IMG/VR virus record: IMGVR_UViG_3300049913_000012
Strand: one strand, 5' to 3'
Origin: an uncultured virus (IMG/VR IMGVR_UViG_3300049913_000012)
Taxonomy: Duplodnaviria; Heunggongvirae; Uroviricota; Caudoviricetes
Length of the DNA stretch: 64,000 nucleotides
Shown here: positions 1 through 64,000 of the stretch, one piece after another
Layout: each line of letters starts with the position of its first letter
Numbering within the stretch: the stretch's first letter is position 1
The notes under the pieces: model-generated
What the model saw: the letters and a program-made list of their open reading frames with translations, nothing else
Database searches by the model: none
Told to the model about the DNA's origin: nothing
Position numbers and translations under genes: made by a program

Positions 1-213
1 GACCCACCTATAATAATTGTTATCGTAGTTAGATTTAGTCATGTCGAACTCAGCTACGATCAATCTGCCAAACTCAGTATCTTTGATATACACGAGCATG
101 TTGAAGCCACGTTTTCTATCTTGTTCACGATTAGCTACATATCCGTCCTTGATGAGAATTTTATGTAGTTTTTCAGGTGTGACAATTTCCCTACTCAAGT
201 CATTACAGTCCAT
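1..213 (-). CDS. Hypothetical protein, truncated at window start
   Basis: ATG at 213 preceded by GGAGG; frame open to the window edge (MDCNDLSREIVTPEKLHK...). Confidence 0.55.
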   Translation of the reverse strand, partial: MDCNDLSREIVTPEKLHKILIKDGYVANREQDRKRGFNMLVYIKDTEFGRLIVAEFDMTKSNYDNNYYRWV

Positions 214-221
214 ATTGCCTC

Positions 222-431
222 CTAATCTACTGGTAGCATTTCTGCTTGAAGACTGGCATCATAGGATATTCTCAGGCCTTGTACAAATTCTGAACCCCAC
301 ATACATAGCCAGTTATGTGCAAGCAGAGCAGCATAGACCTTCTTGCCTATTTCTGGTGTCGCTGGATGGTAAGGTTTGACAATATGCCTATCTTTGAAGC
401 TTATCATGATATAATCATTTTCACGCTCCAT
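222..431 (-). CDS. Hypothetical protein
   Basis: 69-aa ORF with AAGGAGG RBS upstream. Confidence 0.6.
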   Translation of the reverse strand: MERENDYIMISFKDRHIVKPYHPATPEIGKKVYAALLAHNWLCMWGSEFVQGLRISYDASLQAEMLPVD

Positions 432-512
432 TTTGACCTCCTTAGCTAAAATATGGCTCCTCTCGCATGCGAGAAGGGCATTGACTTGATATGACTCACT
501 TGCAAAGCACTT

Positions 513-758
513 TCACTTGAGATTTCGAGGGACTCCTGGCTCACGTTTATAGTATACAGCACCAGTCCATTCACCCTCTTTGCCATCCCACACAAGCTGA
601 ACTCCGCTGATCTCTCTATCCCAAAGCGTAACAAGCAAAGGCCTCATTAGCTCAAAGACATCAGTGAGCGTGCCTTCAAAGACAGCTTTAGTAAGTTGCT
701 CAGTCATGATAATGTGGGAGTCAACAAACGTTCTTATCTCAGTTGGTTGCAGTGTCAT
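513..758 (-). CDS. Hypothetical protein
   Basis: 81-aa ORF with AAGGAGG RBS inside the end of the NADAR gene. Confidence 0.6.
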   Translation of the reverse strand: MTLQPTEIRTFVDSHIIMTEQLTKAVFEGTLTDVFELMRPLLVTLWDREISGVQLVWDGKEGEWTGAVYYKREPGVPRNLK

Positions 759-1224
759 TATCCACCTCCTTTCTTAGCAATGTCCTCACATTTCCTAATA
801 TCAGCCCTAGCATGTTCTGACCCTGGTTTCTGTGCTTGGGGCATTTGCACACACCCCAGAACATATCATGGAAGATGTTATATTCAATCAAAGCCATGTT
901 ATCTGTGTGTAGTAGCATTCTAGCTAATTCAGGATTTTGCCTAAACTTAGCCAGGACTACCAGAGCCATTACTTTTAGTTTGATGTCATCCCAATCATAG
1001 CGAACTTCACCAAACTTATTCTTCCAATATCGCTTGGCCTGACCAGGAGTAGCCAAACTAGCAATGTGCAGCCTCTTGCTTATATCTACAGTTTTATAAG
1101 CTTGGTAGGCATGTTCGGAACTATGATACACAATGCCCTGAAGCTGGATCACTGCTGGATAAAAGTTACTCAAGAAGCGATATTCATCCTGAAAGCCTTT
1201 AGCTGTTTCTCTTGGTGAAGGCAT
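739..1224 (-). CDS. NADAR family (YbiA/RibX-like) N-glycosidase / ADP-ribosyl hydrolase
   Basis: FLSNFYP...SSEHAYQAYK...AKFRQNPEL...D.FWG...GQNMLG motifs typical of NADAR. Confidence 0.9.
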   Translation of the reverse strand: MPSPRETAKGFQDEYRFLSNFYPAVIQLQGIVYHSSEHAYQAYKTVDISKRLHIASLATPGQAKRYWKNKFGEVRYDWDDIKLKVMALVVLAKFRQNPELARMLLHTDNMALIEYNIFHDMFWGVCKCPKHRNQGQNMLGLILGNVRTLLRKEVDNDTATN

Positions 1225-1225
1225 A

Positions 1226-1522
1226 TTACCTCCCTATGACTTTAGCTTGGTCGAGTGGTATGACTCTTTGCTCATTGGGTGCTTTGTTTACATCAGTGGC
1301 AAGGACATAGCCATTATCTTTCTTGACTACACTATACTCTTCGCTTTCTGAGTAGAATGCAGGCACATGACCATTGTTCCTTGTGATACGGACTTTCACA
1401 TGCTCTTTATGGAATAGGCTCATAGAATCCTCCTTTCTATTTGGGATTTGGAAGCGATCTACTAAGACAATCACTATCATTTCGGCTAAGATAATCAATA
1501 GGGGAACTAGGTAATCACTCAT
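1226..1522 (-). CDS. Hypothetical protein with N-terminal TM helix; second in-frame start at 1423
   Basis: AGAAAGGAG RBS before both ATG 1522 (MSDYLVPLLIILAE) and ATG 1423 (MSLFHKE). Confidence 0.55.
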   Translation of the reverse strand: MSDYLVPLLIILAEMIVIVLVDRFQIPNRKEDSMSLFHKEHVKVRITRNNGHVPAFYSESEEYSVVKKDNGYVLATDVNKAPNEQRVIPLDQAKVIGR

Positions 1523-1879
1523 AGATGCTCCTTTCTGTATAGGATAGTAGATATGTAGATAGGGAATGTAAGTATTCATGTGCGAGAAGTTTACGGATGG
1601 ATATGATTTACTTACACATTCTCGCATGATAGCGAAATGACAGATAATAGCGGTGGGAGGCGTAGGCTAGCCTCCCTATATTCCCTTAGAGGGTTGACTT
1701 ACGGGTTATTCAAAGTTTCATTAGAACGCACTCCTTTCTAGAGAGCAGTGTGACCTTCACTTACTACTCTGGTGTCCACTCAAATTGCACGCTGGCGTCA
1801 ATATAGGCGCAAGCGACAAATGAGTCGCAGTTGACAATAGTATTCTCAATCCCCTCTTGTTAGTCTACCTTGATAAACT

Positions 1880-1920
1880 AACAAGAAGGGGGGAGCACCC
1901 CACTGGTAGAGTGCTCCCCA
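1880..1920 (-). terminator. Intrinsic terminator after the 327-aa gene
   Basis: GGGGAGCAC/GTGCTCCCC stem followed on the minus strand by TTCTTGTT. Confidence 0.6.
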
Positions 1921-1939
1921 GAAATACGTGTGTTACTGA

Positions 1940-2923
1940 TTACTTCTTGGACTTGCCTTTAGTTTCAGGTGTTGCCTTGCCTGGAGTGCGGATCGAAAAC
2001 TTGAAAGCACCAGGGGCATTGGCAATCGCCTTCAGACTGATATTAGGAGCAGAAGACTTCTCAGGCTCCTCAGGATTGAAAGTGCGTACCACTGGAATCG
2101 TAGAGGACAGAGTTGTGTACTCTACATCTACAGGTTCGAGTGCCGCTGAAAGTTCAGCAAGGATTTCAGCACGATCACCCTTGACAGTCTCGATGAATGC
2201 TGGCTGAGTAGGTACTGGATTAGCAATATCGTCAGCAGCATCGGCAGCAGACCAACGAGCAATCTGTGCAGCATGATATTCACTGTAAGGAGCCTCAAAA
2301 TACTTCTTGATGTTATTCTCATAGTGAGCAACATCTGCATCTGTTCGCAGGATTATGGTATAGCAATATCCATTCTCTAGGCAGTTTAGTAATCTGTCTA
2401 GTTCAAGATGCTTGCGTACCATTCGCATAAGCTTGTTCATCAGGTTGCTATAAATCTTAGGGTTCTTGTCCTGATACAGCTTGGCGATCCTATTAGGATT
2501 GTTCAATAGTGAGGGACTGAATGCACCATTCTTCCAATTGAAGAACGCAAAATGTGCAGTAGTAACATCGTAAACTACACGTACATCCCTCTCGTCTTTA
2601 CGTGGATCAAACAGTGCTTCATGAAAGTGCCATTTGGGTTTGTCATATTTAGGCAAATCAGAAAGGGCATTCAAGGCAGGGATTGAATATACAGCAATAT
2701 TGTTTACGCCATTTGGATTACCAATAGTTAGCATTCTATAGTTGCCTACAGAAACGCCTTCTGTTACATTAAGTGGCGCAACATTCCAATATTCTGCAAA
2801 TGTCTTGACTTTCATCTGTTCTTGCCACGCTAGATAACGAGTGACTTTTGAATCAATCCATTCACGATTATCCTGCGTCTTGTTAGTCTTGGCAGCTTGC
2901 ACATTGTTGGTTGTTATATTCAT
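1940..2923 (-). CDS. Hypothetical protein (327 aa)
   Basis: Long ORF with AAGGAG RBS; no motif recognised. Confidence 0.8.
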   Translation of the reverse strand: MNITTNNVQAAKTNKTQDNREWIDSKVTRYLAWQEQMKVKTFAEYWNVAPLNVTEGVSVGNYRMLTIGNPNGVNNIAVYSIPALNALSDLPKYDKPKWHFHEALFDPRKDERDVRVVYDVTTAHFAFFNWKNGAFSPSLLNNPNRIAKLYQDKNPKIYSNLMNKLMRMVRKHLELDRLLNCLENGYCYTIILRTDADVAHYENNIKKYFEAPYSEYHAAQIARWSAADAADDIANPVPTQPAFIETVKGDRAEILAELSAALEPVDVEYTTLSSTIPVVRTFNPEEPEKSSAPNISLKAIANAPGAFKFSIRTPGKATPETKGKSKK

Positions 2924-3326
2924 ATGTTTCTCCTTGTGTTATGTGGTCGAGTAAGAATTGTTTCAATGAAGATTCTTCCATTGAATTGATTAAGTCATGT
3001 ACCCAAGAATCTGGGTGGAATTGTAGTAGCAGCTTTCCTAGCTGCACACGATTGTTGTGCGCTACTATCTCTGCATCTACCTTGATTAGGATGTCCTCAA
3101 GTTTTTCAGTTAGTAACTCAATATCTTGAGGATCAATAGCAGGGTCATTGCTTGCTAACATCAGAAGCTCTACCAGTGCCTTACCTTCTAAGTCTCTAGG
3201 CGAATCATCTGCTAACATCTTTCTTGCTTTATGTAGTATGTTTTTTGTATATTGGTTGATACTACTGCTCCTTTCTGTAGAACAATAAGTTCTACTAGAC
3301 TGCCTGTAATAGATTACAAACAGCAT
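2883..3326 (-). CDS. Hypothetical protein, start uncertain
   Basis: ORF in the leftward cassette; strong RBS at about 3270 lacks a nearby ATG. Confidence 0.55.
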   Translation of the reverse strand: MLFVIYYRQSSRTYCSTERSSSINQYTKNILHKARKMLADDSPRDLEGKALVELLMLASNDPAIDPQDIELLTEKLEDILIKVDAEIVAHNNRVQLGKLLLQFHPDSWVHDLINSMEESSLKQFLLDHITQGETYEYNNQQCASCQD

Positions 3327-3489
3327 TACAGGCAGGGTTAGTAAAGCCTATTTGTCTTGTTTATATTCTTTGGAATCAGAACGTTTAGTAACAACGCCTT
3401 CTTTGTACATTTTAGAAAGCGTTTTATTCTGTTTCCTATTTCTGTTCTTGTGCTTTACTTTATACTTTAGCTTTAGCATGGTTATCTCC

Positions 3490-3696
3490 CTAAACAAAAA
3501 TACGAATTGAGTCGTTGCCTTTGTCAAGGCTGTTCCAAAGGATTGGCTTTAGGCTTTCATTTAGTAATCTATACAAAGCACGTAGTTTGCTTAGATCACG
3601 ATGCTGAGCCATTACTACAAAATAGTTGCCTTGCATATGCCAATCGAATGGTGTTATAGGCAGAATTGCTTTTAGCTGTTCTAATGTCTTTATCAT
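3490..3696 (-). CDS. Hypothetical protein
   Basis: AGAAAGGAG RBS then ATG 3696 (MIKTLEQLK...). Confidence 0.6.
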   Translation of the reverse strand: MIKTLEQLKAILPITPFDWHMQGNYFVVMAQHRDLSKLRALYRLLNESLKPILWNSLDKGNDSIRIFV

Positions 3697-3787
3697 TAGT
3701 CTTGTCTCCTTTCTTTTAGATTCTGCATGATTGAATGCAGTAGTCAATCTGCTGCCCCTTACAGTAGATTGACCGTACTATATTCAA

Positions 3788-3958
3788 TTATTTGGTAAAG
3801 AAGTTGAAGCTATGTGATAGTGATGATTTACTATCAATGCGTTTGTGTACTTGGATACCACGATAGATAGATACCCAAACTTTGCCTAAGATCAAACCAT
3901 GTCGCCATACTTTGAAGTTAGTCTTTTGCATGCGTACACTATCAACAGTTGTTTTCAT
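3788..3958 (-). CDS. Small hypothetical protein
   Basis: AAAGGAG RBS, MKTTVDSVRMQK...; below the ORF-track size cutoff. Confidence 0.45.
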   Translation of the reverse strand: MKTTVDSVRMQKTNFKVWRHGLILGKVWVSIYRGIQVHKRIDSKSSLSHSFNFFTK

Positions 3959-3991
3959 TACCTTGCTCCTTTTATAGAACGGTGTATATGT

Positions 3992-4162
3992 TTAGTGCAT
4001 TAGGATCACGATGATTAGGATAGCTACGAATAGAAGGGCTATGCCTGAAATCTGTGCAATATCAGCGTTATAGTTCTTATGCACAATGGGCTGCTCTACT
4101 ATTGAATGCCATCCGTCTTGCTTGAAGATCGCCTTGCCACTAGGTTGCATTCTTGCCTTCAT
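3992..4162 (-). CDS. Small protein with C-terminal TM helix
   Basis: GAAAGGAGGTG RBS, MKARMQPSG...GIALLFVAILIIVILMH. Confidence 0.55.
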   Translation of the reverse strand: MKARMQPSGKAIFKQDGWHSIVEQPIVHKNYNADIAQISGIALLFVAILIIVILMH

Positions 4163-4421
4163 TTATCTCACCTCCTTTCGGGTATAGGATAGGGGAGGGG
4201 GTAGGGGGCCTCCCCTCCCCCCGCCTCCCCTTGAGTATGTCCAAGGGTCTAGAATAAATTATTTATATACCCCCATGTTCACTTTCTCTCTCTCTCATCC
4301 CCCTTCAGTATCTAAATACACATCGGCATGTTATAAGAGCTCGAAATGGCTTACATTGTTGTATAATAGTAGATGCCCCTAGATGTAAACGTAGATTAGA
4401 TAATATAGGAAGGAGAATCGC

Positions 4422-4628
4422 ATGACTGTTCCCGCTGGTAGAGTTACGCAGGAGAGCAATCCTGATGTTTGGCAAGGTTTATATAATCAATGGTTGGAAG
4501 AGCGTAAACCTGGATGGGTAACACGAAGATCAGGTGCTGATTCCTGGCTTGTGGTGCAACTCGTTGATGGCTCCATCGCCTTTGACCCACAGACCAATAA
4601 GAACCTCTATGAAGACACTAGTTTCTAA
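4422..4628 (+). CDS. Hypothetical protein, first gene of the rightward operon
   Basis: AAGGAG RBS; TATAAT about 60 nt upstream. Confidence 0.55.
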   Translation: MTVPAGRVTQESNPDVWQGLYNQWLEERKPGWVTRRSGADSWLVVQLVDGSIAFDPQTNKNLYEDTSF

Positions 4629-4872
4629 AGATAGGAGCAGTGTCTTTTTCAAGACTAAAGATCAAGAAGAAACCATTATGCTCATCTCTTATAGGTTAGA
4701 GATAGCACAGACCGAAAGAGTGGGAAGACGTGTCATTTTCTTCTTTGATCGGGAGAGAGCCACTCCATACATGAATATGTGGAAATCCAATACACCCATG
4801 CCAGTATCCGATATACGTGACGTGCTTCGGGCTTATCGACTATTCAATCAGGTTGTACACGGAGAGGTATAG
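4609..4872 (+). CDS. Small phage protein upstream of terminase (DUF5659-like)
   Basis: ATG 4609; L..YRL.I...ERVGRRVIFFF pattern; position before TerL. Confidence 0.5.
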   Translation: MKTLVSKDRSSVFFKTKDQEETIMLISYRLEIAQTERVGRRVIFFFDRERATPYMNMWKSNTPMPVSDIRDVLRAYRLFNQVVHGEV

Positions 4873-4877
4873 ATATA

Positions 4878-6623
4878 GTGTCAGGGAAACCGATCTATGA
4901 ATTGTCGGAATTTGAAATTTCATTGCTTAAGTCTGGTATCGAGGATCCCGATGCGATAACAGATTACTTCTTTCGCCAGAAGGGGGCAAAGAATGGCTGG
5001 AAATTAGACGAGAACTTTGATCCAGAAGGTAAGTGGCAAAGAAACGTTCATCGTGCTTCCCAAAAACGAATTGTCGTCATTGGTGGCTTTGGTTCTGGTA
5101 AGACAAAAGGTATAGCTCTTAGTGCCTGTGTGTGGGCTTTGTTGACTAAAGACTTTACCTTCATGAATTGTGCTCCTGCATCCTGGCAGTCTGAGCTCAT
5201 GTACAAATTCGTCACAGAAACCCTAGCCAGGGATACCGTCTTTGAGAAGATGATTTTCTCCAAACCGAAACGTCCTTACCCAATGGTGGATATTCGTTTC
5301 AGAGTTCGAGGACAACTAATTCGGGCTACACTGGAGTTTATGTCGGTTGACAAGAATGCTAAGGCTATTCTGTCCTGGGAAGGTGATTGGGTCAATATTG
5401 ACGAGGCTGGTCTGATTGATGATCTTGGTGGCACAATAATCAATCTTGGTTCTCGCATGCGAGGGCATATCAACGGAAGACCTTTCCTAGGCAGAATGTC
5501 CATGTGCTCAAACTCATGGGATAACCCTGAACTCTGGTATCGTTATGACTTAGCTCACGATCTACCCGATGATTATCTCTCGATGGCGATCTCCAGTCGC
5601 TATAATCACAACATTACTCCAGAACAATTGAAGAACATGCTGAAGGATATTCCAGAAGAAGAGCATGATCGCTTTATAGATGCTGCTAGACCTGAAGGAC
5701 GTGGTAATTACTTTTCTAAGTCTAAGATTTATCTAGCTGAGGATGATGCTTATAGCCAATTCTTACTTGGACATCTTGAGGCTGGCGCTAAGGGTTTTGC
5801 TGCTGAGACGACTTATGGTTGTGGAGTGACCTACTTTGAGATACCCCATGCCGAGTATCATGAATATATGCTCATTGGCGATCCTGGTACTGGCGCTGCA
5901 CCTAATAGAAATGCTCCAGTTCTACAAGTTTGGGACATTCATGAGTTCCCAAAATACAAAGCTACCCTGGTTGCCTTCTTCTGGGGCGATGGAAAAGGCT
6001 CAATTACACCCTTTTATCGCACCTTGTTCCATTTTATGGTCAAATATAACCCTATAGTGACTGCTGTAGATAACACTGGCCCCCAAAAGAACACTTCCGA
6101 GATACTAAATAACTATATTTTGGCTTCTCGTATGGATAAAGACAAGATGTTTGAGTTTTTAGGCGAGAAAATCGACCTTTCTAGCGTCTATAATCCTGTA
6201 ATTCAGGGAATGGACTTCTCAGGAGGCAAGAAACCAGCCTATCTAATCGCTGGAAGGCTCATGTTAGAGGCTCAACTCTTCTCATGGCCTAAAATCATCA
6301 CAGGAATGAGGTCGCAACTGAGTAACTATGATCCTGACAAAGATTCTGGCAACGGCACGAAGATTCCTCAAGACCTTGTGGCAGCATATTGCATGTCGGG
6401 TTATGCTGTTCAAGTTTGGTTTCATATCGACCCTAGTCGGTTGGTACAGAAGCCAGAAGAAAAAGATGTTCAGAAAGCTGAAGAACTATTCGGAAGAGCA
6501 GTTAGATCACCTGTGGTTGCAAGAGAACAAAGGAATAGTGGTCGATCCCCATCGACCCATCCTAAGAAATATAAACAGGAACAACCGCAGCCTATCAGCG
6601 AGGCCAAAGAAGACAATATTTGA
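4878..6623 (+). CDS. terL: Terminase large subunit
   Basis: Walker A GGFGSGKT, Walker B WVNIDEAG, C-terminal RNase H-like nuclease acidic residues (IGDPG, VDNTG, QDLV). Confidence 0.92.
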   Translation: MSGKPIYELSEFEISLLKSGIEDPDAITDYFFRQKGAKNGWKLDENFDPEGKWQRNVHRASQKRIVVIGGFGSGKTKGIALSACVWALLTKDFTFMNCAPASWQSELMYKFVTETLARDTVFEKMIFSKPKRPYPMVDIRFRVRGQLIRATLEFMSVDKNAKAILSWEGDWVNIDEAGLIDDLGGTIINLGSRMRGHINGRPFLGRMSMCSNSWDNPELWYRYDLAHDLPDDYLSMAISSRYNHNITPEQLKNMLKDIPEEEHDRFIDAARPEGRGNYFSKSKIYLAEDDAYSQFLLGHLEAGAKGFAAETTYGCGVTYFEIPHAEYHEYMLIGDPGTGAAPNRNAPVLQVWDIHEFPKYKATLVAFFWGDGKGSITPFYRTLFHFMVKYNPIVTAVDNTGPQKNTSEILNNYILASRMDKDKMFEFLGEKIDLSSVYNPVIQGMDFSGGKKPAYLIAGRLMLEAQLFSWPKIITGMRSQLSNYDPDKDSGNGTKIPQDLVAAYCMSGYAVQVWFHIDPSRLVQKPEEKDVQKAEELFGRAVRSPVVAREQRNSGRSPSTHPKKYKQEQPQPISEAKEDNI

Positions 6624-6726
6624 TTAGTTTAGCATTAGTATTTCTCGCACAATGTAGTAAAATATAGTAGTACTATTTCACTAAGCACCACCAAAGAGTA
6701 GATTAGATGTAAAGTGTAGCACAACC

Positions 6727-8397
6727 ATGACGGTTGCGCTTTTCTTACGTCAGTCTGCTCTTTTTGTGTTTAGGAGGACAATGCTCACCAGTCCAAGACT
6801 TCATCCCTTCATGGAAACGCTCGAAAACGTTGAAACTCCTGCTTTCAACCTTCAGAGTATTCCAGGTTTCCCTTATGATGAGTTCAATCATCGTCTATCG
6901 GTCTATACAGAAGCAGAGAATTGGTATTCTGGCAAAGTCCTTGATGATATGAAGATGATCCAGGGTGAAGAGGTCGAGGTTTACCCTGTCAAGATCAACC
7001 CGATCAAAACCGCAGTCCAGAAACACGTATTTGCTCTGTTTGGTGAGGTCGGGGACGATGATAAACCACTGGTATCAGCTAAGTTCATCTCTCATGATGA
7101 TACAGAAAAGAAATTGGCTGAAGAAGCCGAAGATGTACTCAATCAGATATGGTACGAAAGTAATGGCAGGGCTATCCAGTGGCAGAATGGTGCTCTTTCG
7201 CAGATTTATGGGGGTTGTATCTTCAGAATCGCTTATGATCCATTTGATAAACTAAAAACTTATCCAATCCGTATTGAAAATCCACACCCAAAGTACTTTG
7301 TAGGTATCCCATCAGCAAATGACATCTATCGTCTCAAAGAAGCATGGCTGGTCAAACCGATTTCTCCCAATGAAGCTACGGAAAATGGTTATCCAGGTGA
7401 CACACAATCGCCTTATACACTTTGGTTGATAGAGCACTTCACGGATGGCAACTACGAGGCCTGGGTAAATGACAAACCAGTCAAACGATACGCTGATGGT
7501 AGATGGCAGGACATCACAGGCCCCAATAAGTTTGGCTTTGTAGGTGTAATCTATATTCCGCACATTAGAATTACTGGTTTCTATGGCGAGAATATGTTTG
7601 ACAATACTAAAGGTATCATCAAAGAACTAAATTTGCGTGTGGCTGACTATGGAGATGCTGTAAGTGCCGATTCTCATGCGTATTTAGGCATGAGCAATGT
7701 CCAGGGTGCTCCAGATGTCATCCAGATCGCTCCAGGGCTCAACGCAGTCAATGTAGGTAACTCTCTTGGCTTTACCAATAATCAAGGTGAACCTAAGTTA
7801 TGGGATTTGAACAAAGCAAGAGCTTCAGAGACAATGTTGAAACTTGTAGAGATGCTCTATGAGCAATTTAGGCGAGATGCCTATGTTCCTAAAGTTGCAG
7901 ATGGCGAAGACGAAGGTTCTCAACGCTCAGGACTAACTTTAGCGATGAGAATGCTCTCTTTGCTCTGGCACACACAGTCTGAACGTGTGTTTTGGACTGC
8001 GGGACTAAATTTACTGAACAGGATGCTTCTAAGAGTATGTATAGAGGCAGTTCCTGAGTCGGGAATGACAATTCAACACGCTGCACTCCGTTCTAAGCTG
8101 GATTGGTCGCCAGTTCTACCTAGAGATCGAGAAATGCTCATAAATGAGGTTGTACAGCGCATGAATGCTCAAATTACCTCTCCAGACACCCTTTTCGGCA
8201 TTTTAGGCGACATTCCAGATAATGATGAAGAGAAAAAGGGCATTATCGACTTCGCAAAGCAATTAGCAGAGGCGATGGCTCAAGCGAACCCTATGTTCGG
8301 TGGCCCAGGCAATAAACCGCCAGGGAAACCCATTGCAAAGGGTACTGTGAGCAATTCCTCCGCAAGTAAGTCAGATTCTAATCCTAAAGGACAGTAA
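6727..8397 (+). CDS. Portal protein (true start may be 6781 or 6811)
   Basis: Follows TerL; about 530 aa; SGLTLAMRM...W...LPRD motifs resemble SPP1 gp6-like portals. Confidence 0.85.
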   Translation: MTVALFLRQSALFVFRRTMLTSPRLHPFMETLENVETPAFNLQSIPGFPYDEFNHRLSVYTEAENWYSGKVLDDMKMIQGEEVEVYPVKINPIKTAVQKHVFALFGEVGDDDKPLVSAKFISHDDTEKKLAEEAEDVLNQIWYESNGRAIQWQNGALSQIYGGCIFRIAYDPFDKLKTYPIRIENPHPKYFVGIPSANDIYRLKEAWLVKPISPNEATENGYPGDTQSPYTLWLIEHFTDGNYEAWVNDKPVKRYADGRWQDITGPNKFGFVGVIYIPHIRITGFYGENMFDNTKGIIKELNLRVADYGDAVSADSHAYLGMSNVQGAPDVIQIAPGLNAVNVGNSLGFTNNQGEPKLWDLNKARASETMLKLVEMLYEQFRRDAYVPKVADGEDEGSQRSGLTLAMRMLSLLWHTQSERVFWTAGLNLLNRMLLRVCIEAVPESGMTIQHAALRSKLDWSPVLPRDREMLINEVVQRMNAQITSPDTLFGILGDIPDNDEEKKGIIDFAKQLAEAMAQANPMFGGPGNKPPGKPIAKGTVSNSSASKSDSNPKGQ

Positions 8398-8411
8398 AGG
8401 AGAAATTAGCA

Positions 8412-9056
8412 ATGACCGATCAACCAATCCCGCCTGTAGTGGCAAACGAGCCTGTAGTAACTCCTCCTGCGCCCGTTCCCGCTGCACAGCCTGAAGATTA
8501 CGAGAAACGGTTCAAAGGCTTACAGAAATTGTTCGATAAGCAACATTCTGAGCTTGAAAACTTGCAGAATGAGCATACAACTTCACTAGAAGGTCGTGAA
8601 GCTATCCTGCAAGCTCAGAAACAAGCTCAGACACAACTTGACCAAACCAAAGTCCAATTGACCGCCTTACAGACGGAAAAGGAGACTTTGGCTGCTCAAG
8701 TGAAGATTCACGAGACTCAGGCTTTACGATCTAAGCTGATTCTCTCGGATTATGTTGATCTTGCAGCTTTCGAGGCAAGAGGGCTACTGCCACAAGCTTC
8801 TACTGAAGAAGAGATGAAATCGAAGTTTACTGCCTTCAGAGAAGCTCTTGGAGCTACAGTATCACTCACTGTGACTCAGAAATTGCAGGGAGCTAGTCCA
8901 GCAGTTACTGGTGTGACTATACCCAATCCTGCACGTTCTAAAGAACAGGTCTATGCCGAATTGAATCGACTGGCTGGTTCACGCAAACCCGAAGATAGAG
9001 CTAAGAGAGATGAGCTTGTAGCCGAGTGGGATGCACTAAACAAACAAACAACCTAA
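8412..9056 (+). CDS. Capsid scaffolding protein
   Basis: Pro-rich N-terminus, DYEKRFKGLQ, long coiled coil; lies between portal and capsid. Confidence 0.75.
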   Translation: MTDQPIPPVVANEPVVTPPAPVPAAQPEDYEKRFKGLQKLFDKQHSELENLQNEHTTSLEGREAILQAQKQAQTQLDQTKVQLTALQTEKETLAAQVKIHETQALRSKLILSDYVDLAAFEARGLLPQASTEEEMKSKFTAFREALGATVSLTVTQKLQGASPAVTGVTIPNPARSKEQVYAELNRLAGSRKPEDRAKRDELVAEWDALNKQTT

Positions 9057-9071
9057 TTTTTGGAGGCTATC

Positions 9072-10451
9072 ATGGCAGTCGGAGATTTTGATCTCTATTA
9101 TTCAGACGAGCCTTTTTCTATCATGGATAAGAACCAGAGAAACTGGCTAGACCCAGACTTGATTGACATCTGGCGTCTGAACTCCGTTTTTCGCCCCCTC
9201 ATCACTTTCACGAAGAACTTGGGTGATATTCGGGCCAAAACGATGACCGTAACACAGTTACTCGACCCCCATGCCGATACGACCCCTCTTTCCCCTCGCC
9301 AAATCTGGATGCCCTCAATGCACCTGGATAGTCGGGAAATCGAGATTACTTTCCAAAACAACGGAAACAAAATCGCATACCACAAGTATGACGACATGAT
9401 CTCGTACTGGAAGAAAAATGGTCAGGCTGGCATGCGGGCCATAGCTCGTGGCGCTCTTGGACAAGCGGAAGTGGATATGAATGACATGCTTGCTCGCAAC
9501 GCTCTCATTTCTGGCAGTATGCTCACTGGTTTCTCACTGTATGGCACTAGTGGTTCTGGTGCTGATTTTGCAGCGATTGACGGTGGTCAACTGTACAGTC
9601 CTGAGATGGGTGCTGACATCATGTTAGGCATGGCCTATCGCAATGTCCCAGGCGCTATGTCCCCCTCTGGTGCTGGTTTGACAGTCGTGTGCTACACGAC
9701 ACCAGGGGTTATCTACGACATCCAGAAGAACGAAGACTGGAAGTCGGCTCATGAATATGCTCACGATACCGCCCTGCTAAACTATGAGGTCGGAGCTTAC
9801 AAGAATGTCCGTTATGTCCAGACGCCTAAGGCGACTCTCTGGAACTGCGGTAACATTATTGCTCGTGCTCCGATCAACCTTGCAGTCTTTGCAGGGGATG
9901 GTGCGCCCGATCCTAAGACCGTCAAGGTCGATGGAACTTACCGCACTGGTCAAACCACAGCCTCTGTCAAGAACTACATCCAATTGGGTGTGTTCACGAC
10001 TGGCGCTATCACCGACATTCATGTCAACGACATTATCACTTTCCATCAAACAACTACCGATGTCTATGGAGTCATTGGTGGCGTTGACTTCAATGAAGGT
10101 AAGCTTCAGAACCGCAGAGTCGTGGCTGTCAATACTGGCACAGGCCAGATTTGCATTGACATCCCGTTCCTTGTCGATTTTGACAATGATCTGGGTGGTG
10201 GTGTATTTGGTTACATCACCAAAGGTCATAACATCCACGCCTCGATCTTCATTGGTGGGGCCAATTCCCTCGTAGCTGGCGTTGCTCAGCAACCCATGTT
10301 CTACGATCTTGACCCAATTGATGATTTCAAGGCAATCTACCGCTTCAGCTTTGACCAGCGAATCGGCTACCAGCCTTACACTCCAGAAGTCATGGAAGTG
10401 GTCTTCACTGCTGGTACGACCCGTGTAAAGGGTGTAGGGGGTGTCCAGTAA
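9072..10451 (+). CDS. Major capsid protein (HK97 fold) with inserted domain
   Basis: GGAGG RBS; size and position; TTPGVIYDI...NYEVGAYKNVRYVQT motif. Confidence 0.85.
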   Translation: MAVGDFDLYYSDEPFSIMDKNQRNWLDPDLIDIWRLNSVFRPLITFTKNLGDIRAKTMTVTQLLDPHADTTPLSPRQIWMPSMHLDSREIEITFQNNGNKIAYHKYDDMISYWKKNGQAGMRAIARGALGQAEVDMNDMLARNALISGSMLTGFSLYGTSGSGADFAAIDGGQLYSPEMGADIMLGMAYRNVPGAMSPSGAGLTVVCYTTPGVIYDIQKNEDWKSAHEYAHDTALLNYEVGAYKNVRYVQTPKATLWNCGNIIARAPINLAVFAGDGAPDPKTVKVDGTYRTGQTTASVKNYIQLGVFTTGAITDIHVNDIITFHQTTTDVYGVIGGVDFNEGKLQNRRVVAVNTGTGQICIDIPFLVDFDNDLGGGVFGYITKGHNIHASIFIGGANSLVAGVAQQPMFYDLDPIDDFKAIYRFSFDQRIGYQPYTPEVMEVVFTAGTTRVKGVGGVQ

Positions 10452-11092
10452 TGGCTATAACGTATGCTGACTTACAAAATCGGGTAGCTAGGCTCGTCTC
10501 TGATCCTAACATCTCAAGTTATGCTGAGGAAATCTATCTTGATGCAATTCAAGCTGCTCATGATGCGATCCTACCTTGGCTGCCTAACTATTGCTCCGTC
10601 ATCATTCCTGCTTCATCTGGCTCTGGCGGGGTATATCCATTACCCGATGATGTATACGATATACAGTCTGTCCGAATAGGAACAGGCAAATATATCCCCA
10701 AAGCAACGTTAGCCTCTGGAACAAACCGCCCTACATCCCTGACGGCATGCGACTGGATCGAAACGCCAAAAGGTTTCCTAAGTATCTCTGCAAGTAGTGA
10801 ATATGTTACCGATAACCTTCTAGTGAACTATCTTGGATATTGGCCTAAACCGATTGCTGCTGAATCTATTATCTACGTGCCTCGAATAGGTCACATGGGT
10901 ATGATCTACTATTCTGCCAGCATTGTTATAACGCCAACAGTCGTTGATATATCCACACTCGGCCCATTCAAAATAAGGGTCGAGAGTGGAACACCCGAAG
11001 ACAATCCTATGATGAGAACATCAGAATGGTTTAGACAATTATTCCTACAGGAGATGAAAATGATGCCACCTTACCAGAAGGCTGCTGCATGA
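10451..11092 (+). CDS. Head-tail adaptor protein
   Basis: MAITYADLQNRV..., YPLPDD motif; directly after MCP. Confidence 0.65.
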   Translation: MAITYADLQNRVARLVSDPNISSYAEEIYLDAIQAAHDAILPWLPNYCSVIIPASSGSGGVYPLPDDVYDIQSVRIGTGKYIPKATLASGTNRPTSLTACDWIETPKGFLSISASSEYVTDNLLVNYLGYWPKPIAAESIIYVPRIGHMGMIYYSASIVITPTVVDISTLGPFKIRVESGTPEDNPMMRTSEWFRQLFLQEMKMMPPYQKAAA

Positions 11093-11625
11093 GTCAAATC
11101 AAGCATCTACTTGTGGTAGCTATTGCAACTTGGCTTGAGCAAAAGCTGATTTATGAGATCAGTGATGATACTCAGGCTAAGATCGTCAAGCCATACCGCT
11201 TCCAAGATAATCCTCTGACCAACAATATCTATGTTTGGGTATCTACTGGAGACATTCAGAACCCTGATGACCCTGACGCTAGGATTGGCACAAATAAAAT
11301 GGAAGATTTGGGCTTGAAGATACCCTCTGGAGAAGTAGGTGGTGGACATCTCTGGTGGCGTAGAGGTAGAGCAGAAGTTGGTTGCTACTTCATCAAAAGT
11401 GATTATACGGAAGTTGTAGCTGCTGACTATGCTCAAATAGTACAAGGACGCACTATGTACTGGCTCGAAAGAGCACCAATTGGCGGTCTAGTCGATGAGT
11501 TTGGCGAAAAAGCTTACATGATATTCCTCTATGCCTCTACCTTCTTTGAGGGTGGTGGGCCAGTAAATAAATATTACTGGAGAGGTTCTGTATCATGGCA
11601 GGCTCTAACTGAACGTCCGTTATAG
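11089..11625 (+). CDS. Tail terminator / head-tail joining protein (putative)
   Basis: Position between adaptor and tail tube; 178 aa. Confidence 0.5.
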   Translation: MSQIKHLLVVAIATWLEQKLIYEISDDTQAKIVKPYRFQDNPLTNNIYVWVSTGDIQNPDDPDARIGTNKMEDLGLKIPSGEVGGGHLWWRRGRAEVGCYFIKSDYTEVVAADYAQIVQGRTMYWLERAPIGGLVDEFGEKAYMIFLYASTFFEGGGPVNKYYWRGSVSWQALTERPL

Positions 11626-11636
11626 GAGAGACTAAA

Positions 11637-12722
11637 ATGACTACTGTAGCTCAAGCTGGTATTTTTGGTTTTGGCCCTTCGGCTGGCAAAGGCAGTGGAG
11701 TATCAGATGGCAAATGGTATCGTCACAAGGCAACTCTAGTTGACTTGGCAGTACTTGACGATCAGCGCCTTGGCCCTCCTGAAGTCGGTGGACGCCCCTT
11801 ACCTACGCTGCCCTATAAGGCTGGCGTTATGGTTGGTGGGGGTGCGACACTCAATCCTCGTCTCGAAGCTAGCTTAGGCTGGCTGGTAGCGGGTGCATTA
11901 GGTTCTTCTACTCCTACCTCTGGTAGTGGTGGAATCGTTAGCCATGTGATGAGGATCAATCAAGCTCTCCCAGGCTTAGTACGCTGGATGGGGTTCCGCA
12001 AATTCATTCCTTCAGATACATCGGGGAGTGCAATCGGTGAAACCTATAAAGACTGCAAGATCACTAACCTCGTTTTGACACTTCCGAATGATGGTCTGGT
12101 GAGTGCTCGTTGTGATGTTGTCGGTAGAGAATTTTCCATTGAACAAGACCCTGCTTGGGGTACAACCTCAGGCTCTGGCGGTGGATGGGATCCTCTCTAT
12201 GGCGAGTTTGAGGATTATCAATCAGTACCTATCGGAACTGACGAAGGTGGCTATATCTATGTACCCGATTTTGGTGAACTTCCTGTCGTACAGTGCCAAG
12301 TTGGTATCCAAAACATGCCTCTTGACCCACGTATGGAGAAAGTTTACGGAAGTCCGTACCTGGATGATGTCACTATCGTTAGTCGTGCTGTGACCCTCGA
12401 TCTTACTGTAAAGTGGCGTGACCCAAGTCTCTATCGTAGAATCCTAACTGGCTCGATCAGTGGGACTACTTGGTCTGCCAAACCATTTACTCAAGAAGTA
12501 CAGTTCCGAACAAAGTCGCCCTTCAATATGACAGGGGAGTCGTTGCCCTACATATTGGACATCTATGTTAATGAAGCTATGCTTGCATTACAAGGTGGCA
12601 TCCAGCTTGCGGGTAACAATGCAGTAATGATGAGATTTACGGGAACTGCTCTTGATGTGGCTGGTGACTACTGTCTCTTCACTCTTCAAAACCAGTATCC
12701 AACCTATGCTTGGCCTACCTAA
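11637..12722 (+). CDS. Major tail tube protein
   Basis: Position; beta-rich; YKDCKITNLVLT and RAVTLDLTV motifs typical of tube proteins. Confidence 0.75.
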   Translation: MTTVAQAGIFGFGPSAGKGSGVSDGKWYRHKATLVDLAVLDDQRLGPPEVGGRPLPTLPYKAGVMVGGGATLNPRLEASLGWLVAGALGSSTPTSGSGGIVSHVMRINQALPGLVRWMGFRKFIPSDTSGSAIGETYKDCKITNLVLTLPNDGLVSARCDVVGREFSIEQDPAWGTTSGSGGGWDPLYGEFEDYQSVPIGTDEGGYIYVPDFGELPVVQCQVGIQNMPLDPRMEKVYGSPYLDDVTIVSRAVTLDLTVKWRDPSLYRRILTGSISGTTWSAKPFTQEVQFRTKSPFNMTGESLPYILDIYVNEAMLALQGGIQLAGNNAVMMRFTGTALDVAGDYCLFTLQNQYPTYAWPT

Positions 12723-12733
12723 AAGGTGATGAT

Positions 12734-13180
12734 ATGGCTCAACCCCTAATTCGCACAAAGCTAACCCACGATCCAGCTTCGATGGAGGGTCAGTCCTACG
12801 CTCCGATAATCGTGGTTCTGACTGCTGAAGTCACTTCTGGTAGTGGGCATAGCGATCTTTATACCGTTCCTGCTGGCTACTGGCTAGAGGAAGCAACTGG
12901 TATCATCATCGAGGCTCTCGATGCTGGTACGGTTGACTTTGGGCAAGATGGTGCAGCTTCCAGTCTAATCGCTAACAACGAGTGGACTGAAACTACCAAG
13001 GGTCAAATTGCCTGTAGTCGGAAGACAACTGCTCAAGCTGGACTCTACTTTGATGCTGTCGATCTACTCCGTGTAACATTTGGTGGAGCATGCACCGAAG
13101 GCAAGGTAATGTTTATCCTGAAGTTATGGGATTTGAATAGCATTATCGCTCAAGGCGTCCACGCAGCAGTAGAAGTGTAA
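12734..13180 (+). CDS. Virion structural / decoration protein (putative)
   Basis: ATG 12734; LYTVPAGYW...DAGTVDFG beta-sandwich pattern. Confidence 0.5.
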   Translation: MAQPLIRTKLTHDPASMEGQSYAPIIVVLTAEVTSGSGHSDLYTVPAGYWLEEATGIIIEALDAGTVDFGQDGAASSLIANNEWTETTKGQIACSRKTTAQAGLYFDAVDLLRVTFGGACTEGKVMFILKLWDLNSIIAQGVHAAVEV

Positions 13181-13190
13181 CCAAATCCAT

Positions 13191-13234
13191 GTGGAGTAGG
13201 AGAGGAGTGCCACCCCTCACTCCTCTCCATCCAC
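13191..13234 (+). terminator. Strong hairpin (terminator or processing site)
   Basis: GTGGA-GTA-GGAGAGGAGTG / CACTCCTCTCC-A-TCCAC inverted repeat between structural genes. Confidence 0.55.
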
Positions 13235-13265
13235 AACATTTCTCGCATGCGAGGAGTTATGTACC

Positions 13266-13709
13266 ATGCCTATTAGATTAGATGTTCCTTTGGAAAAAGA
13301 GTACACCCTGGAAAAGTCAGATAAAGTCTTTGGTGTTGCAGCAGCCGAGTCTACACGAGTCACCATTCGTCAGGCGACTCAGGGTGAGCATGAACGTAGA
13401 GCAGCCTTATTCTCTCAGGTCATCAGAGAAATGGCGAGAGATTCCTCACAGGAAGATGTAGTGAGGCTGATCCAGCGCTTTAGTTTTGAAGAATTGAAGC
13501 GCATTGAGGTTCAGTTGACCATGAAGTCTTGTAATATTCTGGGTGCTGATGGTAAACTGCTGTTCAAATTCAACGCTGATGGTAGAATCAGTGAAGATAA
13601 GTTCAGGGACGCCTGGGATGTCTTGCCTCCATCGGTAGCGACAGAAATCCATGATTGCGTGCTTGAACTAAATGTAGATTGGCAACCCCAATTGGGGGAA
13701 GGCGACTAA
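13266..13709 (+). CDS. Tail assembly chaperone (gpG-like)
   Basis: Upstream of the tape measure gene; ends at slippery GGGGGAA (13694-13700). Confidence 0.75.
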   Translation: MPIRLDVPLEKEYTLEKSDKVFGVAAAESTRVTIRQATQGEHERRAALFSQVIREMARDSSQEDVVRLIQRFSFEELKRIEVQLTMKSCNILGADGKLLFKFNADGRISEDKFRDAWDVLPPSVATEIHDCVLELNVDWQPQLGEGD

Positions 13710-14002
13710 GGGAGGTTTTAGAGAGCCTTCAGAATAAATTAGCTGACTACTTTGGGATGCTCAACCAAATAAGGGCTGAGCTAAAGGTAGCGCCAGAAGA
13801 TCGTCATGAAAAACCTGACGAGCTAAAGAAGTACGAACAGATGAAGGCATTAGGTCTGCCTGTATGGGCTGGTGGTGTACAAGACCAGCCTCACATCTGG
13901 CTTGAGATGATAGGCATTATAGAGAACACCCTAAAGGTCTTCAATCTCGTGCCAAGTACTTCGGCGCAACCAAAGGAAGGTCAGCATGCCCCCGACAACT
14001 AG
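13694..14002 (+). CDS. Tail assembly chaperone -1 frameshift extension (gpGT-like)
   Basis: Overlapping ORF in the -1 frame across GGGGGAA; LPVWAGGVQDQPHIW motif. Confidence 0.7.
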   Translation, partial: GGRRLREVLESLQNKLADYFGMLNQIRAELKVAPEDRHEKPDELKKYEQMKALGLPVWAGGVQDQPHIWLEMIGIIENTLKVFNLVPSTSAQPKEGQHAPDN

Positions 14003-17000
14003 TAGGTATCTAGTTCCTTACGACCCAACTGGTCAAAGCCAGGAGATAGGGATGACTTCACTCGTCCAGAGACTGAACGATGAGCTCAGGAACGAGGGTT
14101 ATACCTTTGCTGTTGACGAAAGAGCAAAACTTGAAAATGGTTTCTTTCGTGTCAATGTGTCTAAGGGTGGTGGTTTATCTTTGGGGGAGTACAACTTATA
14201 TCTCGACCTTCGTTTAGGATTACTTAGTCCTAGGGGACAAGTTATCGAGATGGCGTCATCTACGATGGCAAATTTTGGCATGCCTGGATTTGCACGTCAT
14301 ATCCCTGCTCAAAATCAGATTTCCAGTACTGTCGATACCTTCAAAGACTATGTACGCTCGATCTACGACTTTGCTTTAGCAGAGGGTAAACAGCCAAGAG
14401 AAGTAGCTTGGACAGTCTACCAGAAGGGTTATGAGCCACGTAATTATCCAGCCTCTGAAACAGTTGGTATAGAGTCGTATGAAACTCCCATGACCCCTGC
14501 TGCTGGTGGTGTTATCACCCGTAGTTCTAGTAGTGGTCAGAGAGCACTTATGGCTTCTACAGTGCGATGGGTTGTGCCTTTTGGGACAGAACCAAAAGAC
14601 TATGTAAACAAAACGATGGAGAGAGGTAACGCTGCTGAACCTCTTGGAATGCCAGGATATGGCCCCAACTTGAAGATGAGTGGTTGGACACCAATGGGGA
14701 CACAGATGTACACAGCACGTCCTCAATTCGCTGGTGGAGAACAAACATTTGTAAAACTACCTCGTGGTTTGGTCGGTTCTTTCAAGAGTATGACTTCTAC
14801 CTTTGGTGCTCGAAATTTAGCTGATGTACCCTTGGTGCGTGATCCATCGACAGGTAGATATATCAAGGTAAAACCAAGTCAAGCTACTCAGGGTGCTGGC
14901 TATCGTACAGGCTGGACTCAATCGACAATGGTTCTTCCTACTGAGACAGAGCCAAGAACAGTATTCTCTGCCTCTGTGGGCATGATCGACCAACCTGATA
15001 TGCCTGGAGCTATGTTCCAGTCAAAAGGTGCTTTTGACTTCTTTGACCAGAGTATAAGCAACAAAGGCATAGTACAAAAGCAACGTACTGCTGCTATTGG
15101 CGAGAGTGGTGACATTACCTATGAGTTTGGTGTCAAGACCGCAGAAGAGCTCGGAAAGATCGTACAGAGTGGCCTAGAGTTTCTTGACATTGAAGGAAAG
15201 CAAATGCGTCCTGGTAGGGGCATGCAGACAATTGCTCGCTATCAACCTGAAGGCGCAGACAAGTATAAAAACTTATTCATCGAAAAACGTTCCTATCCTG
15301 TTGTCCTGCATAAACCCACACTTCATATCCCTCAGTATTATGAAGTTACTCCTGGTGGAGAAATGTTTTCCAATCTTCCTGTTTACGACCAGGAAGGTAC
15401 GACTTTGCTAACCACTGACAACATTATCTCTGATCTGAAGGCCAAGTATGGAGATAATGTCAATATTGTTCAGTACAGTGCAATAGGTTCAAGAGGTGAA
15501 GCAAATCCTGCTGCTGTATATCTGACTATTCCTATGGAGCGTGTCAATCCCGTAGGAGCTAAGAGTGATGCTTTCAAAGCCTATCCAGCCCCCAAGGATT
15601 ACCAATTCAAGCTACGTTATCTTGGAAGTGAAGAGCATGAGACTCCTGTTGACTTTGTGACCCAGGAAGGCAAGATTCCTCCTCGTGCTATCATGCAGTC
15701 TGTCGGTATTATGAATAAGGAAGCTGCTGTAGAGTTTATGGGATTATTCTTACCACAGGGCAATGATCTTGAAACTCAGGCAGTCAAGAAGATACAAGAG
15801 TACATCGGGGAACAATTTACTAAGCCAAAAGTCACATTAGAGTCAAGAAGCATGGCTACGATCTGGAATCAGATTACAGGACAGACTCTTTCTCCTGACG
15901 AACTATTTGGCAGGATGGGAGAAAGGATCGGGGCTATAACAGATAGTGTCCAGGCTGTAGACATGGCAAATAAGTTTGGCTTACGTATTCCTGTCAAACA
16001 GATGGCATTCGGGGGTGTTTATTCCGAAAGCTCCATGAATCAATTGAAAGAAATCTTTGGGGAGTTCGGGCCTGAAGCGCAGTCGTTGCTCCGTTTTGAG
16101 CCATACAAAGCTCCAGGTAAAGACACAGCTATGGCAGAAGCTCTCAAGGGGAGTATAAGTGCCGATCTTTATTCCATGTATTATCAGGTTCCTGGTGGGG
16201 CTGCTAAGAATATAACCTTGCAGACAGGACTCTCGTTTGTGTCTGAGTACACATCACAGTCTGGATATGTCAACGCTAAAGGTATTATGTCACTTATCCA
16301 GAACTACCCCAAGATCGCCTTTGCGATGGGGCTTGCAGATCGACAAGGTAACTGGAAAGGCGTCTTTTCCTCCAAGGCTTATAGTGAGGGACAACCTGAA
16401 CCTAGCGTAGCTGCTGCTCAGGTTCTAAAACCATACCTTGAATTTCAGCAGAAACTATTCAATAGTGATAATGTCAACTTCTCTCTGCCAGCAAAGCATA
16501 TTGCCCTTGATGCTGATATGGCAGCCGATATGCTTTCTATCATTGGGTCTGCTAAACAGCAACCTACCGATCAGGCACAACTAGAAGCCCTAAAACACGA
16601 TCTAGGAGAACTCAATCCTAAGGTCTATGGTCTAGAGAAACGGACTTCATTCACAGACTCATTCTTTTATGATCCCAATACGGGAACAATTGCTCCGAGT
16701 GTCGAATCTATTATCGGGACTGAGACTTATGAGAAAGGTGTTCAGGAAGGGCAGACAGTCAAGTATTTAGGCAAGAACTATATGAATCTGCTTGAGTCAA
16801 TGGCTAGGTCTGCAATGTCCGAGCCAGGAGCAATGCAGAATGTAGTCGGCCCTGTTAGAGAATCATTTTTCAGGAAGATCAATAAGATGGTCTATCCTGG
16901 TGGCAGACGTTCTAAGGAGTTTGCACGTAATATCGTTGGTATGAATCTCCCTGGTACTCGTGGTGGACGTTATCAGGGTATGACTGAGCTAGAGTCTGGT

Positions 17001-20000
17001 AATGCCTATGCCTCAGATGAATATATCATTCGTATGCTCTCGAATGGTGGCTTTATGAAGGCAGGGCAGATCAGTAGTATTTTGAGATACCTAAATGGTA
17101 AACCAGAAGCCTATTTACCGATTCTGTCTCAACGTTTCCCTGATGTAGGTGGCGAGACAATGTTCATGCCACTCAAGTTACGCTCAGCGAAGCATCTAAA
17201 GGCACTCGGCGTACCAATCCCAGAAGGCCCAACAGCCAATGATCTGATGTTCATGTCTACCAACGTCAACCGATTCCAAGTTGGTGACTTTGACGCCGAT
17301 CCTGCTAAGCAAAAAGTTCTTCCTATGAACCGCCTGTTCGACCCTAAAAGTAAACAGTGGACAGACGAGTGGTACATGAGTGGTGATCTTACTGGTGAGT
17401 TTGAGAGTAAATTCAAGGAATACTACGGAACTAGTGCTGCCATTGGACAGAAGATGGAGGAATTATTCGGCATTCATGGTACATCTGCTGGTGGCAATCT
17501 AGGCAAGTCATCAGAGAGTCTAGATGTTGCTAGAAAGAATGCTGCTGATTACATTACAGCAGTGTTGGGCGAATCAACCAGTTATCAATCTCGCATGCGA
17601 GAAAGTGGGGGTTTCTTAGCTAAGGACGCTCAGGAACAGCAAATGAATGTCATGCACATGAAAAGTGGCATGGGACTATCCTACATCATGCGTACTGAGC
17701 TCACCGATATTGCTTCTGCGGTTTTGGGTATGTCTGGCAGAGACACAGGCATTTTCAAGAGAGCCTACGAGAGCAGTGGCCTAACCTACCAGATGTATCT
17801 TGATAGATGGCAAAATATGAAGGGTGGCTTTACTGCTGTAGAAACCCTGATGAATACTTATGGTATCTATGGTATTGACGAAGCTCAGGGAGTAAGCAAT
17901 TACAGGGTAAGTTATAAACTCACAGAGCAAGGTCTACCAGTCGATGTTGATAGAAAGAATTGGAGTACTGGCGGTGGCGCTGGAATGGAAGCGTCCAGTG
18001 GTTTGCTGCGCCAGTTACTACATGTGGTTGGCAATATGCCAAAAGACATCATGACAGATGAAATGCTGGCATGGCTTGTCTCTGGCACAGGTGGTGCAGG
18101 AAAGGTACTTACCGCCCTAAAGAATCCTGCTGACTTCTGGAAAGCAGGGGGAATGGAGAGTACATGGTCTAAAGAAGCCATTGGGAATCGAGCTAATATT
18201 GTCAAGGAAATGACGAAGACTGGTGAGGTTGGTTTCAACTCTCCTCTGTACATGGGACTTACCTATAAGGCTATTCAGAGAGCAGCTAGAGACTTCCCAG
18301 GTTATATACAAAACCGAGATATTGTTCTTCCCTGGCTAGACGGAAAGATGATGCCTGTTTCAGACATCATGCAGACACCCGAATATAGGTTATGGGGTGT
18401 GGCTGAGAATATGTTTGTCAGGGGTAGCAAGGCAATTGATCCGAAAGATATGCAGCTTCTAGAAAATATTGGAGGCCCACGTCTAGCAGGAGAAATGGCT
18501 GGTATCTACTCTTCTTGGAAACAGGCTACAGGTGGTATCTATCCTGTCGAGCAAGCTGAGTTAGAGTATGGCGCAAGACAAAAGAAGGCTTACCAGATAT
18601 TCGGTGAGACTGCCATAAAGAATACACCTGTTGTCCACGCCAGTGAACTTGGTGCATTGCTTGGCTTGCCAAATCAGCTTAGAGCACAAGGATGGCTTGA
18701 GACAGGTGGGCCTGAAAAGATAGAAGCTCAGTATCATGCGGTTCTAAGTGCCTTGGGTGCTCCACAGTTGATGTCAAGCAGAGACTATCCAGGTACACAA
18801 TTCCTAACTACAGCAAAGATCATGGCTGGTGAGTCTATTATAGGTGGTACTGAGTATGAAGCAGCTTATGCAAGATCGCACCCAGGGCTAACTCACGTTG
18901 GCAGTGTAGACCCCAATGCTTCTCTGAAGTATCGCCTAGGTGGTCTGGAAATTCGGGGTGTACCTGACTTTATTAGTCTTGAGAATGGCAAGTTTGTTAT
19001 TCGTGATACTAAGAGTCCTGCTGAGAGAGAGGGCATTCAATATACTGCTGGCTTTGCTGAAACAATGGCAAAGAAATATCGCTATCGTATCCAGCAGATG
19101 GCTTATGCCTACGGTCTTGAGAAGATGGCGAAGGATACAGGCTTTTCAGATCCTCAGTGGATAAGCTTCATGAAGAACTGGCATCTCGACAATCCTGATA
19201 CTGCGCTAACGATGAGACAAGCTGCTGCTGCTGGTAACTTCAAGCTTCTGATCGCTCCAGGGCGTTATGTCTCTGGACTAACACCAGATGTATTCAAAGA
19301 GATTGAGGTTCCTTATGGAAACACAGAGAAACTAGAACTTGAAACCCTGGCTGCATCAGCTAAGGAGCAATTATTCCAGCCTAAGGTTGTAGGTAGGGTC
19401 GCTTCTAATATCTATACAGCACTAGCCAAAGGCACTACGCTAACTGATCTTCCAAGTTACACTCGCTCTGGACAACCTGTCGATATGGAAATGTACGATC
19501 TGTTCAGAAAAACTGCTGAACAGACTGGCTTCCCAATCGAAGGGGCAAGGATGTCTGGCGGTGGACGTATTGATAGTAAGCTCAATAGGATAGTCCGTGT
19601 AGGCGAAGGTGGCCCTGAAGACATCATTCTTAGCAATAATGAAGTCACTGTTGTTCCAACAAGTGATATACCTAACCGCACTATGAGTCAATATAGGCAG
19701 GGTGGTGGTCTGGCTTATAGTGATGAAATATATCGTAGGAAGAAAGCTGAGCGAGAACTTAGAAAACTACAGCAACAGATGGGTGTCCCCATAGCCACTG
19801 GCAATGAAGATTTAGGTCTTCTGGGTCGATTAGTCCCTAGTGAAACTGCAACAGAGCCAGTGATCCCTGCTCCTGTCCAGCCTGGGACAAATATCATTAG
19901 TGAAGAGTACCTATCCAGACTAGAAGCAATCTCAGGTACATTTGGAACGTCAGCCAGCACTCTCCAAGCAATTCAAGAGGGTGGGGGCATGACAATGAGA

Positions 20001-23000
20001 ATACAAGGCAAGGCTAACCCTCCTAACCAGGAGAAAATAGCTCGCCAGATCGAAGCTGGTCTAACACAGTTCACTGGTCGTGGATTTATTGAGAAGTTCC
20101 AGACTGAAGTTAGCAATAGGATGATAGGCCTCTTCAAGCAACAAGGTAAATATGAGCAGTTTGTTGAGGGAAAAGGTTACGAAGGTGCAATCAACGCCAA
20201 CAAACTCATCAACTTAGCCTATCAAGCTGAAATACCTGAAGAGGAAATACTTGGTACTTTTGCTGACAAGCAGTTTCAAGCTAGGGCGAGTAGAGTGTTT
20301 AGAGGTGGCAAGGGTATTGAAAGTTTGCTAGGAATGGTGCAGAAGACTCCTGGTGGCATTGGCGGTCTACTTGCAACGCAAGGACTCAATCCACTCATGC
20401 AGACAACACTAGAACACTTACAGTCTTACATGGGTGATACAGGAGAAACAGAGAGAGCCAAGATAAGAGAAGCTACTGAAGCTGCTCAGTACATCACAGG
20501 TAATAAGGCTGGTGTCACTGATATTCGCAAGAGTCCCCTTTATGGTGTCTCTGAAGATACAATAAAAGCCTACAACGACTCTATGAGAAACCTAACTTCA
20601 AAGCAATTGGAGTTAGCTCGTACTACTGAGGGAACTAAAGATCATCATATTGCTTATCAGAAAGCTATTGAAGCAGGTCGAGTAGCTACTACTACAGCAG
20701 CCGAGGCCAGCATCGAGAGACACAAAGCTCTTTCGGGACTCTATACCCGCAAGGGCGAGCTAATGACTGAAGCACAGATGACCAGGGCTGGTATTGAGCC
20801 TACTTCTGAGCAAATTGGGGAAATTGGACAAGTAAAACTAGCTCAAGGAGCATACGCTAGAGCACTAAGAGAAGAAGGGCGTCCTGTACCTACGGTTGAG
20901 GGTGGCCCTGCTACCAGACTAGGCGCTATGTCTAGGCGCTTACTTGGTGGTTTTGGTCTGATGTATCTGCGATCCATCGGTGGCCTGATGACGACAGGCG
21001 CATATACTGGTCTAAATGAGCGCATGGCTTATGAGCAACAGATGGGTCAGCAGTTCTTGGGTGTTGGTGGTCAGATGCCAGTTACTCCAATGGAAGAGCA
21101 ACAACGTATTCTAGCTACGCAGTATGGTGGTAGTGGTGGTCTGATGATGCAGACGACCAGAAATATGATAATGGCACAGCAACAACCAGCTTATCAATTA
21201 GCCACTACAGGTTTGGCTGGTATCTCTGCTGGTGGTATGGCAATGTGGTTAGGAGAAGGACTAGGATGGTCGGAGGCTAAGGCTGGAAGGGCAGGGCTTG
21301 TCATAGGTGGTATCACGATGGCAGCTAATACAGCCCTGAATATAGCTGGTGCTGCTCAGGATGTCCAAGGCACTTCAATGAACCTTGCAATAAGAAGGGC
21401 AAGGGGAGAGAACTTTGCTGGCACTGCTGCTGTATCAGGTATTACTGGTCTGGCAACTGGTGCAGCACTTGGAGCAGCCATTGGGAATGTACCTGGGGCG
21501 ATTATAGGTGGAATAGCTGGCGGTGCTCTTGGTTTAGCATCTAATTATCAGAATATCGCTGCTATATTCAATCCTGAGATAGGAAAACAGGCTGAGCTAC
21601 TTACCGCAATAGCTGGTCGTGGCACTACTCCAATAAGTGAGGTTATACAGCAATATGGTATAGCTCCAGATCAGACTGCTTACTATGCTCGTTTGGCTGC
21701 TGAGATCGAAGGCGCACAGAAAAAGAATCTTGGAATTACTCCTGAGGCTTGGGGTGCAGCCTCAGCCTTTGAGCTTAGGCAGAACATCTCTCTTGGAGAT
21801 CAGGCACGTAGACAATTTGCTCAGATGACACAAGCTGGCTTCAATCCAGAGGCTTTTGCAGTAGCAGCTACACAGGCACTTGGTATGCCTATTACACAGG
21901 CTCGTGGTGTCACTGGTAGCTGGATGGGTGGCCCTGCACTTGGACTAACAAGGCCTACAGTTTCCACAACTGGCCCTACTACAGCACAACAGGCATTTGT
22001 GGCTAATCAGATCGCTACTGGAGGCATTGCTGGTGTTGGGCCTCAAATCTTGAATAATATGGTACAGAACCAGACTGCTCAAGCTAATTGGGCTGAGGCA
22101 ACCATCTCTGGTTATAGACTTCCACAGCCGACTCAGCAGAATATTACTCTATCTCCTGAACAAATTGCTCAATTCAAGCAGAATGCAGCGACTTATACTG
22201 CCCTTGGCTCTACACAACCTACCAATATAGCAGCAACCAATCCAGAACTTGCTTCACGTCTAGCAGGGACAGGAAATGTTGCTCCTATTATGCAGTTTGT
22301 GAAGACAATTCAAGACTGGACAGCTACTATGGCTGCTTCTGGTGTTACCGAGGACGTATCCAAGGAAAGACTTACCGCAGCTTGGCAAGCGCTTGGTGCT
22401 TTTGGTGCTATGGGTGCTGCTGGCGCTCGTCAGGCGATGGGGCCTGTAGGCGCTGGTGGAATAACATCAGGACAGTTTCAGAAACTAGTCGATTACTCAG
22501 AGAAGCTTGCAGCAATGCAAGCCACTGGATGGGCGCAGACTTATCAGTCGAAAGAGCAACTACGTGCTACACAGCTTGCTCTTGGAATGACACCAATCGC
22601 TGCACCTAATCTTGAGGACTACGCCAACAGGATAGCTGATCCTATCAAGCAGATGGCAGAGCAAATACAAGATCAACTCAATGAGATTCCTGCCAATATG
22701 AAGCTACAGGCGCAGAAACAAGCTACTGCTGCTTTTGGGTTTATTCCCACTATGGCTGCTACTACGCCTATGGGTTTCAATCAATATACATCTCAGGTAC
22801 AGGCTGGACAGGCATTAGGTCAACAGTTCATGATGGGTGGTCTGAATGAGCAGGCTGCATCTCAACTTGGTGGTGCTTTCGCTGCTATGCCTGCACAAGT
22901 ATATGGTCGCTATCAAGGTCTATTCAGTGGTAATGCACTTCAGATGGCTGGTTTTGCGATGGAAAGACCGAACACCATTATGAACCTAATGCGCTTAGGT

Positions 23001-24632
23001 GGTACGAGTATTACTGGTCAGCCTCTGGGTGCAGGGATGCTTCCAGGTATTGGTGGCTCTACTCTCAATATGGCTAACCTTGGTTTGACTGGCATCGGTG
23101 TCAATCCAATAACAGGTATGGTTGCTCCAACTGGTCAAGGTTATGGCGAGACGACTTATGCTCGTCCTTTTGAGGTAGCTGCACTTACTGCTGGTGGTAT
23201 GGCTCCTGGGGCTGCTATGCAACAATCGGCAGCTAATGTTATTAATGGATGGTTCAATAGTGCGACTGCTACTGCTGCTAATAGACAATTCAATGCTAAT
23301 GGAGTAGCTTGGCAAAACAATCCTAACTTTAGCCAGGGCTATATTGGTGCTTTACTCACTGGTGGTCAACAAGGTGGTCAGGCCTATCAACAAGCGCAGA
23401 GTGCTCAGTATCAGCTTGCACAGGCTGGTATTGGTATTGCTCAGCTTCAACTTCAGGCTCAGTATCAACCTCAGTTCTGGGCGCTAGAGGATCGTACTAG
23501 ACAACTAGGATACCGCCAGCAAGAATGGGGTTTCCAGCAACAGGGACAACAGTTAGCTTTAGGCGAACAGAATTTCCAGTTCCAGACTGGAATGCAACAG
23601 CGCCAGATGACTATGCAACGTGGCTGGCAACAGCAAGATTGGGCTTATCAGGCTCAGACCAGAGGTCTACAGTGGCAGTGGCAAACTGAGGACTTCCAAG
23701 AGAATGTACGTTTCATGACTGGACGTGAGAGACGTTTAGCTGAGCGCCAGATGGGTCGTGCTACTACTCTACACGATCTTGAGGGTGAACAGATAGACAA
23801 ACAGAAAGATAGACAAAAGCAATTATGGATGATGGAAGATGAGCGCTTCAATCAACAGGTAGGTTATCAGGAAGAGCTCTTCAAGATGCAAGAGGATAAC
23901 CTCAATAAGCAAAAAGAGTTCTTTGAGGAACGCAAGACACTAGAGCAAGAACAAGTAGACCTAAACCGAGAGTACTGGCAGAAGCAACATGACCTCTCGA
24001 TGTCTGCTGCTGGTGCTGCCTCTAAGTACGCAACAGAACAGGTTGGCATTGCTAATGCTATGTTGGTCGCTTCTCAGAATCAACAGGCCATGATTGGTGA
24101 AGGTGGTCTATTCAACAGTGATACCTGGAAGTCTCTTGGTATAGATTTGGCTACAGTTGATCCACTATTCGCAAGTTACGTAGAGAATATAGGTGTGCTC
24201 CAGCCTTTATTTGCAGACTTTGTTGTTTCTGTCAAAGAGTTAATCAGTACTTTAGGTGGTACTCCCTGGAATGCTCCTGCTACTGGTGCGGGTGGTGGTG
24301 CTAACGACCCAACAGTACAATGTCCTCTCTGCAATCAGTCGATGCCAGCTTCTCAGCTAAATGACCACATGGCAACAGTGCATCATAGGGCGACAGGTGG
24401 GCGTACACTGCCAGGAATTGACTATATTATTGGTGAGCGTGGAATAGAAGTCTTCCGTCCAGACTCAGCAGGGACAGTCAAGCCTCTCGATCCTTGGGGT
24501 ACTACTTTTACTTCTAATACTTCCTCTGGCGCTGATGGTAAGCCTGGAACAGTTCACTTGGTTGTCTACCTAGGTGACGAGAGATTGATTGATCGTGTAC
24601 TTGAGCAAGTAGATCAGGAGATTAGAGTATGA
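13986..24632 (+). CDS. Giant tape-measure protein fused to two-barrel RNA polymerase-like and PD-(D/E)xK nuclease domains
   Basis: TMP slot; Ala/Gly/Gln-rich helical C-half with hydrophobic segments and C-terminal ATGG...GERGIE motif; N-half has VGAK..FK..ETPVDFV, QRFP...GDFDAD and GVPD..IRDTK..QQMAY. Confidence 0.8.
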   Translation: MPPTTSRYLVPYDPTGQSQEIGMTSLVQRLNDELRNEGYTFAVDERAKLENGFFRVNVSKGGGLSLGEYNLYLDLRLGLLSPRGQVIEMASSTMANFGMPGFARHIPAQNQISSTVDTFKDYVRSIYDFALAEGKQPREVAWTVYQKGYEPRNYPASETVGIESYETPMTPAAGGVITRSSSSGQRALMASTVRWVVPFGTEPKDYVNKTMERGNAAEPLGMPGYGPNLKMSGWTPMGTQMYTARPQFAGGEQTFVKLPRGLVGSFKSMTSTFGARNLADVPLVRDPSTGRYIKVKPSQATQGAGYRTGWTQSTMVLPTETEPRTVFSASVGMIDQPDMPGAMFQSKGAFDFFDQSISNKGIVQKQRTAAIGESGDITYEFGVKTAEELGKIVQSGLEFLDIEGKQMRPGRGMQTIARYQPEGADKYKNLFIEKRSYPVVLHKPTLHIPQYYEVTPGGEMFSNLPVYDQEGTTLLTTDNIISDLKAKYGDNVNIVQYSAIGSRGEANPAAVYLTIPMERVNPVGAKSDAFKAYPAPKDYQFKLRYLGSEEHETPVDFVTQEGKIPPRAIMQSVGIMNKEAAVEFMGLFLPQGNDLETQAVKKIQEYIGEQFTKPKVTLESRSMATIWNQITGQTLSPDELFGRMGERIGAITDSVQAVDMANKFGLRIPVKQMAFGGVYSESSMNQLKEIFGEFGPEAQSLLRFEPYKAPGKDTAMAEALKGSISADLYSMYYQVPGGAAKNITLQTGLSFVSEYTSQSGYVNAKGIMSLIQNYPKIAFAMGLADRQGNWKGVFSSKAYSEGQPEPSVAAAQVLKPYLEFQQKLFNSDNVNFSLPAKHIALDADMAADMLSIIGSAKQQPTDQAQLEALKHDLGELNPKVYGLEKRTSFTDSFFYDPNTGTIAPSVESIIGTETYEKGVQEGQTVKYLGKNYMNLLESMARSAMSEPGAMQNVVGPVRESFFRKINKMVYPGGRRSKEFARNIVGMNLPGTRGGRYQGMTELESGNAYASDEYIIRMLSNGGFMKAGQISSILRYLNGKPEAYLPILSQRFPDVGGETMFMPLKLRSAKHLKALGVPIPEGPTANDLMFMSTNVNRFQVGDFDADPAKQKVLPMNRLFDPKSKQWTDEWYMSGDLTGEFESKFKEYYGTSAAIGQKMEELFGIHGTSAGGNLGKSSESLDVARKNAADYITAVLGESTSYQSRMRESGGFLAKDAQEQQMNVMHMKSGMGLSYIMRTELTDIASAVLGMSGRDTGIFKRAYESSGLTYQMYLDRWQNMKGGFTAVETLMNTYGIYGIDEAQGVSNYRVSYKLTEQGLPVDVDRKNWSTGGGAGMEASSGLLRQLLHVVGNMPKDIMTDEMLAWLVSGTGGAGKVLTALKNPADFWKAGGMESTWSKEAIGNRANIVKEMTKTGEVGFNSPLYMGLTYKAIQRAARDFPGYIQNRDIVLPWLDGKMMPVSDIMQTPEYRLWGVAENMFVRGSKAIDPKDMQLLENIGGPRLAGEMAGIYSSWKQATGGIYPVEQAELEYGARQKKAYQIFGETAIKNTPVVHASELGALLGLPNQLRAQGWLETGGPEKIEAQYHAVLSALGAPQLMSSRDYPGTQFLTTAKIMAGESIIGGTEYEAAYARSHPGLTHVGSVDPNASLKYRLGGLEIRGVPDFISLENGKFVIRDTKSPAEREGIQYTAGFAETMAKKYRYRIQQMAYAYGLEKMAKDTGFSDPQWISFMKNWHLDNPDTALTMRQAAAAGNFKLLIAPGRYVSGLTPDVFKEIEVPYGNTEKLELETLAASAKEQLFQPKVVGRVASNIYTALAKGTTLTDLPSYTRSGQPVDMEMYDLFRKTAEQTGFPIEGARMSGGGRIDSKLNRIVRVGEGGPEDIILSNNEVTVVPTSDIPNRTMSQYRQGGGLAYSDEIYRRKKAERELRKLQQQMGVPIATGNEDLGLLGRLVPSETATEPVIPAPVQPGTNIISEEYLSRLEAISGTFGTSASTLQAIQEGGGMTMRIQGKANPPNQEKIARQIEAGLTQFTGRGFIEKFQTEVSNRMIGLFKQQGKYEQFVEGKGYEGAINANKLINLAYQAEIPEEEILGTFADKQFQARASRVFRGGKGIESLLGMVQKTPGGIGGLLATQGLNPLMQTTLEHLQSYMGDTGETERAKIREATEAAQYITGNKAGVTDIRKSPLYGVSEDTIKAYNDSMRNLTSKQLELARTTEGTKDHHIAYQKAIEAGRVATTTAAEASIERHKALSGLYTRKGELMTEAQMTRAGIEPTSEQIGEIGQVKLAQGAYARALREEGRPVPTVEGGPATRLGAMSRRLLGGFGLMYLRSIGGLMTTGAYTGLNERMAYEQQMGQQFLGVGGQMPVTPMEEQQRILATQYGGSGGLMMQTTRNMIMAQQQPAYQLATTGLAGISAGGMAMWLGEGLGWSEAKAGRAGLVIGGITMAANTALNIAGAAQDVQGTSMNLAIRRARGENFAGTAAVSGITGLATGAALGAAIGNVPGAIIGGIAGGALGLASNYQNIAAIFNPEIGKQAELLTAIAGRGTTPISEVIQQYGIAPDQTAYYARLAAEIEGAQKKNLGITPEAWGAASAFELRQNISLGDQARRQFAQMTQAGFNPEAFAVAATQALGMPITQARGVTGSWMGGPALGLTRPTVSTTGPTTAQQAFVANQIATGGIAGVGPQILNNMVQNQTAQANWAEATISGYRLPQPTQQNITLSPEQIAQFKQNAATYTALGSTQPTNIAATNPELASRLAGTGNVAPIMQFVKTIQDWTATMAASGVTEDVSKERLTAAWQALGAFGAMGAAGARQAMGPVGAGGITSGQFQKLVDYSEKLAAMQATGWAQTYQSKEQLRATQLALGMTPIAAPNLEDYANRIADPIKQMAEQIQDQLNEIPANMKLQAQKQATAAFGFIPTMAATTPMGFNQYTSQVQAGQALGQQFMMGGLNEQAASQLGGAFAAMPAQVYGRYQGLFSGNALQMAGFAMERPNTIMNLMRLGGTSITGQPLGAGMLPGIGGSTLNMANLGLTGIGVNPITGMVAPTGQGYGETTYARPFEVAALTAGGMAPGAAMQQSAANVINGWFNSATATAANRQFNANGVAWQNNPNFSQGYIGALLTGGQQGGQAYQQAQSAQYQLAQAGIGIAQLQLQAQYQPQFWALEDRTRQLGYRQQEWGFQQQGQQLALGEQNFQFQTGMQQRQMTMQRGWQQQDWAYQAQTRGLQWQWQTEDFQENVRFMTGRERRLAERQMGRATTLHDLEGEQIDKQKDRQKQLWMMEDERFNQQVGYQEELFKMQEDNLNKQKEFFEERKTLEQEQVDLNREYWQKQHDLSMSAAGAASKYATEQVGIANAMLVASQNQQAMIGEGGLFNSDTWKSLGIDLATVDPLFASYVENIGVLQPLFADFVVSVKELISTLGGTPWNAPATGAGGGANDPTVQCPLCNQSMPASQLNDHMATVHHRATGGRTLPGIDYIIGERGIEVFRPDSAGTVKPLDPWGTTFTSNTSSGADGKPGTVHLVVYLGDERLIDRVLEQVDQEIRV

Positions 24633-25039
24633 CCAATCCGTATATAACCCTAACTGACAGTAGTGGCTCTGGTGGGAAGCGTTTCAAGGCGATTGAGTTC
24701 AGACCCCCCATGACACGAGGAGACACGATTGAGTTTACGCTCGGTGGAAAGATTGACAAGCAAGCTGGCCCTGTATTCAATGCTTTTCAGTACACCTTGC
24801 GTATTCCTATCGACACACCAGAAGACTCCAACTATGGATCGTATGAGGATTTCAAGAGACTATACCATTTAGCAAACTCTAACCTGACCCCCTCAGATGT
24901 AATTTCACTAACAGACCACTCAGGCTCAGGACATAATGTATACTTTGTTGGAGATACATCCCCTACCCCACTTACTACAGAACTTGAAGGGGTAAATGCT
25001 TGGTTCATTGTGCCTGTGCAGCTTATGGAGATACCATAA
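24629..25039 (+). CDS. Distal tail (Dit-like) protein
   Basis: Small beta-rich gene immediately after the TMP. Confidence 0.6.
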   Translation: MTNPYITLTDSSGSGGKRFKAIEFRPPMTRGDTIEFTLGGKIDKQAGPVFNAFQYTLRIPIDTPEDSNYGSYEDFKRLYHLANSNLTPSDVISLTDHSGSGHNVYFVGDTSPTPLTTELEGVNAWFIVPVQLMEIP

Positions 25040-28000
25040 ATGGCTCGCTCTCTAGTCGGAACTAATCTTCGTGCTGCCATTGACATCAATGGTAGTTATT
25101 ACATGCTTGCCAGGGCAGATGTATATCCGTCTCGTGTTTACTTTGAGGCAATCACAAGTGATTATCCTCCTGTAGTTGGTGCAGACGCCATTGGCTTGAT
25201 AGCCAATCCCATGAAACAGGATATTGAGTACTCTCCTATTGCCGATGGACTGGTGACTTTCTTTGTTGACTCAGGCCTAAAATGTATGGTGCAGGGCTCC
25301 AATAGTGTAATATCCCTCAGCACTGATTACACGCCAGCAAATGTAAAGCCAGGAGTACTCGACTCTACTTTGTACTATCTTGACACGGAAGGCTACGTGA
25401 ATCGCTGTAGCATCAATTGGACTGGCCCAACGGTATCTGATATTGACTATGTAAGTGTTGGCACTAATGTAATAGCAGTTCATGCAGTTGGCGATGACGA
25501 GTCAGTCGCTATATTAGATGACGAGGGTGGGTTTAGACCTGTTTACATATCTGGTGTTAATTCATATCTATGCCCTACTCGTTTTATGTTTCCATCTACG
25601 GTGATTAGCTCTGGTTCCTCTAGATCAATGGATGAGCTAGGAGAATTGTCTGGTGTAGCACGTCTAGGCAATAAGATATTCGTCTATATAAGTAATTGCT
25701 CGAATGGAAGTGTAGAGGGAATGTACTATGATGTGGATACATCCACATGGAGTGATATTTTTATTGCTCTTCCTACTGATTTAGACACATCCCTCTGTGA
25801 GTTTAGGATCGCCAATGTATACACTCATAATGGCACAATCTATATGTGTGGGCAGTTCGGACGTACAGACTTTCTGAGCTCAGCCAGAATATACTCTCTC
25901 TTGCTGTATTCTGATGATGGGAAGGTCTTTACTGTCGAGCGCAATACACTAGTCAGCGATATAGGTTATCGGTATTTAGCCAGGGTTGGCAATAAGAAAC
26001 TCTATTTGGGTAACTGCAATCGTGTCTGCTCTGCTGATGTGACATGGGTCTTTGATGGCACGAGTGGTTCAGAAGGACGGATGACTGCAATAAGCTCTGA
26101 TGATTTCAAAGCATTCACCGATACAGGTTTGAGCAAATCCACTCTCACTCTCCGCTCAGGACTAGAACAATATTTTGGTCATCTAGATGTCCTTGAAGGT
26201 TCTCGCATGCGAGTTTACGCTGGTATGAAAACATCTGTTGGCGATGAATATGTTCTGTATGGCACATACATCATTGATACTGCTGTCTTCGGGTTAGCCT
26301 CTGGAAAGCGAGATACAGTTGTCAGTGCTACTAATGAAGCTGAGTATAGACTTACTGGCCTTACTATGCCCTTTTATGCAGAGATAGCTGGCAAGTCAAT
26401 GGGTTACTGCCCGATGAAAAAAGACAGTACCATGATGGAGAACGCTGTTGGTGGTTGTCGTACTGAGACTAAATTCTCGCTTGATATGTGGAAACATGAA
26501 GGTTACTCTAGTGGAGCCATTGTTGGCATAGATATACATAGAGGTGGTGGCGTGGACGTTGGTTGGGATACTGCCAATCATAACTATGGGATCATTACCA
26601 ATAGCGAGATAAAGGATATTCTTCTTCTTGAAAGCAATCCCAAGATTACAGGAACATCCATCCATGTACATGCTTATGGATGGTCACATGAGATTGGGGG
26701 CGGTGCTGGCGATCTTGTGAAGTTACTATTGATAGTGGTTGACGAGAACGATGTAGAGACTGTAGTTCTTAGTACTGGAGATCGGTGGAACCAAACATAT
26801 ACTTCTGGCACTAATGGCACTCCTATAGAATTTACTATCGGTGGACTTACTGTCGGTCACAGAATCAAGAAGGCTGGACTTACTTTTGAAGGTACAGCAT
26901 GGTTCTGTCCTGCTCGCCTTGATTTTATTAGTGGTACTGAGGCATATTTCTCATGGTCTGACGCTAATACCCCTTGGACTCAATTGGATAGCGGAGATCG
27001 CAAACTACCTCGTCCTGGTAGACCATATATTGACTTCGCCCAGAAACCCTATAACTCATTCAATTTCTCCCTAGCTGCATCTTTCTCTAATAGTGTTGTA
27101 GGAGCCTTCTCAGGCTTTCCTGTGGCTGCTGGACTAGTAGGGCATGCCGAGAATGGAGCAAACTATACTGTAGGACGCTATAACAAAGCCAACAACAAGG
27201 TAGAGTTAGTTTTGTGTAGGGATGGTAAGGAGACTACCCTACAGAGTAATGATCCTCCATTTCCGATCCAAGATATGTACGAAATGCGTTTCGATCACAG
27301 GAATGGACGCTTCGAGGTATTCATGTTCAACACCTCTGGCTCTTTCTTCCAGAGTGCTCTCACTTATGAATGGAGAGAAGCTGATGGCTATATGTTCACT
27401 AGCCGACTAGCGTCTATGCAGTGCGGTATCTATGGTTGTATCATGTCGCCCTATGTTCCTATTCTTGGATACTATTCTGGCGAAAGTGACAATGCCATCA
27501 ATGCTGATGGCCTGCCGATAGCACCGCTATATGACTTAGATGACTTCCCAACAAGTGGCTCACTTAGGCTGACAGATGATATTTATTCCTATGAGTCTAA
27601 GATCGTCATGGCAAACCCTATTGGGCCTTATCAACTACGTAATAAAGATGTTGGTACTGGTGAAGCGTATATGCCTCCCTTGGGGATAGGGAAACCTGGA
27701 CTTGAGTGTCGTGCTTTTGACTGGACAGCAGACCCTAGTTCGTGTAATGACTATCTCATTGCCATGAACGATGGTTCTAACTTTATATGTATAGCTGCCT
27801 TGTGGCAAGTTTATATAACCACTGGTGGCTCTCCAGTAGTACTCCCAAATCGTGCTCGTTTCTACTCTGAGAATATACAGATAGGAAAACTCTATCATAC
27901 TCTGGCTACTAAGGTCTGGATAACTGGTGGGTTCAAGAACGTAAATCTACTGACTGGCAAGAATACCAGGATAGGACACTCAGAGGGAGAAGTGGTTTAC

Positions 28001-29161
28001 TATGCTCTATCGGGAGAAATAAAGTGTCAGTGGTATATGGGGTCTGGTGGTGAAGATGACACTACAATTGGAGACATGATACAGAAAATCTGCGATCTGT
28101 CTGGGGCAAGATGCTCGTTCCCTAGCGATATTACCATTCCTTCACTTGGGCTCACCTCTGGTAGTTTTGGAGTATCTACTATAGCCTATGCAGAAGGATT
28201 TGATATTAGTTTTGAGAGTGCTGGTTTAGCCACCAATGACGACATAAATATTGCCTTCAATGCCAAGCTAAGGCCTGATAACTACACTTTCAAAAGCGCC
28301 ATTATCAATGACACACAAATCTTGTTGAATATCAATTATCTGGGGAGTGGGAACTTCAGGTACTATCTACTCAGTATGCCATCGGCTACTGTTCTTTATG
28401 CCTGTGACTTTGCATCAGCGTTAGACTATCAGAAGTTTAGGATAAAGTGCCTGATGGATGGAATAGGTATCTACCAAAATGGTCAATGGGTTACTACCAT
28501 AGCTCTTGACAAAGTTGACTATGGAGACAATCTTACACTTTCCCTGAGTTCATATAGTTCTGAGACAGTAAGTAATATATTGATAAGTAACCTAAGTGAC
28601 TGGCGTGAGGCAGTATGGATTGACTTAGAGACAGATGGACGTAGCGCACTTGGCTCGGTTATCCAACAACGTCCCATAGAAATAATTCCACATCCTGATG
28701 GTTCAGTAAGTATTTATTATGAGAAAGTCAGGGATCAAATTATTGCTGTTCGTGAACCTCGTGACCATAAATACCAGCACTCTATTCCAGCAGAGGGTGC
28801 TAGTGACGCTATCGTTTATGGTTACAATGTAAAGACTTTGCAGAACCTCAATTTTGCTAGAGAGCTAGGCTTCTCTACTAAACTTTTTAGGATGCCCGAT
28901 CTAAGTACAGGCGCAGTAAGAGCAGCTAATGTGTTACTACAAAGAGCTCTAGAAGGTGCTCATAGAGATCAACTTACTATCCGACCAGACCTAGCACTTG
29001 TGATTGGCGATGTGTATGTTGTAATCTATACAGCTTCGGGTACAGGAAGAATAGAAAGTCACATAATTATCTTGGAAAGTATCTCTCTGGAGGCAAGAAT
29101 GTCTGGCCCAAAATCGTCTAGTCGTATGGCGATTACAGGAAGAGAGGTCTACGTTGAATAG
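25040..29161 (+). CDS. Tail tip / baseplate hub (Tal-like) large protein
   Basis: 1373 aa after Dit; YGTYIID and C-terminal PDLALVIGDVY hub-like motifs. Confidence 0.6.
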   Translation: MARSLVGTNLRAAIDINGSYYMLARADVYPSRVYFEAITSDYPPVVGADAIGLIANPMKQDIEYSPIADGLVTFFVDSGLKCMVQGSNSVISLSTDYTPANVKPGVLDSTLYYLDTEGYVNRCSINWTGPTVSDIDYVSVGTNVIAVHAVGDDESVAILDDEGGFRPVYISGVNSYLCPTRFMFPSTVISSGSSRSMDELGELSGVARLGNKIFVYISNCSNGSVEGMYYDVDTSTWSDIFIALPTDLDTSLCEFRIANVYTHNGTIYMCGQFGRTDFLSSARIYSLLLYSDDGKVFTVERNTLVSDIGYRYLARVGNKKLYLGNCNRVCSADVTWVFDGTSGSEGRMTAISSDDFKAFTDTGLSKSTLTLRSGLEQYFGHLDVLEGSRMRVYAGMKTSVGDEYVLYGTYIIDTAVFGLASGKRDTVVSATNEAEYRLTGLTMPFYAEIAGKSMGYCPMKKDSTMMENAVGGCRTETKFSLDMWKHEGYSSGAIVGIDIHRGGGVDVGWDTANHNYGIITNSEIKDILLLESNPKITGTSIHVHAYGWSHEIGGGAGDLVKLLLIVVDENDVETVVLSTGDRWNQTYTSGTNGTPIEFTIGGLTVGHRIKKAGLTFEGTAWFCPARLDFISGTEAYFSWSDANTPWTQLDSGDRKLPRPGRPYIDFAQKPYNSFNFSLAASFSNSVVGAFSGFPVAAGLVGHAENGANYTVGRYNKANNKVELVLCRDGKETTLQSNDPPFPIQDMYEMRFDHRNGRFEVFMFNTSGSFFQSALTYEWREADGYMFTSRLASMQCGIYGCIMSPYVPILGYYSGESDNAINADGLPIAPLYDLDDFPTSGSLRLTDDIYSYESKIVMANPIGPYQLRNKDVGTGEAYMPPLGIGKPGLECRAFDWTADPSSCNDYLIAMNDGSNFICIAALWQVYITTGGSPVVLPNRARFYSENIQIGKLYHTLATKVWITGGFKNVNLLTGKNTRIGHSEGEVVYYALSGEIKCQWYMGSGGEDDTTIGDMIQKICDLSGARCSFPSDITIPSLGLTSGSFGVSTIAYAEGFDISFESAGLATNDDINIAFNAKLRPDNYTFKSAIINDTQILLNINYLGSGNFRYYLLSMPSATVLYACDFASALDYQKFRIKCLMDGIGIYQNGQWVTTIALDKVDYGDNLTLSLSSYSSETVSNILISNLSDWREAVWIDLETDGRSALGSVIQQRPIEIIPHPDGSVSIYYEKVRDQIIAVREPRDHKYQHSIPAEGASDAIVYGYNVKTLQNLNFARELGFSTKLFRMPDLSTGAVRAANVLLQRALEGAHRDQLTIRPDLALVIGDVYVVIYTASGTGRIESHIIILESISLEARMSGPKSSSRMAITGREVYVE

Positions 29162-29603
29162 GAACAAAGACGGTAAGATCGGTAGAGATATTCGCCAGAA
29201 TGTAAAATCTGCTACAAGATTACTAGCTACTGTTGTAGATACATCCTTTGGGACAGCCAGCGTGCGCCTGAAAGGTAATGGCGCTGTTATACGTCACCTT
29301 GAAGTTGTAGGTGGCCCTGTTCAGATTGGCGATCAGGTTATAGCCGATTTCTCTACTACTCCACCTACTATAGCAGCGACTGGAAACAAGGGGATTACTC
29401 GTGATAACGTTCTTGACATTATGGCAGGGCAGGAACCAAAGGGGCAGGGTACACTTATCTATCCACCTTTCGTAGATTGGATTCCTACTTCTGGTAGTGG
29501 TGGTACTTCTGGCAGTGGTCTATCTGCAATTGATATTTATCACAATGGAACTTTTGTTTGCTCAACTACCGCAATCAACTTCATAGATGATGATTGCTCA
29601 TAA
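29154..29603 (+). CDS. Tail tip protein with OB-fold-like N-terminus
   Basis: ATVVD...ASVRL...VQIGDQV pattern. Confidence 0.5.
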   Translation: MNRNKDGKIGRDIRQNVKSATRLLATVVDTSFGTASVRLKGNGAVIRHLEVVGGPVQIGDQVIADFSTTPPTIAATGNKGITRDNVLDIMAGQEPKGQGTLIYPPFVDWIPTSGSGGTSGSGLSAIDIYHNGTFVCSTTAINFIDDDCS

Positions 29604-29612
29604 AGGAGAAAT

Positions 29613-30413
29613 ATGGCTATAACTACAGTAGATGATATTGCATCAGGACTGGCAGAAGCACAGGTAATCAATTTCCTAAAGAACATCACTGCTCCGAAGG
29701 CAATCGGCTCAATACAAAGTAGCTGGCTTGCTACTGGTAATCCAGGTGCGGGAGCTACTCCACCAGCTTATGATTACGGTAGTGACTATATTTGCAATCG
29801 TGATACCCCTGGAGCATTCCCATACGCCAACGCAGGAAACCAGAACTATCTAACTAAGCTCTTTATGATGTCAGCAATTGGTGGAGCTTTCATTCTTGTA
29901 GATCGCTTATGGTCATGTTCTGGTATGGGTTACGCTGCTGGAACTTATACGGTTACTAATCCAGGCGATCTTCCACTACGTATAGAAGATTACGGTATAG
30001 ATTGTGAACTTTGGATAGAGCAGTATGAAGCAGCAGGAGCAGCATCAGGGACGCTCTTAGCAAATTACATGAATCCTTCTAATGTAGCTGAGGTCGGTGT
30101 AATCCCTGCTGTAGTTTCTGCGCCTGTGATTGGGCAAGTACAACCTATCCCGCTAGATGCTGGAGCTACAGGTGTTCGGCAGCTTGTTAGCGTAGTTACT
30201 GATGCTACCTGGACTTCAGGTACATTTGGAATGAGTATTGTCAAACGCATTGCTACTATTGAAGTACCTTATCCTGGCTGCGGAAAAACTCTGGATTGGG
30301 CAGCCTTGGGTCTGCCTATGCTTCTAGACAATGCTTGTCTTGCGCTATACTGGATGGGTGCTGCTGCTGAAGCATCTCAGGTTCTTGGACAACTTTCAAT
30401 TATAGATAAATAA
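29613..30413 (+). CDS. Virion structural protein (putative)
   Basis: AAGGAG RBS; in tail module; beta-rich. Confidence 0.55.
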   Translation: MAITTVDDIASGLAEAQVINFLKNITAPKAIGSIQSSWLATGNPGAGATPPAYDYGSDYICNRDTPGAFPYANAGNQNYLTKLFMMSAIGGAFILVDRLWSCSGMGYAAGTYTVTNPGDLPLRIEDYGIDCELWIEQYEAAGAASGTLLANYMNPSNVAEVGVIPAVVSAPVIGQVQPIPLDAGATGVRQLVSVVTDATWTSGTFGMSIVKRIATIEVPYPGCGKTLDWAALGLPMLLDNACLALYWMGAAAEASQVLGQLSIIDK

Positions 30414-30425
30414 AGGAGAGATAAA

Positions 30426-30971
30426 ATGACAATTACATATAGAGGTTTAGCAGCTTCATTCAGGATTGTAGGTTCTGCTGCCACGCCCCAAAATCTACTC
30501 ACGATTGAGAATACTGCTGGTTCAGCAGTAATAGTGCGTATCCGTAGGCTAATAAGTCAGCTTGATGCAACTGCGGTGCTCACTTCAGTTATGCCACTAG
30601 TCAAGACTTCAAGAGCTACATCGGTTAGTGGTGGCACTACGCTAGCGAAAGTACCATTTGATACATCACAATCTTCGGCTGCTAATGTGGTTATTCGTAA
30701 TGCTACTGCCTCTGATGGCGGTGGTCTAACGACCATTACCGCTACCGCAGGAGATACCATGTGGCAACAGTACTGTATGAGAATACATACCCTTGTTGGT
30801 CAAATCCTTGGAGTTGATAGCAATCAACTTCCTAATTTAGTTGAGGATGATCCTATACTGCTCGCAGCAGGAGAGGCTCTATTAGTACAGGTTGTCGCAT
30901 CAGCAGGAGGTTCTAATCCAGCCACAAACCATTGGTTTGTTCAGGTCATGTGGGAAGAGGATACACCCTAA
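30426..30971 (+). CDS. Virion protein, paralogue A
   Basis: Aligns by eye with the next gene (VLTSVMP, KVPFDTS, ITATAG, RIHT..GQILG). Confidence 0.65.
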   Translation: MTITYRGLAASFRIVGSAATPQNLLTIENTAGSAVIVRIRRLISQLDATAVLTSVMPLVKTSRATSVSGGTTLAKVPFDTSQSSAANVVIRNATASDGGGLTTITATAGDTMWQQYCMRIHTLVGQILGVDSNQLPNLVEDDPILLAAGEALLVQVVASAGGSNPATNHWFVQVMWEEDTP

Positions 30972-31762
30972 TGGCAATCACTTATAAGGGTATGACAGCA
31001 TCGTTAGGCATTTTTGGAAACGACCTTACTATACAACATATATTTGCTATCTGTAATGGATCGGCTTCACGAGTAAATGTTCAGGTGAAGCGAATAGCGT
31101 TGCAGAATGACCCTGTAAATGTCCTCACTTCCGTGATGCCTGATACGAAAGTTACAAGAGCGGAAGGCACAGTTAGCGGAGGCATGAATCTGCCTAAAGT
31201 TCCTTTTGATACAAGCCTAATATCAGACACAAATGTTGTCTTTAGGGCTGCTGTTGCTTCTGGTAATCTCATTACTGCTACAGCAGGAGCAATCCTTGCA
31301 TATCGACAACTAACCTCACGTATACATACTGCAATCGGTCAGATACTTGGCGAAGATGAGAATCCATTGCCTGAGATAGTTGACAATATAGGTGATGAGT
31401 TCCTTGTCAGACCAGGAGAATCTCTTTTGCTAACAGTAATTGGTGCTGTAGTTGCTTCAAATGCAGCCATTACTAATAACTGGTTTATCAACTGTGCTTG
31501 GTATGAGGACTCACTTACCACCTTTGCTATTAGTGGAACAGTAACGCTTGGTGGCAATCCTGTCGATGGGGCTAAGGTTATTGTTCTTGAAGCTGATGAT
31601 GAGGCATTGACTAATGCTCATTTGGTAGAGGTCAAAACTACTAATGGCTCAGGACAGTGGAGTTCTACTATTCTGCATGGCAAGGTAGGAGCAGCTTTTG
31701 TTCAGTATGTAACTGGCGGTATCTACTATACTGCACCTGGAAGCCCATTCTTGGAGGACTAA
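30971..31762 (+). CDS. Virion protein, paralogue B with C-terminal Ig/carboxypeptidase-regulatory-like domain
   Basis: ATG 30971 (MAITYKG); C-terminal ISGTVTLGGNPVDGAKV...TTNGSGQW. Confidence 0.65.
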   Translation: MAITYKGMTASLGIFGNDLTIQHIFAICNGSASRVNVQVKRIALQNDPVNVLTSVMPDTKVTRAEGTVSGGMNLPKVPFDTSLISDTNVVFRAAVASGNLITATAGAILAYRQLTSRIHTAIGQILGEDENPLPEIVDNIGDEFLVRPGESLLLTVIGAVVASNAAITNNWFINCAWYEDSLTTFAISGTVTLGGNPVDGAKVIVLEADDEALTNAHLVEVKTTNGSGQWSSTILHGKVGAAFVQYVTGGIYYTAPGSPFLED

Positions 31763-32965
31763 ATGGCTTACACGCCTCCTGCGCTAAATGCAGTAGACTT
31801 TGCTCTTACAGCATTTACGCCAGAAGAGCTACCAGGAGCCGACTTTACACTTACGAGTGGGAGTCTTCCTGCATTAGATGCAGTGGACTTCGCATTGACA
31901 GGCTTCAGCCTGTCTTTGTTTCCATCAGTTGATTTTGAGCTAGAGATTGTTGAAGCAACAAGTTTTATCCACGCTTATCTAGCTGGATCAAGTTCAGAGA
32001 GTTCATCGCAGTCTGCCTATTTAGCAGGACAAGCTACGGTAGTAGATTTCAAGAGTGCCTATCTTGTAGGGCAAGATGTAGCCAGTACAAGTAAGTCTGC
32101 TTACTTGGCAGGGCAGGATATAGCTAGTTCGTTCCAGACTGCTTATGCACAGGGACAGGATTTGGGAATTACGACTGTTCCTGTATATCTGGTCGGACAG
32201 GACACAGGAGTCACTTCAGTTGCAGCCTACCTGAATGGAAGTGTTGCTGGTACTCCCGTTGTGTCTAGCGTACCAGCATATTTGAGTGGTGTGAGTCCAG
32301 GTACACCAGCGTCAACATCGGTCAGCGCTTACCTTGCTGGTGCGCCAACAACGAGAGTTCATGCTTTCTTAGCTGGTACTGCGCCAATAGTAGAACCGCC
32401 AGTTGGGACACATTTGAGCTTTGGTCAAGAGTGGATAGTCACTCCATTGCTCTATTCTACTAGTGGAGTCAACGGTGCTGATGTTGCTGGTATCCTTGGT
32501 AATTGGCTTTTTGGCACAGAAGGTTATCACGGTGGAGGCCCACTATTCTACTTTGATACATCTGGGAGCTTCGGGACATCTGGTAGTCTTGCTAATATAG
32601 AACTTGGTGTTTTGGGGATCCTCCCAAAGTCAACTGAGTGGGATAATGTAGAGAATGTAGTCAATAAGGTTGGACTGAAGGTAAAAGGGCATTGGTGGGA
32701 GATGCCACTGGAGATTGGCCCTGAAGATAAATGGATAGATGTAGCTGCTGTTCCCATACTTTCTGGAGGTTCTACTGCCTATGACACAATTTGGGATACA
32801 TCAAATCTACTTGGAGAAAATGCTCCAATTGGATATGTGGGCCAGAATATGAAACAAGTTACTCATCTTTATGCGTCTTATGTGAAGTATATAGGTAGAG
32901 GTCAAGTGCAACTCGATATGTCATTCGATCATATATTCATTGTACGTTACAATCCAGGTGACTAA
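31763..32965 (+). CDS. Tail fibre-like protein with S-x-x-AYL-x-G repeats
   Basis: N-terminal AVDFALT repeats and about 10 AYLxG repeats. Confidence 0.6.
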   Translation: MAYTPPALNAVDFALTAFTPEELPGADFTLTSGSLPALDAVDFALTGFSLSLFPSVDFELEIVEATSFIHAYLAGSSSESSSQSAYLAGQATVVDFKSAYLVGQDVASTSKSAYLAGQDIASSFQTAYAQGQDLGITTVPVYLVGQDTGVTSVAAYLNGSVAGTPVVSSVPAYLSGVSPGTPASTSVSAYLAGAPTTRVHAFLAGTAPIVEPPVGTHLSFGQEWIVTPLLYSTSGVNGADVAGILGNWLFGTEGYHGGGPLFYFDTSGSFGTSGSLANIELGVLGILPKSTEWDNVENVVNKVGLKVKGHWWEMPLEIGPEDKWIDVAAVPILSGGSTAYDTIWDTSNLLGENAPIGYVGQNMKQVTHLYASYVKYIGRGQVQLDMSFDHIFIVRYNPGD

Positions 32966-34275
32966 TGGTATCTAGAATAAGTCTCTTTGATTTATCGGAA
33001 GTTATAGCTGATCTATCGGACACTGGTTATGATGGCATGTCAGGATTCACGATGGTCGATAATAATACAGCCTACGCAGTCACTTGGAAGTTTATGGGAC
33101 TTGAACACGAACCAGACCCCGAAGACCCCTACGACTCACCTTGGGCGTGGCCCTATGCACCTCAGCTTGTAAAAATAACATGGGATGGTGACTCGTGTAC
33201 ACATCAGATTGTAGCTACTCTTGAAAACATGTTCGAGGTAGGTGGTCAAATTCATGGATGCAACTATTGGGACAGTCCAATAGCTATCAATCACATTCAT
33301 TATGGAGTACATGACTACGTGGTTGTTATTTTCCACACTCAAATATATATACACTGGCATGACGAGAGATGGCCTTTACCCTGTCCCAATGATGGAATAA
33401 AGGTTTTTTGCTACGGAACTGATAGTTGTGAAGTGAATCTTATGCTCCCTTGGGATGATGACACACTTTTATTAGGGTATCAGGGTATCAGTAAAGGAAG
33501 TATATACCATAGCAATATATTTTATGCTGTAGATTGTGTAGAGCATAGTGTGCCACCAGTCGGTTGGGTTTTCCCAGGCGATCCCTGTCCACCTACAGGA
33601 AACAATTATTGCCCTTGTCCTACTCTTATCATAACTGGCTCAGGGGCTAGTTGGGCTGCCGATGTGACAGTACCTTGTGCTGGCTGGAACGGTGGTGGTT
33701 TCAAGGAATACATTCTTGAAGAATTTCACCAAACAAAACATAGTGCTGCGGATAACACAAATGGAAATTTCTTCTATCCAGCAGTAAGGGTAGACTATGG
33801 TACTAATCTTATGCAGTGCTCAGGTGGTACATTGTCGATAGCAGTAGAGTCAACCTTTGATGCTCACACTTTATTCAATGGGAAAGATCATGCTTATGGC
33901 ATACATGGTTATGGTCAACTTTTTGTTTTACCCAATGGCCCAGATTTGATAACTGTGCCAGTCTCGGCAGATGGTTACGATCAGGTCAATCATGCTATGG
34001 ACGATAAGTATGACATGATATGGAGTATTACTCCTGCTGGTCTTGTAGGACAAGGGATTCACGATCCCCTACTTGATAGAACTATTGCAGTAGATTGGCC
34101 TATAAATCCTACCTCTGGCTCTCCATCTCCTTATCCCGATGGTTCAGAAACAGGAAGTTATGCTATACGTATTCTAGCTGGAGAGGTTGCGTTACTTGCT
34201 CAATCAGGTTCATCTTGGCATCTACTTATGCTAAAAGAGAATGTGCCAATGGGTTATTCTCGATACTGGCCCTAA
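32965..34275 (+). CDS. Hypothetical Cys/His/Trp-rich protein, possible receptor-binding domain
   Basis: 436-aa ORF translationally coupled to the previous gene. Confidence 0.6.
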   Translation: MVSRISLFDLSEVIADLSDTGYDGMSGFTMVDNNTAYAVTWKFMGLEHEPDPEDPYDSPWAWPYAPQLVKITWDGDSCTHQIVATLENMFEVGGQIHGCNYWDSPIAINHIHYGVHDYVVVIFHTQIYIHWHDERWPLPCPNDGIKVFCYGTDSCEVNLMLPWDDDTLLLGYQGISKGSIYHSNIFYAVDCVEHSVPPVGWVFPGDPCPPTGNNYCPCPTLIITGSGASWAADVTVPCAGWNGGGFKEYILEEFHQTKHSAADNTNGNFFYPAVRVDYGTNLMQCSGGTLSIAVESTFDAHTLFNGKDHAYGIHGYGQLFVLPNGPDLITVPVSADGYDQVNHAMDDKYDMIWSITPAGLVGQGIHDPLLDRTIAVDWPINPTSGSPSPYPDGSETGSYAIRILAGEVALLAQSGSSWHLLMLKENVPMGYSRYWP

Positions 34276-34425
34276 ACATGAGTGTCTATTGTCAAAATGT
34301 CTAGATAAGGGTAAGATTAATAGATTGTAGAAAGTAGCCTAACTTAAAGTGAAGATGAATGCCATTGTAGTTTGATGGCACACAGAACAATTCAATACTA
34401 TCTTTTATCCTAGGAGAGTTTTACA

Positions 34426-35022
34426 ATGGCTACTTTTGCATGGGAAGTTTACTCAGACACCCCTGGCTGGAAGGATGTTGGAGCCAATACCTTTATTTTC
34501 GCTGGTAGCGCCTCTGACCTCACTACCCCAATTACGGTTGGGGAATGGCAGACAGGAACGCACATCGGAAATGGTGATCCTGGCACAGATCAGTGTGGGA
34601 CAAACCATGTCCGAAACGTCAAATATATCTCAAGCACTCAGTTCGATTCGGGCGGTGGCACTGAAACACTGAATGACACCAACCTAGTCGCAACTGAATG
34701 CACCCTGCGTGTCAAGTTTACAGATGCCTCAGCAGTGGCAACATCGTCTGCTCGCTTCTATAGCTTTGACAGCAGCGTTGTTACCAACGAAGCTATTGGT
34801 ATCCACGCCTACGCTTTCGAGCGAGGTGTTTCAGCTACCACTTGGACACAGATCAATGATGACTCTGGTAATATCGGTGGTGACAATACTGGTGAGCGTC
34901 TTGGCTTATCAGATCAGACCGCAAACACTGAGCACTATTTCTATATTGCAGTGTCCTGCCAAGCTGAGTCGGTGGGTGCAAAAACCCAATTCGATTTTGG
35001 TCTGGCTCTCACCTACTCATAA
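34426..35022 (+). CDS. Virion structural protein (putative)
   Basis: AGGAG RBS; beta-rich 198 aa. Confidence 0.55.
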   Translation: MATFAWEVYSDTPGWKDVGANTFIFAGSASDLTTPITVGEWQTGTHIGNGDPGTDQCGTNHVRNVKYISSTQFDSGGGTETLNDTNLVATECTLRVKFTDASAVATSSARFYSFDSSVVTNEAIGIHAYAFERGVSATTWTQINDDSGNIGGDNTGERLGLSDQTANTEHYFYIAVSCQAESVGAKTQFDFGLALTYS

Positions 35023-35025
35023 ACC

Positions 35026-36468
35026 ATGAACGTAGGTGAGGGTAATGGAAAGGTCTATATAGGTATCCCAAGGGAAAGAATCTATTTCCCTGAGTTTGTG
35101 GATAACCGAGACGCAATCCTAACAAGCCTCACAAAAGCTGGTCTATCCTGTGACTACTATCAAGCGCAAGGTCACAGGGTAGACCGTAATCGTGACCGTA
35201 TCGTACTCGCTTTTCTGAAGCATCCGTTGCAACCAGAATGGTTGCTGATGATCGACTCAGACATGGAGCACATTCCCGATCTAGCTCAACGTCTCCTCGC
35301 ATGCGAGAAACCTATCGTAGGAGGATTATACTTCTATCGTGGACAGACTCATGATCCCTTTGCGTTCCGTAATGCCAAACCAGAGCTAGATGAATATGGG
35401 CGTACGAGTCGTACCTGGGCTCCTATGCGTGATGAAGTCTTTGATTTCTTAGCATCTTCAGGAGTTCCACTTAGGGACAATGCTGTAGCTATCAATGGCG
35501 TGAATGGGCTGACTAAGGTAGATGCAGTAGCCACAGGAGCCATGCTGATACATAGGAGCGTACTTGAAGCTATGCAGCCTGGGCCTTGGTTCGAGTATGA
35601 AACTGGTGGTAATTCTGAAGACCTAATGTTCTGTGCCAGGGCTACAGAGAAGTATGGTTTTGATATTTACTGTGACTTCTCCACGATTAGTGGTCACTAC
35701 GCCCTTGTTCCAATGGGTTATGCTGAGTTCATAAATAAATACCAACAACGAGGAGTTGAGCTCAGCAGTTATACTCCGACTGAAGCTATTGAGTGGTTTG
35801 CTGAGTTCTTCGAGAAGCCGAAAGAGGACACAACAGAGTTGTTCAAGCGGGGTAGTCCTCACTTCTTTGGTGATTACTGGAAGTCGCTACCTGATACTCT
35901 CAATGAAAACACGGAACGTGAGATATATAGAAATGCTACTTCTGGGCGTCCTTATATAGTGGAGTTGCTTTACTGGAATGCCAGTCCTGAGTTTCTGTCT
36001 CTTCGTCAGCGCTTCATCAGTATTAGGAATCGCAATGTCATAGAGATTGGTGCTGGTATAGGTACGCTAGCCTTACAGCTTGCTATACAGCGCAATAATG
36101 TTTTAGCAGTAGAGGTAAATCCAGTACTGAGAAAGTTTATCAAGTACAGACTCAAGAAGACTGTAGATAATATAGAGACTAAGATGGGTAACTTGAAGGT
36201 GGCTGGTGATGGATGGCTCAAGGCTCATACTAAGTATGATGTCGCATTTGCTCTGGATGTATTTGAGCACATGCCATTGCCAGACCTAAAAGCTACGATA
36301 GATACCTTGGGTGAAGTGTTAGTTACTGGTGGACATCTCTACTACCACAACAATTGGGGTCAGCAAGATATATTCCCCATGCACCATGACTATGCTGATA
36401 TATGGTCTGAGCTACTTGTCGATGCAGGATTCTATCAGATTTCGCCCAACGAGGCAGTTAGGACATAA
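35026..36468 (+). CDS. GT-A (GT2-like) glycosyltransferase fused to class I SAM methyltransferase
   Basis: LLMIDSDM (DxD), TGAMLIHRSV, SEDLMFC; C-terminal VIEIGAGIG and DVFEH. Confidence 0.85.
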   Translation: MNVGEGNGKVYIGIPRERIYFPEFVDNRDAILTSLTKAGLSCDYYQAQGHRVDRNRDRIVLAFLKHPLQPEWLLMIDSDMEHIPDLAQRLLACEKPIVGGLYFYRGQTHDPFAFRNAKPELDEYGRTSRTWAPMRDEVFDFLASSGVPLRDNAVAINGVNGLTKVDAVATGAMLIHRSVLEAMQPGPWFEYETGGNSEDLMFCARATEKYGFDIYCDFSTISGHYALVPMGYAEFINKYQQRGVELSSYTPTEAIEWFAEFFEKPKEDTTELFKRGSPHFFGDYWKSLPDTLNENTEREIYRNATSGRPYIVELLYWNASPEFLSLRQRFISIRNRNVIEIGAGIGTLALQLAIQRNNVLAVEVNPVLRKFIKYRLKKTVDNIETKMGNLKVAGDGWLKAHTKYDVAFALDVFEHMPLPDLKATIDTLGEVLVTGGHLYYHNNWGQQDIFPMHHDYADIWSELLVDAGFYQISPNEAVRT

Positions 36469-36469
36469 T

Positions 36470-36868
36470 ATGTTTCAACAGACAATACCATTTTTAGGGT
36501 GGATGGCTTCTCTCTCTAATGGAGAAACCGTCAGAGAAGAAACTCCCATTCCAGGTGAGAAGACATCCTGGCAAAAGCTATTGGATCGCTTGACCGCAGA
36601 GAATCTCAAGATGATCGGGCTATGTCTTCGTCACTTGAATATAACTGTCAATGCGTTACCACCTAAGCAGTGTGATGGTTACTATCAGGCAAGAGATCAG
36701 CGTATTGCCTTTTATCAGGGAATGGAAGCTGGTTCCATCAGGCAGGGTGTTGGTTCCGTTGTTGGCGACAAGGTATATATTGCTTGGCTTGACGCTAATG
36801 GCAGTGTGTGGACAGATGTTCGGCTTTTGTCATCCGAGAAGATTCACACCACTCTGCGTGATGTATAA
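36470..36868 (+). CDS. Hypothetical protein
   Basis: ATG directly after the GT stop; 132 aa. Confidence 0.6.
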   Translation: MFQQTIPFLGWMASLSNGETVREETPIPGEKTSWQKLLDRLTAENLKMIGLCLRHLNITVNALPPKQCDGYYQARDQRIAFYQGMEAGSIRQGVGSVVGDKVYIAWLDANGSVWTDVRLLSSEKIHTTLRDV

Positions 36869-37029
36869 TATATGTAAATCGTAGTATCACCTTGTAAATC
36901 TAGATTAGCAGACCTTCTGCTAGTGCTAGCTCGACATTCTCTTTCGGGTTAGCCAAAGAATTTAGATAGGCTGGTAGTTACCAGTCTCGCCAATTCTTGT
37001 GGCAACGTAGAAAGTAGGAATGTCGATAT

Positions 37030-40000
37030 ATGGCACTTACTCCTGTAAAGCTAACTGGTTTTGAATGGGGGACTTCTACCCTAACCGCCAATGGTGGCGG
37101 TCTTTGTGACACAGTAACGGGAAGTCCTACAGTCTCCTCATCCTATAAGAGAACAGGTACTTATTCTCTTAGGATTTATGCTGCCTCCGCTGCTGCCACC
37201 AATATTATCTTTACCACTACCACAATTGGCTCAAGCAAGAATGTGATGATAGGTTCTGCCTATATTATGTTCCATACTTGGCCTAATGGCAACGTGGAAA
37301 TCTTTACTGCTACAGTCGGGGCAGTTTATCCTTCTATCTATTTTGACAATACCAACAAGAAGATTATGTCCACTGCTGGTGGATCAGCACAAACCAATGG
37401 TGTGACTATAGCCCTTGATACATGGTATAGAATAGACTGGAAGATAAATGTTTCTGCTAATCCTTGGACAGTAGATGTTCAGGTTGAAGGCACTGCTAGC
37501 ACTCAGGCTACTAATGGGGTGGCTGGTAGCACTTTTACCAATGCTATTATTGGATGGCGTACTGCCTATACTGGTGAGATGTATGTCGATGACTACATTC
37601 TATCTACAACAAGCACAGATACTTATCCTATTGGTCAGCATTTTATTATAGGTTTGTCTCCCGCCAATAAGGGCTACATGCACTCTAATAATCCTAGTGG
37701 ATACCTTCAAGATAATTATAGTAGTGTAATTGACGATAGTGGGACTGTTGCTTGTGGGAGCCTTGACGAAATACCATTTGGAACGACTACTGATTATATA
37801 AAACAGACTGCTATTGCGTCTGGCGAGTATGCTGAAACACAATTTGCTAGTTGTCCTGGTGGCACTGTTATAGGTGTCCAGTTCTTATTGGGATATACCT
37901 CCTCTGCAACCACTGCCAATAGTGCATCCACTCGTATACGAGATGGAGAGGGTACTGAGACTGTCGTCTTTACAGGAGATATGTCTGAGACAAGCACATT
38001 CTATAAGTTCAAGATCATTCCTCCACCTAGTATTTTTGGGCGCTGGAGTTCCGATGCAGTAAGTACGCTAAAAGCAAGAATGGGTTATGCTACTAGCGTT
38101 GGCAGTCTACCACGCTGGCAAACTATGATGCTTGAAGTAGCCATGACTGGTTATGGTGGTGGTACTTCTGGTTCAGGCTATCAAATTTGCGAAAGCTGGA
38201 ATGAACCAATTGCTGTGTGCGAGACTTCTTCAGGTGTATTCTATGCTCTTTGCTATGATGGTCAGTTCATGGATTACGGTGTCGTCTTATATAAGTCTAC
38301 TGATTTTGGTCATACCTGGATAAGATTTCTTGAGGCCGATTCAACTAAGATTTGGGGTACAGCAGGAGTCGGCACAACTGCTCGAATGGTTACAGATGGC
38401 AATAATATTGCCATTTTTGCTTGCCGAAACGCAAATAGTGCCGACTGTATAAAGTATTGTAATGGTGGTGGGCCTACTGCTGATTGGGAAACCATATTTA
38501 CTTCTGGCTCAAATGGAATGAGCACAATTGCAATGGGTGTGGGCATAGACAGTAGTTATTATCATACTCTCTGGTGTTTCTTTGCCTACATTCCTGATGG
38601 TACTACCAAGGGACGCTTAGCCTATGTAAATCTGCCTTGGTATACATGGCAAGCAGCCATTGATGTTCCTGGCATTACCGATCCTGCGTCTTTTACCAAT
38701 ATAGGACTTCAAACTAAGGGAGATGGTGGCTTATGGGTGTTTTATTGCACTGATGGAGAAGGCGATCCTCCAGATGGTCTATACGTAATTAGATATGCGT
38801 CAGGGTGGCAGACTCCAGTCAAAATAACTGGAGGTACTAGTGGTCATGTGTTCTTCCATGAGCTTTATGGCCCTAGCATCGTGATTGATAAAGACGATGA
38901 TTATTTTGCCTACCATGCCAATATCAATAGCCCATACTATATTAGGGAAAATGCAAACTCTTACAACTATGGAGTAATGTACTCTGGTGGCACTGGTCTT
39001 GTTCACTACAAATATAATCCTACTAGTGGGAGTGGTTTCTTTAGGATGTTATTTAGCAGAAACAGTAAGTTTTGGTACATGACCAGAGACGATGATGTTG
39101 ATTGGGATGCCTATAACGAGAATGCCAAAGTCGAAATACCATCCTACGCAATGGCTGGCACTATCATTGGTCAAAATTCAGCTATTGATTTTCCTCCTGC
39201 GTCTGGTGATATTGGTCTTATTTACAAAGACGTTGCTGGAGAGTATATCTACTTCAAGGGTCTTTTTAACGAGGCTAGTACTAGTGTTCATGCCTATCTA
39301 GAGGGTTTCAGTACTGTTTCTGTTGAATATCCAGTTCTTCAAAGTGCAGTTATCGTTCCTTGTGCTGAGAAAGCCTTTGCCTGTGCCAGCAATGGTAATA
39401 TGTACTGTCTCATGCAGGACTATAACAACTCTAACTTTATCCAGATGTATAAGTCCACCGATGGTGGTCAGACTTGGGCAACATGTGGCTCTCAGGTAAC
39501 ATCTACTACTCTTTGGGGGTCTGCAAACATGGCATACCTCAATCAGATGATGATAGCTCCTGACAACACTATTCACGTCATGGTATGTACATCTACAACT
39601 AGTGCGGTTTGTACAAAGTGGAACACTTATAACATTTCTACTGATACTTGGGGAGCTTCCTGGGAAACAGTTTATACAGCAGACGGAAGTGGTAACTATT
39701 GCTATGGTCGTCTATATGTTGATAAGGATGGCTACCCCTGGATTGCAGCGTGTAGTGCTACCAATCATGTTGTAAAGAATAGACGTTCAGGCTCTTGGAG
39801 CGCTGAGGAGGTGGTAGGAGCAAAATTATGTGACTGGAATAATTGGTCTTTTGCTGCGGTTGATAACAACAAAGCGTTACTTGCTACATATACCGTAACA
39901 AAGATAGGTTACTACGAAAAACAGGCTGGTACTTGGGGTTCTCATGTAGACCTAGCATACACTGGTGGCGGTAGTGGTTCATGTTCTCCTCTTGGCAGTA

Positions 40001-40902
40001 ACTCAATTTACATGGATACCAGTGGAAGCTGGCATGTCTATGGCTATAACACCTATAATCCTAGTTTATCAGCGGGATACTATCTTATTGAAGATGGGAT
40101 AAGTCTTGACAGCTTTTTTATAGATAACTTTGGTGCGATTTATTACAATAATGGAGTGGCGATCATGCTTACTCCTGAATACGAACATCTATATGATCCT
40201 CAACCTATGAATAGATTCAGGAAAAAGGATGGTGGTTCATGGAGTTCTAAGATACCAACTAGCCTAAAGGAAGTCTCTTATATTTTTGTTGACTACAATG
40301 TAAATTTCACTAATCAAACAAGTGGTAGTTTTGGTGTGTTATATCAATTGCACACTGCTACCTTTTTATGGACTTATTATCTCAGGGCAAATACTGGAGT
40401 AGACCCTCCCTATTCTCATAAGCCAGCTTATTTGCTTGGTGTATTAGGTGGTTCGAGTAGCATCCATGCTTTTCTCCAAGCTTATCTCACATCAACCGAT
40501 CAGAAACTTGTACCCGATTCTGATATTGTTGTAGGTTCTTGGAAGAACGAGGCTAGTGGAAGTGTGCTGTATCCGTCCTTAGCAGATGTCAATGTCGGCA
40601 CTTATGCTTGGTATAACCATGCTAATGTAGGTGACTATTTTGAAGTGGGGCTAAGTAATCCATCATCAACCCCAGGAACAGGAGGACATACAATTGTTTG
40701 GCAAGCCTATCGCAAGGCTGGAACTATGTCGATGACAGTAAAGTGTGAGCTTAGACAAGATACAACGGTGATTGCCTCAGATGAGCAGACTATTACTGCC
40801 AGTGTAGCTACCTATTATAAGTCGCTTACTGCTGGAGAGATAGCTAACATCACCGATTATAACAACTTGCGTATCCGAATTACGGTTACAGCAGTTACCT
40901 AG
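37030..40902 (+). CDS. Large virion appendage protein: lectin/LamG-like N-terminus and two BNR/Asp-box beta-propeller regions
   Basis: YKSTDFGHTW and YKSTDGGQTW Asp-box motifs; AYLxG linkers between domains. Confidence 0.65.
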   Translation: MALTPVKLTGFEWGTSTLTANGGGLCDTVTGSPTVSSSYKRTGTYSLRIYAASAAATNIIFTTTTIGSSKNVMIGSAYIMFHTWPNGNVEIFTATVGAVYPSIYFDNTNKKIMSTAGGSAQTNGVTIALDTWYRIDWKINVSANPWTVDVQVEGTASTQATNGVAGSTFTNAIIGWRTAYTGEMYVDDYILSTTSTDTYPIGQHFIIGLSPANKGYMHSNNPSGYLQDNYSSVIDDSGTVACGSLDEIPFGTTTDYIKQTAIASGEYAETQFASCPGGTVIGVQFLLGYTSSATTANSASTRIRDGEGTETVVFTGDMSETSTFYKFKIIPPPSIFGRWSSDAVSTLKARMGYATSVGSLPRWQTMMLEVAMTGYGGGTSGSGYQICESWNEPIAVCETSSGVFYALCYDGQFMDYGVVLYKSTDFGHTWIRFLEADSTKIWGTAGVGTTARMVTDGNNIAIFACRNANSADCIKYCNGGGPTADWETIFTSGSNGMSTIAMGVGIDSSYYHTLWCFFAYIPDGTTKGRLAYVNLPWYTWQAAIDVPGITDPASFTNIGLQTKGDGGLWVFYCTDGEGDPPDGLYVIRYASGWQTPVKITGGTSGHVFFHELYGPSIVIDKDDDYFAYHANINSPYYIRENANSYNYGVMYSGGTGLVHYKYNPTSGSGFFRMLFSRNSKFWYMTRDDDVDWDAYNENAKVEIPSYAMAGTIIGQNSAIDFPPASGDIGLIYKDVAGEYIYFKGLFNEASTSVHAYLEGFSTVSVEYPVLQSAVIVPCAEKAFACASNGNMYCLMQDYNNSNFIQMYKSTDGGQTWATCGSQVTSTTLWGSANMAYLNQMMIAPDNTIHVMVCTSTTSAVCTKWNTYNISTDTWGASWETVYTADGSGNYCYGRLYVDKDGYPWIAACSATNHVVKNRRSGSWSAEEVVGAKLCDWNNWSFAAVDNNKALLATYTVTKIGYYEKQAGTWGSHVDLAYTGGGSGSCSPLGSNSIYMDTSGSWHVYGYNTYNPSLSAGYYLIEDGISLDSFFIDNFGAIYYNNGVAIMLTPEYEHLYDPQPMNRFRKKDGGSWSSKIPTSLKEVSYIFVDYNVNFTNQTSGSFGVLYQLHTATFLWTYYLRANTGVDPPYSHKPAYLLGVLGGSSSIHAFLQAYLTSTDQKLVPDSDIVVGSWKNEASGSVLYPSLADVNVGTYAWYNHANVGDYFEVGLSNPSSTPGTGGHTIVWQAYRKAGTMSMTVKCELRQDTTVIASDEQTITASVATYYKSLTAGEIANITDYNNLRIRITVTAVT

Positions 40903-40920
40903 AATAGATTGGAGACTTAG

Positions 40921-41607
40921 ATGAAGAAAACTATTTATACCCTAAATATAGATGACTACAGCCCTGAGATTACAGACCTTACCTATCCTTTGATAAAGAG
41001 ATGGGCTAACAAGATACAGGCAGATTTCTATGTTATAGACAGACGTGTGTTTCCAAAGCACTATGCACCTGTTTATGAGAAGCTACAAATCTATGACTTG
41101 CAGTATGAGCGTGGTGATGACTGGAGTATCTTTATTGACAGTGACGCTCTAGTTCACACCGATATGTGGGATCCAACAGAGTTCCTACACAAGGACACTG
41201 TGGCCCATAATGGATGTGATATGGCTGCTAATCGCTGGCGCTATGACAAGTACTTCCGCAGAGATGGTAGACATATTGGCTCCTGCAATTGGTTCACGGT
41301 TGCTTCTGACTGGTGTAGGGATTTGTGGCGACCCTTGGAAGACATTACTTATGAGGAGGCTCTAGAGAATATCTTTCCGTTACAAGATGAACTCAGAACA
41401 GTAATTACACGAGATCATCTAATTGATGACTATACTCTTTCCCGAAACATCGCTAAGTTTGGCTTGCATTTCACTACAATTATAAAGATGATGCAGGACA
41501 TGGGTGACGTGGGAAACTATTTCTGGCATCAGTACACAATTGATGTGCCTACCAAGGTGACAGAAATGAAACAAGTGCTCCAAAATTGGGGAGTAAGTGC
41601 CAAGTAA
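40921..41607 (+). CDS. GT-A fold glycosyltransferase (GT8/GT34-like)
   Basis: YEKLQIY...SIFIDSDAL DxD motif. Confidence 0.7.
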   Translation: MKKTIYTLNIDDYSPEITDLTYPLIKRWANKIQADFYVIDRRVFPKHYAPVYEKLQIYDLQYERGDDWSIFIDSDALVHTDMWDPTEFLHKDTVAHNGCDMAANRWRYDKYFRRDGRHIGSCNWFTVASDWCRDLWRPLEDITYEEALENIFPLQDELRTVITRDHLIDDYTLSRNIAKFGLHFTTIIKMMQDMGDVGNYFWHQYTIDVPTKVTEMKQVLQNWGVSAK

Positions 41608-44600
41608 CAACTGTGCGACTGCTGGCTCTTATAACTGGACTGCTCCTACTGGAGTAAACAGTGTAACCATCGAGGCCTGGGGTGCTGGCGGTGGCGGTGG
41701 TGCTGGTATCAATGGCAACACTACTACTGGTGGCGCTGGTGGAGGTGGTGGCGGTGCGTATGCAAGGATCACAGTAACTGGTCTGATTGCTGGTAATAAT
41801 TATCCTTTTGTTGTTCCTGCTGGCGCTGCTGGAGGCCCTGCTGGTAACAACAATGGTTCTACTGGTGCTGCTGCTACATTCAATAATAACACTTCTGGAA
41901 ATGTAGCTACTATCTTATCGGCTAACGGTGGCGGTGGCGGTCTGCGTTGTAACAACACAGGCAATCGTGCTGGTGCTGGCGGTGCAGCTAATGGTAGTGG
42001 CGGTGGAATTACCAGCTACAAGGGTGGTAATGGTGCTAACCAGAACGGTTCTTCAGGCGGTGGCGGTGGTGGGGCAGGGGCAGGAAATACTGCTGCTGGC
42101 ACAGATGCAACTACGATCACTGGTGCAACTGGTGTCAATGGTGGCGGTAATGGTGGTAATGGTGGTGTCCGTAACGCTGCTGGCAATGTCTTTCGTACTG
42201 ATTCAGGTGCGGGAGGTGGCGGTGCAGGACGTACCAATGCCACTGGTCGTGCTGGTGGTGCGGGTGGCAAGGGCCGAGTTCTAATTACTTGGACGATCAA
42301 TGTAGTAACTAGTCATGCTGCTTACCTAAAAGGCGGTACGCCAGTTAGTGCTAGTCATGCAGTATACCTAGCTGGTGGGTCTGATACTGATCCAGCTATT
42401 CCTGCTGTATCTTTCTATGTTCCTGGCAGTGCTGGTACACAGACTTCATCAAGCCATGCAGCTTATTTGAGGGGACAGGATACAGGAAGTTCTTCTCATA
42501 CTGCATACCTAAAAGGAAGTATAGTAGCCACTCCAGCTAGTCACGCAGCCTATCTCAAGGGTAGTGCTAGCGTAACCACGTCTTGTTCTGCTTATTTGAA
42601 AGGGAAAGTAGATACAACAGCCTCACACGCAGTATATCTAAAGGGCGGTATTGTTGCAGTAGCAAATCAAGCAGCCTACTTGAAAGGACAATCGTCTGGC
42701 ACAACTAGTCATGCTGCTTATCTAAAGGGACAGAGCTCAGGAACCACTAGCCAGTCAGCTTATTTGAAGGGGCAATCTAGCACACTTACCTCTCGACCAG
42801 CGTATTTGAAGGGTGGAATTGTAGTATCTGCTAGTCACTCTGCTTACCTGAAAGGCTCAACCAATGTAGTTGCCAGTGTACCAGCCTACCTATGTGGTGG
42901 TATTGCTACTTCTCGCACAGCTTATCTAAGAGGGCAAAGTAGTATTGCAACTAGTGCTCCAGCATACCTGAAAGCTCAGGCTAGCCTAGTAACTAGCCAA
43001 CCAGCCTATACTAAAGGACAGGCTAGTACTCTTGATTCTCATGCTGCTTTCCTGAAGGGTGGGATCGTAGCCACAACCTCTCAGCCAGCTTACCTAAAAG
43101 GACAGGCTAGCACCGCTGTCTCGCATGCGAGCTTTTTGGCTGGTGGGATTATAGTTACCACATTCAAAAGCGCCTATCTAAAAGGCAAAGATACTGCGGT
43201 TGATAGCCATGCAGCTTATCTACAGGGTGGTATTGTCTCTGTCTCGTCTATGCCTGCGTACTTGAAGGGAAAGGACACAACCTCAACTAGTCGTCCTGCG
43301 TACTTGTCTGGTGGTGTAATATCTGTAACTAGTAATCCAGCTTATTTGAAAAGTGAGGCCACTCTCGTTGGTAGTCACCCTGCGTATCTACGTGGGCAAG
43401 ATACTCAATCTACTTCAGTTCATGCGTATCTCAAGGGATGGAATACAGGGCTAACTAGTGCTCCAGCATACTTAGTGGGTGGACTAGCGAGCTCTAAGCC
43501 AGCCTTCTTGAGAGGCGGTGTTGTTGCTCTAACTTTTATCCCTGCATATCTAAGAGGTCAAACTACTGGCAATACTAATCAGTCAGTCTATCTACGTGGC
43601 TATCTTACTACCGTAACTTCAGTTCCAGCCTACCTGATTGGCAAAGCTGATCGTCTTACTGATATTCATGCGTATGCCAGTGGTAAGGATGTAACTAATA
43701 CTCAGGCTCCAGCCTATACTCGTGGTCAGCTTAGTGTGACTACTTCTGTACCAGCATTCGCAGCTACTAATGCTAAGGTACAGACTTCTATTCCAGCGTA
43801 TTTGAAGGGTTTTCTCACCGATCAGACCTCAGTTAGAGTATTCCTGGTTGGTAAAGATACTGCCAGTAGCAGCCAACCAGCCTACCTAAAGGGCGGTCTT
43901 CAAACATCGGTTCATGCCTATTTGCATGGCTCTCTCAATCCGACTGCTTCTACTCCTGCATATCTAAGAGGTCAAAATACAGCGATAGATAGTCATCCTG
44001 CTTTTCTGCAAGGCAAACTAACCGCAGTTACGAATGTTAGTGCTTTCTTGCGAGGAAAGAGCACCTACGCAACAGATGCTCAGGCTTACTTGCGTGGTTG
44101 GGATACAGCCCAGGCTTCCTGTCCAGCCTTCCTTGCTGGTGGAGTGATCGTACAGTCAAGTGTACATGCCTATTTGATCGGTGGTGTCAAGACTTCCAAA
44201 CCAGCCTACCTGATTGGCGGTCTAGTCACACTTGCACATGCCTATACCAGGGGCTCTATTGATACAGTCACTTCTAAGTCTGCATACCTGAAAGGATGGA
44301 ACACAACTCTTAGTAGTATCCATGCTTTCTTGGTAGGTGGAATCAAGGTTGATACCAGCACTCCAGCCTACTTGAATAGTAAGGACACAGCGGCTACCTC
44401 CAGGTCAGCTTACTTGGCAGGGCAATCAGGCAGTCTAACTACATCTGTTCCAGTATATCTAAAGGGATGGGATCACACATCTACTAATACTCCAGCCTTC
44501 TTAGCTGGAGGTGTCAAGGTTCAATCATCCATCTCGGCTTACCTAGGAGGTCTAGACTATGGACAAACGAGTCGAGCAGCATTCTTACAAGGGGTGGATA

Positions 44601-46609
44601 CTGGACTATCGAGCATACACGCTTATCTTGCTGGTAAGCAACAGGCGCAAACTAGTCATGGGGCATTCCTCCAGGGTCAGGAAAGTATCGCTAGCGTTTA
44701 TCACGGATACCTCAGGGGTCAAGCGCAAACTTCATCTTCAGCGCCTTCATTCCTACAAGGACAAGCGTCTGCAATAACTAGTAAGTCAGCCTACCTAATA
44801 GGTGGATTGAGGACATCGGTTCATGCCTTTCTTACTGGTGGGTTTATTGTTTCAGATAGCAAGCCAGCTTACCTACGTGCATCAAGTGTAGCCCAGAGTT
44901 CTATACCAGTTTATTTACATGGCAAGAGCGATACACAAACTAGTATCCATGCCTATTTAGCTGGAGGCATACTTGTTGATAGCTCCAGGCCAGCATATCT
45001 ATCTGGTGGCGTAATCATAAGTACTTCAGTCCAAGCTATGCTTACTGGTGGAGTAGTTGTAAGCACTTCTGTTCATGCTTTCATGGTTGGGTATTCTGCG
45101 AATGCCACTGCTGTCCCTGCATATCTGCGTGGCAAGTCTGATATTGTTACATCGGCTCCTGCATTTACTAAAGGTGGTATAGAGGTTGAAGACTCTCGAA
45201 GTGCATTCTTATGGGGACGCCAGGATGCCCTAGGATCGAAACCAGCTTTCCTAAGTGGTAGAGATTTCGGAGTTTCTTCAGCACAGGTCTTCCTACGAGG
45301 GCAACTTGGAACGATAACTTTTGTTCATGCCTACTTGTGTGGACAGGACATTGCACAATCCTCTATATCAGTATATCTGCGTGGTAGTCTTGTAATTGGC
45401 ACTTCGGTATCTGCTTTCTTGGCTGGTAAGGACACAATTAGTACCAGTCATCCCGCTTTCTTGGAAGGTTTGCTACGCACTACAGCTCATGCCTACCTAG
45501 CTGGAGGCAATCCTGTGGTCATGTCGGTACATGCGTTCCTACAAGGAAGTGATATAGCTGTAACTTCTGTAGAAGTCTATCTACATGGTCTAACATCAGG
45601 GACAGGTAGTGCTCCAGCCTACTTACGTGGACAGAATACGATCCAGACTAGTATACATGCCTTCTTGCAAGGCAAGCTAACTGCCGAGACTTCTGTCCCT
45701 GCTTTCATGTCTACCAATGCAGTCGATCAAACTAGCATTCATGCTTATCTGAAGGGTTACTCTGCTAATACTACATCTATTAGAGCTTACATAAGAGGAC
45801 AGGACTTTGGCATCACAAGTATTCATGCCTACCTTGAAGGTGTAGTTCGCACGTCTATTGAAGCTTTCTTGGCTGGTGGGATCGAAGTAGAGACTTCTCA
45901 AAACGCTTATATTCATGGCTCAAACCAAGCGTTTTCAGCCCAAAACGCTTACTTGCGAGGCCAAAGCGAGAGCTCGCATGCGAGGAGTGCTTACCTACGT
46001 GGTAGTGCTGATGCAGTTACACAGACCAAAGCATACACTGCTGGTGTAGCAACTAATGTGAGCAGTACTCCTGCCTTCCTTAGAGGCCAGGATACTGCAC
46101 AGACATCTTGTCCAGCTTTCTTGGTAGGTGGAATTGAGGCTAGTACCTCAGTTCATGCTTACCTAGGTACTGCTGGCATGCCAGTCACCAGTGTTCACGC
46201 TTATCTAGTAGGCGGGTTGATCGAATCTAGCTCAGTACCAGCCTATATGCGAGGTGGAGCAGAGACAACCACAAATCAGCATGTGTTCTTACAAGGCTAT
46301 GATACCAATGTCACGACAGTGCATGCCTATTTGGTTGGTTGCATTGCTACAGATACTAGTGCTCCAGCTTATATGATAGGTGGAGTGGCAACCAGAGTAC
46401 ACGCTTACCTCAAGGCTAATCCTGTCTTCTGGAACTTCATGCTCAAGGATGTTACTCTTCACCGTCTAGTTGAGAGGAACGTCACAGTCACTATCATACG
46501 TAAGGATATAATTCTCGATAGACTGGTTGAGAAAACTGTCATACTCACCAAAGATGTTGAGAAAACAATGAATATAAATACTATAATTAATAAGGAGGTA
46601 TCGACATGA
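41597..46609 (+). CDS. Very long repeat fibre protein: Gly-rich N-domain plus about 100 S-x-x-A[YF]L-x-G repeats
   Basis: GTG start with GGGAG RBS; tandem 11-15 aa repeats over about 1380 aa. Confidence 0.75.
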   Translation: MPSNNCATAGSYNWTAPTGVNSVTIEAWGAGGGGGAGINGNTTTGGAGGGGGGAYARITVTGLIAGNNYPFVVPAGAAGGPAGNNNGSTGAAATFNNNTSGNVATILSANGGGGGLRCNNTGNRAGAGGAANGSGGGITSYKGGNGANQNGSSGGGGGGAGAGNTAAGTDATTITGATGVNGGGNGGNGGVRNAAGNVFRTDSGAGGGGAGRTNATGRAGGAGGKGRVLITWTINVVTSHAAYLKGGTPVSASHAVYLAGGSDTDPAIPAVSFYVPGSAGTQTSSSHAAYLRGQDTGSSSHTAYLKGSIVATPASHAAYLKGSASVTTSCSAYLKGKVDTTASHAVYLKGGIVAVANQAAYLKGQSSGTTSHAAYLKGQSSGTTSQSAYLKGQSSTLTSRPAYLKGGIVVSASHSAYLKGSTNVVASVPAYLCGGIATSRTAYLRGQSSIATSAPAYLKAQASLVTSQPAYTKGQASTLDSHAAFLKGGIVATTSQPAYLKGQASTAVSHASFLAGGIIVTTFKSAYLKGKDTAVDSHAAYLQGGIVSVSSMPAYLKGKDTTSTSRPAYLSGGVISVTSNPAYLKSEATLVGSHPAYLRGQDTQSTSVHAYLKGWNTGLTSAPAYLVGGLASSKPAFLRGGVVALTFIPAYLRGQTTGNTNQSVYLRGYLTTVTSVPAYLIGKADRLTDIHAYASGKDVTNTQAPAYTRGQLSVTTSVPAFAATNAKVQTSIPAYLKGFLTDQTSVRVFLVGKDTASSSQPAYLKGGLQTSVHAYLHGSLNPTASTPAYLRGQNTAIDSHPAFLQGKLTAVTNVSAFLRGKSTYATDAQAYLRGWDTAQASCPAFLAGGVIVQSSVHAYLIGGVKTSKPAYLIGGLVTLAHAYTRGSIDTVTSKSAYLKGWNTTLSSIHAFLVGGIKVDTSTPAYLNSKDTAATSRSAYLAGQSGSLTTSVPVYLKGWDHTSTNTPAFLAGGVKVQSSISAYLGGLDYGQTSRAAFLQGVDTGLSSIHAYLAGKQQAQTSHGAFLQGQESIASVYHGYLRGQAQTSSSAPSFLQGQASAITSKSAYLIGGLRTSVHAFLTGGFIVSDSKPAYLRASSVAQSSIPVYLHGKSDTQTSIHAYLAGGILVDSSRPAYLSGGVIISTSVQAMLTGGVVVSTSVHAFMVGYSANATAVPAYLRGKSDIVTSAPAFTKGGIEVEDSRSAFLWGRQDALGSKPAFLSGRDFGVSSAQVFLRGQLGTITFVHAYLCGQDIAQSSISVYLRGSLVIGTSVSAFLAGKDTISTSHPAFLEGLLRTTAHAYLAGGNPVVMSVHAFLQGSDIAVTSVEVYLHGLTSGTGSAPAYLRGQNTIQTSIHAFLQGKLTAETSVPAFMSTNAVDQTSIHAYLKGYSANTTSIRAYIRGQDFGITSIHAYLEGVVRTSIEAFLAGGIEVETSQNAYIHGSNQAFSAQNAYLRGQSESSHARSAYLRGSADAVTQTKAYTAGVATNVSSTPAFLRGQDTAQTSCPAFLVGGIEASTSVHAYLGTAGMPVTSVHAYLVGGLIESSSVPAYMRGGAETTTNQHVFLQGYDTNVTTVHAYLVGCIATDTSAPAYMIGGVATRVHAYLKANPVFWNFMLKDVTLHRLVERNVTVTIIRKDIILDRLVEKTVILTKDVEKTMNINTIINKEVST

Positions 46610-46941
46610 GTACTGTAGATTTGCATGTGGGCGATATAGGAACCCCACTGAGATTTACTATCAAAGAGAATAATGTGCCAGTAGACCTATCTACTGATTG
46701 CCAATGGAAAATACTCCATTTAGAGAAGAAAGATAAGACCGTTGTAGATTTTCCCATGTACTTTGTTACTGATGGGGTAGATGGTAAAGTAGAGTATGTA
46801 ACCCAGGAAGGGGACATTGACCAAAAGGGTAAATGGAAGGCTCAAATATTCATAGGGATGACCTCTGGATCATGGCATACCTCCATTGCAACACTAGAAG
46901 TGGAAGATAATATTTGCAAGGATGAGGAATATCACTTATGA
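46606..46941 (+). CDS. BppU N-terminal-like baseplate/fibre attachment protein
   Basis: GDIGTPLRFTI...PVDLS...GKVEY...GDIDQKGKWKAQ. Confidence 0.65.
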   Translation: MSTVDLHVGDIGTPLRFTIKENNVPVDLSTDCQWKILHLEKKDKTVVDFPMYFVTDGVDGKVEYVTQEGDIDQKGKWKAQIFIGMTSGSWHTSIATLEVEDNICKDEEYHL

Positions 46942-47174
46942 TAGACCAACCAACACAGCCCACTAATGGCGGTACACTTGCATATAGGGTGGGTCGCCTA
47001 GAGCAAGATCACAGAGATCACATAGAAGATTATGATGATCTCGAAGAAAGAGTTAGAGAGCTTGAGCGTGAGTTAGGAAAGCTCCAAGAACGAATGACTA
47101 TGTTCCAAGCAGCCCAGGCCATCTTCACTACAATTGCTGGTACTGTTGCTGCATTCATCGGAAGGATACCATGA
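46938..47174 (+). CDS. Coiled-coil protein with C-terminal TM helix (XhlA/holin-like)
   Basis: RVGRLEQ...LEERVRELE followed by a hydrophobic tail. Confidence 0.5.
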   Translation: MIDQPTQPTNGGTLAYRVGRLEQDHRDHIEDYDDLEERVRELERELGKLQERMTMFQAAQAIFTTIAGTVAAFIGRIP

Positions 47175-47536
47175 TACAAACACCACTAAAGGAATTACTG
47201 TTCTATGTACGGATTATTCTGTTCCCACTCTGCGCTTTGGGATTTGTGACCAGTGCGATTTACGAATACCAATATGGCAAATCAAAACTTCGTCTTGCTA
47301 TTATGTTGATGGTTGCCCTTACTATGTTAGTTTGGATGTCTCTGACTATTGCAGCAGTGTCTAATCCTACTGTACTAGACGCCATCAAATTGTTTGCAGC
47401 CACTCCAGTTATAGCAATTCTAACTGCTATGATATGGATTTATGCTATTGCCAGAACAAAGGTAATGTCTAGGACGAAGTATAATAATCATGATAAGAAA
47501 GGAGGACGCAATGGTGAAGAAGACCTCGTTAAGTGA
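47171..47536 (+). CDS. Membrane protein with 3 TM helices
   Basis: Three hydrophobic segments. Confidence 0.55.
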   Translation: MIQTPLKELLFYVRIILFPLCALGFVTSAIYEYQYGKSKLRLAIMLMVALTMLVWMSLTIAAVSNPTVLDAIKLFAATPVIAILTAMIWIYAIARTKVMSRTKYNNHDKKGGRNGEEDLVK

Positions 47537-47747
47537 TAAGCAAGCCAAGGCCAAGCGCAAGGCTGCCAAGAAGAAGGGCAAAAGCGGGATCCTCATCAAA
47601 CCACAGAACAAGGGTAAGTTCACTGCCTATAAGAAACGCACAGGCACGACAACTTCTCAAGCTCTCCACAGCAAGAATCCCAAAGTTCGCAAGATGGCTA
47701 ACTTCGCTCGCAATGCTGCTAAGTGGCATCACGGTGGAAAGAAGTAA
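47511..47747 (+). CDS. Small basic phage protein
   Basis: AAGGAGG RBS; IKPQNKGKFTAY...RKMANFARNAAKW. Confidence 0.6.
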   Translation: MVKKTSLSDKQAKAKRKAAKKKGKSGILIKPQNKGKFTAYKKRTGTTTSQALHSKNPKVRKMANFARNAAKWHHGGKK

Positions 47748-47749
47748 AT

Positions 47750-47890
47750 ATGCCTTACAGGATCAATCCCAAAAACACTAAGGAAGTTCAGGTCTATAAA
47801 AGTGGGCGCTGGCTTACCCTAAAGAGACACCCTTCCCCCATCAAGGCTCGTAAACATCTTGTAGCCTTGAAAATAAACGTAAAAGGATAG
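47750..47890 (+). CDS. Small basic phage protein (46 aa)
   Basis: MPYRINPKN...HPSPIKARKHLVALKIN; fills the gap between neighbours. Confidence 0.5.
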   Translation: MPYRINPKNTKEVQVYKSGRWLTLKRHPSPIKARKHLVALKINVKG

Positions 47891-47899
47891 GAGAATGAA

Positions 47900-48283
47900 A
47901 TGAACGAGTACTTCGTTGCTTTATGGGCTGCGCTGGATGGGAGGCTATTAGTCCTAGCCTTATTGACTGTCATTGATATTGTCTTTGGAGTTGTCATCGC
48001 ACTTGTCAAGAACAAGAACTTCAAATGGGAATATCTGGCAAACTTTCTAAACAGTGACGTGTTACCGATATTTGGCTGGATTGGCATTGTGCTCATAGCA
48101 TCAATTCCAAGCGGTCTTGTCCCTGCTGGCGCTATTCTAATCGGAACTGATGTAGTCTACGGTTTTGTATTCCTGAAGATACTAGCCTCTATTTTAGGTT
48201 CTTTAGCGGATATGGGTATACTACAGAAGCCACTAAACAGAATCGGAATTGGCGATATGCCAATTGGCGATAAGCCACAGTAA
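47900..48283 (+). CDS. Holin (putative)
   Basis: 3 TM helices; VIDIVFGV.IAL...F.W..LANFL pattern; last gene of the operon. Confidence 0.65.
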   Translation: MNEYFVALWAALDGRLLVLALLTVIDIVFGVVIALVKNKNFKWEYLANFLNSDVLPIFGWIGIVLIASIPSGLVPAGAILIGTDVVYGFVFLKILASILGSLADMGILQKPLNRIGIGDMPIGDKPQ

Positions 48284-48290
48284 CCATTTG

Positions 48291-48328
48291 CCAGACACAC
48301 CTAGGCGAGATACCTAGGTGTTGTCTGG
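48291..48328. terminator. Hairpin at the convergence of the two arms
   Basis: CCAGACACACCTAGG / CCTAGGTGTTGTCTGG inverted repeat between convergent genes. Confidence 0.6.
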
Positions 48329-49147
48329 TGCGATTATCGTACCATTAGGTAATAGAACTTGCCTGATGGTCTTTATTATTTCTTCTTTCTGTAGCTGAAT
48401 GCCATTTTGGAAGGCTGGATTGGTCTGGGCAGGGTTCAGATGCACAAATGGTCTAATGAAGACCGAGTTGGGGATATATTGTGACTCTGGCCCTGTCGGG
48501 CCAAGTATCAGTACCATTGGTAGTCCTAAGGCTACTGCTACGTGCATGAAGACTGTATCTATCCCAATATAGAGCTTTGCAAACTTCATAACCGCTGCTA
48601 CTCCTCGCAGAGTTCCTTTGTAACATTCGATGCGGGGGGATATTTGATACAGTCTATCTACCTGTAGTAGTATCCCTGGTTGCTGAAGAGCTATATGTTC
48701 TAGAGCTTGGCTCAGCATGGGACACTCTCTTGATTTCCAGCCAGCGTTATTAGCAACGATAACTCTCCCCCTTAGACGACTTGGGACACTATCTAGTTCC
48801 TCTTGCTTGAAGTAGAGCTCAGGTTTATGGAATGGCACATCAGCCTGTTCGCAGTGGATCACTGCCATTGGTTTATTCCAGCGGTAGTGATGGTCTGGAG
48901 TTATCACTAGATCGTATTTACTGTGAAGCTCGTCTGTGTTTACCACTGGCCCTATAATCACTTTCCTGATATAGGGGTTATGCCATAATGCAAAGTCAAA
49001 TCCTGAGCGCACATGCCAGTCAATCACAGCATCAGGATATTTCTCATGAAGCCCTGGAAGCACACTGGTGGCTACGAGTACGTCACCGTGTACGTCTAAG
49101 CGCTCAACGAGGATTGCTTCGACTTTTTTTTGGCAGGATTCTTCCAT
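48314..49147 (-). CDS. GT9 (heptosyltransferase-like) glycosyltransferase
   Basis: HGDVLVATSVL..LHEKYPDA.I; YIGIDTVFMHVAVALGLP.V.I.GPT. Confidence 0.85.
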   Translation of the reverse strand: MEESCQKKVEAILVERLDVHGDVLVATSVLPGLHEKYPDAVIDWHVRSGFDFALWHNPYIRKVIIGPVVNTDELHSKYDLVITPDHHYRWNKPMAVIHCEQADVPFHKPELYFKQEELDSVPSRLRGRVIVANNAGWKSRECPMLSQALEHIALQQPGILLQVDRLYQISPRIECYKGTLRGVAAVMKFAKLYIGIDTVFMHVAVALGLPMVLILGPTGPESQYIPNSVFIRPFVHLNPAQTNPAFQNGIQLQKEEIIKTIRQVLLPNGTIIAPDNT

Positions 49148-49680
49148 ATTGCCCAGGCTGCATCAGCAGGGGGATAGATATGCTGGTGAAACTTACTCCA
49201 TGTAGTCACTGTGAAGCCCTGTGCTTCAAGTTCTGGAGGCGTCCATACAGCCTCATGAGCCATAGCTGGATTGTCTTCAGTACCCTTTTGGTCACAGGGG
49301 CCAACTGGTAGCCAGATTAGCACTTTCTTCCTAGCGATCCTTTTAGCTTGACTGAGTAACTCAAGTCCTTCATCTTTGGTAACATGCTCAAGCATATCCA
49401 TCATGATGACTACATCATATGACTCAGTAGGCAAGCTAGGTAGATAGGTACGAGCATCCCTCACGTAAGCTTGAAGCTCCTTTGCAGCTATATTGCGCTG
49501 GTTCGTAATGAGATCACGAACACCTGGAGCAGCTATATCAAGAGCAACTAGTTTCTTGAAAGGTATCTTCCTCATCTGAGTGCTGAGTGGCGAGTTCATG
49601 TGACCACAGCCAACGTCAAGCACCTCTAGTTCTTCAATCTTCAATCCTGAAAACTTCTCAAGCAAATTTAGCGGTTCCAT
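49096..49680 (-). CDS. Class I SAM-dependent methyltransferase
   Basis: VLDVGCG; YDVVIMMDMLEH. Confidence 0.85.
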   Translation of the reverse strand: MEPLNLLEKFSGLKIEELEVLDVGCGHMNSPLSTQMRKIPFKKLVALDIAAPGVRDLITNQRNIAAKELQAYVRDARTYLPSLPTESYDVVIMMDMLEHVTKDEGLELLSQAKRIARKKVLIWLPVGPCDQKGTEDNPAMAHEAVWTPPELEAQGFTVTTWSKFHQHIYPPADAAWAIWKNPAKKKSKQSSLSA

Positions 49681-50063
49681 TATAGTTCTCCTCTATGAGT
49701 AGCATTCCTTGTCCACAAGACAGCTTTGGTTAGTGTAGTCACTACTCTTTCTTCATGCTCGATGCCCTCTACACGCATTTCATTTACAAGAATATGCAGT
49801 AGTTCATGGATAACAATCTTCTCGATCTTCCACCTACTCATTCCTTTGAATGCTGGCAAGTTGATATGTAGAGCAGCAGTACCATATATCCAATAGACGT
49901 AGGTTTTAGCTACTACTACATCGGTGCGATCATCTGTTGGAAACCAACGTAAGACATCCTTGGGTTTGGAATGCCAGTGTAAAGTCACTTCCCACCAGCC
50001 TAGTCCTAGAGGACTAAGCCATTTATTGACTGCTTTCATGACACGCTTGCGTGTCCTTCTCAT
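49680..50063 (-). CDS. HExxH metallopeptidase-like protein
   Basis: IVIHELLHI...EERVV. Confidence 0.55.
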   Translation of the reverse strand: MRRTRKRVMKAVNKWLSPLGLGWWEVTLHWHSKPKDVLRWFPTDDRTDVVVAKTYVYWIYGTAALHINLPAFKGMSRWKIEKIVIHELLHILVNEMRVEGIEHEERVVTTLTKAVLWTRNATHRGEL

Positions 50064-50278
50064 TGTCTATGCTTCGCTTCTTGCCTTGCCATATTTCTTT
50101 TGGCAATAGCGACTCTGCGCCCAAGGTACTCTTTATGTACCTTTTCTCGTGCGTCCTTACGAGCGCAGATGCGACATTTACCTGCTGATGCTTGGTAGGT
50201 TCTTACACCTTTATTGTAACTGCGCCAGATCATGCGCTTTTTGCAGTCTGGACATGGGTATCTTCCGTTTTTAGCCAT
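50060..50278 (-). CDS. Small Zn-ribbon protein
   Basis: CPDC...CRIC. Confidence 0.5.
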   Translation of the reverse strand: MAKNGRYPCPDCKKRMIWRSYNKGVRTYQASAGKCRICARKDAREKVHKEYLGRRVAIAKRNMARQEAKHRQ

Positions 50279-50279
50279 A

Positions 50280-50924
50280 TTATTCTCCTATCATTTGCAC
50301 GACATGAAACATCTCTGCATAGTTTGCTTGGATAGCCAGCCCACGCATTTCAGCTACTATCTGTGCTGCCATTGGAGAGCATGGATGTGGAAACTGTCTT
50401 ACCCAAGATTTATAGGTTGAAATAGCCTGTACTTTCTTATAGAAAGTGTCGGTTATGTCAACGTAGAGTTTACCACCTGGAGTACTGTAATCAGGATAAG
50501 TGTACTCATACATAAGTATATTGGGAATATGGACATGAGCACCTAAGCGTAGAGCAGATAGACTTGCCTCGTGCGTAATCTTATGGTCTTTATGATGAGA
50601 TGGATAAGGAAGAAAGACATAGTTATATGGACGTTCATCCAGTATCCGATCAAGCTCAGTGACAATATCTATCATGGGGAGGGTATCAAGCCTTACTTCC
50701 TTGGTTGGGAACAGAGGTGTCACTCGACTGATACCAAGGATCGCTGATGCTCTTATACACTCATCATAGCGTACATCATCTTGCTTGCCTATTCCTATAG
50801 CTAGGACTACTAGGTGTATAAAAGCGCCTTTTTCAGACCATTTAGCAATCGTACCACCACATCCAAAGGACTCGTCATCTGCATGCGGAGCTATTACCAG
50901 AATATTCGTGTTGCTATCTACCAT
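50280..50924 (-). CDS. PIG-L/LmbE family deacetylase
   Basis: VIAPHADDE...GGTI; HHKDH. Confidence 0.9.
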   Translation of the reverse strand: MVDSNTNILVIAPHADDESFGCGGTIAKWSEKGAFIHLVVLAIGIGKQDDVRYDECIRASAILGISRVTPLFPTKEVRLDTLPMIDIVTELDRILDERPYNYVFLPYPSHHKDHKITHEASLSALRLGAHVHIPNILMYEYTYPDYSTPGGKLYVDITDTFYKKVQAISTYKSWVRQFPHPCSPMAAQIVAEMRGLAIQANYAEMFHVVQMIGE

Positions 50925-51718
50925 GCTGTGTAATTACCATCCTTTACATAGAATCTGAAGCGTATTCCATTTCTACGTAACTGGTTCTTTAGTATTTCTG
51001 TAAGTCGAGTAGCAGCACCTATAATTGAGGGATAGCCAGTATCAAAGATGGTGGTTGCACCATTCTCGATTATTATGATTCTCCCTCCTTCGACCATTGT
51101 GCGTGGAGGCGTATTGCCACCCTGAATCCTTGTTGCTTGGTACAGTATATCTGTAAGGATTTTCTGTATCTCTCCTGATGATAGCTTTCTGGGGTACTCG
51201 TTTTCCTTTAGTATCCTAACTGGTATTCCACCAGCAAGACAGCCCGAAGGCAAGTCTATATTCACCAGACTTCTAGCTGCGACCACTACATCGTTGCCAA
51301 TGGTTACACCTGGGTTTACCCAAGTACTAGGTAGCCATACATGATCGCCAATGTGAACTTCATCGAACTTGACAGGGAAGCCTCGCAGTATAGATTGATA
51401 TGCACCATGCGTGAAGATTTGGGTTTGCACTCCTACACCACACTCATGTCCAATAATGACTGATCGGGCAGTGTTGATGTGTGAGTCTACTCCCATGTGC
51501 AAGAAGTCACCAGCACACAATGTTGATTGAGGGTCGAAGCAGCTACCTCCTCCAATGTAGGCACGCTTATTCAGGAAGGCTTCCTTACCGATCTCAACAT
51601 ATCTACCTTCTATGACCACATTCTCGTTGACGATACTGCGATCTCCAAGGGAGCCTTTCTCTACGTTGATGACTGCTGTAGGGTGTATCTGACAATTCTC
51701 TCCAATGGTAAAACTCAT
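50918..51718 (-). CDS. Hexapeptide-repeat (LbH) sugar acetyltransferase
   Basis: IGENCQIHPTAVI; VHIGDHVW; VTIGNDVVVAARSLV; GGIPVR. Confidence 0.85.
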   Translation of the reverse strand: MSFTIGENCQIHPTAVINVEKGSLGDRSIVNENVVIEGRYVEIGKEAFLNKRAYIGGGSCFDPQSTLCAGDFLHMGVDSHINTARSVIIGHECGVGVQTQIFTHGAYQSILRGFPVKFDEVHIGDHVWLPSTWVNPGVTIGNDVVVAARSLVNIDLPSGCLAGGIPVRILKENEYPRKLSSGEIQKILTDILYQATRIQGGNTPPRTMVEGGRIIIIENGATTIFDTGYPSIIGAATRLTEILKNQLRRNGIRFRFYVKDGNYTAW

Positions 51719-52409
51719 GGGGCATTCCTCAATTTCTCTAGCCACTCTGGTGCAGCAGTGTAGGTAACAAAGGGTGGTAGGGACAATGGTTGTAACTCAA
51801 GTCTTCTTATCAGGTCTTGAGGGCTAGTAAAGCCTGATCCTGGTATCTGTGCATAGAGCATAGCTTTCTTCTTGAACCTTTTCTCTGCATAGTAGCTGAA
51901 ATGAATGATAGAAATACCAGACTCAAGAGGAATACTACTGATGTTTGCTGCAATTCCTGCTACATAGGTGTGGATCGGCTCAAGCCACCTTACTTGTAAT
52001 GTCTTTTTGAATAGACATAAATGACCAAAGCCATACTCGATAGGTAGACACTGGCGTGGCTCCTTCATTATATGATAGCAAGGAACGCTCCAGCCAACCT
52101 CGTCATGCTTAGATATAAACCTATTGAGACTTTCGATCATCTGGTCGCTAGGTAGTTCATCACTATCCCACTTGAGTATCCAGTCTCCATCATTGCAGTA
52201 CTCTAGCATCTTGTTTCTTGAGACAGACAGGTCTAGTATATTTTCATGGTTATAGTGGACGTAATCATGAGGACGTAGTGTAGCCTGGATTAGCTCTACG
52301 CTGCTATCTGTTGAGCCTTGGTCAACAAAGATAATCCTGTCTGCGAATAGCTGTAGAGCAGGGACAACCACAGGAAGGTAGATAGCATCGTTATGAACGA
52401 TCATATTTA
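51715..52409 (-). CDS. GT2-like glycosyltransferase (start approximate)
   Basis: IIFVDQGSTDSS; WILKWDSDE; IIHFSY. Confidence 0.8.
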
Positions 52410-52429
52410 TAACTAGCTTTGCCTTGTTC

Positions 52430-53029
52430 TTAGCCACCCTTTGCCTCCTGTTCTCGCATGCGAGACAGCAAACGTTGCCGATTTTCTTCATCCCATTTAT
52501 TGGACTCAGGGTATCTGCGTCTCGTAGCTCCCCATACATGCAAAATAGGTAAGGGGATTACTCTACCCTTTATACCCATGCGTGATAGTCTCCATGCCAG
52601 ATCAACATCTTCCCATGAGTTCTTATAGGCTATATCAAACCCACCCAGGAAGTTCCACACATCTCTGTCTATGACGATGCACCAGCCCTCGATGTACTCT
52701 ACACCTTCCTTGATAAGACCAACTGCACCGCCATAGGGATAGTCCCATGAGTCAAGTCGAGCAAAGATGTCACCCCTTACTGTGATGTCATTGTTCAGTA
52801 TCACTAGTTTCTTACAGGTAGCTAGTGCTGCACCCTTGTTGACTGCCTCGGCGTAGGGAACCATTTCATCAATGTTGACTTCACCCCTATTCTCGCCACC
52901 ATTGTCAACACGAATAAGCTCATAATCAATAAGGGTACTCTGGCCTAGTGATCTCCAGGCTGGTACAGTAAAGTGATCCCACTCGCTCTTGCCAGCGCTT
53001 ACCATCACTACGCTGTATTTAGCTGACAT
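52430..53029 (-). CDS. GT2 glycosyltransferase
   Basis: VDNG; AVNKGA; LNND; GGFD..Y...WEDVDL. Confidence 0.85.
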   Translation of the reverse strand: MSAKYSVVMVSAGKSEWDHFTVPAWRSLGQSTLIDYELIRVDNGGENRGEVNIDEMVPYAEAVNKGAALATCKKLVILNNDITVRGDIFARLDSWDYPYGGAVGLIKEGVEYIEGWCIVIDRDVWNFLGGFDIAYKNSWEDVDLAWRLSRMGIKGRVIPLPILHVWGATRRRYPESNKWDEENRQRLLSRMREQEAKGG

Positions 53030-53606
53030 TTGCTGCCCCTTGGATGCGCTTCATAATCTCCTCAGAATCGAACTCAGCATTATTAGTGATATTGTAGACC
53101 TTGGCTCCAATATCCTCGTTGCCTAAATGGAAGTCGATGGCACGTACATACTCATTACGCCTGGAGTTATAGATTTGTACAAGTTGTGCCTCTTCTGGAG
53201 TAGCAACACCAGCAATAACCTTATCAATGAGCGCCCAGATACGCTGGTTCATGATGATAAGCTCATCAATAAGCTGTCCTGTGGTCTTGACATCTATATC
53301 TCCAGCACGCACTACCTTCGGGCCAGGGATGTCTTCTGAGAAGACTGCCTCTCCCCAACGTCTCTGTATCTCAGCTAACTCTTCGTTGGCTCCAGCTAAA
53401 GCACCATTGAGTAGGGCGATCTCAAACCTCTGCCTAGCGATGATACTGTCCTTGTCTCCGCTTTGTATCTTCATACTTCCAAGATAGAAGACAACAAACT
53501 CTTCTAGGATGCTACGATACTCATCCTTTCGCTGCCTATGGCTGGTAAGATAGCTAGTAAGATGATCTAGTTCTTGTTCTATTTCGGGATTAGTCGGTAT
53601 TGTCAT
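53019..53606 (-). CDS. Helical protein in the glycosylation cluster
   Basis: C-terminal TTGQLIDEL.I.N..IW...N.RRN...AID pattern. Confidence 0.55.
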   Translation of the reverse strand: MTIPTNPEIEQELDHLTSYLTSHRQRKDEYRSILEEFVVFYLGSMKIQSGDKDSIIARQRFEIALLNGALAGANEELAEIQRRWGEAVFSEDIPGPKVVRAGDIDVKTTGQLIDELIIMNQRIWALIDKVIAGVATPEEAQLVQIYNSRRNEYVRAIDFHLGNEDIGAKVYNITNNAEFDSEEIMKRIQGAANVS

Positions 53607-53615
53607 TGCATTCTC

Positions 53616-54392
53616 CTATTCTGGATCACACCAAACTGGTTTGTGGCCTAGCATAAAGGCCATTCTCTCTGCATTGAAGCGTCCCATTGCCTCATCACTG
53701 ACTTGTTTCTTCCACGCAGTATAGGGGTCTTCACCGCCTGGGTCAATATGGTCAATTAGGATATGGGGGTAATGGACAGTCATAAATCCTGCTACTTGAG
53801 CACGAATAGAAGCAAGGGCATCGTCAAAGCCATAGAGCTCATCCATCTGGTAGAGGTAGCCTATCTTGTCGAGACATGCGCTGCTATATAGCTGGCATGT
53901 ACCCATAACATGGTGGACTCTTTCTACGACAAGCCATCTTTGCCCTGCATCATGCGGAAGCATTTTGAGTTCTGAGCGATACCAATCAGCAGGGTTCCAA
54001 GGTGTCTCTATACAATCAGTGCGCTTCAGTCCCACGATACCGACCTTAGGTTCACGTTCTACGCACTCTACAAGGATGTCTAGCCAATTCTCTTGATGAA
54101 TGACTACATCATTATCCATCTTGACCGCATGCTCACCCTCATGGCGTGTCACCCAGGCCTTGTTGATAGCTTTGGCTGTGCCAATGTTCTCAGATAGGGT
54201 GATGATCTCAAATGGCTGAGTATTCCACTCCCTTAGGATGGACTTGGTTTCTGGACATGAGCCATTGTCTACAATCACAAGTCTATGCTTGTGAAAGTCT
54301 ACTGTATTATAGAGACTAGTAAGTGTTCTTTGGGTAAGAGCGCTACGCTTGTTCTCTTCGGTATCCCATACTGCTATCGTTATTAGAGCCAT
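53616..54392 (-). CDS. GT2 glycosyltransferase
   Basis: IVDNGS; ENIGTAKAIN; KMDND; IGYL...YGFDD. Confidence 0.85.
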   Translation of the reverse strand: MALITIAVWDTEENKRSALTQRTLTSLYNTVDFHKHRLVIVDNGSCPETKSILREWNTQPFEIITLSENIGTAKAINKAWVTRHEGEHAVKMDNDVVIHQENWLDILVECVEREPKVGIVGLKRTDCIETPWNPADWYRSELKMLPHDAGQRWLVVERVHHVMGTCQLYSSACLDKIGYLYQMDELYGFDDALASIRAQVAGFMTVHYPHILIDHIDPGGEDPYTAWKKQVSDEAMGRFNAERMAFMLGHKPVWCDPE

Positions 54393-54401
54393 TTCCTCTC
54401 C

Positions 54402-54572
54402 TCACTCATTCTCGTGCCAGTCATTACGAGCGCCCTGCTGCCATTCCTGACGACCATGTTTCTCATCGTCTTTGTATGAAGCAAAGCACCAGCTAGCTAC
54501 AAGTATCCCTAGTATGCCTCCAATAACTAACCCCACAAAGCATCCTATACTGCCAATCAACCACCAGGGCAT
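54402..54572 (-). CDS. Small membrane protein
   Basis: AGGAGG RBS; MPWWLIGSIGCFVGLVIGGILGILVASW. Confidence 0.5.
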   Translation of the reverse strand: MPWWLIGSIGCFVGLVIGGILGILVASWCFASYKDDEKHGRQEWQQGARNDWHENE

Positions 54573-54573
54573 G

Positions 54574-55518
54574 TTACCTCCTATGTGGTACATTGTAGAT
54601 ATGAAGTAGCTTTAGTTCGTAGAGTTGGATTCCTTCCCATTCTCCATTATCACCAGAATAACAAGTAGCAATGTATTTATAAATGAGAGAATCACTATCA
54701 CTAAAGTACTTCCCATAAGGTTGGTAGGTACTACTTTTTATGGAATAGATATACATCTTTCCATTAGTAGTCACAAGAATTATATCCCCGACCTTGAGCT
54801 CAAGCCAGCCTGTTTCCCACATTCTATGCGCCCATATCGTACCTCGATATGCTGCTGCTCCATGCAGCGTGGCTGGTAGGAGCAGGGAACCACCAGGAGC
54901 GTTTACGCCAGCATAAAGGCTGTATGAGTAGCCATCCATATCTACTAGCCCCACAAGCTCACCTGGGTATTCATTTTGGTATGCTCCAAAAGCATCTGCT
55001 GGTACTGGAGGAAACGGAGTCTCGGTAGGGACAGGAGGTGTGGTTGAAGTAGGCGTTGGTACAGCGGTTGACGTACTAGTAGCAGTTGGAGTAGGTGTAC
55101 TCGGTGGTTGTGTGGCAGTACTAGTAGGTGTAGGCGAGGGATCAACCTCAGGTGTTGGTGTCGGTGATGGGTCTACTTCTGGAGTTGGCGTAGCCGTTGG
55201 CGTATTCGTGGGAATAGTCGTTGGACTAGCAGTTGGAGTGTCCGTAGGAGTACTCGTTGCTGTCTCCGTTGCTGTCGCTGTTGGTGTATCTGTAGGAATG
55301 TTTGTAGGCGTTTCAGTCGGCGTTGGAGTAGCAGTTGATGTCTCCGTTGGAGTATTTGTTGGTGTGTCAGTTGGAGTGGCACTTGGAACCTCCGTATTCG
55401 TTGGAGTAGGAGTCTCAGTAGGACAATTAGGATCAATCGGACTTGCTCTCGTAGTACCAGCAGCAATAAGGGCTAAAGCAATAAGAAGTACAACAGCAGC
55501 AATATATACAGTTTTCAT
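54574..55518 (-). CDS. Secreted Pro/Thr-repeat protein with C-terminal sortase-like domain
   Basis: Signal peptide; about 140-aa TPT linker; WAHR...LKVGDII.VT...Y.I...IATCY. Confidence 0.65.
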
Positions 55519-55544
55519 TCATTCTCCTCTCAATTTCATAAAGG

Positions 55545-55760
55545 TATAAAGATGCAAGGGTTGGCTCACACGCCTCCTTATACGCTAACTAGAGTATTCA
55601 AGCACTAGCCATCCTTTGTAGCCTTGCATCTTTGCAAGCCCTAGCAGTCCCTGACATTCGCAGGCATTTGTCCCATTCGTGAGTATGACGCTATAAAAGC
55701 ACATCAAGGCATACTCATGAGTAAAAGTGCATCCTACTAGAGCTTATCCACATTGCAAGA
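55545..55760 (-). ncRNA. Candidate structured RNA / leader
   Basis: Nested inverted repeats (AAAGATGCAAGG/CCTTGCATCTTT; GAGTATG/CATACTC) in a 240-nt intergenic gap. Confidence 0.35.
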
Positions 55761-56141
55761 CTACTTGGTCTTCGGGGTACGCTTGGCCTTTGGAACAGAC
55801 TCGGTAGTCTTTGCCACGTCTTCAGTTTTTGGCTGGAAGGGTGGCACGATTCCTAAATGAGCCCAAATTCCATCAGGAGTAGCTTTGGCATTTATCGCCT
55901 GATTGATGGTAGCACGTAGGTTATCGAAGTACTTGGTGCGAGCATGCAGTGTTAGTGGTGCTGGTGCTGCAAGAGCATCCCACTCTGCACGATCTTGCTT
56001 GGTGAAGTTATACTGTTTTGCCAATTCATCAATGGTCACTTTATCTTGCACATATTTCTGCACGACCATAAAGAACGGTTCTAGCGGTAGCCAGCGTTTC
56101 TGGTCTTTCTCTAACTTTAGAAACCTCTCTATCAATGCCAT
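55761..56141 (-). CDS. Hypothetical protein
   Basis: AAGGAG RBS; 126 aa. Confidence 0.65.
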   Translation of the reverse strand: MALIERFLKLEKDQKRWLPLEPFFMVVQKYVQDKVTIDELAKQYNFTKQDRAEWDALAAPAPLTLHARTKYFDNLRATINQAINAKATPDGIWAHLGIVPPFQPKTEDVAKTTESVPKAKRTPKTK

Positions 56142-56165
56142 AATATTCTCCTTATTTTGAGTATT

Positions 56166-56309
56166 CTAGAATAGGAATGCAGCAGCAAAAGAAGCAGCAC
56201 CCCACCATCCACTTACTTTGCCGATAGCTGCTATGATGAACAGCACAACCGCAACAATCAGCAGGACAGTACGTAGGTTGAACACAAACGATCTAGGATT
56301 TTCAGCCAC
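56166..56309 (-). CDS. 47-aa 2-TM protein directly after the endolysin (possible holin)
   Basis: AAGGAGG RBS, GTG start; LRTVLLIVAVVLFIIAAIG...WWGAASFAAAFLF; not in the ORF track. Confidence 0.55.
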   Translation of the reverse strand: MAENPRSFVFNLRTVLLIVAVVLFIIAAIGKVSGWWGAASFAAAFLF

Positions 56310-56323
56310 AATGCCTCCTTTCT

Positions 56324-57091
56324 TTATATAGTCCATCCATGAGCAATAGCTTGTAGCTTCAATCTGGCTACATCAGCTTCGAGGGCAGCTACACGCTGCT
56401 CAAGAGTAATCTGAGGTAGCAAACTACCCCACCATGTCTGGAGGTTGATTAGGGTATCGTTCCACTCGATGATGTCCATCGGGCGATTGGCACATCCAGG
56501 CAGGATATAACGATCAGCAGAGCACTGCCATCCTTTTAGGGGGCCAGGGCATCTCTTCTGAGGGTCTGGGTTCCATCCATATGTGACTAGTCTAGTATTC
56601 AGGTCAGCCCATGTTATCTCAATCCTTCCGTCAGGATATAGATAATTAGGATACCTAGCCCAACAATAATCTACATTGGTTGGCCAGTAAGATAGGTTGC
56701 CCAAGAACCACTGCCCTGTATAGAGGACATGAGTATAGCGATACCTGGATGTTATCAGGTAGTAGTTGGCTACTTCTCTGGCATAGTCTGCTGCTGGATA
56801 GTCCTTCTTCACCACCTCAATATCATCCATGACCTTAGTAACTTCCTCGGTAGGTATGGTATCAAGTAGGAACTCTGCGTTTACTTTTCCTGAAACCCAA
56901 GGATTATAAACGAAGTATGGTGCTCTCAGAAACGACTCGCACTGTTCCCACTCAGTAGTGAAGTTGGCGTCTGGATGGTGTCCACCATTCATGTCATTCA
57001 AACGGATGAAGACGAACTTTACACCAGCCTCCAGAATGATTGATTCGTTGATGTCTAATGATCCTTCCCAAACATCTATGCCTGTTATCAT
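56324..57091 (-). CDS. Endolysin, GH25 muramidase-like
   Basis: GIDVW...GVKFVFIR...DDIE...YTG.W...W.ARY...WQ. Confidence 0.8.
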   Translation of the reverse strand: MITGIDVWEGSLDINESIILEAGVKFVFIRLNDMNGGHHPDANFTTEWEQCESFLRAPYFVYNPWVSGKVNAEFLLDTIPTEEVTKVMDDIEVVKKDYPAADYAREVANYYLITSRYRYTHVLYTGQWFLGNLSYWPTNVDYCWARYPNYLYPDGRIEITWADLNTRLVTYGWNPDPQKRCPGPLKGWQCSADRYILPGCANRPMDIIEWNDTLINLQTWWGSLLPQITLEQRVAALEADVARLKLQAIAHGWTI

Positions 57092-57294
57092 GCTTGAGTC
57101 TCCTGTTTCTCCCCACAGAAGGGACAATAGGCTGCGGTGAGCCTCACTGGGCCTTCTCGCACATGACTATTGATCTTCTCAGTGGCAATGGCGATGCGAG
57201 TATCAAAGCCATTCTTGTTCCACATAACTGTGGGGGTTAGTCTGGTATTTTGCTTGGCTAACTCTAAATTCACTTTCTTATAGCAATCACACAT
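57088..57294 (-). CDS. Small Cys-containing phage protein
   Basis: MCDC...YCPFCG. Confidence 0.6.
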   Translation of the reverse strand: MCDCYKKVNLELAKQNTRLTPTVMWNKNGFDTRIAIATEKINSHVREGPVRLTAAYCPFCGEKQETQA

Positions 57295-57297
57295 ATA

Positions 57298-58386
57298 TCA
57301 CATCCTTGGTCGTTGATTAGCGACCTCTATGAATTTTCTAGGATTTGTCTTTAGAAAAAGAATCTGCGCCAGGATATGGTCGTACAACGGATAGTCAGAA
57401 TGAGGGGTAGTGCTATTGCTACCTACATTCAGGCAATATACATCATTTCCGCTATACACATTGTAGGTAGGAGGAGCCATGAAAGCTGGTTCGTTGTCAC
57501 AGGCAGCATCAATCCTGAACACACCTATCTTAGTCCAGACAGTAACAGTGCTGAATGACTTGAACTCATCAAGCTCTGAAGCGGAGAGACACGAGAGAAA
57601 TAGATTGAGCGCTTTTTCTTTGGATGCTATCTGCTCCTTTATTACTTTATCCATTCTCTCGTGCTGCTGCTCCATGACACGGAACGACTCTCGTTGACCA
57701 CCAGCTTCGCCTACCATGAAACCACAACTTCCTGCGGTAGCCATGCTACGGAGAGCATTTATTAGCTGCTCGTTGAGTTCATTGACCGATTCTCCAAATG
57801 CTTGACGATGCTCTCGCATTTCATCAGGCGTTATGTTGCGATTAGGAACAGGTTCAGTTACTGTTGACATCATTCTCTCTTGAGCAGGGCCACCCCATTG
57901 AGCTCTCCACATTGCGGAATTAGCTAGGTGAACAACTAGCTTACGTCCTGCTTCATAAGCTGGAATAGGATTAGGGTTGCCAAATTCACGGATGTCTGGA
58001 ACTTCCATACAGATAACTTCTGCTCGTTCAACATGGTAGCCCTGCCTTATTATGCCTAGGCAAGTTTCCCAGGCTTGATTTTTATCAGTAAAGACTTGAT
58101 GCTCATAGTCGTTTAGGAAAAGATCAACAAAGCGAGCTTCACGAGTAAAGAAAAACTCATGTAGTCCCTCCATAAAGCCCCTTCTAGAAATTATTGTTGC
58201 CATAGCTACATCCTCGTCCGTGATGTATGGTGCTCCAAAGATAGCCTCAGGGGTATGTTGTGCATACACAACTCTACAGTCGTGATTGCGTGCCCTTTTT
58301 CCCTTTATTATTGTAGTAATTATACCTAGCCAAGAGAAAAGCAAGCCAGATATGGCTACCAAAGGAGCAAAAACTTGAGGATCCAC
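57298..58386 (-). CDS. Hypothetical protein: N-terminal TM, C-terminal YCL...P..D..LAQ.L.L...F...AN domain
   Basis: 362-aa ORF coupled to the upstream GG-ending gene. Confidence 0.65.
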   Translation of the reverse strand: MDPQVFAPLVAISGLLFSWLGIITTIIKGKRARNHDCRVVYAQHTPEAIFGAPYITDEDVAMATIISRRGFMEGLHEFFFTREARFVDLFLNDYEHQVFTDKNQAWETCLGIIRQGYHVERAEVICMEVPDIREFGNPNPIPAYEAGRKLVVHLANSAMWRAQWGGPAQERMMSTVTEPVPNRNITPDEMREHRQAFGESVNELNEQLINALRSMATAGSCGFMVGEAGGQRESFRVMEQQHERMDKVIKEQIASKEKALNLFLSCLSASELDEFKSFSTVTVWTKIGVFRIDAACDNEPAFMAPPTYNVYSGNDVYCLNVGSNSTTPHSDYPLYDHILAQILFLKTNPRKFIEVANQRPRM

Positions 58387-58613
58387 TACCCTCCAGAGAC
58401 TTGAGGAACAGCAATTACCTGAACATGCTTTTGGAAGAGTTTATCTATCAGTGTAGTATCCTTAGTCTCAGGATCGACAGAGAATAGGGTAAAGCCAGCC
58501 TTACCTAATTCCTCGAACTTAGTCTGAGCTTTCTGAAACTCTGTCTCGATTGCAGGATCATATTGAAATGGAGTATCTCCACCAGTACCTAAAACTCTGA
58601 TCGTATTCTTCAT
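58386..58613 (-). CDS. Small protein ending in di-glycine
   Basis: GDT...YDP...F...G...VPQVSGG-stop; AAGGAG RBS. Confidence 0.65.
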   Translation of the reverse strand: MKNTIRVLGTGGDTPFQYDPAIETEFQKAQTKFEELGKAGFTLFSVDPETKDTTLIDKLFQKHVQVIAVPQVSGG

Positions 58614-58627
58614 CTTATATCTCCTTT

Positions 58628-58906
58628 CTATATCTGTAACCCATTCATTAGGGTTTTGATGTGCTTGAAGATGGAATTGATACGGATTGATTGTTCCTGT
58701 ATCGTTCCACCTATCTGAGTTACCTGTTGCTTGAGCTCTGATGTAGTTGGCGTATTGGGTGATACCGCAATAGCCGAGATCGGAGCAAGTCTTTTCTCTA
58801 ACTCGTCAACCAACGACATTAGCTCGCTAATGCAGCCTTCTAGATATGATAGCTGCTCAGGTATCTCTCTACCTCTTTCTTGTGCTACTCCACCACTAGA
58901 CATCAT
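58628..58906 (-). CDS. Coiled-coil hypothetical protein
   Basis: AAGGAG RBS; heptad pattern. Confidence 0.6.
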   Translation of the reverse strand: MMSSGGVAQERGREIPEQLSYLEGCISELMSLVDELEKRLAPISAIAVSPNTPTTSELKQQVTQIGGTIQEQSIRINSIFKHIKTLMNGLQI

Positions 58907-60042
58907 ACTATTTCTCCTTTCACCTTATTGTAAATTTCCTGATAGGTGCTCAGGATTTTATCTATATTCTTGTCTATATCCTGAGCCATAGCAAACTCTA
59001 GACCAGAGTCTACTTTGTCTTTTGCTTCCTGATAGTGATCCATGATTGAGTAGATGGCACTCTTCCAATCATAGGAGCTATTCTTGACCCTTGTACCATA
59101 AGCTGCTAGTTCTTCAGTAGGTGCAGCCTTTGTGCCAATCCAGGGAATGCCCATGAGGGTAAACTCTAAGGTCTTTATCCACGATCTACGATTATCGTAT
59201 ACGCCAGATAGCGGAATGAGTCCTAAGTCCCACTCTGCCATGACACTAGGCCACTTCTGAGGCTCGACCCAATCAATAGGGAAGACCTTGGTAGGGATGT
59301 TGATAGCTTCAGGAATACGTCTATCGCCACCAGCTACCCTGATAATAGCATTCTTGCGCTTGGCACATACATCATGTAGAGCGTCAATGAGGCCACTCTT
59401 AGTCCAGCTATCCATGTGTGTCCAGCTACCACCCCACCCAATAACAAACTTAGTGTCCCTACTATCATTTGTTCTTTGCTTTAGTCTCTTGAGAGGTAGA
59501 TACATCGAGGTAGGGATATAGTTTGGCATGAGAAATAAATTGTTGTTGAAGTCAGACCAGTCCTTTAGGATAATAGGAGATGGGCTGGCAACAGCATGCA
59601 CTAGTTTCATGCCCCACTCTAGTTGCTCTATAGGAGGGTTACTCATTTTTGCACTGCGAAGGTTGCCTTCCTTATCTTTGGCTTTGATTATGCCTTCATG
59701 CCAGAAAGGATAGGTTGCTATTGTCTTTGGCATGAGCTTATAGGCATCGTCTACATCTGCAACAACGATCTTGCCTAGAGCCATCAATTCTATGAACCGA
59801 GGAATAGCAGCAGCCAGGATAAGCCTTTCAACAACCACAATATCAGACCAGTCACAGTACTGCTTGGTGTTTCCATCACCATTGACAAAGGTATCGAAGG
59901 GCAGGGTAAGTGCTCTAGATGCACCACTTCCTGATCCACTGGTGTCTGCTAATAGATTGATCGCCAAGGCAGGGTTGAGGCAGCGCCATTGTGAAGTATT
60001 CCATTCTTTTTCATTGTCTGCATAGACAAATAAGATATTCAT
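58903..60042 (-). CDS. GT-B (GT4-like) glycosyltransferase
   Basis: DVDD; IGWGGSWTH..; DLGLIPL...N..RS.IK.LE. Confidence 0.85.
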   Translation of the reverse strand: MNILFVYADNEKEWNTSQWRCLNPALAINLLADTSGSGSGASRALTLPFDTFVNGDGNTKQYCDWSDIVVVERLILAAAIPRFIELMALGKIVVADVDDAYKLMPKTIATYPFWHEGIIKAKDKEGNLRSAKMSNPPIEQLEWGMKLVHAVASPSPIILKDWSDFNNNLFLMPNYIPTSMYLPLKRLKQRTNDSRDTKFVIGWGGSWTHMDSWTKSGLIDALHDVCAKRKNAIIRVAGGDRRIPEAINIPTKVFPIDWVEPQKWPSVMAEWDLGLIPLSGVYDNRRSWIKTLEFTLMGIPWIGTKAAPTEELAAYGTRVKNSSYDWKSAIYSIMDHYQEAKDKVDSGLEFAMAQDIDKNIDKILSTYQEIYNKVKGEIV

Positions 60043-61037
60043 TTGAGTACTCCTTCAATAGCTTCTTTCCATACCTTAGACATCTTGGTCATTTCTCGTC
60101 CTCTAGCAGCATCGTGTCCGTTTCTGGCTATTGTTTTAGCTTCATCAGGGTGGGTAAATAGGTACTCCAAAGCACCATACCATTCATCACTCTCGTGTCC
60201 TACTTCAAAGCCACCTCCAGGCCAGTTAGAATAGACAGGCATTTTGGAGCAGATGTAAGGGATCATCTTAGCACCAGCATCTACTAGTTTGATGTCTGAT
60301 TTAGCTTGGTTGAACTCATTATCTAGCAGAGGAGCCAGCATCACATCCCAAAGGGACAACATTGCGGGATAAACATCGTAGCTAACCATTGGCACAAATA
60401 GCTTCTGCTTCTCTGGGATCCTCTTGAGCATGTTGTAGATTTCTGGGTCGCCAGCAATACACACCATAGCCTGTGGGTACTCTTTGATAAAACGCATGAG
60501 TGGATGCACACACATCTTGAAGTCCTCACGGTGAGTAATCGTACCACCCCATCCTATGATGAAGCGATCTTTGTAGAGTGAGCGCTTGACTAGCCAGTGG
60601 AAATTGTCAGCCGACCAGCCATTAGGAATAACCTTGATGTTCTTGTTGATAGGCAGGAGCCTGTCTCTCAGGATACTGGTGGCTGTAGTTATTAAGCTAG
60701 CTGCATAGATGCAGTTGTCCAGCTTCATTAGGTAGTAAGGATCGCCCTTGCCTACAAATTTGTAGCCTGGGTGTTTCTCTGGGATAGCATGGAAGTCATC
60801 GTCCATATCCACAATTACAGGGATACCTAAGCGCCTATAGGCTGTGATTAGCGAGTCGTGGTGCGGTCTACTAAAGACGATGGCGTCATAGCCCATTAGA
60901 GGTACAAGAGTGCCTTCACGATATTCCAGTGCAGTGAAATCTACCTCGAAGCCTAGCTTATTGAGGTGAAATCCTGGTAACTGGCAACGTACAGCATCGC
61001 TAACTGTACCTTCTCCTACAAAGAGAATCTTGGTCAT
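60039..61037 (-). CDS. GT-B (GT4-like) glycosyltransferase, paralogue of the downstream gene
   Basis: DMDDD; IGWGGTITHRED; APLLDNEFNQAKSDIK. Confidence 0.85.
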   Translation of the reverse strand: MTKILFVGEGTVSDAVRCQLPGFHLNKLGFEVDFTALEYREGTLVPLMGYDAIVFSRPHHDSLITAYRRLGIPVIVDMDDDFHAIPEKHPGYKFVGKGDPYYLMKLDNCIYAASLITTATSILRDRLLPINKNIKVIPNGWSADNFHWLVKRSLYKDRFIIGWGGTITHREDFKMCVHPLMRFIKEYPQAMVCIAGDPEIYNMLKRIPEKQKLFVPMVSYDVYPAMLSLWDVMLAPLLDNEFNQAKSDIKLVDAGAKMIPYICSKMPVYSNWPGGGFEVGHESDEWYGALEYLFTHPDEAKTIARNGHDAARGREMTKMSKVWKEAIEGVLK

Positions 61038-61282
61038 TCAGGCACTTTCCTGTACTTAGTGAATGCTTCTCCACTTTCCCACTCTGTCATAAGCTGGTTG
61101 AAAACACCCATAGTTACATGGGCTGAGCCACCACTATGACCATAGGAAGAGAAGGCTTCCGACATTTTCTCCACTACTGTGCCGAGTTCACCATCATAGT
61201 CGGAGTCGTCATCATACATTCCTAACTCCTTTAGGCGTCTGATGAAGTACTCGTGTCTATTTTCATGCGGATTGCTATCCAT
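61034..61282 (-). CDS. Phage hypothetical protein (GHSGGSA motif)
   Basis: AAGGAG RBS, ATG 61282; EAFSSYGHSGGSA. Confidence 0.65.
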   Translation of the reverse strand: MDSNPHENRHEYFIRRLKELGMYDDDSDYDGELGTVVEKMSEAFSSYGHSGGSAHVTMGVFNQLMTEWESGEAFTKYRKVPE

Positions 61283-61309
61283 TGTATTCTCCTTTGTTAG
61301 TTTAGTTAT

Positions 61310-61449
61310 GCTATGTCGGGGGGAGTGGACTTTCACCACTCTGCCAGCCTAGAGTCTATCTCTTATGAGCAACTGCCACCCGTAGCCAGTTTCCCTCGGA
61401 TAAGGTTTGTCGCTTCCAGGCCAGTCACATCCGACCTCCCCGACATAGT
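61310..61449 (-). ncRNA. tRNA-like structured RNA of about 140 nt
   Basis: Terminal stem CTATGTCGGGG/CCCCGACATAG; T-arm-like GAGTGG-TGAAAGT-CCACTC adjacent to the 3' strand. Confidence 0.5.
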
Positions 61450-61476
61450 ACGACTTTGTAAGGTTCAGCATTCCAG

Positions 61477-61561
61477 CGGAGAGAGCAGGACTTGAACCTG
61501 CATACCTTTTGAGGGGTGAGCTGGTTAGCAACCAGTCGCAATACCATTCTGCCATCTCTCC
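61477..61561 (-). tRNA. tRNA-Ser(GCT)
   Basis: Acceptor GGAGAGA/TCTCTCC+G; anticodon CTGG-TTGCTAA-CCAG; long variable arm; T-arm GCAGG-TTCAAGT-CCTGC; no encoded CCA. Confidence 0.85.
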
Positions 61562-61564
61562 TAA

Positions 61565-61636
61565 TACCTCCAGCGGGACTCGAACCCACATCCTGAGTTT
61601 AGAAAACTCTCGCTCTATCCCTTGAGCTATAGAGGT
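61565..61636 (-). tRNA. tRNA-Arg(TCT)
   Basis: Acceptor ACCTCTA/TGGAGGT; D-arm GCTC..GAGC; anticodon GAGT-TTTCTAA-ACTC; T-arm GTGGG-TTCGAGT-CCCGC. Confidence 0.85.
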
Positions 61637-61637
61637 A

Positions 61638-62184
61638 ATAGACTTTACTTCGCAACACATCACATTGCCTGACATCACTCCACTGAACAAAACTGCACTC
61701 GATACCATAGATATTACTTTACTCTACTGAGCATAGCACCACTCGACTACACAACACAAAACTAAACAGGGCTACACATCGCATAACCTTATTCCATAGA
61801 CCTTACTTTACTCAACTTCGCCAGACATCACACTGCCCAACCTTACTATACTCCACAAGACAATACCTCGTACCATAGACCTGACTGTACATCACACCAC
61901 TGTACCCGACCATGCTCCACCCAACATTACCGCATACCATAGGCTTTACTTTACTCCACCTGACTCCACTATACATTACTAAACCTGGCTTAACTGGGCC
62001 GCATTCCATAGACTGAGCCTTACTCCGCAAAGCCTCACGTCACCAAACAAAACCAAGCTCCGCACTACCTGATACCATAGACCTTACTTTACTGCGCTAG
62101 ACATCACTGCACTAGACCAAACTAAACCGAGCCTTACCAAATTCCATAAGCTTTACTTGACCTTGCATTGCCATACCGCACCCA
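61638..62184 (-). repeat. Pentamer-coded guide-like array: [CTATGGWAY + (NN-DGY) x 11-16] x 7 plus a 7-pentamer leading partial unit
   Basis: Parsed by hand: 96 pentamers, 95 ending in GY; full units of 69,69,69,64,79,89,69 nt in transcription order. Confidence 0.92.
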
Positions 62185-62190
62185 TCAGCA

Positions 62191-62505
62191 CTAGGCCTTG
62201 AGCCTCGGAAGTTTCTTAGCATCCAAAACTTTCACTAATGGTACATCGGGCAAACTCAGTTTGATATATTGCTCAAGTTGAGCCTTGTCTGTAGCTAACT
62301 CACGAGCCATGTTGAAATATACTGCTTCCTGAGCACGTTCAGCTTGCTTTAGGCGTGACCATGTGGATAACACCGATGATGCCAGACGAGCAGTGTCGAT
62401 GTCTGTATCCATCAACTCATCGCCTGGACTTAAGAATACCTTGCGTAGAGCCGATACTGCTGGTTCTACAAGGACTTCGAGTTTATCGCTGTCTTTCATA
62501 ATCAT
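62191..62505 (-). CDS. 104-aa helical accessory protein between the RAMP gene and the array
   Basis: AAGGAGG RBS; ATGA overlap with the upstream gene. Confidence 0.75.
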   Translation of the reverse strand: MIMKDSDKLEVLVEPAVSALRKVFLSPGDELMDTDIDTARLASSVLSTWSRLKQAERAQEAVYFNMARELATDKAQLEQYIKLSLPDVPLVKVLDAKKLPRLKA

Positions 62506-63113
62506 CCTCCTTTGCTATTCTTGGTGTCGTGCCAGTCGATTACAATGAACCGACCATGTTCAGGACGCCATGATCCAATACCAACCAAGATACCAGCTTC
62601 TTCAAGAGCAATACGTACTTGCTCTGGACTTCTGCGTGGATCAAGAACATTCAGAGTAAATGATGCAACCCATCCAGTCCTAAAGGCTGGTCGATAGATC
62701 ATACACGCTCCACCAGTTTTGGGAGGGCGTTTGCCTGGATGTTCGTGCATATAATCAAATGGCAATTCCCTTTGTGATGGTATTTCTTTTATGTAATCAG
62801 GTGTTGCGGGAGTGATATAGATCAGCCCCTCTACAAACACTGTGGCGATTAGATAAGGAGCAATATTCTTGCGTCCTTCCTTGAGATTGCCTGCCCTAGC
62901 ACCCGCAGCCATGACTTGCTTGAACATCCAGCTAGGAATATGAGCCTTGCCATTCTCATCAACAGGACATTTCTGGATAGCATCTTCACGCCACACTGAG
63001 TCTGGAATCTTGCCTCCACCTATACCACCCTGAAGAGCTAATAATTCTTTAGGGGTCATACGATTGAACAGTAAATCTGCTGTTCCTTGCAACTTACCTG
63101 TTATTTGATACAT
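62502..63113 (-). CDS. Stand-alone Cas7/RAMP-superfamily-like protein (Vipr-like)
   Basis: N-terminal strand ITGKLQGTADLL, HIPSWMFKQVM, YRPAF..W..SFTL and Gly-rich loop AGILVGIGSWRPEHGRF. Confidence 0.78.
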   Translation of the reverse strand: MYQITGKLQGTADLLFNRMTPKELLALQGGIGGGKIPDSVWREDAIQKCPVDENGKAHIPSWMFKQVMAAGARAGNLKEGRKNIAPYLIATVFVEGLIYITPATPDYIKEIPSQRELPFDYMHEHPGKRPPKTGGACMIYRPAFRTGWVASFTLNVLDPRRSPEQVRIALEEAGILVGIGSWRPEHGRFIVIDWHDTKNSKGG

Positions 63114-63124
63114 ATTTCACCTCT

Positions 63125-63430
63125 TTACCTTTCTTTTACTTCTGCCATTTGTGGATTGTCATACAGGATCATCATGACCCCATAAGCTATAGCATCAACT
63201 AAACTCTCACTGATCTTATCTATCCCAGCGTGAGTTAGAATGCCATGAATAGTCTCATGCCAGATTGTCTGCATCTCAGCTTGATAGGGCAGAGAGTCAT
63301 CAATGGCTATTTCACACTCGCCATATTTGATATGCCCATCTAGCCTCCGACCATCAGGGTGTCTCAATTCGTGTTCTCTAATTACCTGAAATATAATCCC
63401 GCCAATCTTTATCTTATCTACTCTTGTCAT
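63125..63430 (-). CDS. HExxH metallopeptidase-like phage protein
   Basis: KIKIGG..F.V...LDG.I.Y....IAID...QTIWHETIHGI. Confidence 0.65.
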   Translation of the reverse strand: MTRVDKIKIGGIIFQVIREHELRHPDGRRLDGHIKYGECEIAIDDSLPYQAEMQTIWHETIHGILTHAGIDKISESLVDAIAYGVMMILYDNPQMAEVKER

Positions 63431-63499
63431 GCTGCCTCCCTTCTTTGATCTTACGAACAATCTCATCAACTACCCACGCAAAGAAAATCACAAGTGCCA

Positions 63500-63964
63500 T
63501 TACACCAAGGAAGTCCATAGCCACCTCGTTTTCTCATCAGCTATGGTGATGACATCTTTGATCGCATAAAGCCACTCATAGATTGAGGCTGCGGTGTGCC
63601 ATTCTGTAATATAAGAAAGGCACTTTCTTGCTCCCGCTTCTCCATGTTGGAGATCAATATGGCAACGACCAGGATGGCAGATAACAACATTGCAAGGTAC
63701 ATATATCTGCATCTGCCACTCGAAGGGCGCTCCATCCACTTCACCTCTGGTAATGAGCCATTCATGTAAGTCTCCTTCCTTGAGATACTCACCACAATTG
63801 GGGCATTGTGTTGCCCAGGTCTGATAGTGCTTCTCTCCCATGCGTACCATCTTGTTTCGCTGGTAGAAGACCTCTGCTTTCAACTGCCTTCTTGCTATCC
63901 CTAAGAAATCGCTTCGCTCTCTTGCTAATACTGAAAACTTGGTAATTGTATTCGAGGAAGTCAA
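63500..63964 (-). CDS. HNH-like Zn-finger endonuclease (start uncertain)
   Basis: CPNCG...LHE...CNVVICH..RCH. Confidence 0.55.
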   Translation of the reverse strand: MTSSNTITKFSVLARERSDFLGIARRQLKAEVFYQRNKMVRMGEKHYQTWATQCPNCGEYLKEGDLHEWLITRGEVDGAPFEWQMQIYVPCNVVICHPGRCHIDLQHGEAGARKCLSYITEWHTAASIYEWLYAIKDVITIADEKTRWLWTSLV

Positions 63965-64000
63965 GGATGCAGGAACATTGATATATGGTAAGGTCGTAGC

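What the first reader, a model, noticed from the sequence alone, without database searches (positions are those of the whole stretch)
462..52464. The 12-bp palindrome CTCGCATGCGAG is spread along the genome every 3-9 kb
Seen: at least 9 perfect copies (462, 5452, 13242, 17590, 26202, 35296, 43120, 45973, 52453), several extended to TCTCGCATGCGAGA. Expectation for a given 12-mer in 64 kb at uniform composition is about 0.004. Seven copies lie inside genes in three different frames (SRMR, LACE, SHA[SR]), so selection acts on the DNA, not the protein. One copy overlaps the RBS of the tail chaperone gene. Half-site variants TTCTCGCA[CT] occur near 1580/1620, 6642 and 57155. Inference: binding sites for a dimeric protein, such as a repressor roadblock, a parS/matS-like organiser, a packaging/ejection signal or a protective modification site.
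Basis: partly seen in the sequence, partly recalled or inferred. Interest (0 to 1): 0.78.

Follow-up and report, generated by a model that had tools for sequence, protein, structure and literature searches.

The report
Phage genome tiled with ParB sites
An uncultured phage repeats one 12-letter DNA palindrome about every 7 kb, mostly inside genes; the word equals the core of a proven plasmid ParB-binding site and is likely the loading site for a ParB-type sliding clamp that is probably the phage's own and would coat the phage genome.

Summary
Confirmed: 9 perfect CTCGCATGCGAG copies at the stated positions, 11 in the 74-kb phage record (Markov expectation about 0.002-0.004), evenly spaced (P=0.0007), 9 of 11 inside genes. 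Relatives keep it at changing positions; at the terminase site motif carriers encode Met where six non-carriers encode Leu, so selection acts on the DNA. The word is the core of parS of plasmid NAH7, shown in print to bind ParB. The record is about 86% complete and holds no parB, but a relative encodes a stand-alone ParB in the missing region and uses a variant site, and a ParB (P0031) shares the 79,038-bp longest-contig figure with eight of this phage's proteins, so it is probably its own. It lacks both hydrolytic glutamates. Best reading: ParB clamps load at each site and spread to coat the genome; binding and purpose are untested, and KorB-like regulation or partition remain. Against: the NAH7 and phage HTHs are unrelated; six relatives' fragments (72 kb) lack the word. 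This scan reported ParB-type palindrome tilings on other phages before; I found none in print.

The parts
462..473 (.). Perfect palindrome (14-bp TCTCGCATGCGAGA), likely intergenic, about 30 bp upstream of a minus-strand start at 431
5452..5463 (.). Perfect palindrome inside the terminase large subunit gene (GSRMRG); kept in relative L063, absent (GSRLRG) in six other relatives
13242..13253 (.). Perfect palindrome running into the ribosome-binding site of ORF 13266-13709; a copy sits at the matching place in L063 (12148)
17590..17601 (.). Perfect palindrome (14 bp) inside the 3548-aa virion gene (SRMR frame)
26202..26213 (.). Perfect palindrome inside ORF 25040-29161 (SRMR frame); kept in relative G003
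35296..35307 (.). Perfect palindrome inside ORF 35026-36468, which bears a methyltransferase domain (LACE frame)
43120..43131 (.). Perfect palindrome inside ORF 41597-46609 (SHA frame)
45973..45984 (.). Perfect palindrome inside ORF 41597-46609 (SHA frame)
52453..52464 (.). Perfect palindrome (14 bp) in the overlap of minus-strand ORFs 51715-52539 and 52430-53029. Two more perfect copies (64070, 71622; the latter a full 18-bp parS1NAH match) and one hybrid (70744) lie beyond the window in G000
37931..37942 (.). Variant palindrome CTCGTATACGAG, the spelling used by the sister lineage L314-L317; probably a weaker site
1574..1632 (.). Pair of imperfect sites in inverted orientation (TTCTCGCACATGA on minus, TTCTCGCATGA on plus) near the start of ORF 1226-1627; probably low-affinity sites
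6642..6657 (+). Imperfect site TTCTCGCACAATGTAG between terminase and portal; also present in L063 (5540)
57154..57167 (+). Imperfect site TTCTCGCACATGAC between the GH25 lysin gene and ORF 57298-58386

Best explanation
The palindrome is an evenly spaced, selected DNA word, identical to the core of a proven ParB-binding site, and is likely the loading site of a stand-alone ParB-family clamp that is probably encoded by the phage itself; clamps would load at each copy, slide outward and coat the whole phage genome. SHOWN: the copies, their even spacing, selection on the DNA, identity with the NAH7 parS core, a ParB gene on the same contig as a variant site in a relative. INFERRED: that P0031 is this phage's ParB (matching contig statistics); that it binds the word through its HTH as a dimer; that it closes around DNA on binding a nucleotide (probably CTP) and, lacking both hydrolytic glutamates, releases slowly, so that spreading zones from sites about 7 kb apart overlap. 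The job I think most likely is a self-marking protein coat that organises and shields the intracellular phage DNA as a whole, not control of single promoters and not partition.
For: 11 perfect copies against 0.002-0.004 expected, with almost no 1-mismatch halo. Even spacing, P=0.0007. 9 of 11 in coding DNA in three frames; Leu-versus-Met difference in terminase; sites gained and lost at unrelated places in relatives (portal in L063, an early gene in L314-L316) while density is kept: 5 in 25.8 kb (G003), 3 in 23.4 kb (G004), 4 in 9.9 kb (L318); this fits a position-independent, spreading function. TTTCTCGCATGCGAGAAA is parS1 of NAH7, bound by its ParB in gel shifts and dispersed in six copies (PMC12421886, passages); G000 71619 is a full 18-bp match. 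G000 lacks about 11 kb (CheckV 86%; one contig runs 11,416 bases beyond position 1). Relative L317 covers the matching region and encodes a stand-alone ParB (HTH_ParB over cut-off; Foldseek E 3.5e-9 to ParB, pLDDT 85), with its own variant CTCGTAYACGAG three times in about 13.6 kb. P0031, third hit of that family's profile, lies on 7 JGI contigs, longest 79,038 bp; 8 of 8 G000 proteins found in the collection give the same figure; the same logic pairs P0033 with P0010 at 56,648 bp. Box II is G-x-[RK]-R with G and the last R in 28 of 28 rows, N112 in 27 of 28, but the E78 position is never acidic and the E111 position is acidic in 5 of 28; P0031 has GNKR and SNNQR. B. subtilis E78Q/E111Q bind but do not hydrolyse CTP and widen spreading from about 15 to 40 kb (PMC8494293, passages).
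Against: No binding is shown, and I never saw the DNA that encodes P0031: the link is by contig statistics. The NAH7 ParB is not close to P0031 (29% over 38 aa, E=0.069) and the recognition helices differ, so the site match is convergence or chance, not homology. Six relatives' fragments (L066-L071, 71.6 kb, capsid 59-73% identical) have no copy and no evident substitute palindrome; whether they have a ParB is unknown. Protein-site co-variation rests on two lineages only. Missing glutamates need not stop hydrolysis, and sequence does not predict which nucleotide binds (PMC12704722, abstract and section heading). Some sites touch ribosome-binding sites (13242; L063 12148; L318 751), which fits regulation. 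Nothing here shows what the coat is for.
Confidence: 0.5

Rival explanations
1. KorB-like long-range regulation: the same ParB loads at the palindromes and slides to promoters, where it represses or activates them, perhaps with a small HTH partner.
For: KorB is a CTP clamp that silences promoters up to 1.5 kb from its operators with KorA (PMC11790492, abstract and section 4); NAH7 ParB activates genes downstream of this very site. Sites at 462 and 13242 lie just upstream of genes; imperfect sites lie mostly between genes or near gene starts. A LexA-like HTH gene overlaps the end of parB in L317 and another lies 110 bp from site 64070.
Against: 9 of 11 perfect sites are inside genes, one deep in a 10.6-kb gene; spacing is even rather than promoter-linked; positions turn over between relatives.
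Confidence: 0.22
2. Partition of a plasmid-like prophage: dispersed centromeres as in N15 or NAH7, with ParA in the unseen region or borrowed from the host.
For: The word is a working centromere in NAH7; scattered centromeres are known for RK2 and N15 (PMC5016525, passage). No integrase or resolvase found in the 74 kb, which leaves a plasmid state open.
Against: No ParA in G000, none among 19 ORFs of L317 scanned with PHROGs; hydrolysis matters for partition in B. subtilis and the glutamates are missing; 11 evenly spread sites exceed the need. About 11 kb is unseen.
Confidence: 0.12
3. Another phage dimeric protein (for instance the LexA-like winged helix at G000 64180-64479) reads the word as an operator or transcription roadblock, as mycobacteriophage stoperators do (recalled).
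For: Weak LexA_DNA_bind match (E 0.00095, below cut-off) next to site 64070; homologs exist only in close kin.
Against: The word equals a ParB site and a ParB is probably in the genome; stoperators are asymmetric and oriented (recalled), this word is symmetric.
Confidence: 0.1
4. A host or plasmid protein reads the word (host ParB, or an IncP-9-type plasmid ParB that the phage exploits).
For: The 16-mer is multi-copy on Pseudomonas and Burkholderiales contigs that carry NAH7-type ParB. The host is unassigned.
Against: Sister phage lineages respell the site, which a fixed host reader would not favour. In 401 Chloroflexota genomes, a guessed host phylum, 43 have a copy, none more than 2, no more than the reversed-word control.
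Confidence: 0.06

Closest known systems
ParB and parSNAH of IncP-9 plasmid NAH7 (PMC12421886)
   Same: Identical 12-bp core, one full 18-bp match; several copies dispersed round the replicon; ParB-family reader (shown there, inferred here).
   Different: NAH7 has parA-parB-parR-parC and intergenic sites; here no ParA was found, 9 of 11 sites are in genes and evenly spaced, flanks are looser, and the ParB is a different lineage with another recognition helix and without the two glutamates that NAH7 ParB keeps (GERR, SENVH).
KorB and OB operators of plasmid RK2 (PMC11790492)
   Same: ParB-family CTP clamp loading at dispersed palindromes and acting at a distance.
   Different: KorB has a ParA partner (IncC) and KorA, and targets promoters; different site; no such partners shown here.
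Noc and NBS; orphan ParB proteins of mobile elements (PMC12704722)
   Same: ParA-independent ParB-family protein; P0031's best solved-sequence matches are Noc; orphan ParBs are common on phages.
   Different: Noc needs an N-terminal membrane helix and works on the chromosome (recalled; not tested here); the passages of the survey that I read name no DNA sites for phage orphans.
Phage-plasmid ParABS systems (N15 IR1-4, P1; proposed for cyanophage Mic1, PMC7156551)
   Same: Palindromic ParB sites in a phage genome, scattered in N15.
   Different: Those encode ParA and serve prophage partition with few sites; here 11 or more sites tile the genome and no ParA was found in the sequence seen.

Membership tests
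ParB-family CTPase clamp (protein P0031/P0025) | ParB N-terminal fold followed by ParB-type HTH | tested here: met
   Pfam HTH_ParB over cut-off and ParB_N below cut-off for P0025; profile E 1e-18 to solved ParBs; Foldseek E 3.5e-9
ParB-family CTPase clamp (protein P0031/P0025) | Nucleotide-binding residues of box II and box III (G77, R80, N112 equivalents) | tested here: met
   G 28/28, R 28/28, N 27/28
ParB-family CTPase clamp (protein P0031/P0025) | Catalytic acidic pair (E78, E111 equivalents) | tested here: not met
   E78 position acidic in 0 of 28; E111 position acidic in 5 of 28; N and S in P0031
ParB-family CTPase clamp (protein P0031/P0025) | Binds CTP, closes and slides on DNA | not testable with these tools
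   needs biochemistry; some homologs bind ATP or GTP instead
parS site | Palindrome of 12-18 bp matching a ParB-bound sequence | tested here: met
   core identical to parS1NAH, one full 18-bp match
parS site | Cognate ParB in the same replicon | tested here: inconclusive
   absent from the 74 kb seen; inferred in the missing part from contig statistics; seen directly only in relative L317
parS site | Bound by that ParB | not testable with these tools
   no binding assay possible
ParABS partition system | ParA ATPase partner | tested here: inconclusive
   none in G000 or among 19 L317 ORFs; about 11 kb of this phage unseen
IncP-9/NAH7 par system | ParB orthologous to NAH7 ParB in a parABRC cluster | tested here: not met
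   no significant tblastn hit in G000; P0031 versus NAH7 ParB 29% over 38 aa
KorAB-type regulator | Clamp-locking partner with its own operator at target promoters | not tested
   small HTH genes are present but no interaction or operator was tested

The most novel reading that the evidence does not exclude
A phage family tiles its genome with parS-like words, rewriting its own proteins to do so, to load a naturally hydrolysis-dead ParB that locks onto DNA as long-lived sliding rings and sheathes the whole genome as a self-mark and shield against host defences, having converged on the same DNA word as an unrelated plasmid ParB.
Probability: 0.25. Interest if true: 0.85.

Novelty: new variant of a known kind. 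Interest (0 to 1): 0.64.

Why it matters
Orphan ParB proteins are common on phages but their DNA targets and jobs are largely unknown (PMC12704722). Here a candidate protein, its candidate site and a sister lineage with a respelled site come together, and the site is already a validated ParB site in print, so binding, cross-binding and spreading can be tested with purified proteins and short DNA without culturing the phage. If the clamp family really lacks hydrolysis, it would be a natural counterpart of laboratory ParB(EQ) mutants and would show how a segregation switch is turned into a genome coat. Two unrelated HTHs reading one word would also bear on how ParB specificity evolves.

Tried and rejected
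Assembly or adapter artefact: rejected (intact frames, unique flanks, same word in relatives, contigs of 4 runs). Protein-level repeat: rejected (three frames; all 5 RMR and all 3 LACE peptides in ORFs of 150 aa or more use the exact word, but only 2 of 11 SHA). Restriction or modification site: unlikely, the genome avoids palindromes strongly (CCGG and CGCG absent, 32 of 64 six-base palindromes absent) and the inner GCATGC is not enriched. ParB inside the 74 kb: none by Pfam, by the family profile or by a broad profile. Fetching the missing region or further ParB loci: viral scans with the early protein, its alignment, two ParB alignments and DnaB found nothing; laid contigs gave lengths but no letters; the word-indexed search with P0025 missed P0031. 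Host assignment failed: Chloroflexota was my guess from protein style; capsid (0 of 401), ParB family (0 of 401) and lysin (0 of 201) found nothing there, with no positive control; no close cultured relative. The viral 14-mer scans gave mostly single, probably chance hits; 80 of 111 rows were seen. A first fold on 6 sequences was poor (pLDDT 61) and not used. No complex prediction was run.
Full report
Observation. The window is the first 64 kb of a 74,270-bp linear phage record, G000, with terminase, portal, major head and tail genes on the plus strand and early genes on the minus strand; its DNA is found in freshwater-sediment metagenomes (10 of 18 listed runs hold half or more of the sampled words; 4 may be the source). 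The whole record has 11 perfect copies, one 1-mismatch copy and 4 two-mismatch words. Expectation under Markov orders 1-4 is 0.002-0.004. Spacing is more even than random (CV 0.36, P=0.0007). The flanks lean to TTCTCGCATGCGAGAA. This is all the more marked because the genome otherwise avoids palindromes: CCGG and CGCG never occur and 32 of 64 six-base palindromes are absent.

Selection acts on the DNA. Nine of 11 copies lie in called ORFs, in three frames. At the terminase site, 7 relatives align: L063 has the word and encodes GSRMRG like G000, the other 6 lack it and encode GSRLRG. Relatives also carry copies where G000 has none (portal gene of L063; an early gene of L314-L316), with different codons and residues. 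Density is kept while positions change: 5 copies in 25.8 kb of G003, 3 in 23.4 kb of G004 (one a variant), 4 in 9.9 kb of L318. A sister lineage (L314, L315, L317, 98-99.5% identical to each other, so one phage; also L316, L065) spells it CTCGTAYACGAG. Against generality: six other fragments (L066-L071, 71.6 kb) have no copy, and no convincing substitute palindrome; the whole 27-kb record of L067 has none.

What the word is. A full-text search for the word returned one work: in PMC12421886 (abstract and passages seen, supplements not) TTTCTCGCATGCGAGAAA is parS1 of the IncP-9 plasmid NAH7, one of six dispersed sites, bound by NAH7 ParB in gel shifts. G000 position 71619 is a perfect 18-bp match. 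So a ParB-family protein can read this word.

Who reads it here. The 74 kb holds no ParB, but it is incomplete: CheckV 86%, and a contig of run X4 extends 11,416 bases beyond position 1. The metagenome relative L317 covers the matching region and encodes a 288-aa stand-alone ParB, P0025; its model (pLDDT 85) matches ParB, Noc, Spo0J and KorB structures. A profile search with that family ranked P0031 third. P0031 lies on 7 JGI contigs, the longest 79,038 bp. Eight of 8 G000 proteins found in the collection show the same longest contig on 6-10 contigs (2 more G000 proteins were not found by exact look-up). Of 20 ParB hits looked up, only P0031 shows this figure. I infer that P0031 is this phage's ParB; I did not see its DNA. 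No ParA, tyrosine integrase or serine recombinase was found in G000, and no ParA among 19 L317 ORFs. P0031 is not an ortholog of NAH7 ParB (29% over 38 aa) and the recognition helices differ, so the shared word is convergence or coincidence; it shows feasibility, not descent.

Anatomy of the protein. Across 28 family members the nucleotide-binding G and R of box II and the N of box III are kept (28, 28, 27), but the position of B. subtilis E78 is never acidic and that of E111 is acidic in 5 (register). P0031 has GNKR and SNNQR. In PMC8494293 (passages) E78Q and E111Q bind CTP, do not hydrolyse it, spread over about 40 instead of 15 kb, still recruit Smc, and impair partition. Caution: PMC12704722 (abstract, headings and passages) reports that some ParB folds bind ATP or GTP and that sequence does not predict this.

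Mechanism. Most likely the ParB dimer binds each palindrome, closes, slides off and is replaced, and slow release lets zones from sites about 7 kb apart overlap into a coat on the intracellular phage DNA. Even spacing, in-gene location and positional turnover favour a whole-genome job over promoter control; the lack of a visible ParA and of the glutamates argues against partition. What the coat achieves (organising replicating DNA, shielding it, marking self) is inference; none of it is tested. KorB-like regulation (PMC11790492; abstract, section 4 and passages) is the main rival, helped by sites next to ribosome-binding sites and by the imperfect TTCTCGCACA class (5 copies, about 0.1 expected, post hoc). 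A host reader is least likely; the word is not enriched in 401 Chloroflexota genomes, though the host is unassigned.

Known versus new. It works like ParB-parS/KorB-OB/Noc-NBS; the site is a known parS word; it is not shown to be a ParABS or IncP-9 system. Scattered centromeres are known for RK2 and N15 (PMC5016525 and PMC7205306, passages) and ParABS was proposed for cyanophage Mic1 (PMC7156551, passages). Searches of the open-licence library found no description of a phage genome evenly tiled with sites for a ParA-less ParB; subscription papers and supplements were not searched. This scan's earlier notes describe such tilings with other words on many other phages; they prompted the hunt for the phage's own ParB and are not counted as evidence. 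What this case adds is the match to a validated site, a respelled sister lineage with its ParB on the same contig, and the missing glutamates. Verdict: real, new variant of a known kind, interest 0.64.

Noticed in passing
window 1574-1632, 6642-6657, 42910-42923, 57154-57167; G000 64821-64834: Second class of imperfect sites, TTCTCGCACA five times (three share TTCTCGCACATGA), mostly between genes or near gene starts; one is conserved in L063. Weak ParB sites or operators of another protein.
   Followed up: partly
whole record G000: Extreme restriction-type avoidance: CCGG and CGCG absent, TTAA at 9% of expectation, 32 of 64 six-base palindromes absent.
   Followed up: no
window 61034-61339 (-): ORF matches Pfam Tad3, a Thoeris inhibitor family (E 1.8e-9, over cut-off).
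   Followed up: no
window 739-1224 (-): NADAR-family gene (E 4.5e-26), a possible ADP-ribose-removing counter-defence enzyme.
   Followed up: no
window 48314-61037 (-) and 35026-36468 (+): Cluster of glycosyltransferase, methyltransferase, PIG-L deacetylase and hexapeptide transferase genes; may modify virion or DNA.
   Followed up: no
window 61638-62184: Five-base-periodic array; an earlier scan note calls it a VIPR guide array.
   Followed up: no
L050 (G002:11977-12089) and L051 (G001:25778-25830): Two unrelated viral records carry tight clusters of the same 16-mer (3 perfect; 2 perfect plus 2 near-perfect); G001 has a canonical ParB about 10 kb away.
   Followed up: partly
window 13986-24632 (+): 3548-aa virion gene with no family match beyond a weak C-terminal zinc finger; likely a tape-measure or ejected multi-domain protein.
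   Followed up: no
L317:1802-2029 (+): 75-aa LexA-type HTH gene overlapping the end of the relative's parB; a candidate KorA-like partner.
   Followed up: no

Follow-up and report, generated by a model that had tools for sequence, protein, structure and literature searches.

A giant tape-measure protein of an uncultured phage very probably starts with a two-barrel RNA polymerase and a nuclease

The window, i.e. the whole stretch of DNA that was analysed, comprises 64,000 nt of a record from an uncultured virus (IMG/VR IMGVR_UViG_3300049913_000012). The gene order at the locus is terminase, portal, major head protein, tail tube, a pair of chaperone ORFs, a giant ORF of 3548 aa, and two further ORFs of 136 aa and 1373 aa. 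The chaperone ORFs overlap in the -1 frame, and the slippery sequence GGGGGAA is found at 13694-13700. In 20 of 32 loci the same heptamer precedes the giant frame by 220-335 nt, and 7 more have CCCTTTG instead, counts that include near-duplicate contigs. Gene order and slippery site thus bear out the placement in the tape-measure protein (TMP) slot, behind frameshifted chaperones, that had been proposed from the sequence alone. In contrast, the labels Dit and hub for the two following genes are given by position only, because neither the 136-aa nor the 1373-aa ORF has any family match. An ORF of ~1000-1550 aa begins ~400 nt 3′ of the giant ORF in 13 of 20 loci, i.e. in all those that reach far enough. 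The features are as follows:

13266..14002, plus strand: tail assembly chaperone pair of the G/GT type (ORFs 13266-13709 and 13679-14002)
13986-24632, plus strand: 3548-aa polyprotein of 385 kDa, with predicted RNA polymerase, nuclease, cut motif, tape measure, and C-terminal peptide
15096..15551, plus strand: beta-flap-like domain, aa 371-522
15549..15686, plus strand: putative beta-side barrel motif, K526, K531, and E561-x-K563, compared with E. coli beta 1050-1110 and SPbeta YonO
17133..17300, plus strand: putative beta′-side barrel, R1050-x-P1052 and catalytic D1101-x-D1103-x-D1105, invariant in an alignment of 20 sequences
17667..17804, plus strand: probable bridge helix (GMGxxYN, aa 1228-1236) and trigger-loop helix (YQxxLD, aa 1268-1273)
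18618..19430, plus strand: cysteine-free PD-(D/E)xK nuclease domain, aa 1545-1815
19548..19658, plus strand: internal copy of the TMP cut motif, R-x-x-G-G...V-G-E-G-G-P-E...V-P, aa 1855-1891, with a predicted cut after R1855
19551..24389, plus strand: tape measure proper, aa 1856-3468, rich in Ala, Gly, and Gln
24387..24470, plus strand: C-terminal TMP cut motif, beginning with R3468, 81 residues ahead of the C-terminus
24629..29161, plus strand: the 136-aa and 1373-aa ORFs, in the distal-tail and tail-hub positions

Judged from its sequence, the 3548-aa ORF very probably starts with a cell-type two-barrel RNA polymerase and a DNA-cutting domain. The motif stretches on which the sequence-only reading had based its polymerase claim are all present, i.e. 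the lysine region (aa 522-567), R1050-F-P1052, and GDFDAD (aa 1100-1105, nt 17283-17300), and they occur in the beta-then-beta′ order that it had described. GDFDAD is the sole DxDxD of the whole protein. Both lysines are kept, as claimed, with the refinement that K526 is the least conserved lysine across the family: among 132 members it is K in 92 and R in 14, compared with K in 115 for K531 and in 126 for K563. R1050 is retained in 126 and P1052 in 130 of the 132.

A set of 20 IMG/VR loci was fetched with two peptide patterns from the C-terminal half, outside of the polymerase part (two of them, L001 and L002, are near-identical). All 20 ORFs, of 2881-3717 aa, carry a DxDxD at aa 1014-1483 together with an upstream R-x-P; in 19 cases the context is G-DxDxD and in one I-DxDxD. 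Because G-DxDxD occurs within aa 900-1600 of shuffled proteins in only 0.46% of cases on average, the triad is not a chance occurrence. In the alignment of these sequences (14-42% identity) the only invariant columns are K531, R1050, P1052, D1101, D1103, and D1105. All of them are putative catalytic residues, a pattern that a dead domain would not be expected to show.

Searches with the polymerase part against PDB, Pfam, PHROGs, cultured phages, and plasmids did not yield a match at the sequence level, and profile comparisons with E. coli beta, beta′, YonO, and gp96 of Thermus phage P23-45 were not significant. The best, non-significant beta′ profile alignment paired R1050-x-P with beta′ N424-R-A-P. 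The missing database match would be compatible with another metal-binding fold or a dead relic. However, five separate polymerase motifs follow each other in the right order across 750 residues, and invariance is confined to the catalytic residues, making this explanation highly improbable.

An AlphaFold model built from 8 sequences was poor (pLDDT 49, pTM 0.29; active-site segments below 50). Foldseek searches with it retrieved RNA polymerase beta and beta′ chains in 42 of 49 matches, including the top 11, all of them weak. In this model aa 371-522 overlay the beta flap and end just before K526, similar to the flap that ends before beta K1065. GMGxxYN and YQxxLD follow the triad in the expected order, modelled only at low confidence; their assignment to bridge helix and trigger loop is probable, based on order and likeness to YonO, and both are conserved in family alignments. 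The nearest named ESM Atlas cluster, which can serve as a lead only, was a viral RdRP-family (PF05183) polymerase (score 0.78). Structures of gp96, which has a flat fold without a clamp, were absent among the Foldseek matches listed, which at a pLDDT of 49 has no value for exclusion. A BFVD search with the same model was uninformative, and helical-bundle matches in VIA were taken to be common arrangements.

The domain behind the polymerase part is an addition that the earlier reading had missed. The nuclease motifs are intact (S1553-E, G1621..E1625, P1660-D1661, D1674-x-K1676, Q1703..Y1707). The nuclease is present in 73 of 127 family members, with G, D, and Q kept in all 73 carriers and K in 72. 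PF12705 scores 20 bits here, compared with a Pfam gathering threshold of 22, which is passed by two relatives (L003, 22.8; L031, 23.6), and PDDEXK_1 was matched in 8 of 23 members scanned. The domain has PHROG exonuclease matches, and the top PDB match of its profile, 3k93 (E 0.36), aligned across every motif. Phage PD-(D/E)xK exonucleases (PF12705; YqaJ/lambda-exonuclease/Cas4-like; 3k93) have the same motifs in the same order; in contrast to them, the domain discussed here is cysteine-free and sits inside a tail protein. Cas4 proper was rejected, because aa 1-3440 contain no cysteine, and therefore the iron-sulfur staple, for which Cas4 has four, cannot be formed.

The remainder of the protein has the character of a tape measure, with a weakly hydrophobic stretch near aa 2310-2505 (the mean hydropathy exceeds 1.45 in a single window, at aa 2481) and a strongly conserved Gln/Trp-rich segment at aa 3120-3345. 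Curated tape-measure profiles (Pfam, PHROG) did not match the giant ORF. The family comprises at least 111 full-length clusters, and DxDxD and the conserved C-terminal TMP segment occur together in all 111 profile hits of at least 2400 aa; because the search profile itself contains the DxDxD motif, only the fusion is an independent result. Taken together, the giant ORF is best explained, with high probability, as a tape measure that belongs to a long-tailed phage and carries a single-chain two-barrel RNA polymerase at its N-terminus. The earlier proposal, a virion RNA polymerase on the tape measure, is the most suitable interpretation; P23-45 gp96, which had not been named there, is a published precedent.

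The motif at R3468 matches annotated TMPs of cultured phages, and the copies at R3468 and R1855 equal the motif that starts exactly at the mapped cut of T5 pb2, R1127. A profile built from C-terminal copies only matched T5 pb2 at 1126-1154 with 17.7 bits, and at more than 6 bits it detected an internal copy in 16 of 123 proteins, compared with none of 123 shuffles. In total, 17 of 123 members carry the internal copy, all in one subclade (support 1.0). This copy lends specific support to the earlier suggestion that the polymerase might be cleaved from the tape measure; it predicts, rather probably, the release of a ~204-kDa polymerase-nuclease.

Alternatively, the polymerase could be packaged and stay attached to the ruler as in gp96, which is full length in virions (PMC10770324), and the internal motif could be a linker, could be left over from a duplication of the TMP end, or could be a small motif that acts on peptidoglycan. 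The copy is missing from most family members, and the T5 authors ascribe muralytic activity to the cut-motif segment (PMC10038345). However, R..GG is kept in 15 of the 17 carriers while the flanks diverge, and the copy is located at the module boundary regardless of whether a nuclease is present: typically directly behind the nuclease, and in P0033, which has none, right behind the polymerase. In addition, it does not contain the His of T5's H-x-x-E. We regard permanent attachment as possible, albeit doubtful.

A cut could also take place in the producing cell, so that the polymerase-nuclease would be a late or non-virion enzyme and only the ruler would be packaged. The internal motif would permit this, and two short family proteins may be unfused forms. 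Ten short hits were checked and most are apparently cut by contig ends; P0057, P0058, and P0151 are on longer contigs, and the candidates P0057 (1868 aa) and P0058 (2149 aa) are on long ones. Yet P0057 has a cluster mate of 3754 aa, the fusion is kept in all 111 full-length hits, most of them without the internal motif, and the rulers of lambda and T5 are described as being cut after or during tail assembly, with the pieces remaining in the particle (PMC12617516, PMC10038345). A producing-cell enzyme is therefore very unlikely.

In a promoter search upstream of the minus-strand genes no 10-mer (one mismatch allowed) was clearly above shuffles (at most 4 regions versus 3-4), and a sigma70 scan of 1-4900 was below chance. 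A sigma70-like promoter precedes the replication genes of the 74-kb genome, and no other polymerase-like ORF with DxDxD was seen in the 74,270-nt record, which may be incomplete. These results, together with the linkage of nuclease and polymerase in 73 of 127 members, would fit a two-barrel domain that is active but mainly pulls in the genome by transcription, or makes primers, with the nuclease acting on the DNA end. In contrast, flap, both barrels, and bridge/trigger elements are apparently kept, gp96 transcribes pre-early genes (PMC10770324), and a short or structural promoter would escape the k-mer test. We consider a role mainly in genome pulling or priming unlikely.

Three family loci were found in genome contigs, all in Anaerolineae assemblies, and one family protein stems from a Leptolinea assembly. 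The family occurs in 2 of 401 genomes of Anaerolineae (one of them the centre), always on small or unanchored contigs. Other members are found in Thorarchaeota assemblies, so that a binning error is possible; a GH25 endolysin is present, and therefore a bacterial host is favoured. The host is possibly a member of the Anaerolineae, a weak assignment.

Gene slot, slippery site, and TMP motif suggest that the tape measure would be a late product that is assembled into the tail together with the G/GT chaperones, and by comparison with DT57C (PMC10713586) its N-terminus would adjoin the DNA at the neck. A maturation cut near the C-terminus is predicted after R3468, as in T5 pb2 after R1127. In the subclade an additional cut after R1855 would yield the ~204-kDa polymerase-nuclease, a ruler of ~173 kDa, and a tip peptide of 8.6 kDa. 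Upon infection the ruler would form the envelope channel, and, in analogy to gp96, the polymerase would enter just ahead of the DNA, fold, and transcribe the genes that come in first (probably the small ones on the minus strand, at 1-4200 and 73100-74270) before the host polymerase takes over at sigma70-like promoters. The phage may thus inject its own transcription enzyme and release it afterwards. For the nuclease we tentatively propose that it acts as an exonuclease on the DNA ends of the genome that enters, i.e. in end resection for circularisation or recombination; an attack on host DNA is an alternative. The chances are about even that a large family of uncultured phages, which seems to be independent of the Thermus lineage, uses its tape measure to deliver both an RNA polymerase and an exonuclease, and that in one subclade a duplicated maturation signal of the ruler leads to the release of the two enzymes within the virion.

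The principle of a polymerase on a tape measure is already published for gp96 of P23-45 (also P74-26, G20c, and TSP4), a TMP-fused virion RNA polymerase (Chaban et al. 2024, PMC10770324); the additions made here are the nuclease and the internal copy of the cut motif. In the literature searched, polymerase-ruler fusions are confined to a few Thermus phages, and a gp96 core search retrieves only 10 Thermus phage records. The present family has more than 100 clusters, and therefore the strategy is common and not a curiosity. Like gp96, the giant ORF very probably has an N-terminal single-chain two-barrel polymerase on the tape measure, and the two proteins share the beta-then-beta′ order, DxDxD, and the gene slot. 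The triad of gp96 is DFDGD at 779, whereas here it is DxDxD from 1101 with a free middle residue, and gp96 contains an M23 peptidase, for which the giant ORF has no match. Conversely, the giant ORF has a probable beta flap, a nuclease, and an internal cut motif, the latter two not detected in gp96 with the family profiles, and no second polymerase gene was seen, while P23-45 is reported to have a second, non-virion polymerase (PMC10770324). Similarity between the two was not detected at the sequence or profile level (hmmsearch -3.1 bits, hhalign probability 0.2%).

SPbeta YonO, RdRP/QDE-1-type enzymes (PF05183), and crAss phi14:2 gp66 share the motif grammar of K-G followed by T-x-x-x-x-K on the beta side and, after the triad, G-x-Y-x-N and a Q/N-x-x-I/L-D helix, as read by eye against YonO. 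However, YonO is a free enzyme of 839 aa that is not fused to a tail protein, and its alignment to the giant ORF is not significant. In a PDB search the family profile did not match phi14:2 gp66, so that kinship was not detectable by sequence.

T5 pb2, a tape measure that is cut after R1127 (Linares et al. 2023, PMC10038345), has no polymerase and a single copy of the cut motif, near its C-terminus; the giant ORF has a second one, 1690 residues ahead of its end. Lambda gpH has a looser version at 733, near the removal site of a ~14-kDa piece (PMC12617516), which does not score with the family cut-motif profile. For lambda, the mechanism of ruler cutting is stated to be unknown (PMC12617516), and the T5 cut motif, duplicated by nature at an internal site, offers a direct test of whether a short motif suffices. 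It also bears on the question, raised for gp96, of how a polymerase of folded size is packed into and passes the tail tube (PMC10770324), and on the delivery of phage enzymes in advance of the DNA. If the proposal is true, R-x-x-G-G...G-E-x-G-x-E would serve as a release signal that is portable, and possibly self-cleaving, for a 200-kDa cargo loaded through a phage tail.

The virus record extends to 74,270 nt, of which the window covers the first 64,000 nt. Its virion module lies on the plus strand and encodes, in this order, a terminase, portal, major head protein, adaptor and tail tube, the two features below, and then a 136-aa ORF and a 1373-aa ORF:

13694-13700, plus strand: slippery GGGGGAA of two overlapping small ORFs
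13986-24632, plus strand: giant ORF of 3548 aa

The family keeps the slippery site: in 20 of 32 loci GGGGGAA lies 220-335 nt upstream, and a further 7 have CCCTTTG. No database searched (Pfam, PHROGs, PDB, cultured phages) names the N-terminal half of the giant protein.

The sequence-only reading had placed two-barrel RNA polymerase motifs in this ORF and had proposed a virion RNA polymerase carried on the tape measure. The translation contains the motifs as quoted, and the results support the proposal; the feature is real. By eye, aa 522-567 parallel E. coli beta 1062-1106, aa 1045-1105 parallel beta' 420-464, and T-x-E-x-K, GMGxxYN and YQxxLD parallel motifs of YonO, the single-chain polymerase of SPbeta, while the profile scores of these comparisons are not significant. 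Seven close relatives (36-41% identity) provided two peptide patterns of the C-terminal half, with which 20 viral loci were fetched, two of them near-identical. All 20 contain an ORF of 2881-3717 aa with DxDxD at aa 1014-1483 and R-x-P upstream, whereas shuffled proteins have G-DxDxD in the same zone 0.46% of the time, showing that the motifs are not due to chance. The only invariant columns in the 20-sequence alignment are K531, R1050, P1052, D1101, D1103 and D1105. Searching 1.84 billion representatives with a profile yielded 138 clusters and a steep fall in score; DxDxD occurs together with the conserved C-terminal segment in all 111 hits of at least 2400 aa. In 132 aligned cores, which were selected for DxDxD, K563 is retained in 126, K531 in 115, R1050 in 126, and P1052 in 130. 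That the giant protein contains a two-barrel RNA polymerase is very likely in our view, and delivery of this polymerase with the virion is likely.

The giant protein has a tape measure as its C-terminal half. This half is rich in Ala, Gly and Gln and only weakly hydrophobic, and 207 phage records match a 40-aa stretch close to the C-terminus; among the matches listed, most annotated ones are tape measure proteins, some of them T5-like. The curated tape-measure profiles of Pfam and PHROG did not match this half. A small C2H2 zinc-finger-like stretch (aa 3444-3462, window 24315-24380; weak Pfam match) immediately precedes the C-terminal cut motif (from R3468), and the giant ORF of the related locus L008 has a weak Hint (intein-like) match (E 0.0024) near its C-terminus, at the edge of the scanned slice.

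Behind the polymerase, aa 1545-1815 contain every motif of a PD-(D/E)xK exonuclease. The PF12705 score of the giant protein is 20 bits versus a cut-off of 22; PF12705 matches 8 of 23 members scanned, and two relatives pass the cut-off. Atlas matches at 0.93 are PF12705 clusters, and the domain profile aligns with the phage exonuclease 3k93 across every motif (E 0.36). With an iterated profile, the nuclease was located at the same position for 73 of 127 members, of which all 73 have G1621, D1661 and Q1703 and 72 have K1676; the domain is devoid of cysteines. Its distribution on the tree is patchy (19 changes, versus 37 on average after shuffling), suggesting that it was lost repeatedly or has diverged beyond detection.

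Just behind the nuclease, aa 1855-1891 form a second copy of the cut motif (R-x-x-G-G...V-G-E-G-G-P-E...V-P). The tape measure of T5, pb2, is reported to be cut after R1127 (PMC10038345), and this Arg is the first residue of the same motif. The internal copy is found in 17 of 123 full-length proteins. A profile built from C-terminal copies alone recovers 16 of these 17 at >6 bits and none in 123 shuffles; the internal copy of the giant protein scores 8.8 bits and T5 17.7 bits. In a FastTree tree built from 727 columns of 114 full-length proteins, excluding partial and locus-only ones, the 16 carriers present form one clade with a support of 1.0, so that the internal copy goes back to one evolutionary event rather than many. 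In one family protein without nuclease (P0033) the motif follows immediately on the polymerase, and another (P0040) has two internal copies. Cuts at both sites would yield computed products of 204, 173 and 8.6 kDa. Release at the predicted site R1855 is, on balance, favoured. Against it, the leading Arg is absent in 2 of the 17 internal copies and in several C-terminal ones, the internal copy is missing from most of the family, and the T5 authors take the segment for a muralytic metallopeptidase motif (PMC10038345), the His of which is absent from the copies of the giant protein.

Two shorter distant relatives, L023:4118-11053 (2312 aa; its 32-kb contig belongs to an Anaerolineae assembly) and L066:3185-10807 (2541 aa), keep DxDxD and the conserved C-terminal segment; neither a nuclease nor a cut motif was detected in them. 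Three short family proteins on long contigs (P0057, P0058, P0151) are possibly unfused forms.

From these features we infer packaging, cutting, transcription and a nuclease target as follows. The chain would be loaded into the tail with its N-terminus toward the DNA, by analogy with DT57C (PMC10713586), cut in maturation, and ejected upon infection. The ruler would then make a channel, the freed polymerase would transcribe the first genes, and the nuclease would process DNA ends. No phage promoter motif was found upstream of minus-strand genes, and no second polymerase in the 74,270-nt record. A sigma70-like promoter (TTGACG, 17 nt, TATACT) precedes ORF 72295-73053 and the replication genes, which makes an early takeover by the host enzyme probable. 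For the virion polymerase, two structures may serve as a structural promoter or terminator:

4185-4235, minus strand: strong G/C hairpin that immediately precedes the ribosome site of the first leftward small gene
1850-1920, minus strand: double hairpin

Weak signals point to an Anaerolineae bacterium as a possible host; in conflict with this, Thorarchaeota bins also contain family members.

Further features of the genome are:

462, 5452, 13242, 17590, 26202, 35296, 43120, 45973, 52453 (window), 64070, 71622 (genome): 11 copies of the 12-bp palindrome CTCGCATGCGAG, mostly within genes
37931, 70744: variants of this palindrome
61650-62170: some six units of 60-90 nt (core CCATAGACCTTACTTTAC) that form a degenerate array outside clear genes
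48317-54392 and 58906-61037 (minus strand), 35026-36468: large sugar-modification cluster
61037-61339, minus strand: match to Tad3, a type I Thoeris inhibitor (E 1.8e-9, above the Pfam cut-off)
739-1224: NADAR domain

The palindrome has 13 matches in the window at ≤2 mismatches versus 1.4 expected, and its spacing is more even than random (p 0.008). It also occurs in three related loci (L003, L005, L026), with a T/A variant in L024 and L025, and more distant kin have other palindromes. It looks like a putative genome-wide binding site, partition- or repressor-like; ParB was not detected. The sugar-modification cluster, with GT9, several GT2 and GT1/4-like glycosyltransferases, methyltransferases, a PIG-L deacetylase and a hexapeptide acetyltransferase, could act on phage DNA, the virion or the host surface.

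The principle of a polymerase fused to the ruler is known from gp96 of Thermus phage P23-45, which is reported to stay whole in virions (PMC10770324). Judged by sequence, the giant-protein family probably works like gp96, yet is no detectable member of the gp96 family. The gp96 supplements do not mention Anaerolineae, Chloroflexi or Leptolinea, although members given there by accession alone would escape. Titles and abstract openings, with most subscription journals outside this scope, contained no paper on the giant-protein family, none on a ruler-fused polymerase followed by a nuclease and none on an internal cut motif. The family profiles found neither a nuclease nor a cut motif in gp96, whereas the giant protein has both.

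What the first reader, a model, noticed from the sequence alone, without database searches (positions are those of the whole stretch)
61638..63113. Cas7/RAMP-like gene plus a pentamer-periodic RNA array: a non-CRISPR RNA-guided system (VIPR-like)
Seen: on the minus strand a 203-aa protein with RAMP/Cas7-like hallmarks (N-terminal strand, IPxxxFK helix, YRPxF, C-terminal G-rich loop GIGSWRPEHGRF) is followed by a 104-aa gene and then about 550 nt of strictly 5-nt-periodic sequence. The array parses as a constant junction CTATGGWAY followed by 11-16 pentamers NN-DGY (95 of 96 end in GY), repeated 7 times after a 7-pentamer partial unit. The NN dinucleotides differ between units, so each unit carries distinct information interleaved with a fixed scaffold. 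No cas1/cas2 or palindromic CRISPR repeat is present in the window. Knowledge: Cas7 RAMPs polymerise on guide RNAs with a fixed nucleotide step. I recall phage RAMP + GGY/NN repeat 'VIPR' systems being reported recently but cannot verify this here; in this array the fixed triplet is relaxed to AGY/TGY/GGY. Inference: each unit is processed into a guide bound by one RAMP subunit per pentamer.
Basis: partly seen in the sequence, partly recalled or inferred. Interest (0 to 1): 0.97.

Follow-up and report, generated by a model that had tools for sequence, protein, structure and literature searches.

The report
Phage VIPR guide-RNA system, compact array
An uncultured freshwater-sediment phage carries a genuine member of the VIPR family, the CRISPR-like viral RNA-guided DNA silencers first described in 2026, so the kind is already known, though this copy has tightly packed guides and a loosened fixed letter.

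Summary
On the minus strand, a 203-aa gene and a 104-aa gene are followed by 543 nt in which 95 of 96 pentamers read NNNGY. They form eight head-to-tail units joined by YTATGGWAY.

The 203-aa protein is a Vipr. A profile of it and 27 relatives hits PDB 36pp "SUSP1 Vipr protein" at E 5.8e-17 over nearly its full length. Its model resembles Cas7/Csm3. Same-strand pentamer runs lie beside the gene in 40 of 49 distinct related loci.

This is therefore a VIPR system (bioRxiv 10.64898/2026.04.26.720920), not a new kind. This scan has noted such systems before on other DNA.

Local peculiarities:
- The first scaffold letter is A/G/T instead of G. A WGT/NN-type variant is already in print.
- The two residues that read that G in SUSP1 differ here (N17, S181), while the G2 and Y readers are kept.
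- There is no long structured tail.
- The last unit abuts tRNA-Arg.

No target, RNA evidence or processing enzyme was found. I did not run collection-wide target searches.

The parts
62502..63113 (-). vipr: 203-aa single-domain RAMP (Cas7-like) protein
   Evidence: phmmer finds PDB 36pp_D 'SUSP1 Vipr protein' at E 2e-7. The profile of A1 finds it at E 5.8e-17, covering positions 5-178 of 185 against residues 5-188 of 202. The AF2 model has pLDDT 85. Top Foldseek hits are type VII Cas7, Csm3 and Cas7-11, from E 1.5e-6. It matches PHROG 4652 of unknown function and no Pfam family.
62191..62505 (-). vap-like accessory gene. The ORF is 104 aa. The start is more likely the ATG at 62499, judging from the AGGAGG spacing and the N-termini of homologues. 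Its start overlaps the vipr stop codon.
   Evidence: tblastn finds a homologue next to vipr in 23 locus rows, which are 21 of 49 distinct loci and all lie within the L001-L031 clade. The AF2 model has pLDDT 88 and is all-helical with four helices. It has no Pfam match, no specific fold match, and no match to the Felixounavirus vap1 region of L051 at E <= 1e-3.
62150..62184 (-). vrRNA unit 0: 7 strict pentamers, or up to 10 if 62185-62199 is read through one imperfect pentamer
62072..62149 (-). Junction TTATGGAAT (62141-62149), unit 1 with 12 pentamers (62081-62140), and the next junction (62072-62080)
61934..62071 (-). Unit 2 (62012-62071, 12 pentamers), junction (62003-62011), unit 3 (61943-62002, 12 pentamers), junction (61934-61942)
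61791..61933 (-). Unit 4 (61879-61933, 11 pentamers), junction (61870-61878), unit 5 (61800-61869, 14 pentamers), junction (61791-61799)
61638..61790 (-). Unit 6 (61711-61790, 15 pentamers plus the exception AATAT), junction (61702-61710), unit 7 (61642-61701, 12 pentamers), and a terminal CTAT (61638-61641)
61564..61637 (-). tRNA-Arg(TCT), starting directly after the terminal CTAT of the array. It is probably co-transcribed, so RNase P would define the 3' end of the last unit (inference).
   Evidence: ARAGORN; Rfam tRNA at 60.3 bits. None of 34 related loci scanned has a tRNA, so the adjacency is particular to this phage.
61476..61561 (-). tRNA-Ser(GCT), second tRNA of the same-strand cluster. 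It is context, not a system part.

Best explanation
This is a phage-borne VIPR (Viral Interference Programmable Repeat) system with three parts: vipr (62502-63113), a clade-specific vap-like helper gene (62191-62505), and eight vrRNA units (62184-61638), all on the minus strand.

Most likely mechanism:
- The three parts, probably together with the two tRNAs, are transcribed as one RNA. This is inferred from the shared strand, the overlapping or abutting genes, and the absence of a convincing terminator.
- The precursor is cut in or near each 9-nt junction into RNAs of about 64-89 nt (inferred). The last unit ends in CTAT exactly where tRNA-Arg begins. RNase P cleavage there would give the 3' end that a cut at CTAT|GG would give to the other units.
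- One Vipr protomer binds each pentamer and holds G and Y of the D-G-Y scaffold through R141, W182 and R183. This follows from homology to the SUSP1 contacts R138, W178 and R179.
- The 11-16 NN dinucleotides pair with double-stranded DNA, skipping every third target base. That gives a 32-47 bp footprint, which silences transcription of a competing phage, satellite or prophage. This behaviour is shown only for SUSP1-type systems; the target here is unknown.
- The first scaffold letter is relaxed from G to A, G or T. The two residues that read G1 in SUSP1 (H17, D177) are N17 and S181 here, which I read as a permissive change.
For: - Homology to a solved Vipr: E 2e-7 with the single sequence and 5.8e-17 with the profile, covering nearly the full length.
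- Cas7/Csm3-like predicted fold, pLDDT 85.
- 95 of 96 pentamers are NNNGY. Units hold 11-16 repeats, within the published 9-16 range (paper Results read).
- 40 of 49 distinct related loci have at least one same-strand run of 6 or more such pentamers within 1.5 kb of the gene. Density is 0.93 runs/kb near the gene against 0.018 runs/kb further away, and 0 of 49 shuffled flanks have a run.
- Phage context: terminase, portal and major head genes.
- A conserved small partner gene in 21 of 49 distinct loci.
- No match of 80% or more to the window's own DNA. The best 1-nt-skip matches are 17/24 and no better than at other skip lengths. The paper likewise reports no self-targeting in its systems.
- Contact residues in the alignments, compared with the paper section read: R141, W182 and R183 are kept, while N17 and S181 are changed. 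This matches G2 at 95/96, Y at 96/96 and G1 at only 29/96.
- Across 33 loci with 10 or more pentamers, the share of G at position 3 is 0.45-1.0 with D at this G-loop site (12 loci), 0.21-0.95 with S (13 loci) and 0-0.21 with A (7 loci). D against non-D gives Mann-Whitney p 1e-4.
- Variants with a degenerate first letter (YNNNG; WGT/NN) are described in print.
Against: - No RNA evidence. No listed run that holds the locus is on record as RNA.
- No target was found. Only 0.6 Mb of fetched DNA (both strands) was scanned, and hits at 1-nt skip (3) were no more frequent than at skip 0 (2) or skip 2 (6).
- There is no conserved hairpin or pseudoknot tail of the kind seen in SUSP1 vrRNAs. The seven junction contexts fold differently, so how the units are separated is unknown.
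- The residue-letter link is not phylogenetically independent. The tree shows only 3 changes of D/non-D, at most 3 independent pairs (1 on well-supported branches), and the sign test has no power.
- The nearest relatives carry the same N17 and S181 but keep mostly G at that letter: L009 0.95, L012 0.76, L010 0.66. These two residues therefore cannot be the whole cause.
- The vap-like protein shows no recognisable DNA-binding fold.
- I could not assign the VIPR type (I-VII), because the figures and data files of the paper are not readable here.
Confidence: 0.85

Rival explanations
1. It is a VIPR relative with an expanded code. In this lineage the third letter (A/G/T) is no longer scaffold but is read. 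Each pentamer would then specify three target bases, contiguous triplets, or would bias the 'skipped' base.
For: Position 3 is almost as variable as the NN letters (A40/G29/T26), yet C is excluded at 1 of 96, against 14-15 of 96 at the NN positions. This points to selection rather than drift. Both G1-reading residues of SUSP1 are replaced. In the guide part of the units, the third letter depends weakly on the preceding letter (mutual information 0.187 against 0.082 in shuffles, p 0.0085, n = 80).
Against: No target is known, so the idea is untested. The dependence could equally reflect avoidance of AAA or GGG runs. In SUSP1 the thumb flips all three scaffold bases away from the target. The thumb arginine and the G-loop tryptophan are kept here. 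Exclusion of C fits a protein pocket as well as it fits a code.
Confidence: 0.08
2. It is a decaying or inactive VIPR locus. The loosened first letter, the lost tail and the unusual G-loop histidine would be signs of relaxed selection.
For: The nearest relatives keep mostly GGY and have 25-45 nt tails or spacers between units. H186 replaces a Y/F that is present in 45 of 46 aligned locus proteins. There is a 15-aa low-confidence insert before the thumb.
Against: G2 and Y are kept in 95/96 and 96/96 pentamers, and C is excluded at position 3. All eight units stay within the working length range. Both ORFs are intact and translationally coupled. In four other runs the covering contigs show no difference within the array. 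Arrays with a degenerate first letter recur in other clades and in print.
Confidence: 0.06
3. It is not an RNA-guide array at all, but a chance or coding repeat, or a DNA-level repeat such as protein-binding iterons.
For: ORFs of 72 and 119 aa can be drawn across the array and the tRNAs.
Against: The period is 5 nt, not 3: the self-match is 0.471 at lag 5 and 0.225 at lag 3. The array travels with a Vipr homologue in 40 of 49 distinct loci, always on the gene's strand. The 119-aa ORF runs through two tRNA genes.
Confidence: 0.01

Closest known systems
Type II VIPR of Escherichia phage SUSP1 and Felixounavirus relatives (bioRxiv 10.64898/2026.04.26.720920; structures in 10.64898/2026.04.26.720927; PDB 36pp)
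   Same: Both have a small Vipr protein (202 aa there, 203 aa here; profile E 5.8e-17). The gene order is vipr, then a small accessory gene, then a downstream vrRNA array on the same strand. The repeats are pentamers with a fixed G-Y and variable NN, 11-18 per RNA in the Felixounavirus locus L051. Both are phage-borne. The residues that hold G2 and Y (R, W, R) are conserved.
   Different: Identity to the Felixounavirus proteins is about 29%. In L051 each vrRNA stands alone, with a tail or spacer of about 70 nt between successive pentamer runs; the paper describes a conserved tail of about 40 nt with a pseudoknot. Here the units are head-to-tail with only 9 nt between them and no conserved hairpin. 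G1 is 42 of 58 in L051 and 29 of 96 here. The equivalents of H17 and D177 are N17 and S181. The accessory gene is unrelated at E <= 1e-3.
Non-canonical VIPR arrays: 'YNNNG' repeats and 'staggered' arrays (10.64898/2026.04.26.720920, Methods and legend of fig. S18) and 'WGT/NN' or 'TGH/NN' motifs (10.64898/2026.10.21.760802, section 2.3)
   Same: One position of the fixed trinucleotide is degenerate, the arrays lack long tails, and a Vipr-like fold lies nearby. These are described in the text passages read.
   Different: I could see only text, not the figures or locus lists. Whether this clade is among those shown, and whether its 9-nt junction equals the 'staggered' 1-nt-overlap layout, cannot be told. 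Here the letter is A, G or T, not only W.
Class 1 CRISPR-Cas backbone (Cas7/Csm3 filaments on crRNA)
   Same: The fold is RAMP-like (Foldseek E 1.5e-6 to 1e-4, TM 0.5-0.6). One subunit binds per fixed step of the guide, with thumb-driven base flipping; the latter comes from the paper.
   Different: PADLOC finds no cas1, cas2, Cas10, Cas8, Cas5 or Cas6 in 68 ORFs. There are no 25-40 nt direct repeats with spacers. The step is 5 nt with 2 letters read, rather than 6 nt with 5 read. The system lies on a phage.

Membership tests
VIPR system | Vipr protein homologous to an experimentally characterised Vipr | tested here: met
   PDB 36pp_D 'SUSP1 Vipr protein': phmmer E 2e-7; profile E 5.8e-17 over 5-188 of 202 residues.
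VIPR system | Minimal single-RRM RAMP fold with a glycine-rich loop and a thumb | tested here: met
   The AF2 model has pLDDT 85 and pTM 0.80. The top 50 Foldseek rows are Cas7, Csm3, Cmr and Cas7-11 chains. The G-loop GIGSWRPEHGRF and the thumb motif YRPAF align to the SUSP1 G-loop and thumb. The domain boundaries themselves were not inspected in 3D.
VIPR system | Residues that hold G2 and Y3 of the scaffold (SUSP1 R138, W178, R179) | tested here: met
   R141, W182 and R183 are aligned to them. The contact list comes from the paper section read.
VIPR system | Residues that read G1 of the scaffold (SUSP1 H17, D177) | tested here: not met
   N17 and S181 stand at the aligned positions. This matches the loss of a fixed G1 in the array (29 of 96). 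It marks a variant and does not exclude membership.
VIPR system | vrRNA made of tandem pentamers, a fixed trinucleotide alternating with variable NN, 9-16 repeats | tested here: met
   Units have 11-16 pentamers; G at position 4 in 95/96 and Y at position 5 in 96/96; the NN letters are variable. The first scaffold letter is D rather than G, which fits the published YNNNG and WGT/NN variants.
VIPR system | The array travels with the gene in relatives | tested here: met
   40 of 49 distinct loci have a same-strand run within 1.5 kb. Of the 9 without one, at least L011, L021 and L028 are short contigs cut close to the gene.
VIPR system | Adjacent vap accessory gene (vap1-6 in the paper) | tested here: inconclusive
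   A conserved small helical partner is present in 21 of 49 distinct loci. No vap1-6 sequences are available to me for comparison. The partner is not similar to the Felixounavirus vap1 region, and no DNA-binding fold was recognised.
VIPR system | Conserved structured 3' tail on each vrRNA (feature of type II) | tested here: not met
   Only a 9-nt junction is present. It is preceded by a semi-constant AAAGT AAGGT in 5 of 7 units (AAAGT AAAGC in unit 3, AAAGT AATAT in unit 6), and the junction contexts share no common hairpin. The paper says other array layouts exist.
VIPR system | Mainly viral or proviral location | tested here: met
   Terminase large subunit, portal and major head protein lie in the same window. 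The 8 viral contigs relatives come from IMG/VR contigs.
VIPR system | vrRNAs are expressed and co-purify with Vipr | not testable with these tools
   No run that holds the locus is on record as RNA. This needs small-RNA sequencing and a pull-down.
VIPR system | Natural DNA targets matching the NN letters with a 1-nt skip | tested here: inconclusive
   I scanned only the window and 49 fetched loci. The best matches were about 70% and no better than at other skip lengths. Collection-wide scans were not run.
CRISPR-Cas | cas1/cas2 adaptation genes and an array of 25-40 nt direct repeats with spacers | tested here: not met
   PADLOC gives no Cas hit in 68 ORFs. Tandem Repeats Finder reports nothing in 61000-63000. 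The repeat unit is 5 nt.

The most novel reading that the evidence does not exclude
In this lineage the Vipr pocket for the first scaffold base has been remodelled (N17, S181, H186, and a 15-aa insert before the thumb). The third letter of each pentamer (A, G or T, never C) may therefore have become an information letter, giving a 3-of-5 code. The array may also be a tail-less polycistron whose units are released by host tRNA-processing or other RNases at CTAT|GG, with RNase P at the abutting tRNA-Arg making the last cut.
Probability: 0.1. Interest if true: 0.6.

Novelty: new member of a known kind. Interest (0 to 1): 0.3.

Why it matters
The finding adds a well-resolved, eight-guide VIPR locus from an uncultured freshwater-sediment phage to a family that has been known only since 2026.

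It offers a natural experiment on how the scaffold letters are read. Within about 60% protein identity, close relatives differ from mostly GGY to A/G/T-G-Y, and from long spacers to 9-nt junctions. A profile search finds 5,329 cluster representatives at E <= 1e-3, against 664-667 systems classified in the paper, so most of the family's diversity is unclassified.

If the third letter proved to be read, the code would be richer than published. Otherwise this is a routine new member.

Tried and rejected
- **Closer relatives.** blastn of 61400-63500 against 50,697 phage records gave no match. The window's own protein in viral contigs gave no relative, and the family alignment in genome contigs gave none. 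No whole genome is held for this window.
- **Expression.** No listed holder of the locus is on record as RNA. All four runs laid were DNA contigs, with no difference listed within the array, so they say nothing about guide turnover.
- **Targets.** The window and the fetched loci were scanned with NN patterns built inside scripts. There was no hit at 80% or more in the window and no enrichment at 1-nt skip. Collection-wide scans of IMG/VR, metagenomes and genomes with derived NN-x patterns were not run, because they would need typed, altered sequence.
- **vap function.** Pfam, Foldseek PDB (best E 2.1), VIA wide (best Z 6.9, generic helical hairpins) and the protein atlas (best score 0.75, unnamed cluster) gave nothing specific.
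- **Vipr-Vap complex prediction.** It never ran.
- **Type I-VII assignment.** The main text and the supplement PDF hold no readable tree, logos or accession lists. Cluster look-up gave no accession numbers.
- **Junction structure.** No shared hairpin. No Rfam family in 61200-62400 other than the two tRNAs. No sigma-70-like promoter in 60900-64000, and only a weak terminator-like site inside the array at 61788-61770.
- **tRNA adjacency as a clade feature.** 0 of 34 related loci have a tRNA.
- **Phylogenetic test of residue against letter.** Too few independent changes.
Full report
**What is there.** On the minus strand, a 203-aa ORF (62502-63113) is followed by a 104-aa ORF (62191-62505). The second ORF's start overlaps the first ORF's stop codon. 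Then comes a 543-nt stretch (62184-61642) with a strict 5-nt period.

Parsed from the sequence, the stretch contains 96 pentamers:
- Position 4 is G in 95, and position 5 is T (74) or C (22) in all 96.
- Positions 1 and 2 use all four bases.
- Position 3 is A40, G29, T26 and C1.

The pentamers fall into a leading run of 7 and then seven units of 12, 12, 12, 11, 14, 16 and 12. Each of the seven is introduced by a 9-nt junction: TTATGGAAT once and CTATGGWAY six times. The junction shifts the 5-nt phase by four. Units mostly end in AAAGT AAGGT or a close variant.

The signal is far beyond chance. The self-match at lag 5 is 0.471, against 0.281 +/- 0.018 in 1000 shuffles, and the best 546-nt tiles of the whole window all lie here. 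No other run of 7 or more such pentamers exists in the 64 kb. Contigs assembled from four other public DNA runs cover the array and show no difference within it.

The array ends in CTAT (61641-61638), directly followed by tRNA-Arg(TCT) at 61637-61564 and tRNA-Ser(GCT) at 61561-61476.

**What the protein is.** Pfam finds nothing, and PHROGs gives only an unnamed family. Against PDB sequences, the single protein hits chain 36pp_D, deposited as "SUSP1 Vipr protein", at E 2e-7. A profile of the protein and 27 relatives hits the same chain at E 5.8e-17, covering profile positions 5-178 of 185 and chain residues 5-188 of 202.

The AlphaFold model built on that alignment has pLDDT 85 and pTM 0.80. 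Its Foldseek matches are Cas7 of type VII, Csm3, Cmr and Cas7-11 chains, from E 1.5e-6. That fold library stops on 8 April 2026 and returned no Vipr chain among its listed matches.

tblastn against GenBank phages finds 119 records, mostly Felixounavirus phages of Escherichia, Salmonella and Shigella, at about 29% identity. A profile search of 1.84 billion cluster representatives returns 5,329 proteins at E <= 1e-3 and 1,563 at E <= 1e-10.

**What is known.** VIPR systems were reported in 2026.
- *10.64898/2026.04.26.720920.* I read the abstract, all of Results, the Discussion, three Methods sections and figure legends. I also term-searched the supplement PDF of PMC13142463. The figures are not visible to me. 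A Vipr RAMP and a vap gene sit beside vrRNAs made of 9-16 YNNGG repeats followed by a conserved tail. The NN letters pair with double-stranded DNA while every third target base is skipped, and binding represses transcription. Natural targets are satellites, prophages and other VIPR loci. Seven types exist, with alternative NNNGG, YNNNG and NNNNG repeats, "staggered" arrays and ribozyme-spaced arrays.
- *10.64898/2026.04.26.720927.* I read the abstract and two Results sections. There is one protomer per repeat. G1 is read by H17 and D177, G2 by R138 and W178, and Y3 by a pocket that includes R179.
- *10.64898/2026.10.15.759431.* I read the abstract and one Methods section. It shows phage-satellite competition.
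- *10.64898/2026.10.21.760802.* I read passages only. It reports 21 clusters with non-canonical motifs, including WGT/NN and TGH/NN.

**Relatives and their arrays.** I fetched 8 loci from IMG/VR and 42 from metagenome contigs. Three of these are the same contigs twice. I added two GenBank phage loci, giving 49 distinct loci.
- 40 of the 49 have at least one run of 6 or more NNNGY pentamers on the gene's strand within 1.5 kb.
- There are 96 such runs in 103 kb near the gene, against 2 runs in 110 kb further away, and none in any of the 49 shuffled flanks.
- The 9 loci without a run include contigs that end close to the gene.
- Arrays lie upstream or downstream of vipr, depending on the subclade.
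- The 104-aa gene has homologues next to vipr in 21 of the 49 distinct loci, all within the closer clade.
- That protein is predicted to be all-helical (pLDDT 88) and has no informative family or fold match. It is not similar to the Felixounavirus vap1 region.

**How this copy differs.**
- *Nearest relatives (52-62% identity: L009, L010, L012).* They share the vipr-vap-array order. Their pentamers are mostly GGY, and tails or spacers of about 23-45 nt separate the units.
- *Felixounavirus locus L051.* Tails or spacers of about 70 nt separate successive pentamer runs.
- *This window.* Only 9 nt separate the units, and the seven junction contexts share no hairpin. The array must therefore be cut from a longer transcript. 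I found no terminator between the genes, the array and the tRNAs, apart from a weak motif inside the array, and no sigma-70-like promoter.
- *The last unit.* It stops with CTAT exactly at the 5' end of tRNA-Arg, so RNase P would leave a ...CTAT 3' end. If the other junctions are cut at CTAT|GG, all units would share that end. This is inference only. None of 34 related loci has a tRNA, so the adjacency is not a clade feature.

**The relaxed letter.** The residues aligned to SUSP1 R138, W178 and R179 are R141, W182 and R183. Those aligned to H17 and D177 are N17 and S181. This parallels the array, where G2 and Y are fixed and G1 is not.

Across the 33 loci with at least 10 pentamers (counts):

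| Residue at the D177 site | Loci | Share of G at position 3 |
|---|---|---|
| D | 12 | 0.45-1.0 |
| S | 13 | 0.21-0.95 |
| A | 7 | 0-0.21 |
| G | 1 | 0.33 |

D against non-D gives Mann-Whitney p about 1e-4.

Three results count against reading too much into this:
- The tree shows only three changes of D/non-D, and the independent-pairs test has no power.
- The closest relatives carry the same N17 and S181 yet keep 66-95% G.
- Two loci with D have only 45-46% G.

The window's lineage has two further peculiarities near the RNA site. H186 stands where 45 of 46 aligned locus proteins have Y or F. A 15-residue, low-confidence insert precedes the thumb and is shared only with a 96%-identical relative.

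C is almost absent at position 3 (1 of 96, against 14-15 of 96 at the NN positions). In the guide part of the units, the third letter depends weakly on the preceding letter (p 0.0085). Both observations are compatible with a selective pocket or with avoidance of homopolymer runs. Neither shows that the letter is read.

**Targets.** With NN patterns built inside scripts, no unit matches the window itself above about 70% at any skip length. This is consistent with the absence of self-targeting reported in the paper. An all-against-all scan of 75 guides over 0.6 Mb found 3 hits of 85% or more at 1-nt skip, against 2 at skip 0 and 6 at skip 2, which is chance level. Collection-wide scans were not run, so the biological target and the host remain unknown. 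The runs that hold the locus are labelled freshwater sediment metagenomes.

**Verdict.** The system is a member of a family already in print, and its degenerate first letter has published counterparts. This scan has also noted VIPR loci before on other DNA, including compact arrays, GY+NNN units and a case where a residue tracks the letter. I did not test those notes.

What is particular here:
- the very compact, tail-less eight-unit array;
- the A/G/T first scaffold letter in a lineage whose nearest kin keep G;
- the abutting tRNA.

Expression, processing, the target, the role of the helper gene and the type assignment all remain open.

Noticed in passing
window 61034-61339 (-): A 101-aa ORF just downstream of the tRNAs matches Pfam PF25185 Tad3 (type I Thoeris inhibitor) at E 1.8e-9, 37.9 bits against a cut-off of 27. 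A likely anti-defence gene therefore sits next to the VIPR locus.
   Followed up: no
window 61310-61448 (-): A non-coding stretch of about 138 nt between tRNA-Ser and the Tad3-like gene folds into a multi-branch structure closed by an 11-bp stem. MFE is -56.7 kcal/mol, but the z-score is only -1.72. No Rfam family matches it.
   Followed up: partly
window 62751-62795 (-), Vipr residues about 107-121: A 15-residue insert before the thumb looks like a local duplication of the neighbouring PDYI..HE segment. It is shared only with a 96%-identical relative and has low model confidence.
   Followed up: partly
window 62556-62558 (-), Vipr residue 186: The G-loop motif reads RPEHGRF. H stands where 45 of 46 aligned locus proteins have Y or F.
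   Followed up: partly
window 50280-61037 (-) and 35026-36468 (+): There is a run of predicted glycosyltransferase genes (PHROG hits at 51715-52539, 53616-54392, 58903-60042, 60039-61037 and 35026-36468). This is unusually many for one phage and may reflect DNA or surface glycan modification.
   Followed up: no
window 13986-24632 (+): A 3,548-aa ORF in the structural module has no PHROG or PADLOC match. ORFs of 1,373, 1,290 and 1,670 aa in the same module also have no match.
   Followed up: no
window 35026-36468 (+), 49096-49680 (-), 739-1224 (-): PADLOC hits to mad2 (E 7.5e-12 and 1.8e-8) and to candidate family PDC-M42C (E 8.7e-12). Their meaning in a phage genome is unclear.
   Followed up: no
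loci L003, L004, L006, L023, L024, L025, L027: Relatives with alanine at the G-loop site aligned to SUSP1 D177 have arrays whose third letter is rarely G (0-21%). In L003, L004, L006, L023 and L025 it is mostly A; in L024 and L027 T or C are commoner. This is a possible protein-residue to RNA-letter rule, but too few independent lineages are available to test it.
   Followed up: partly
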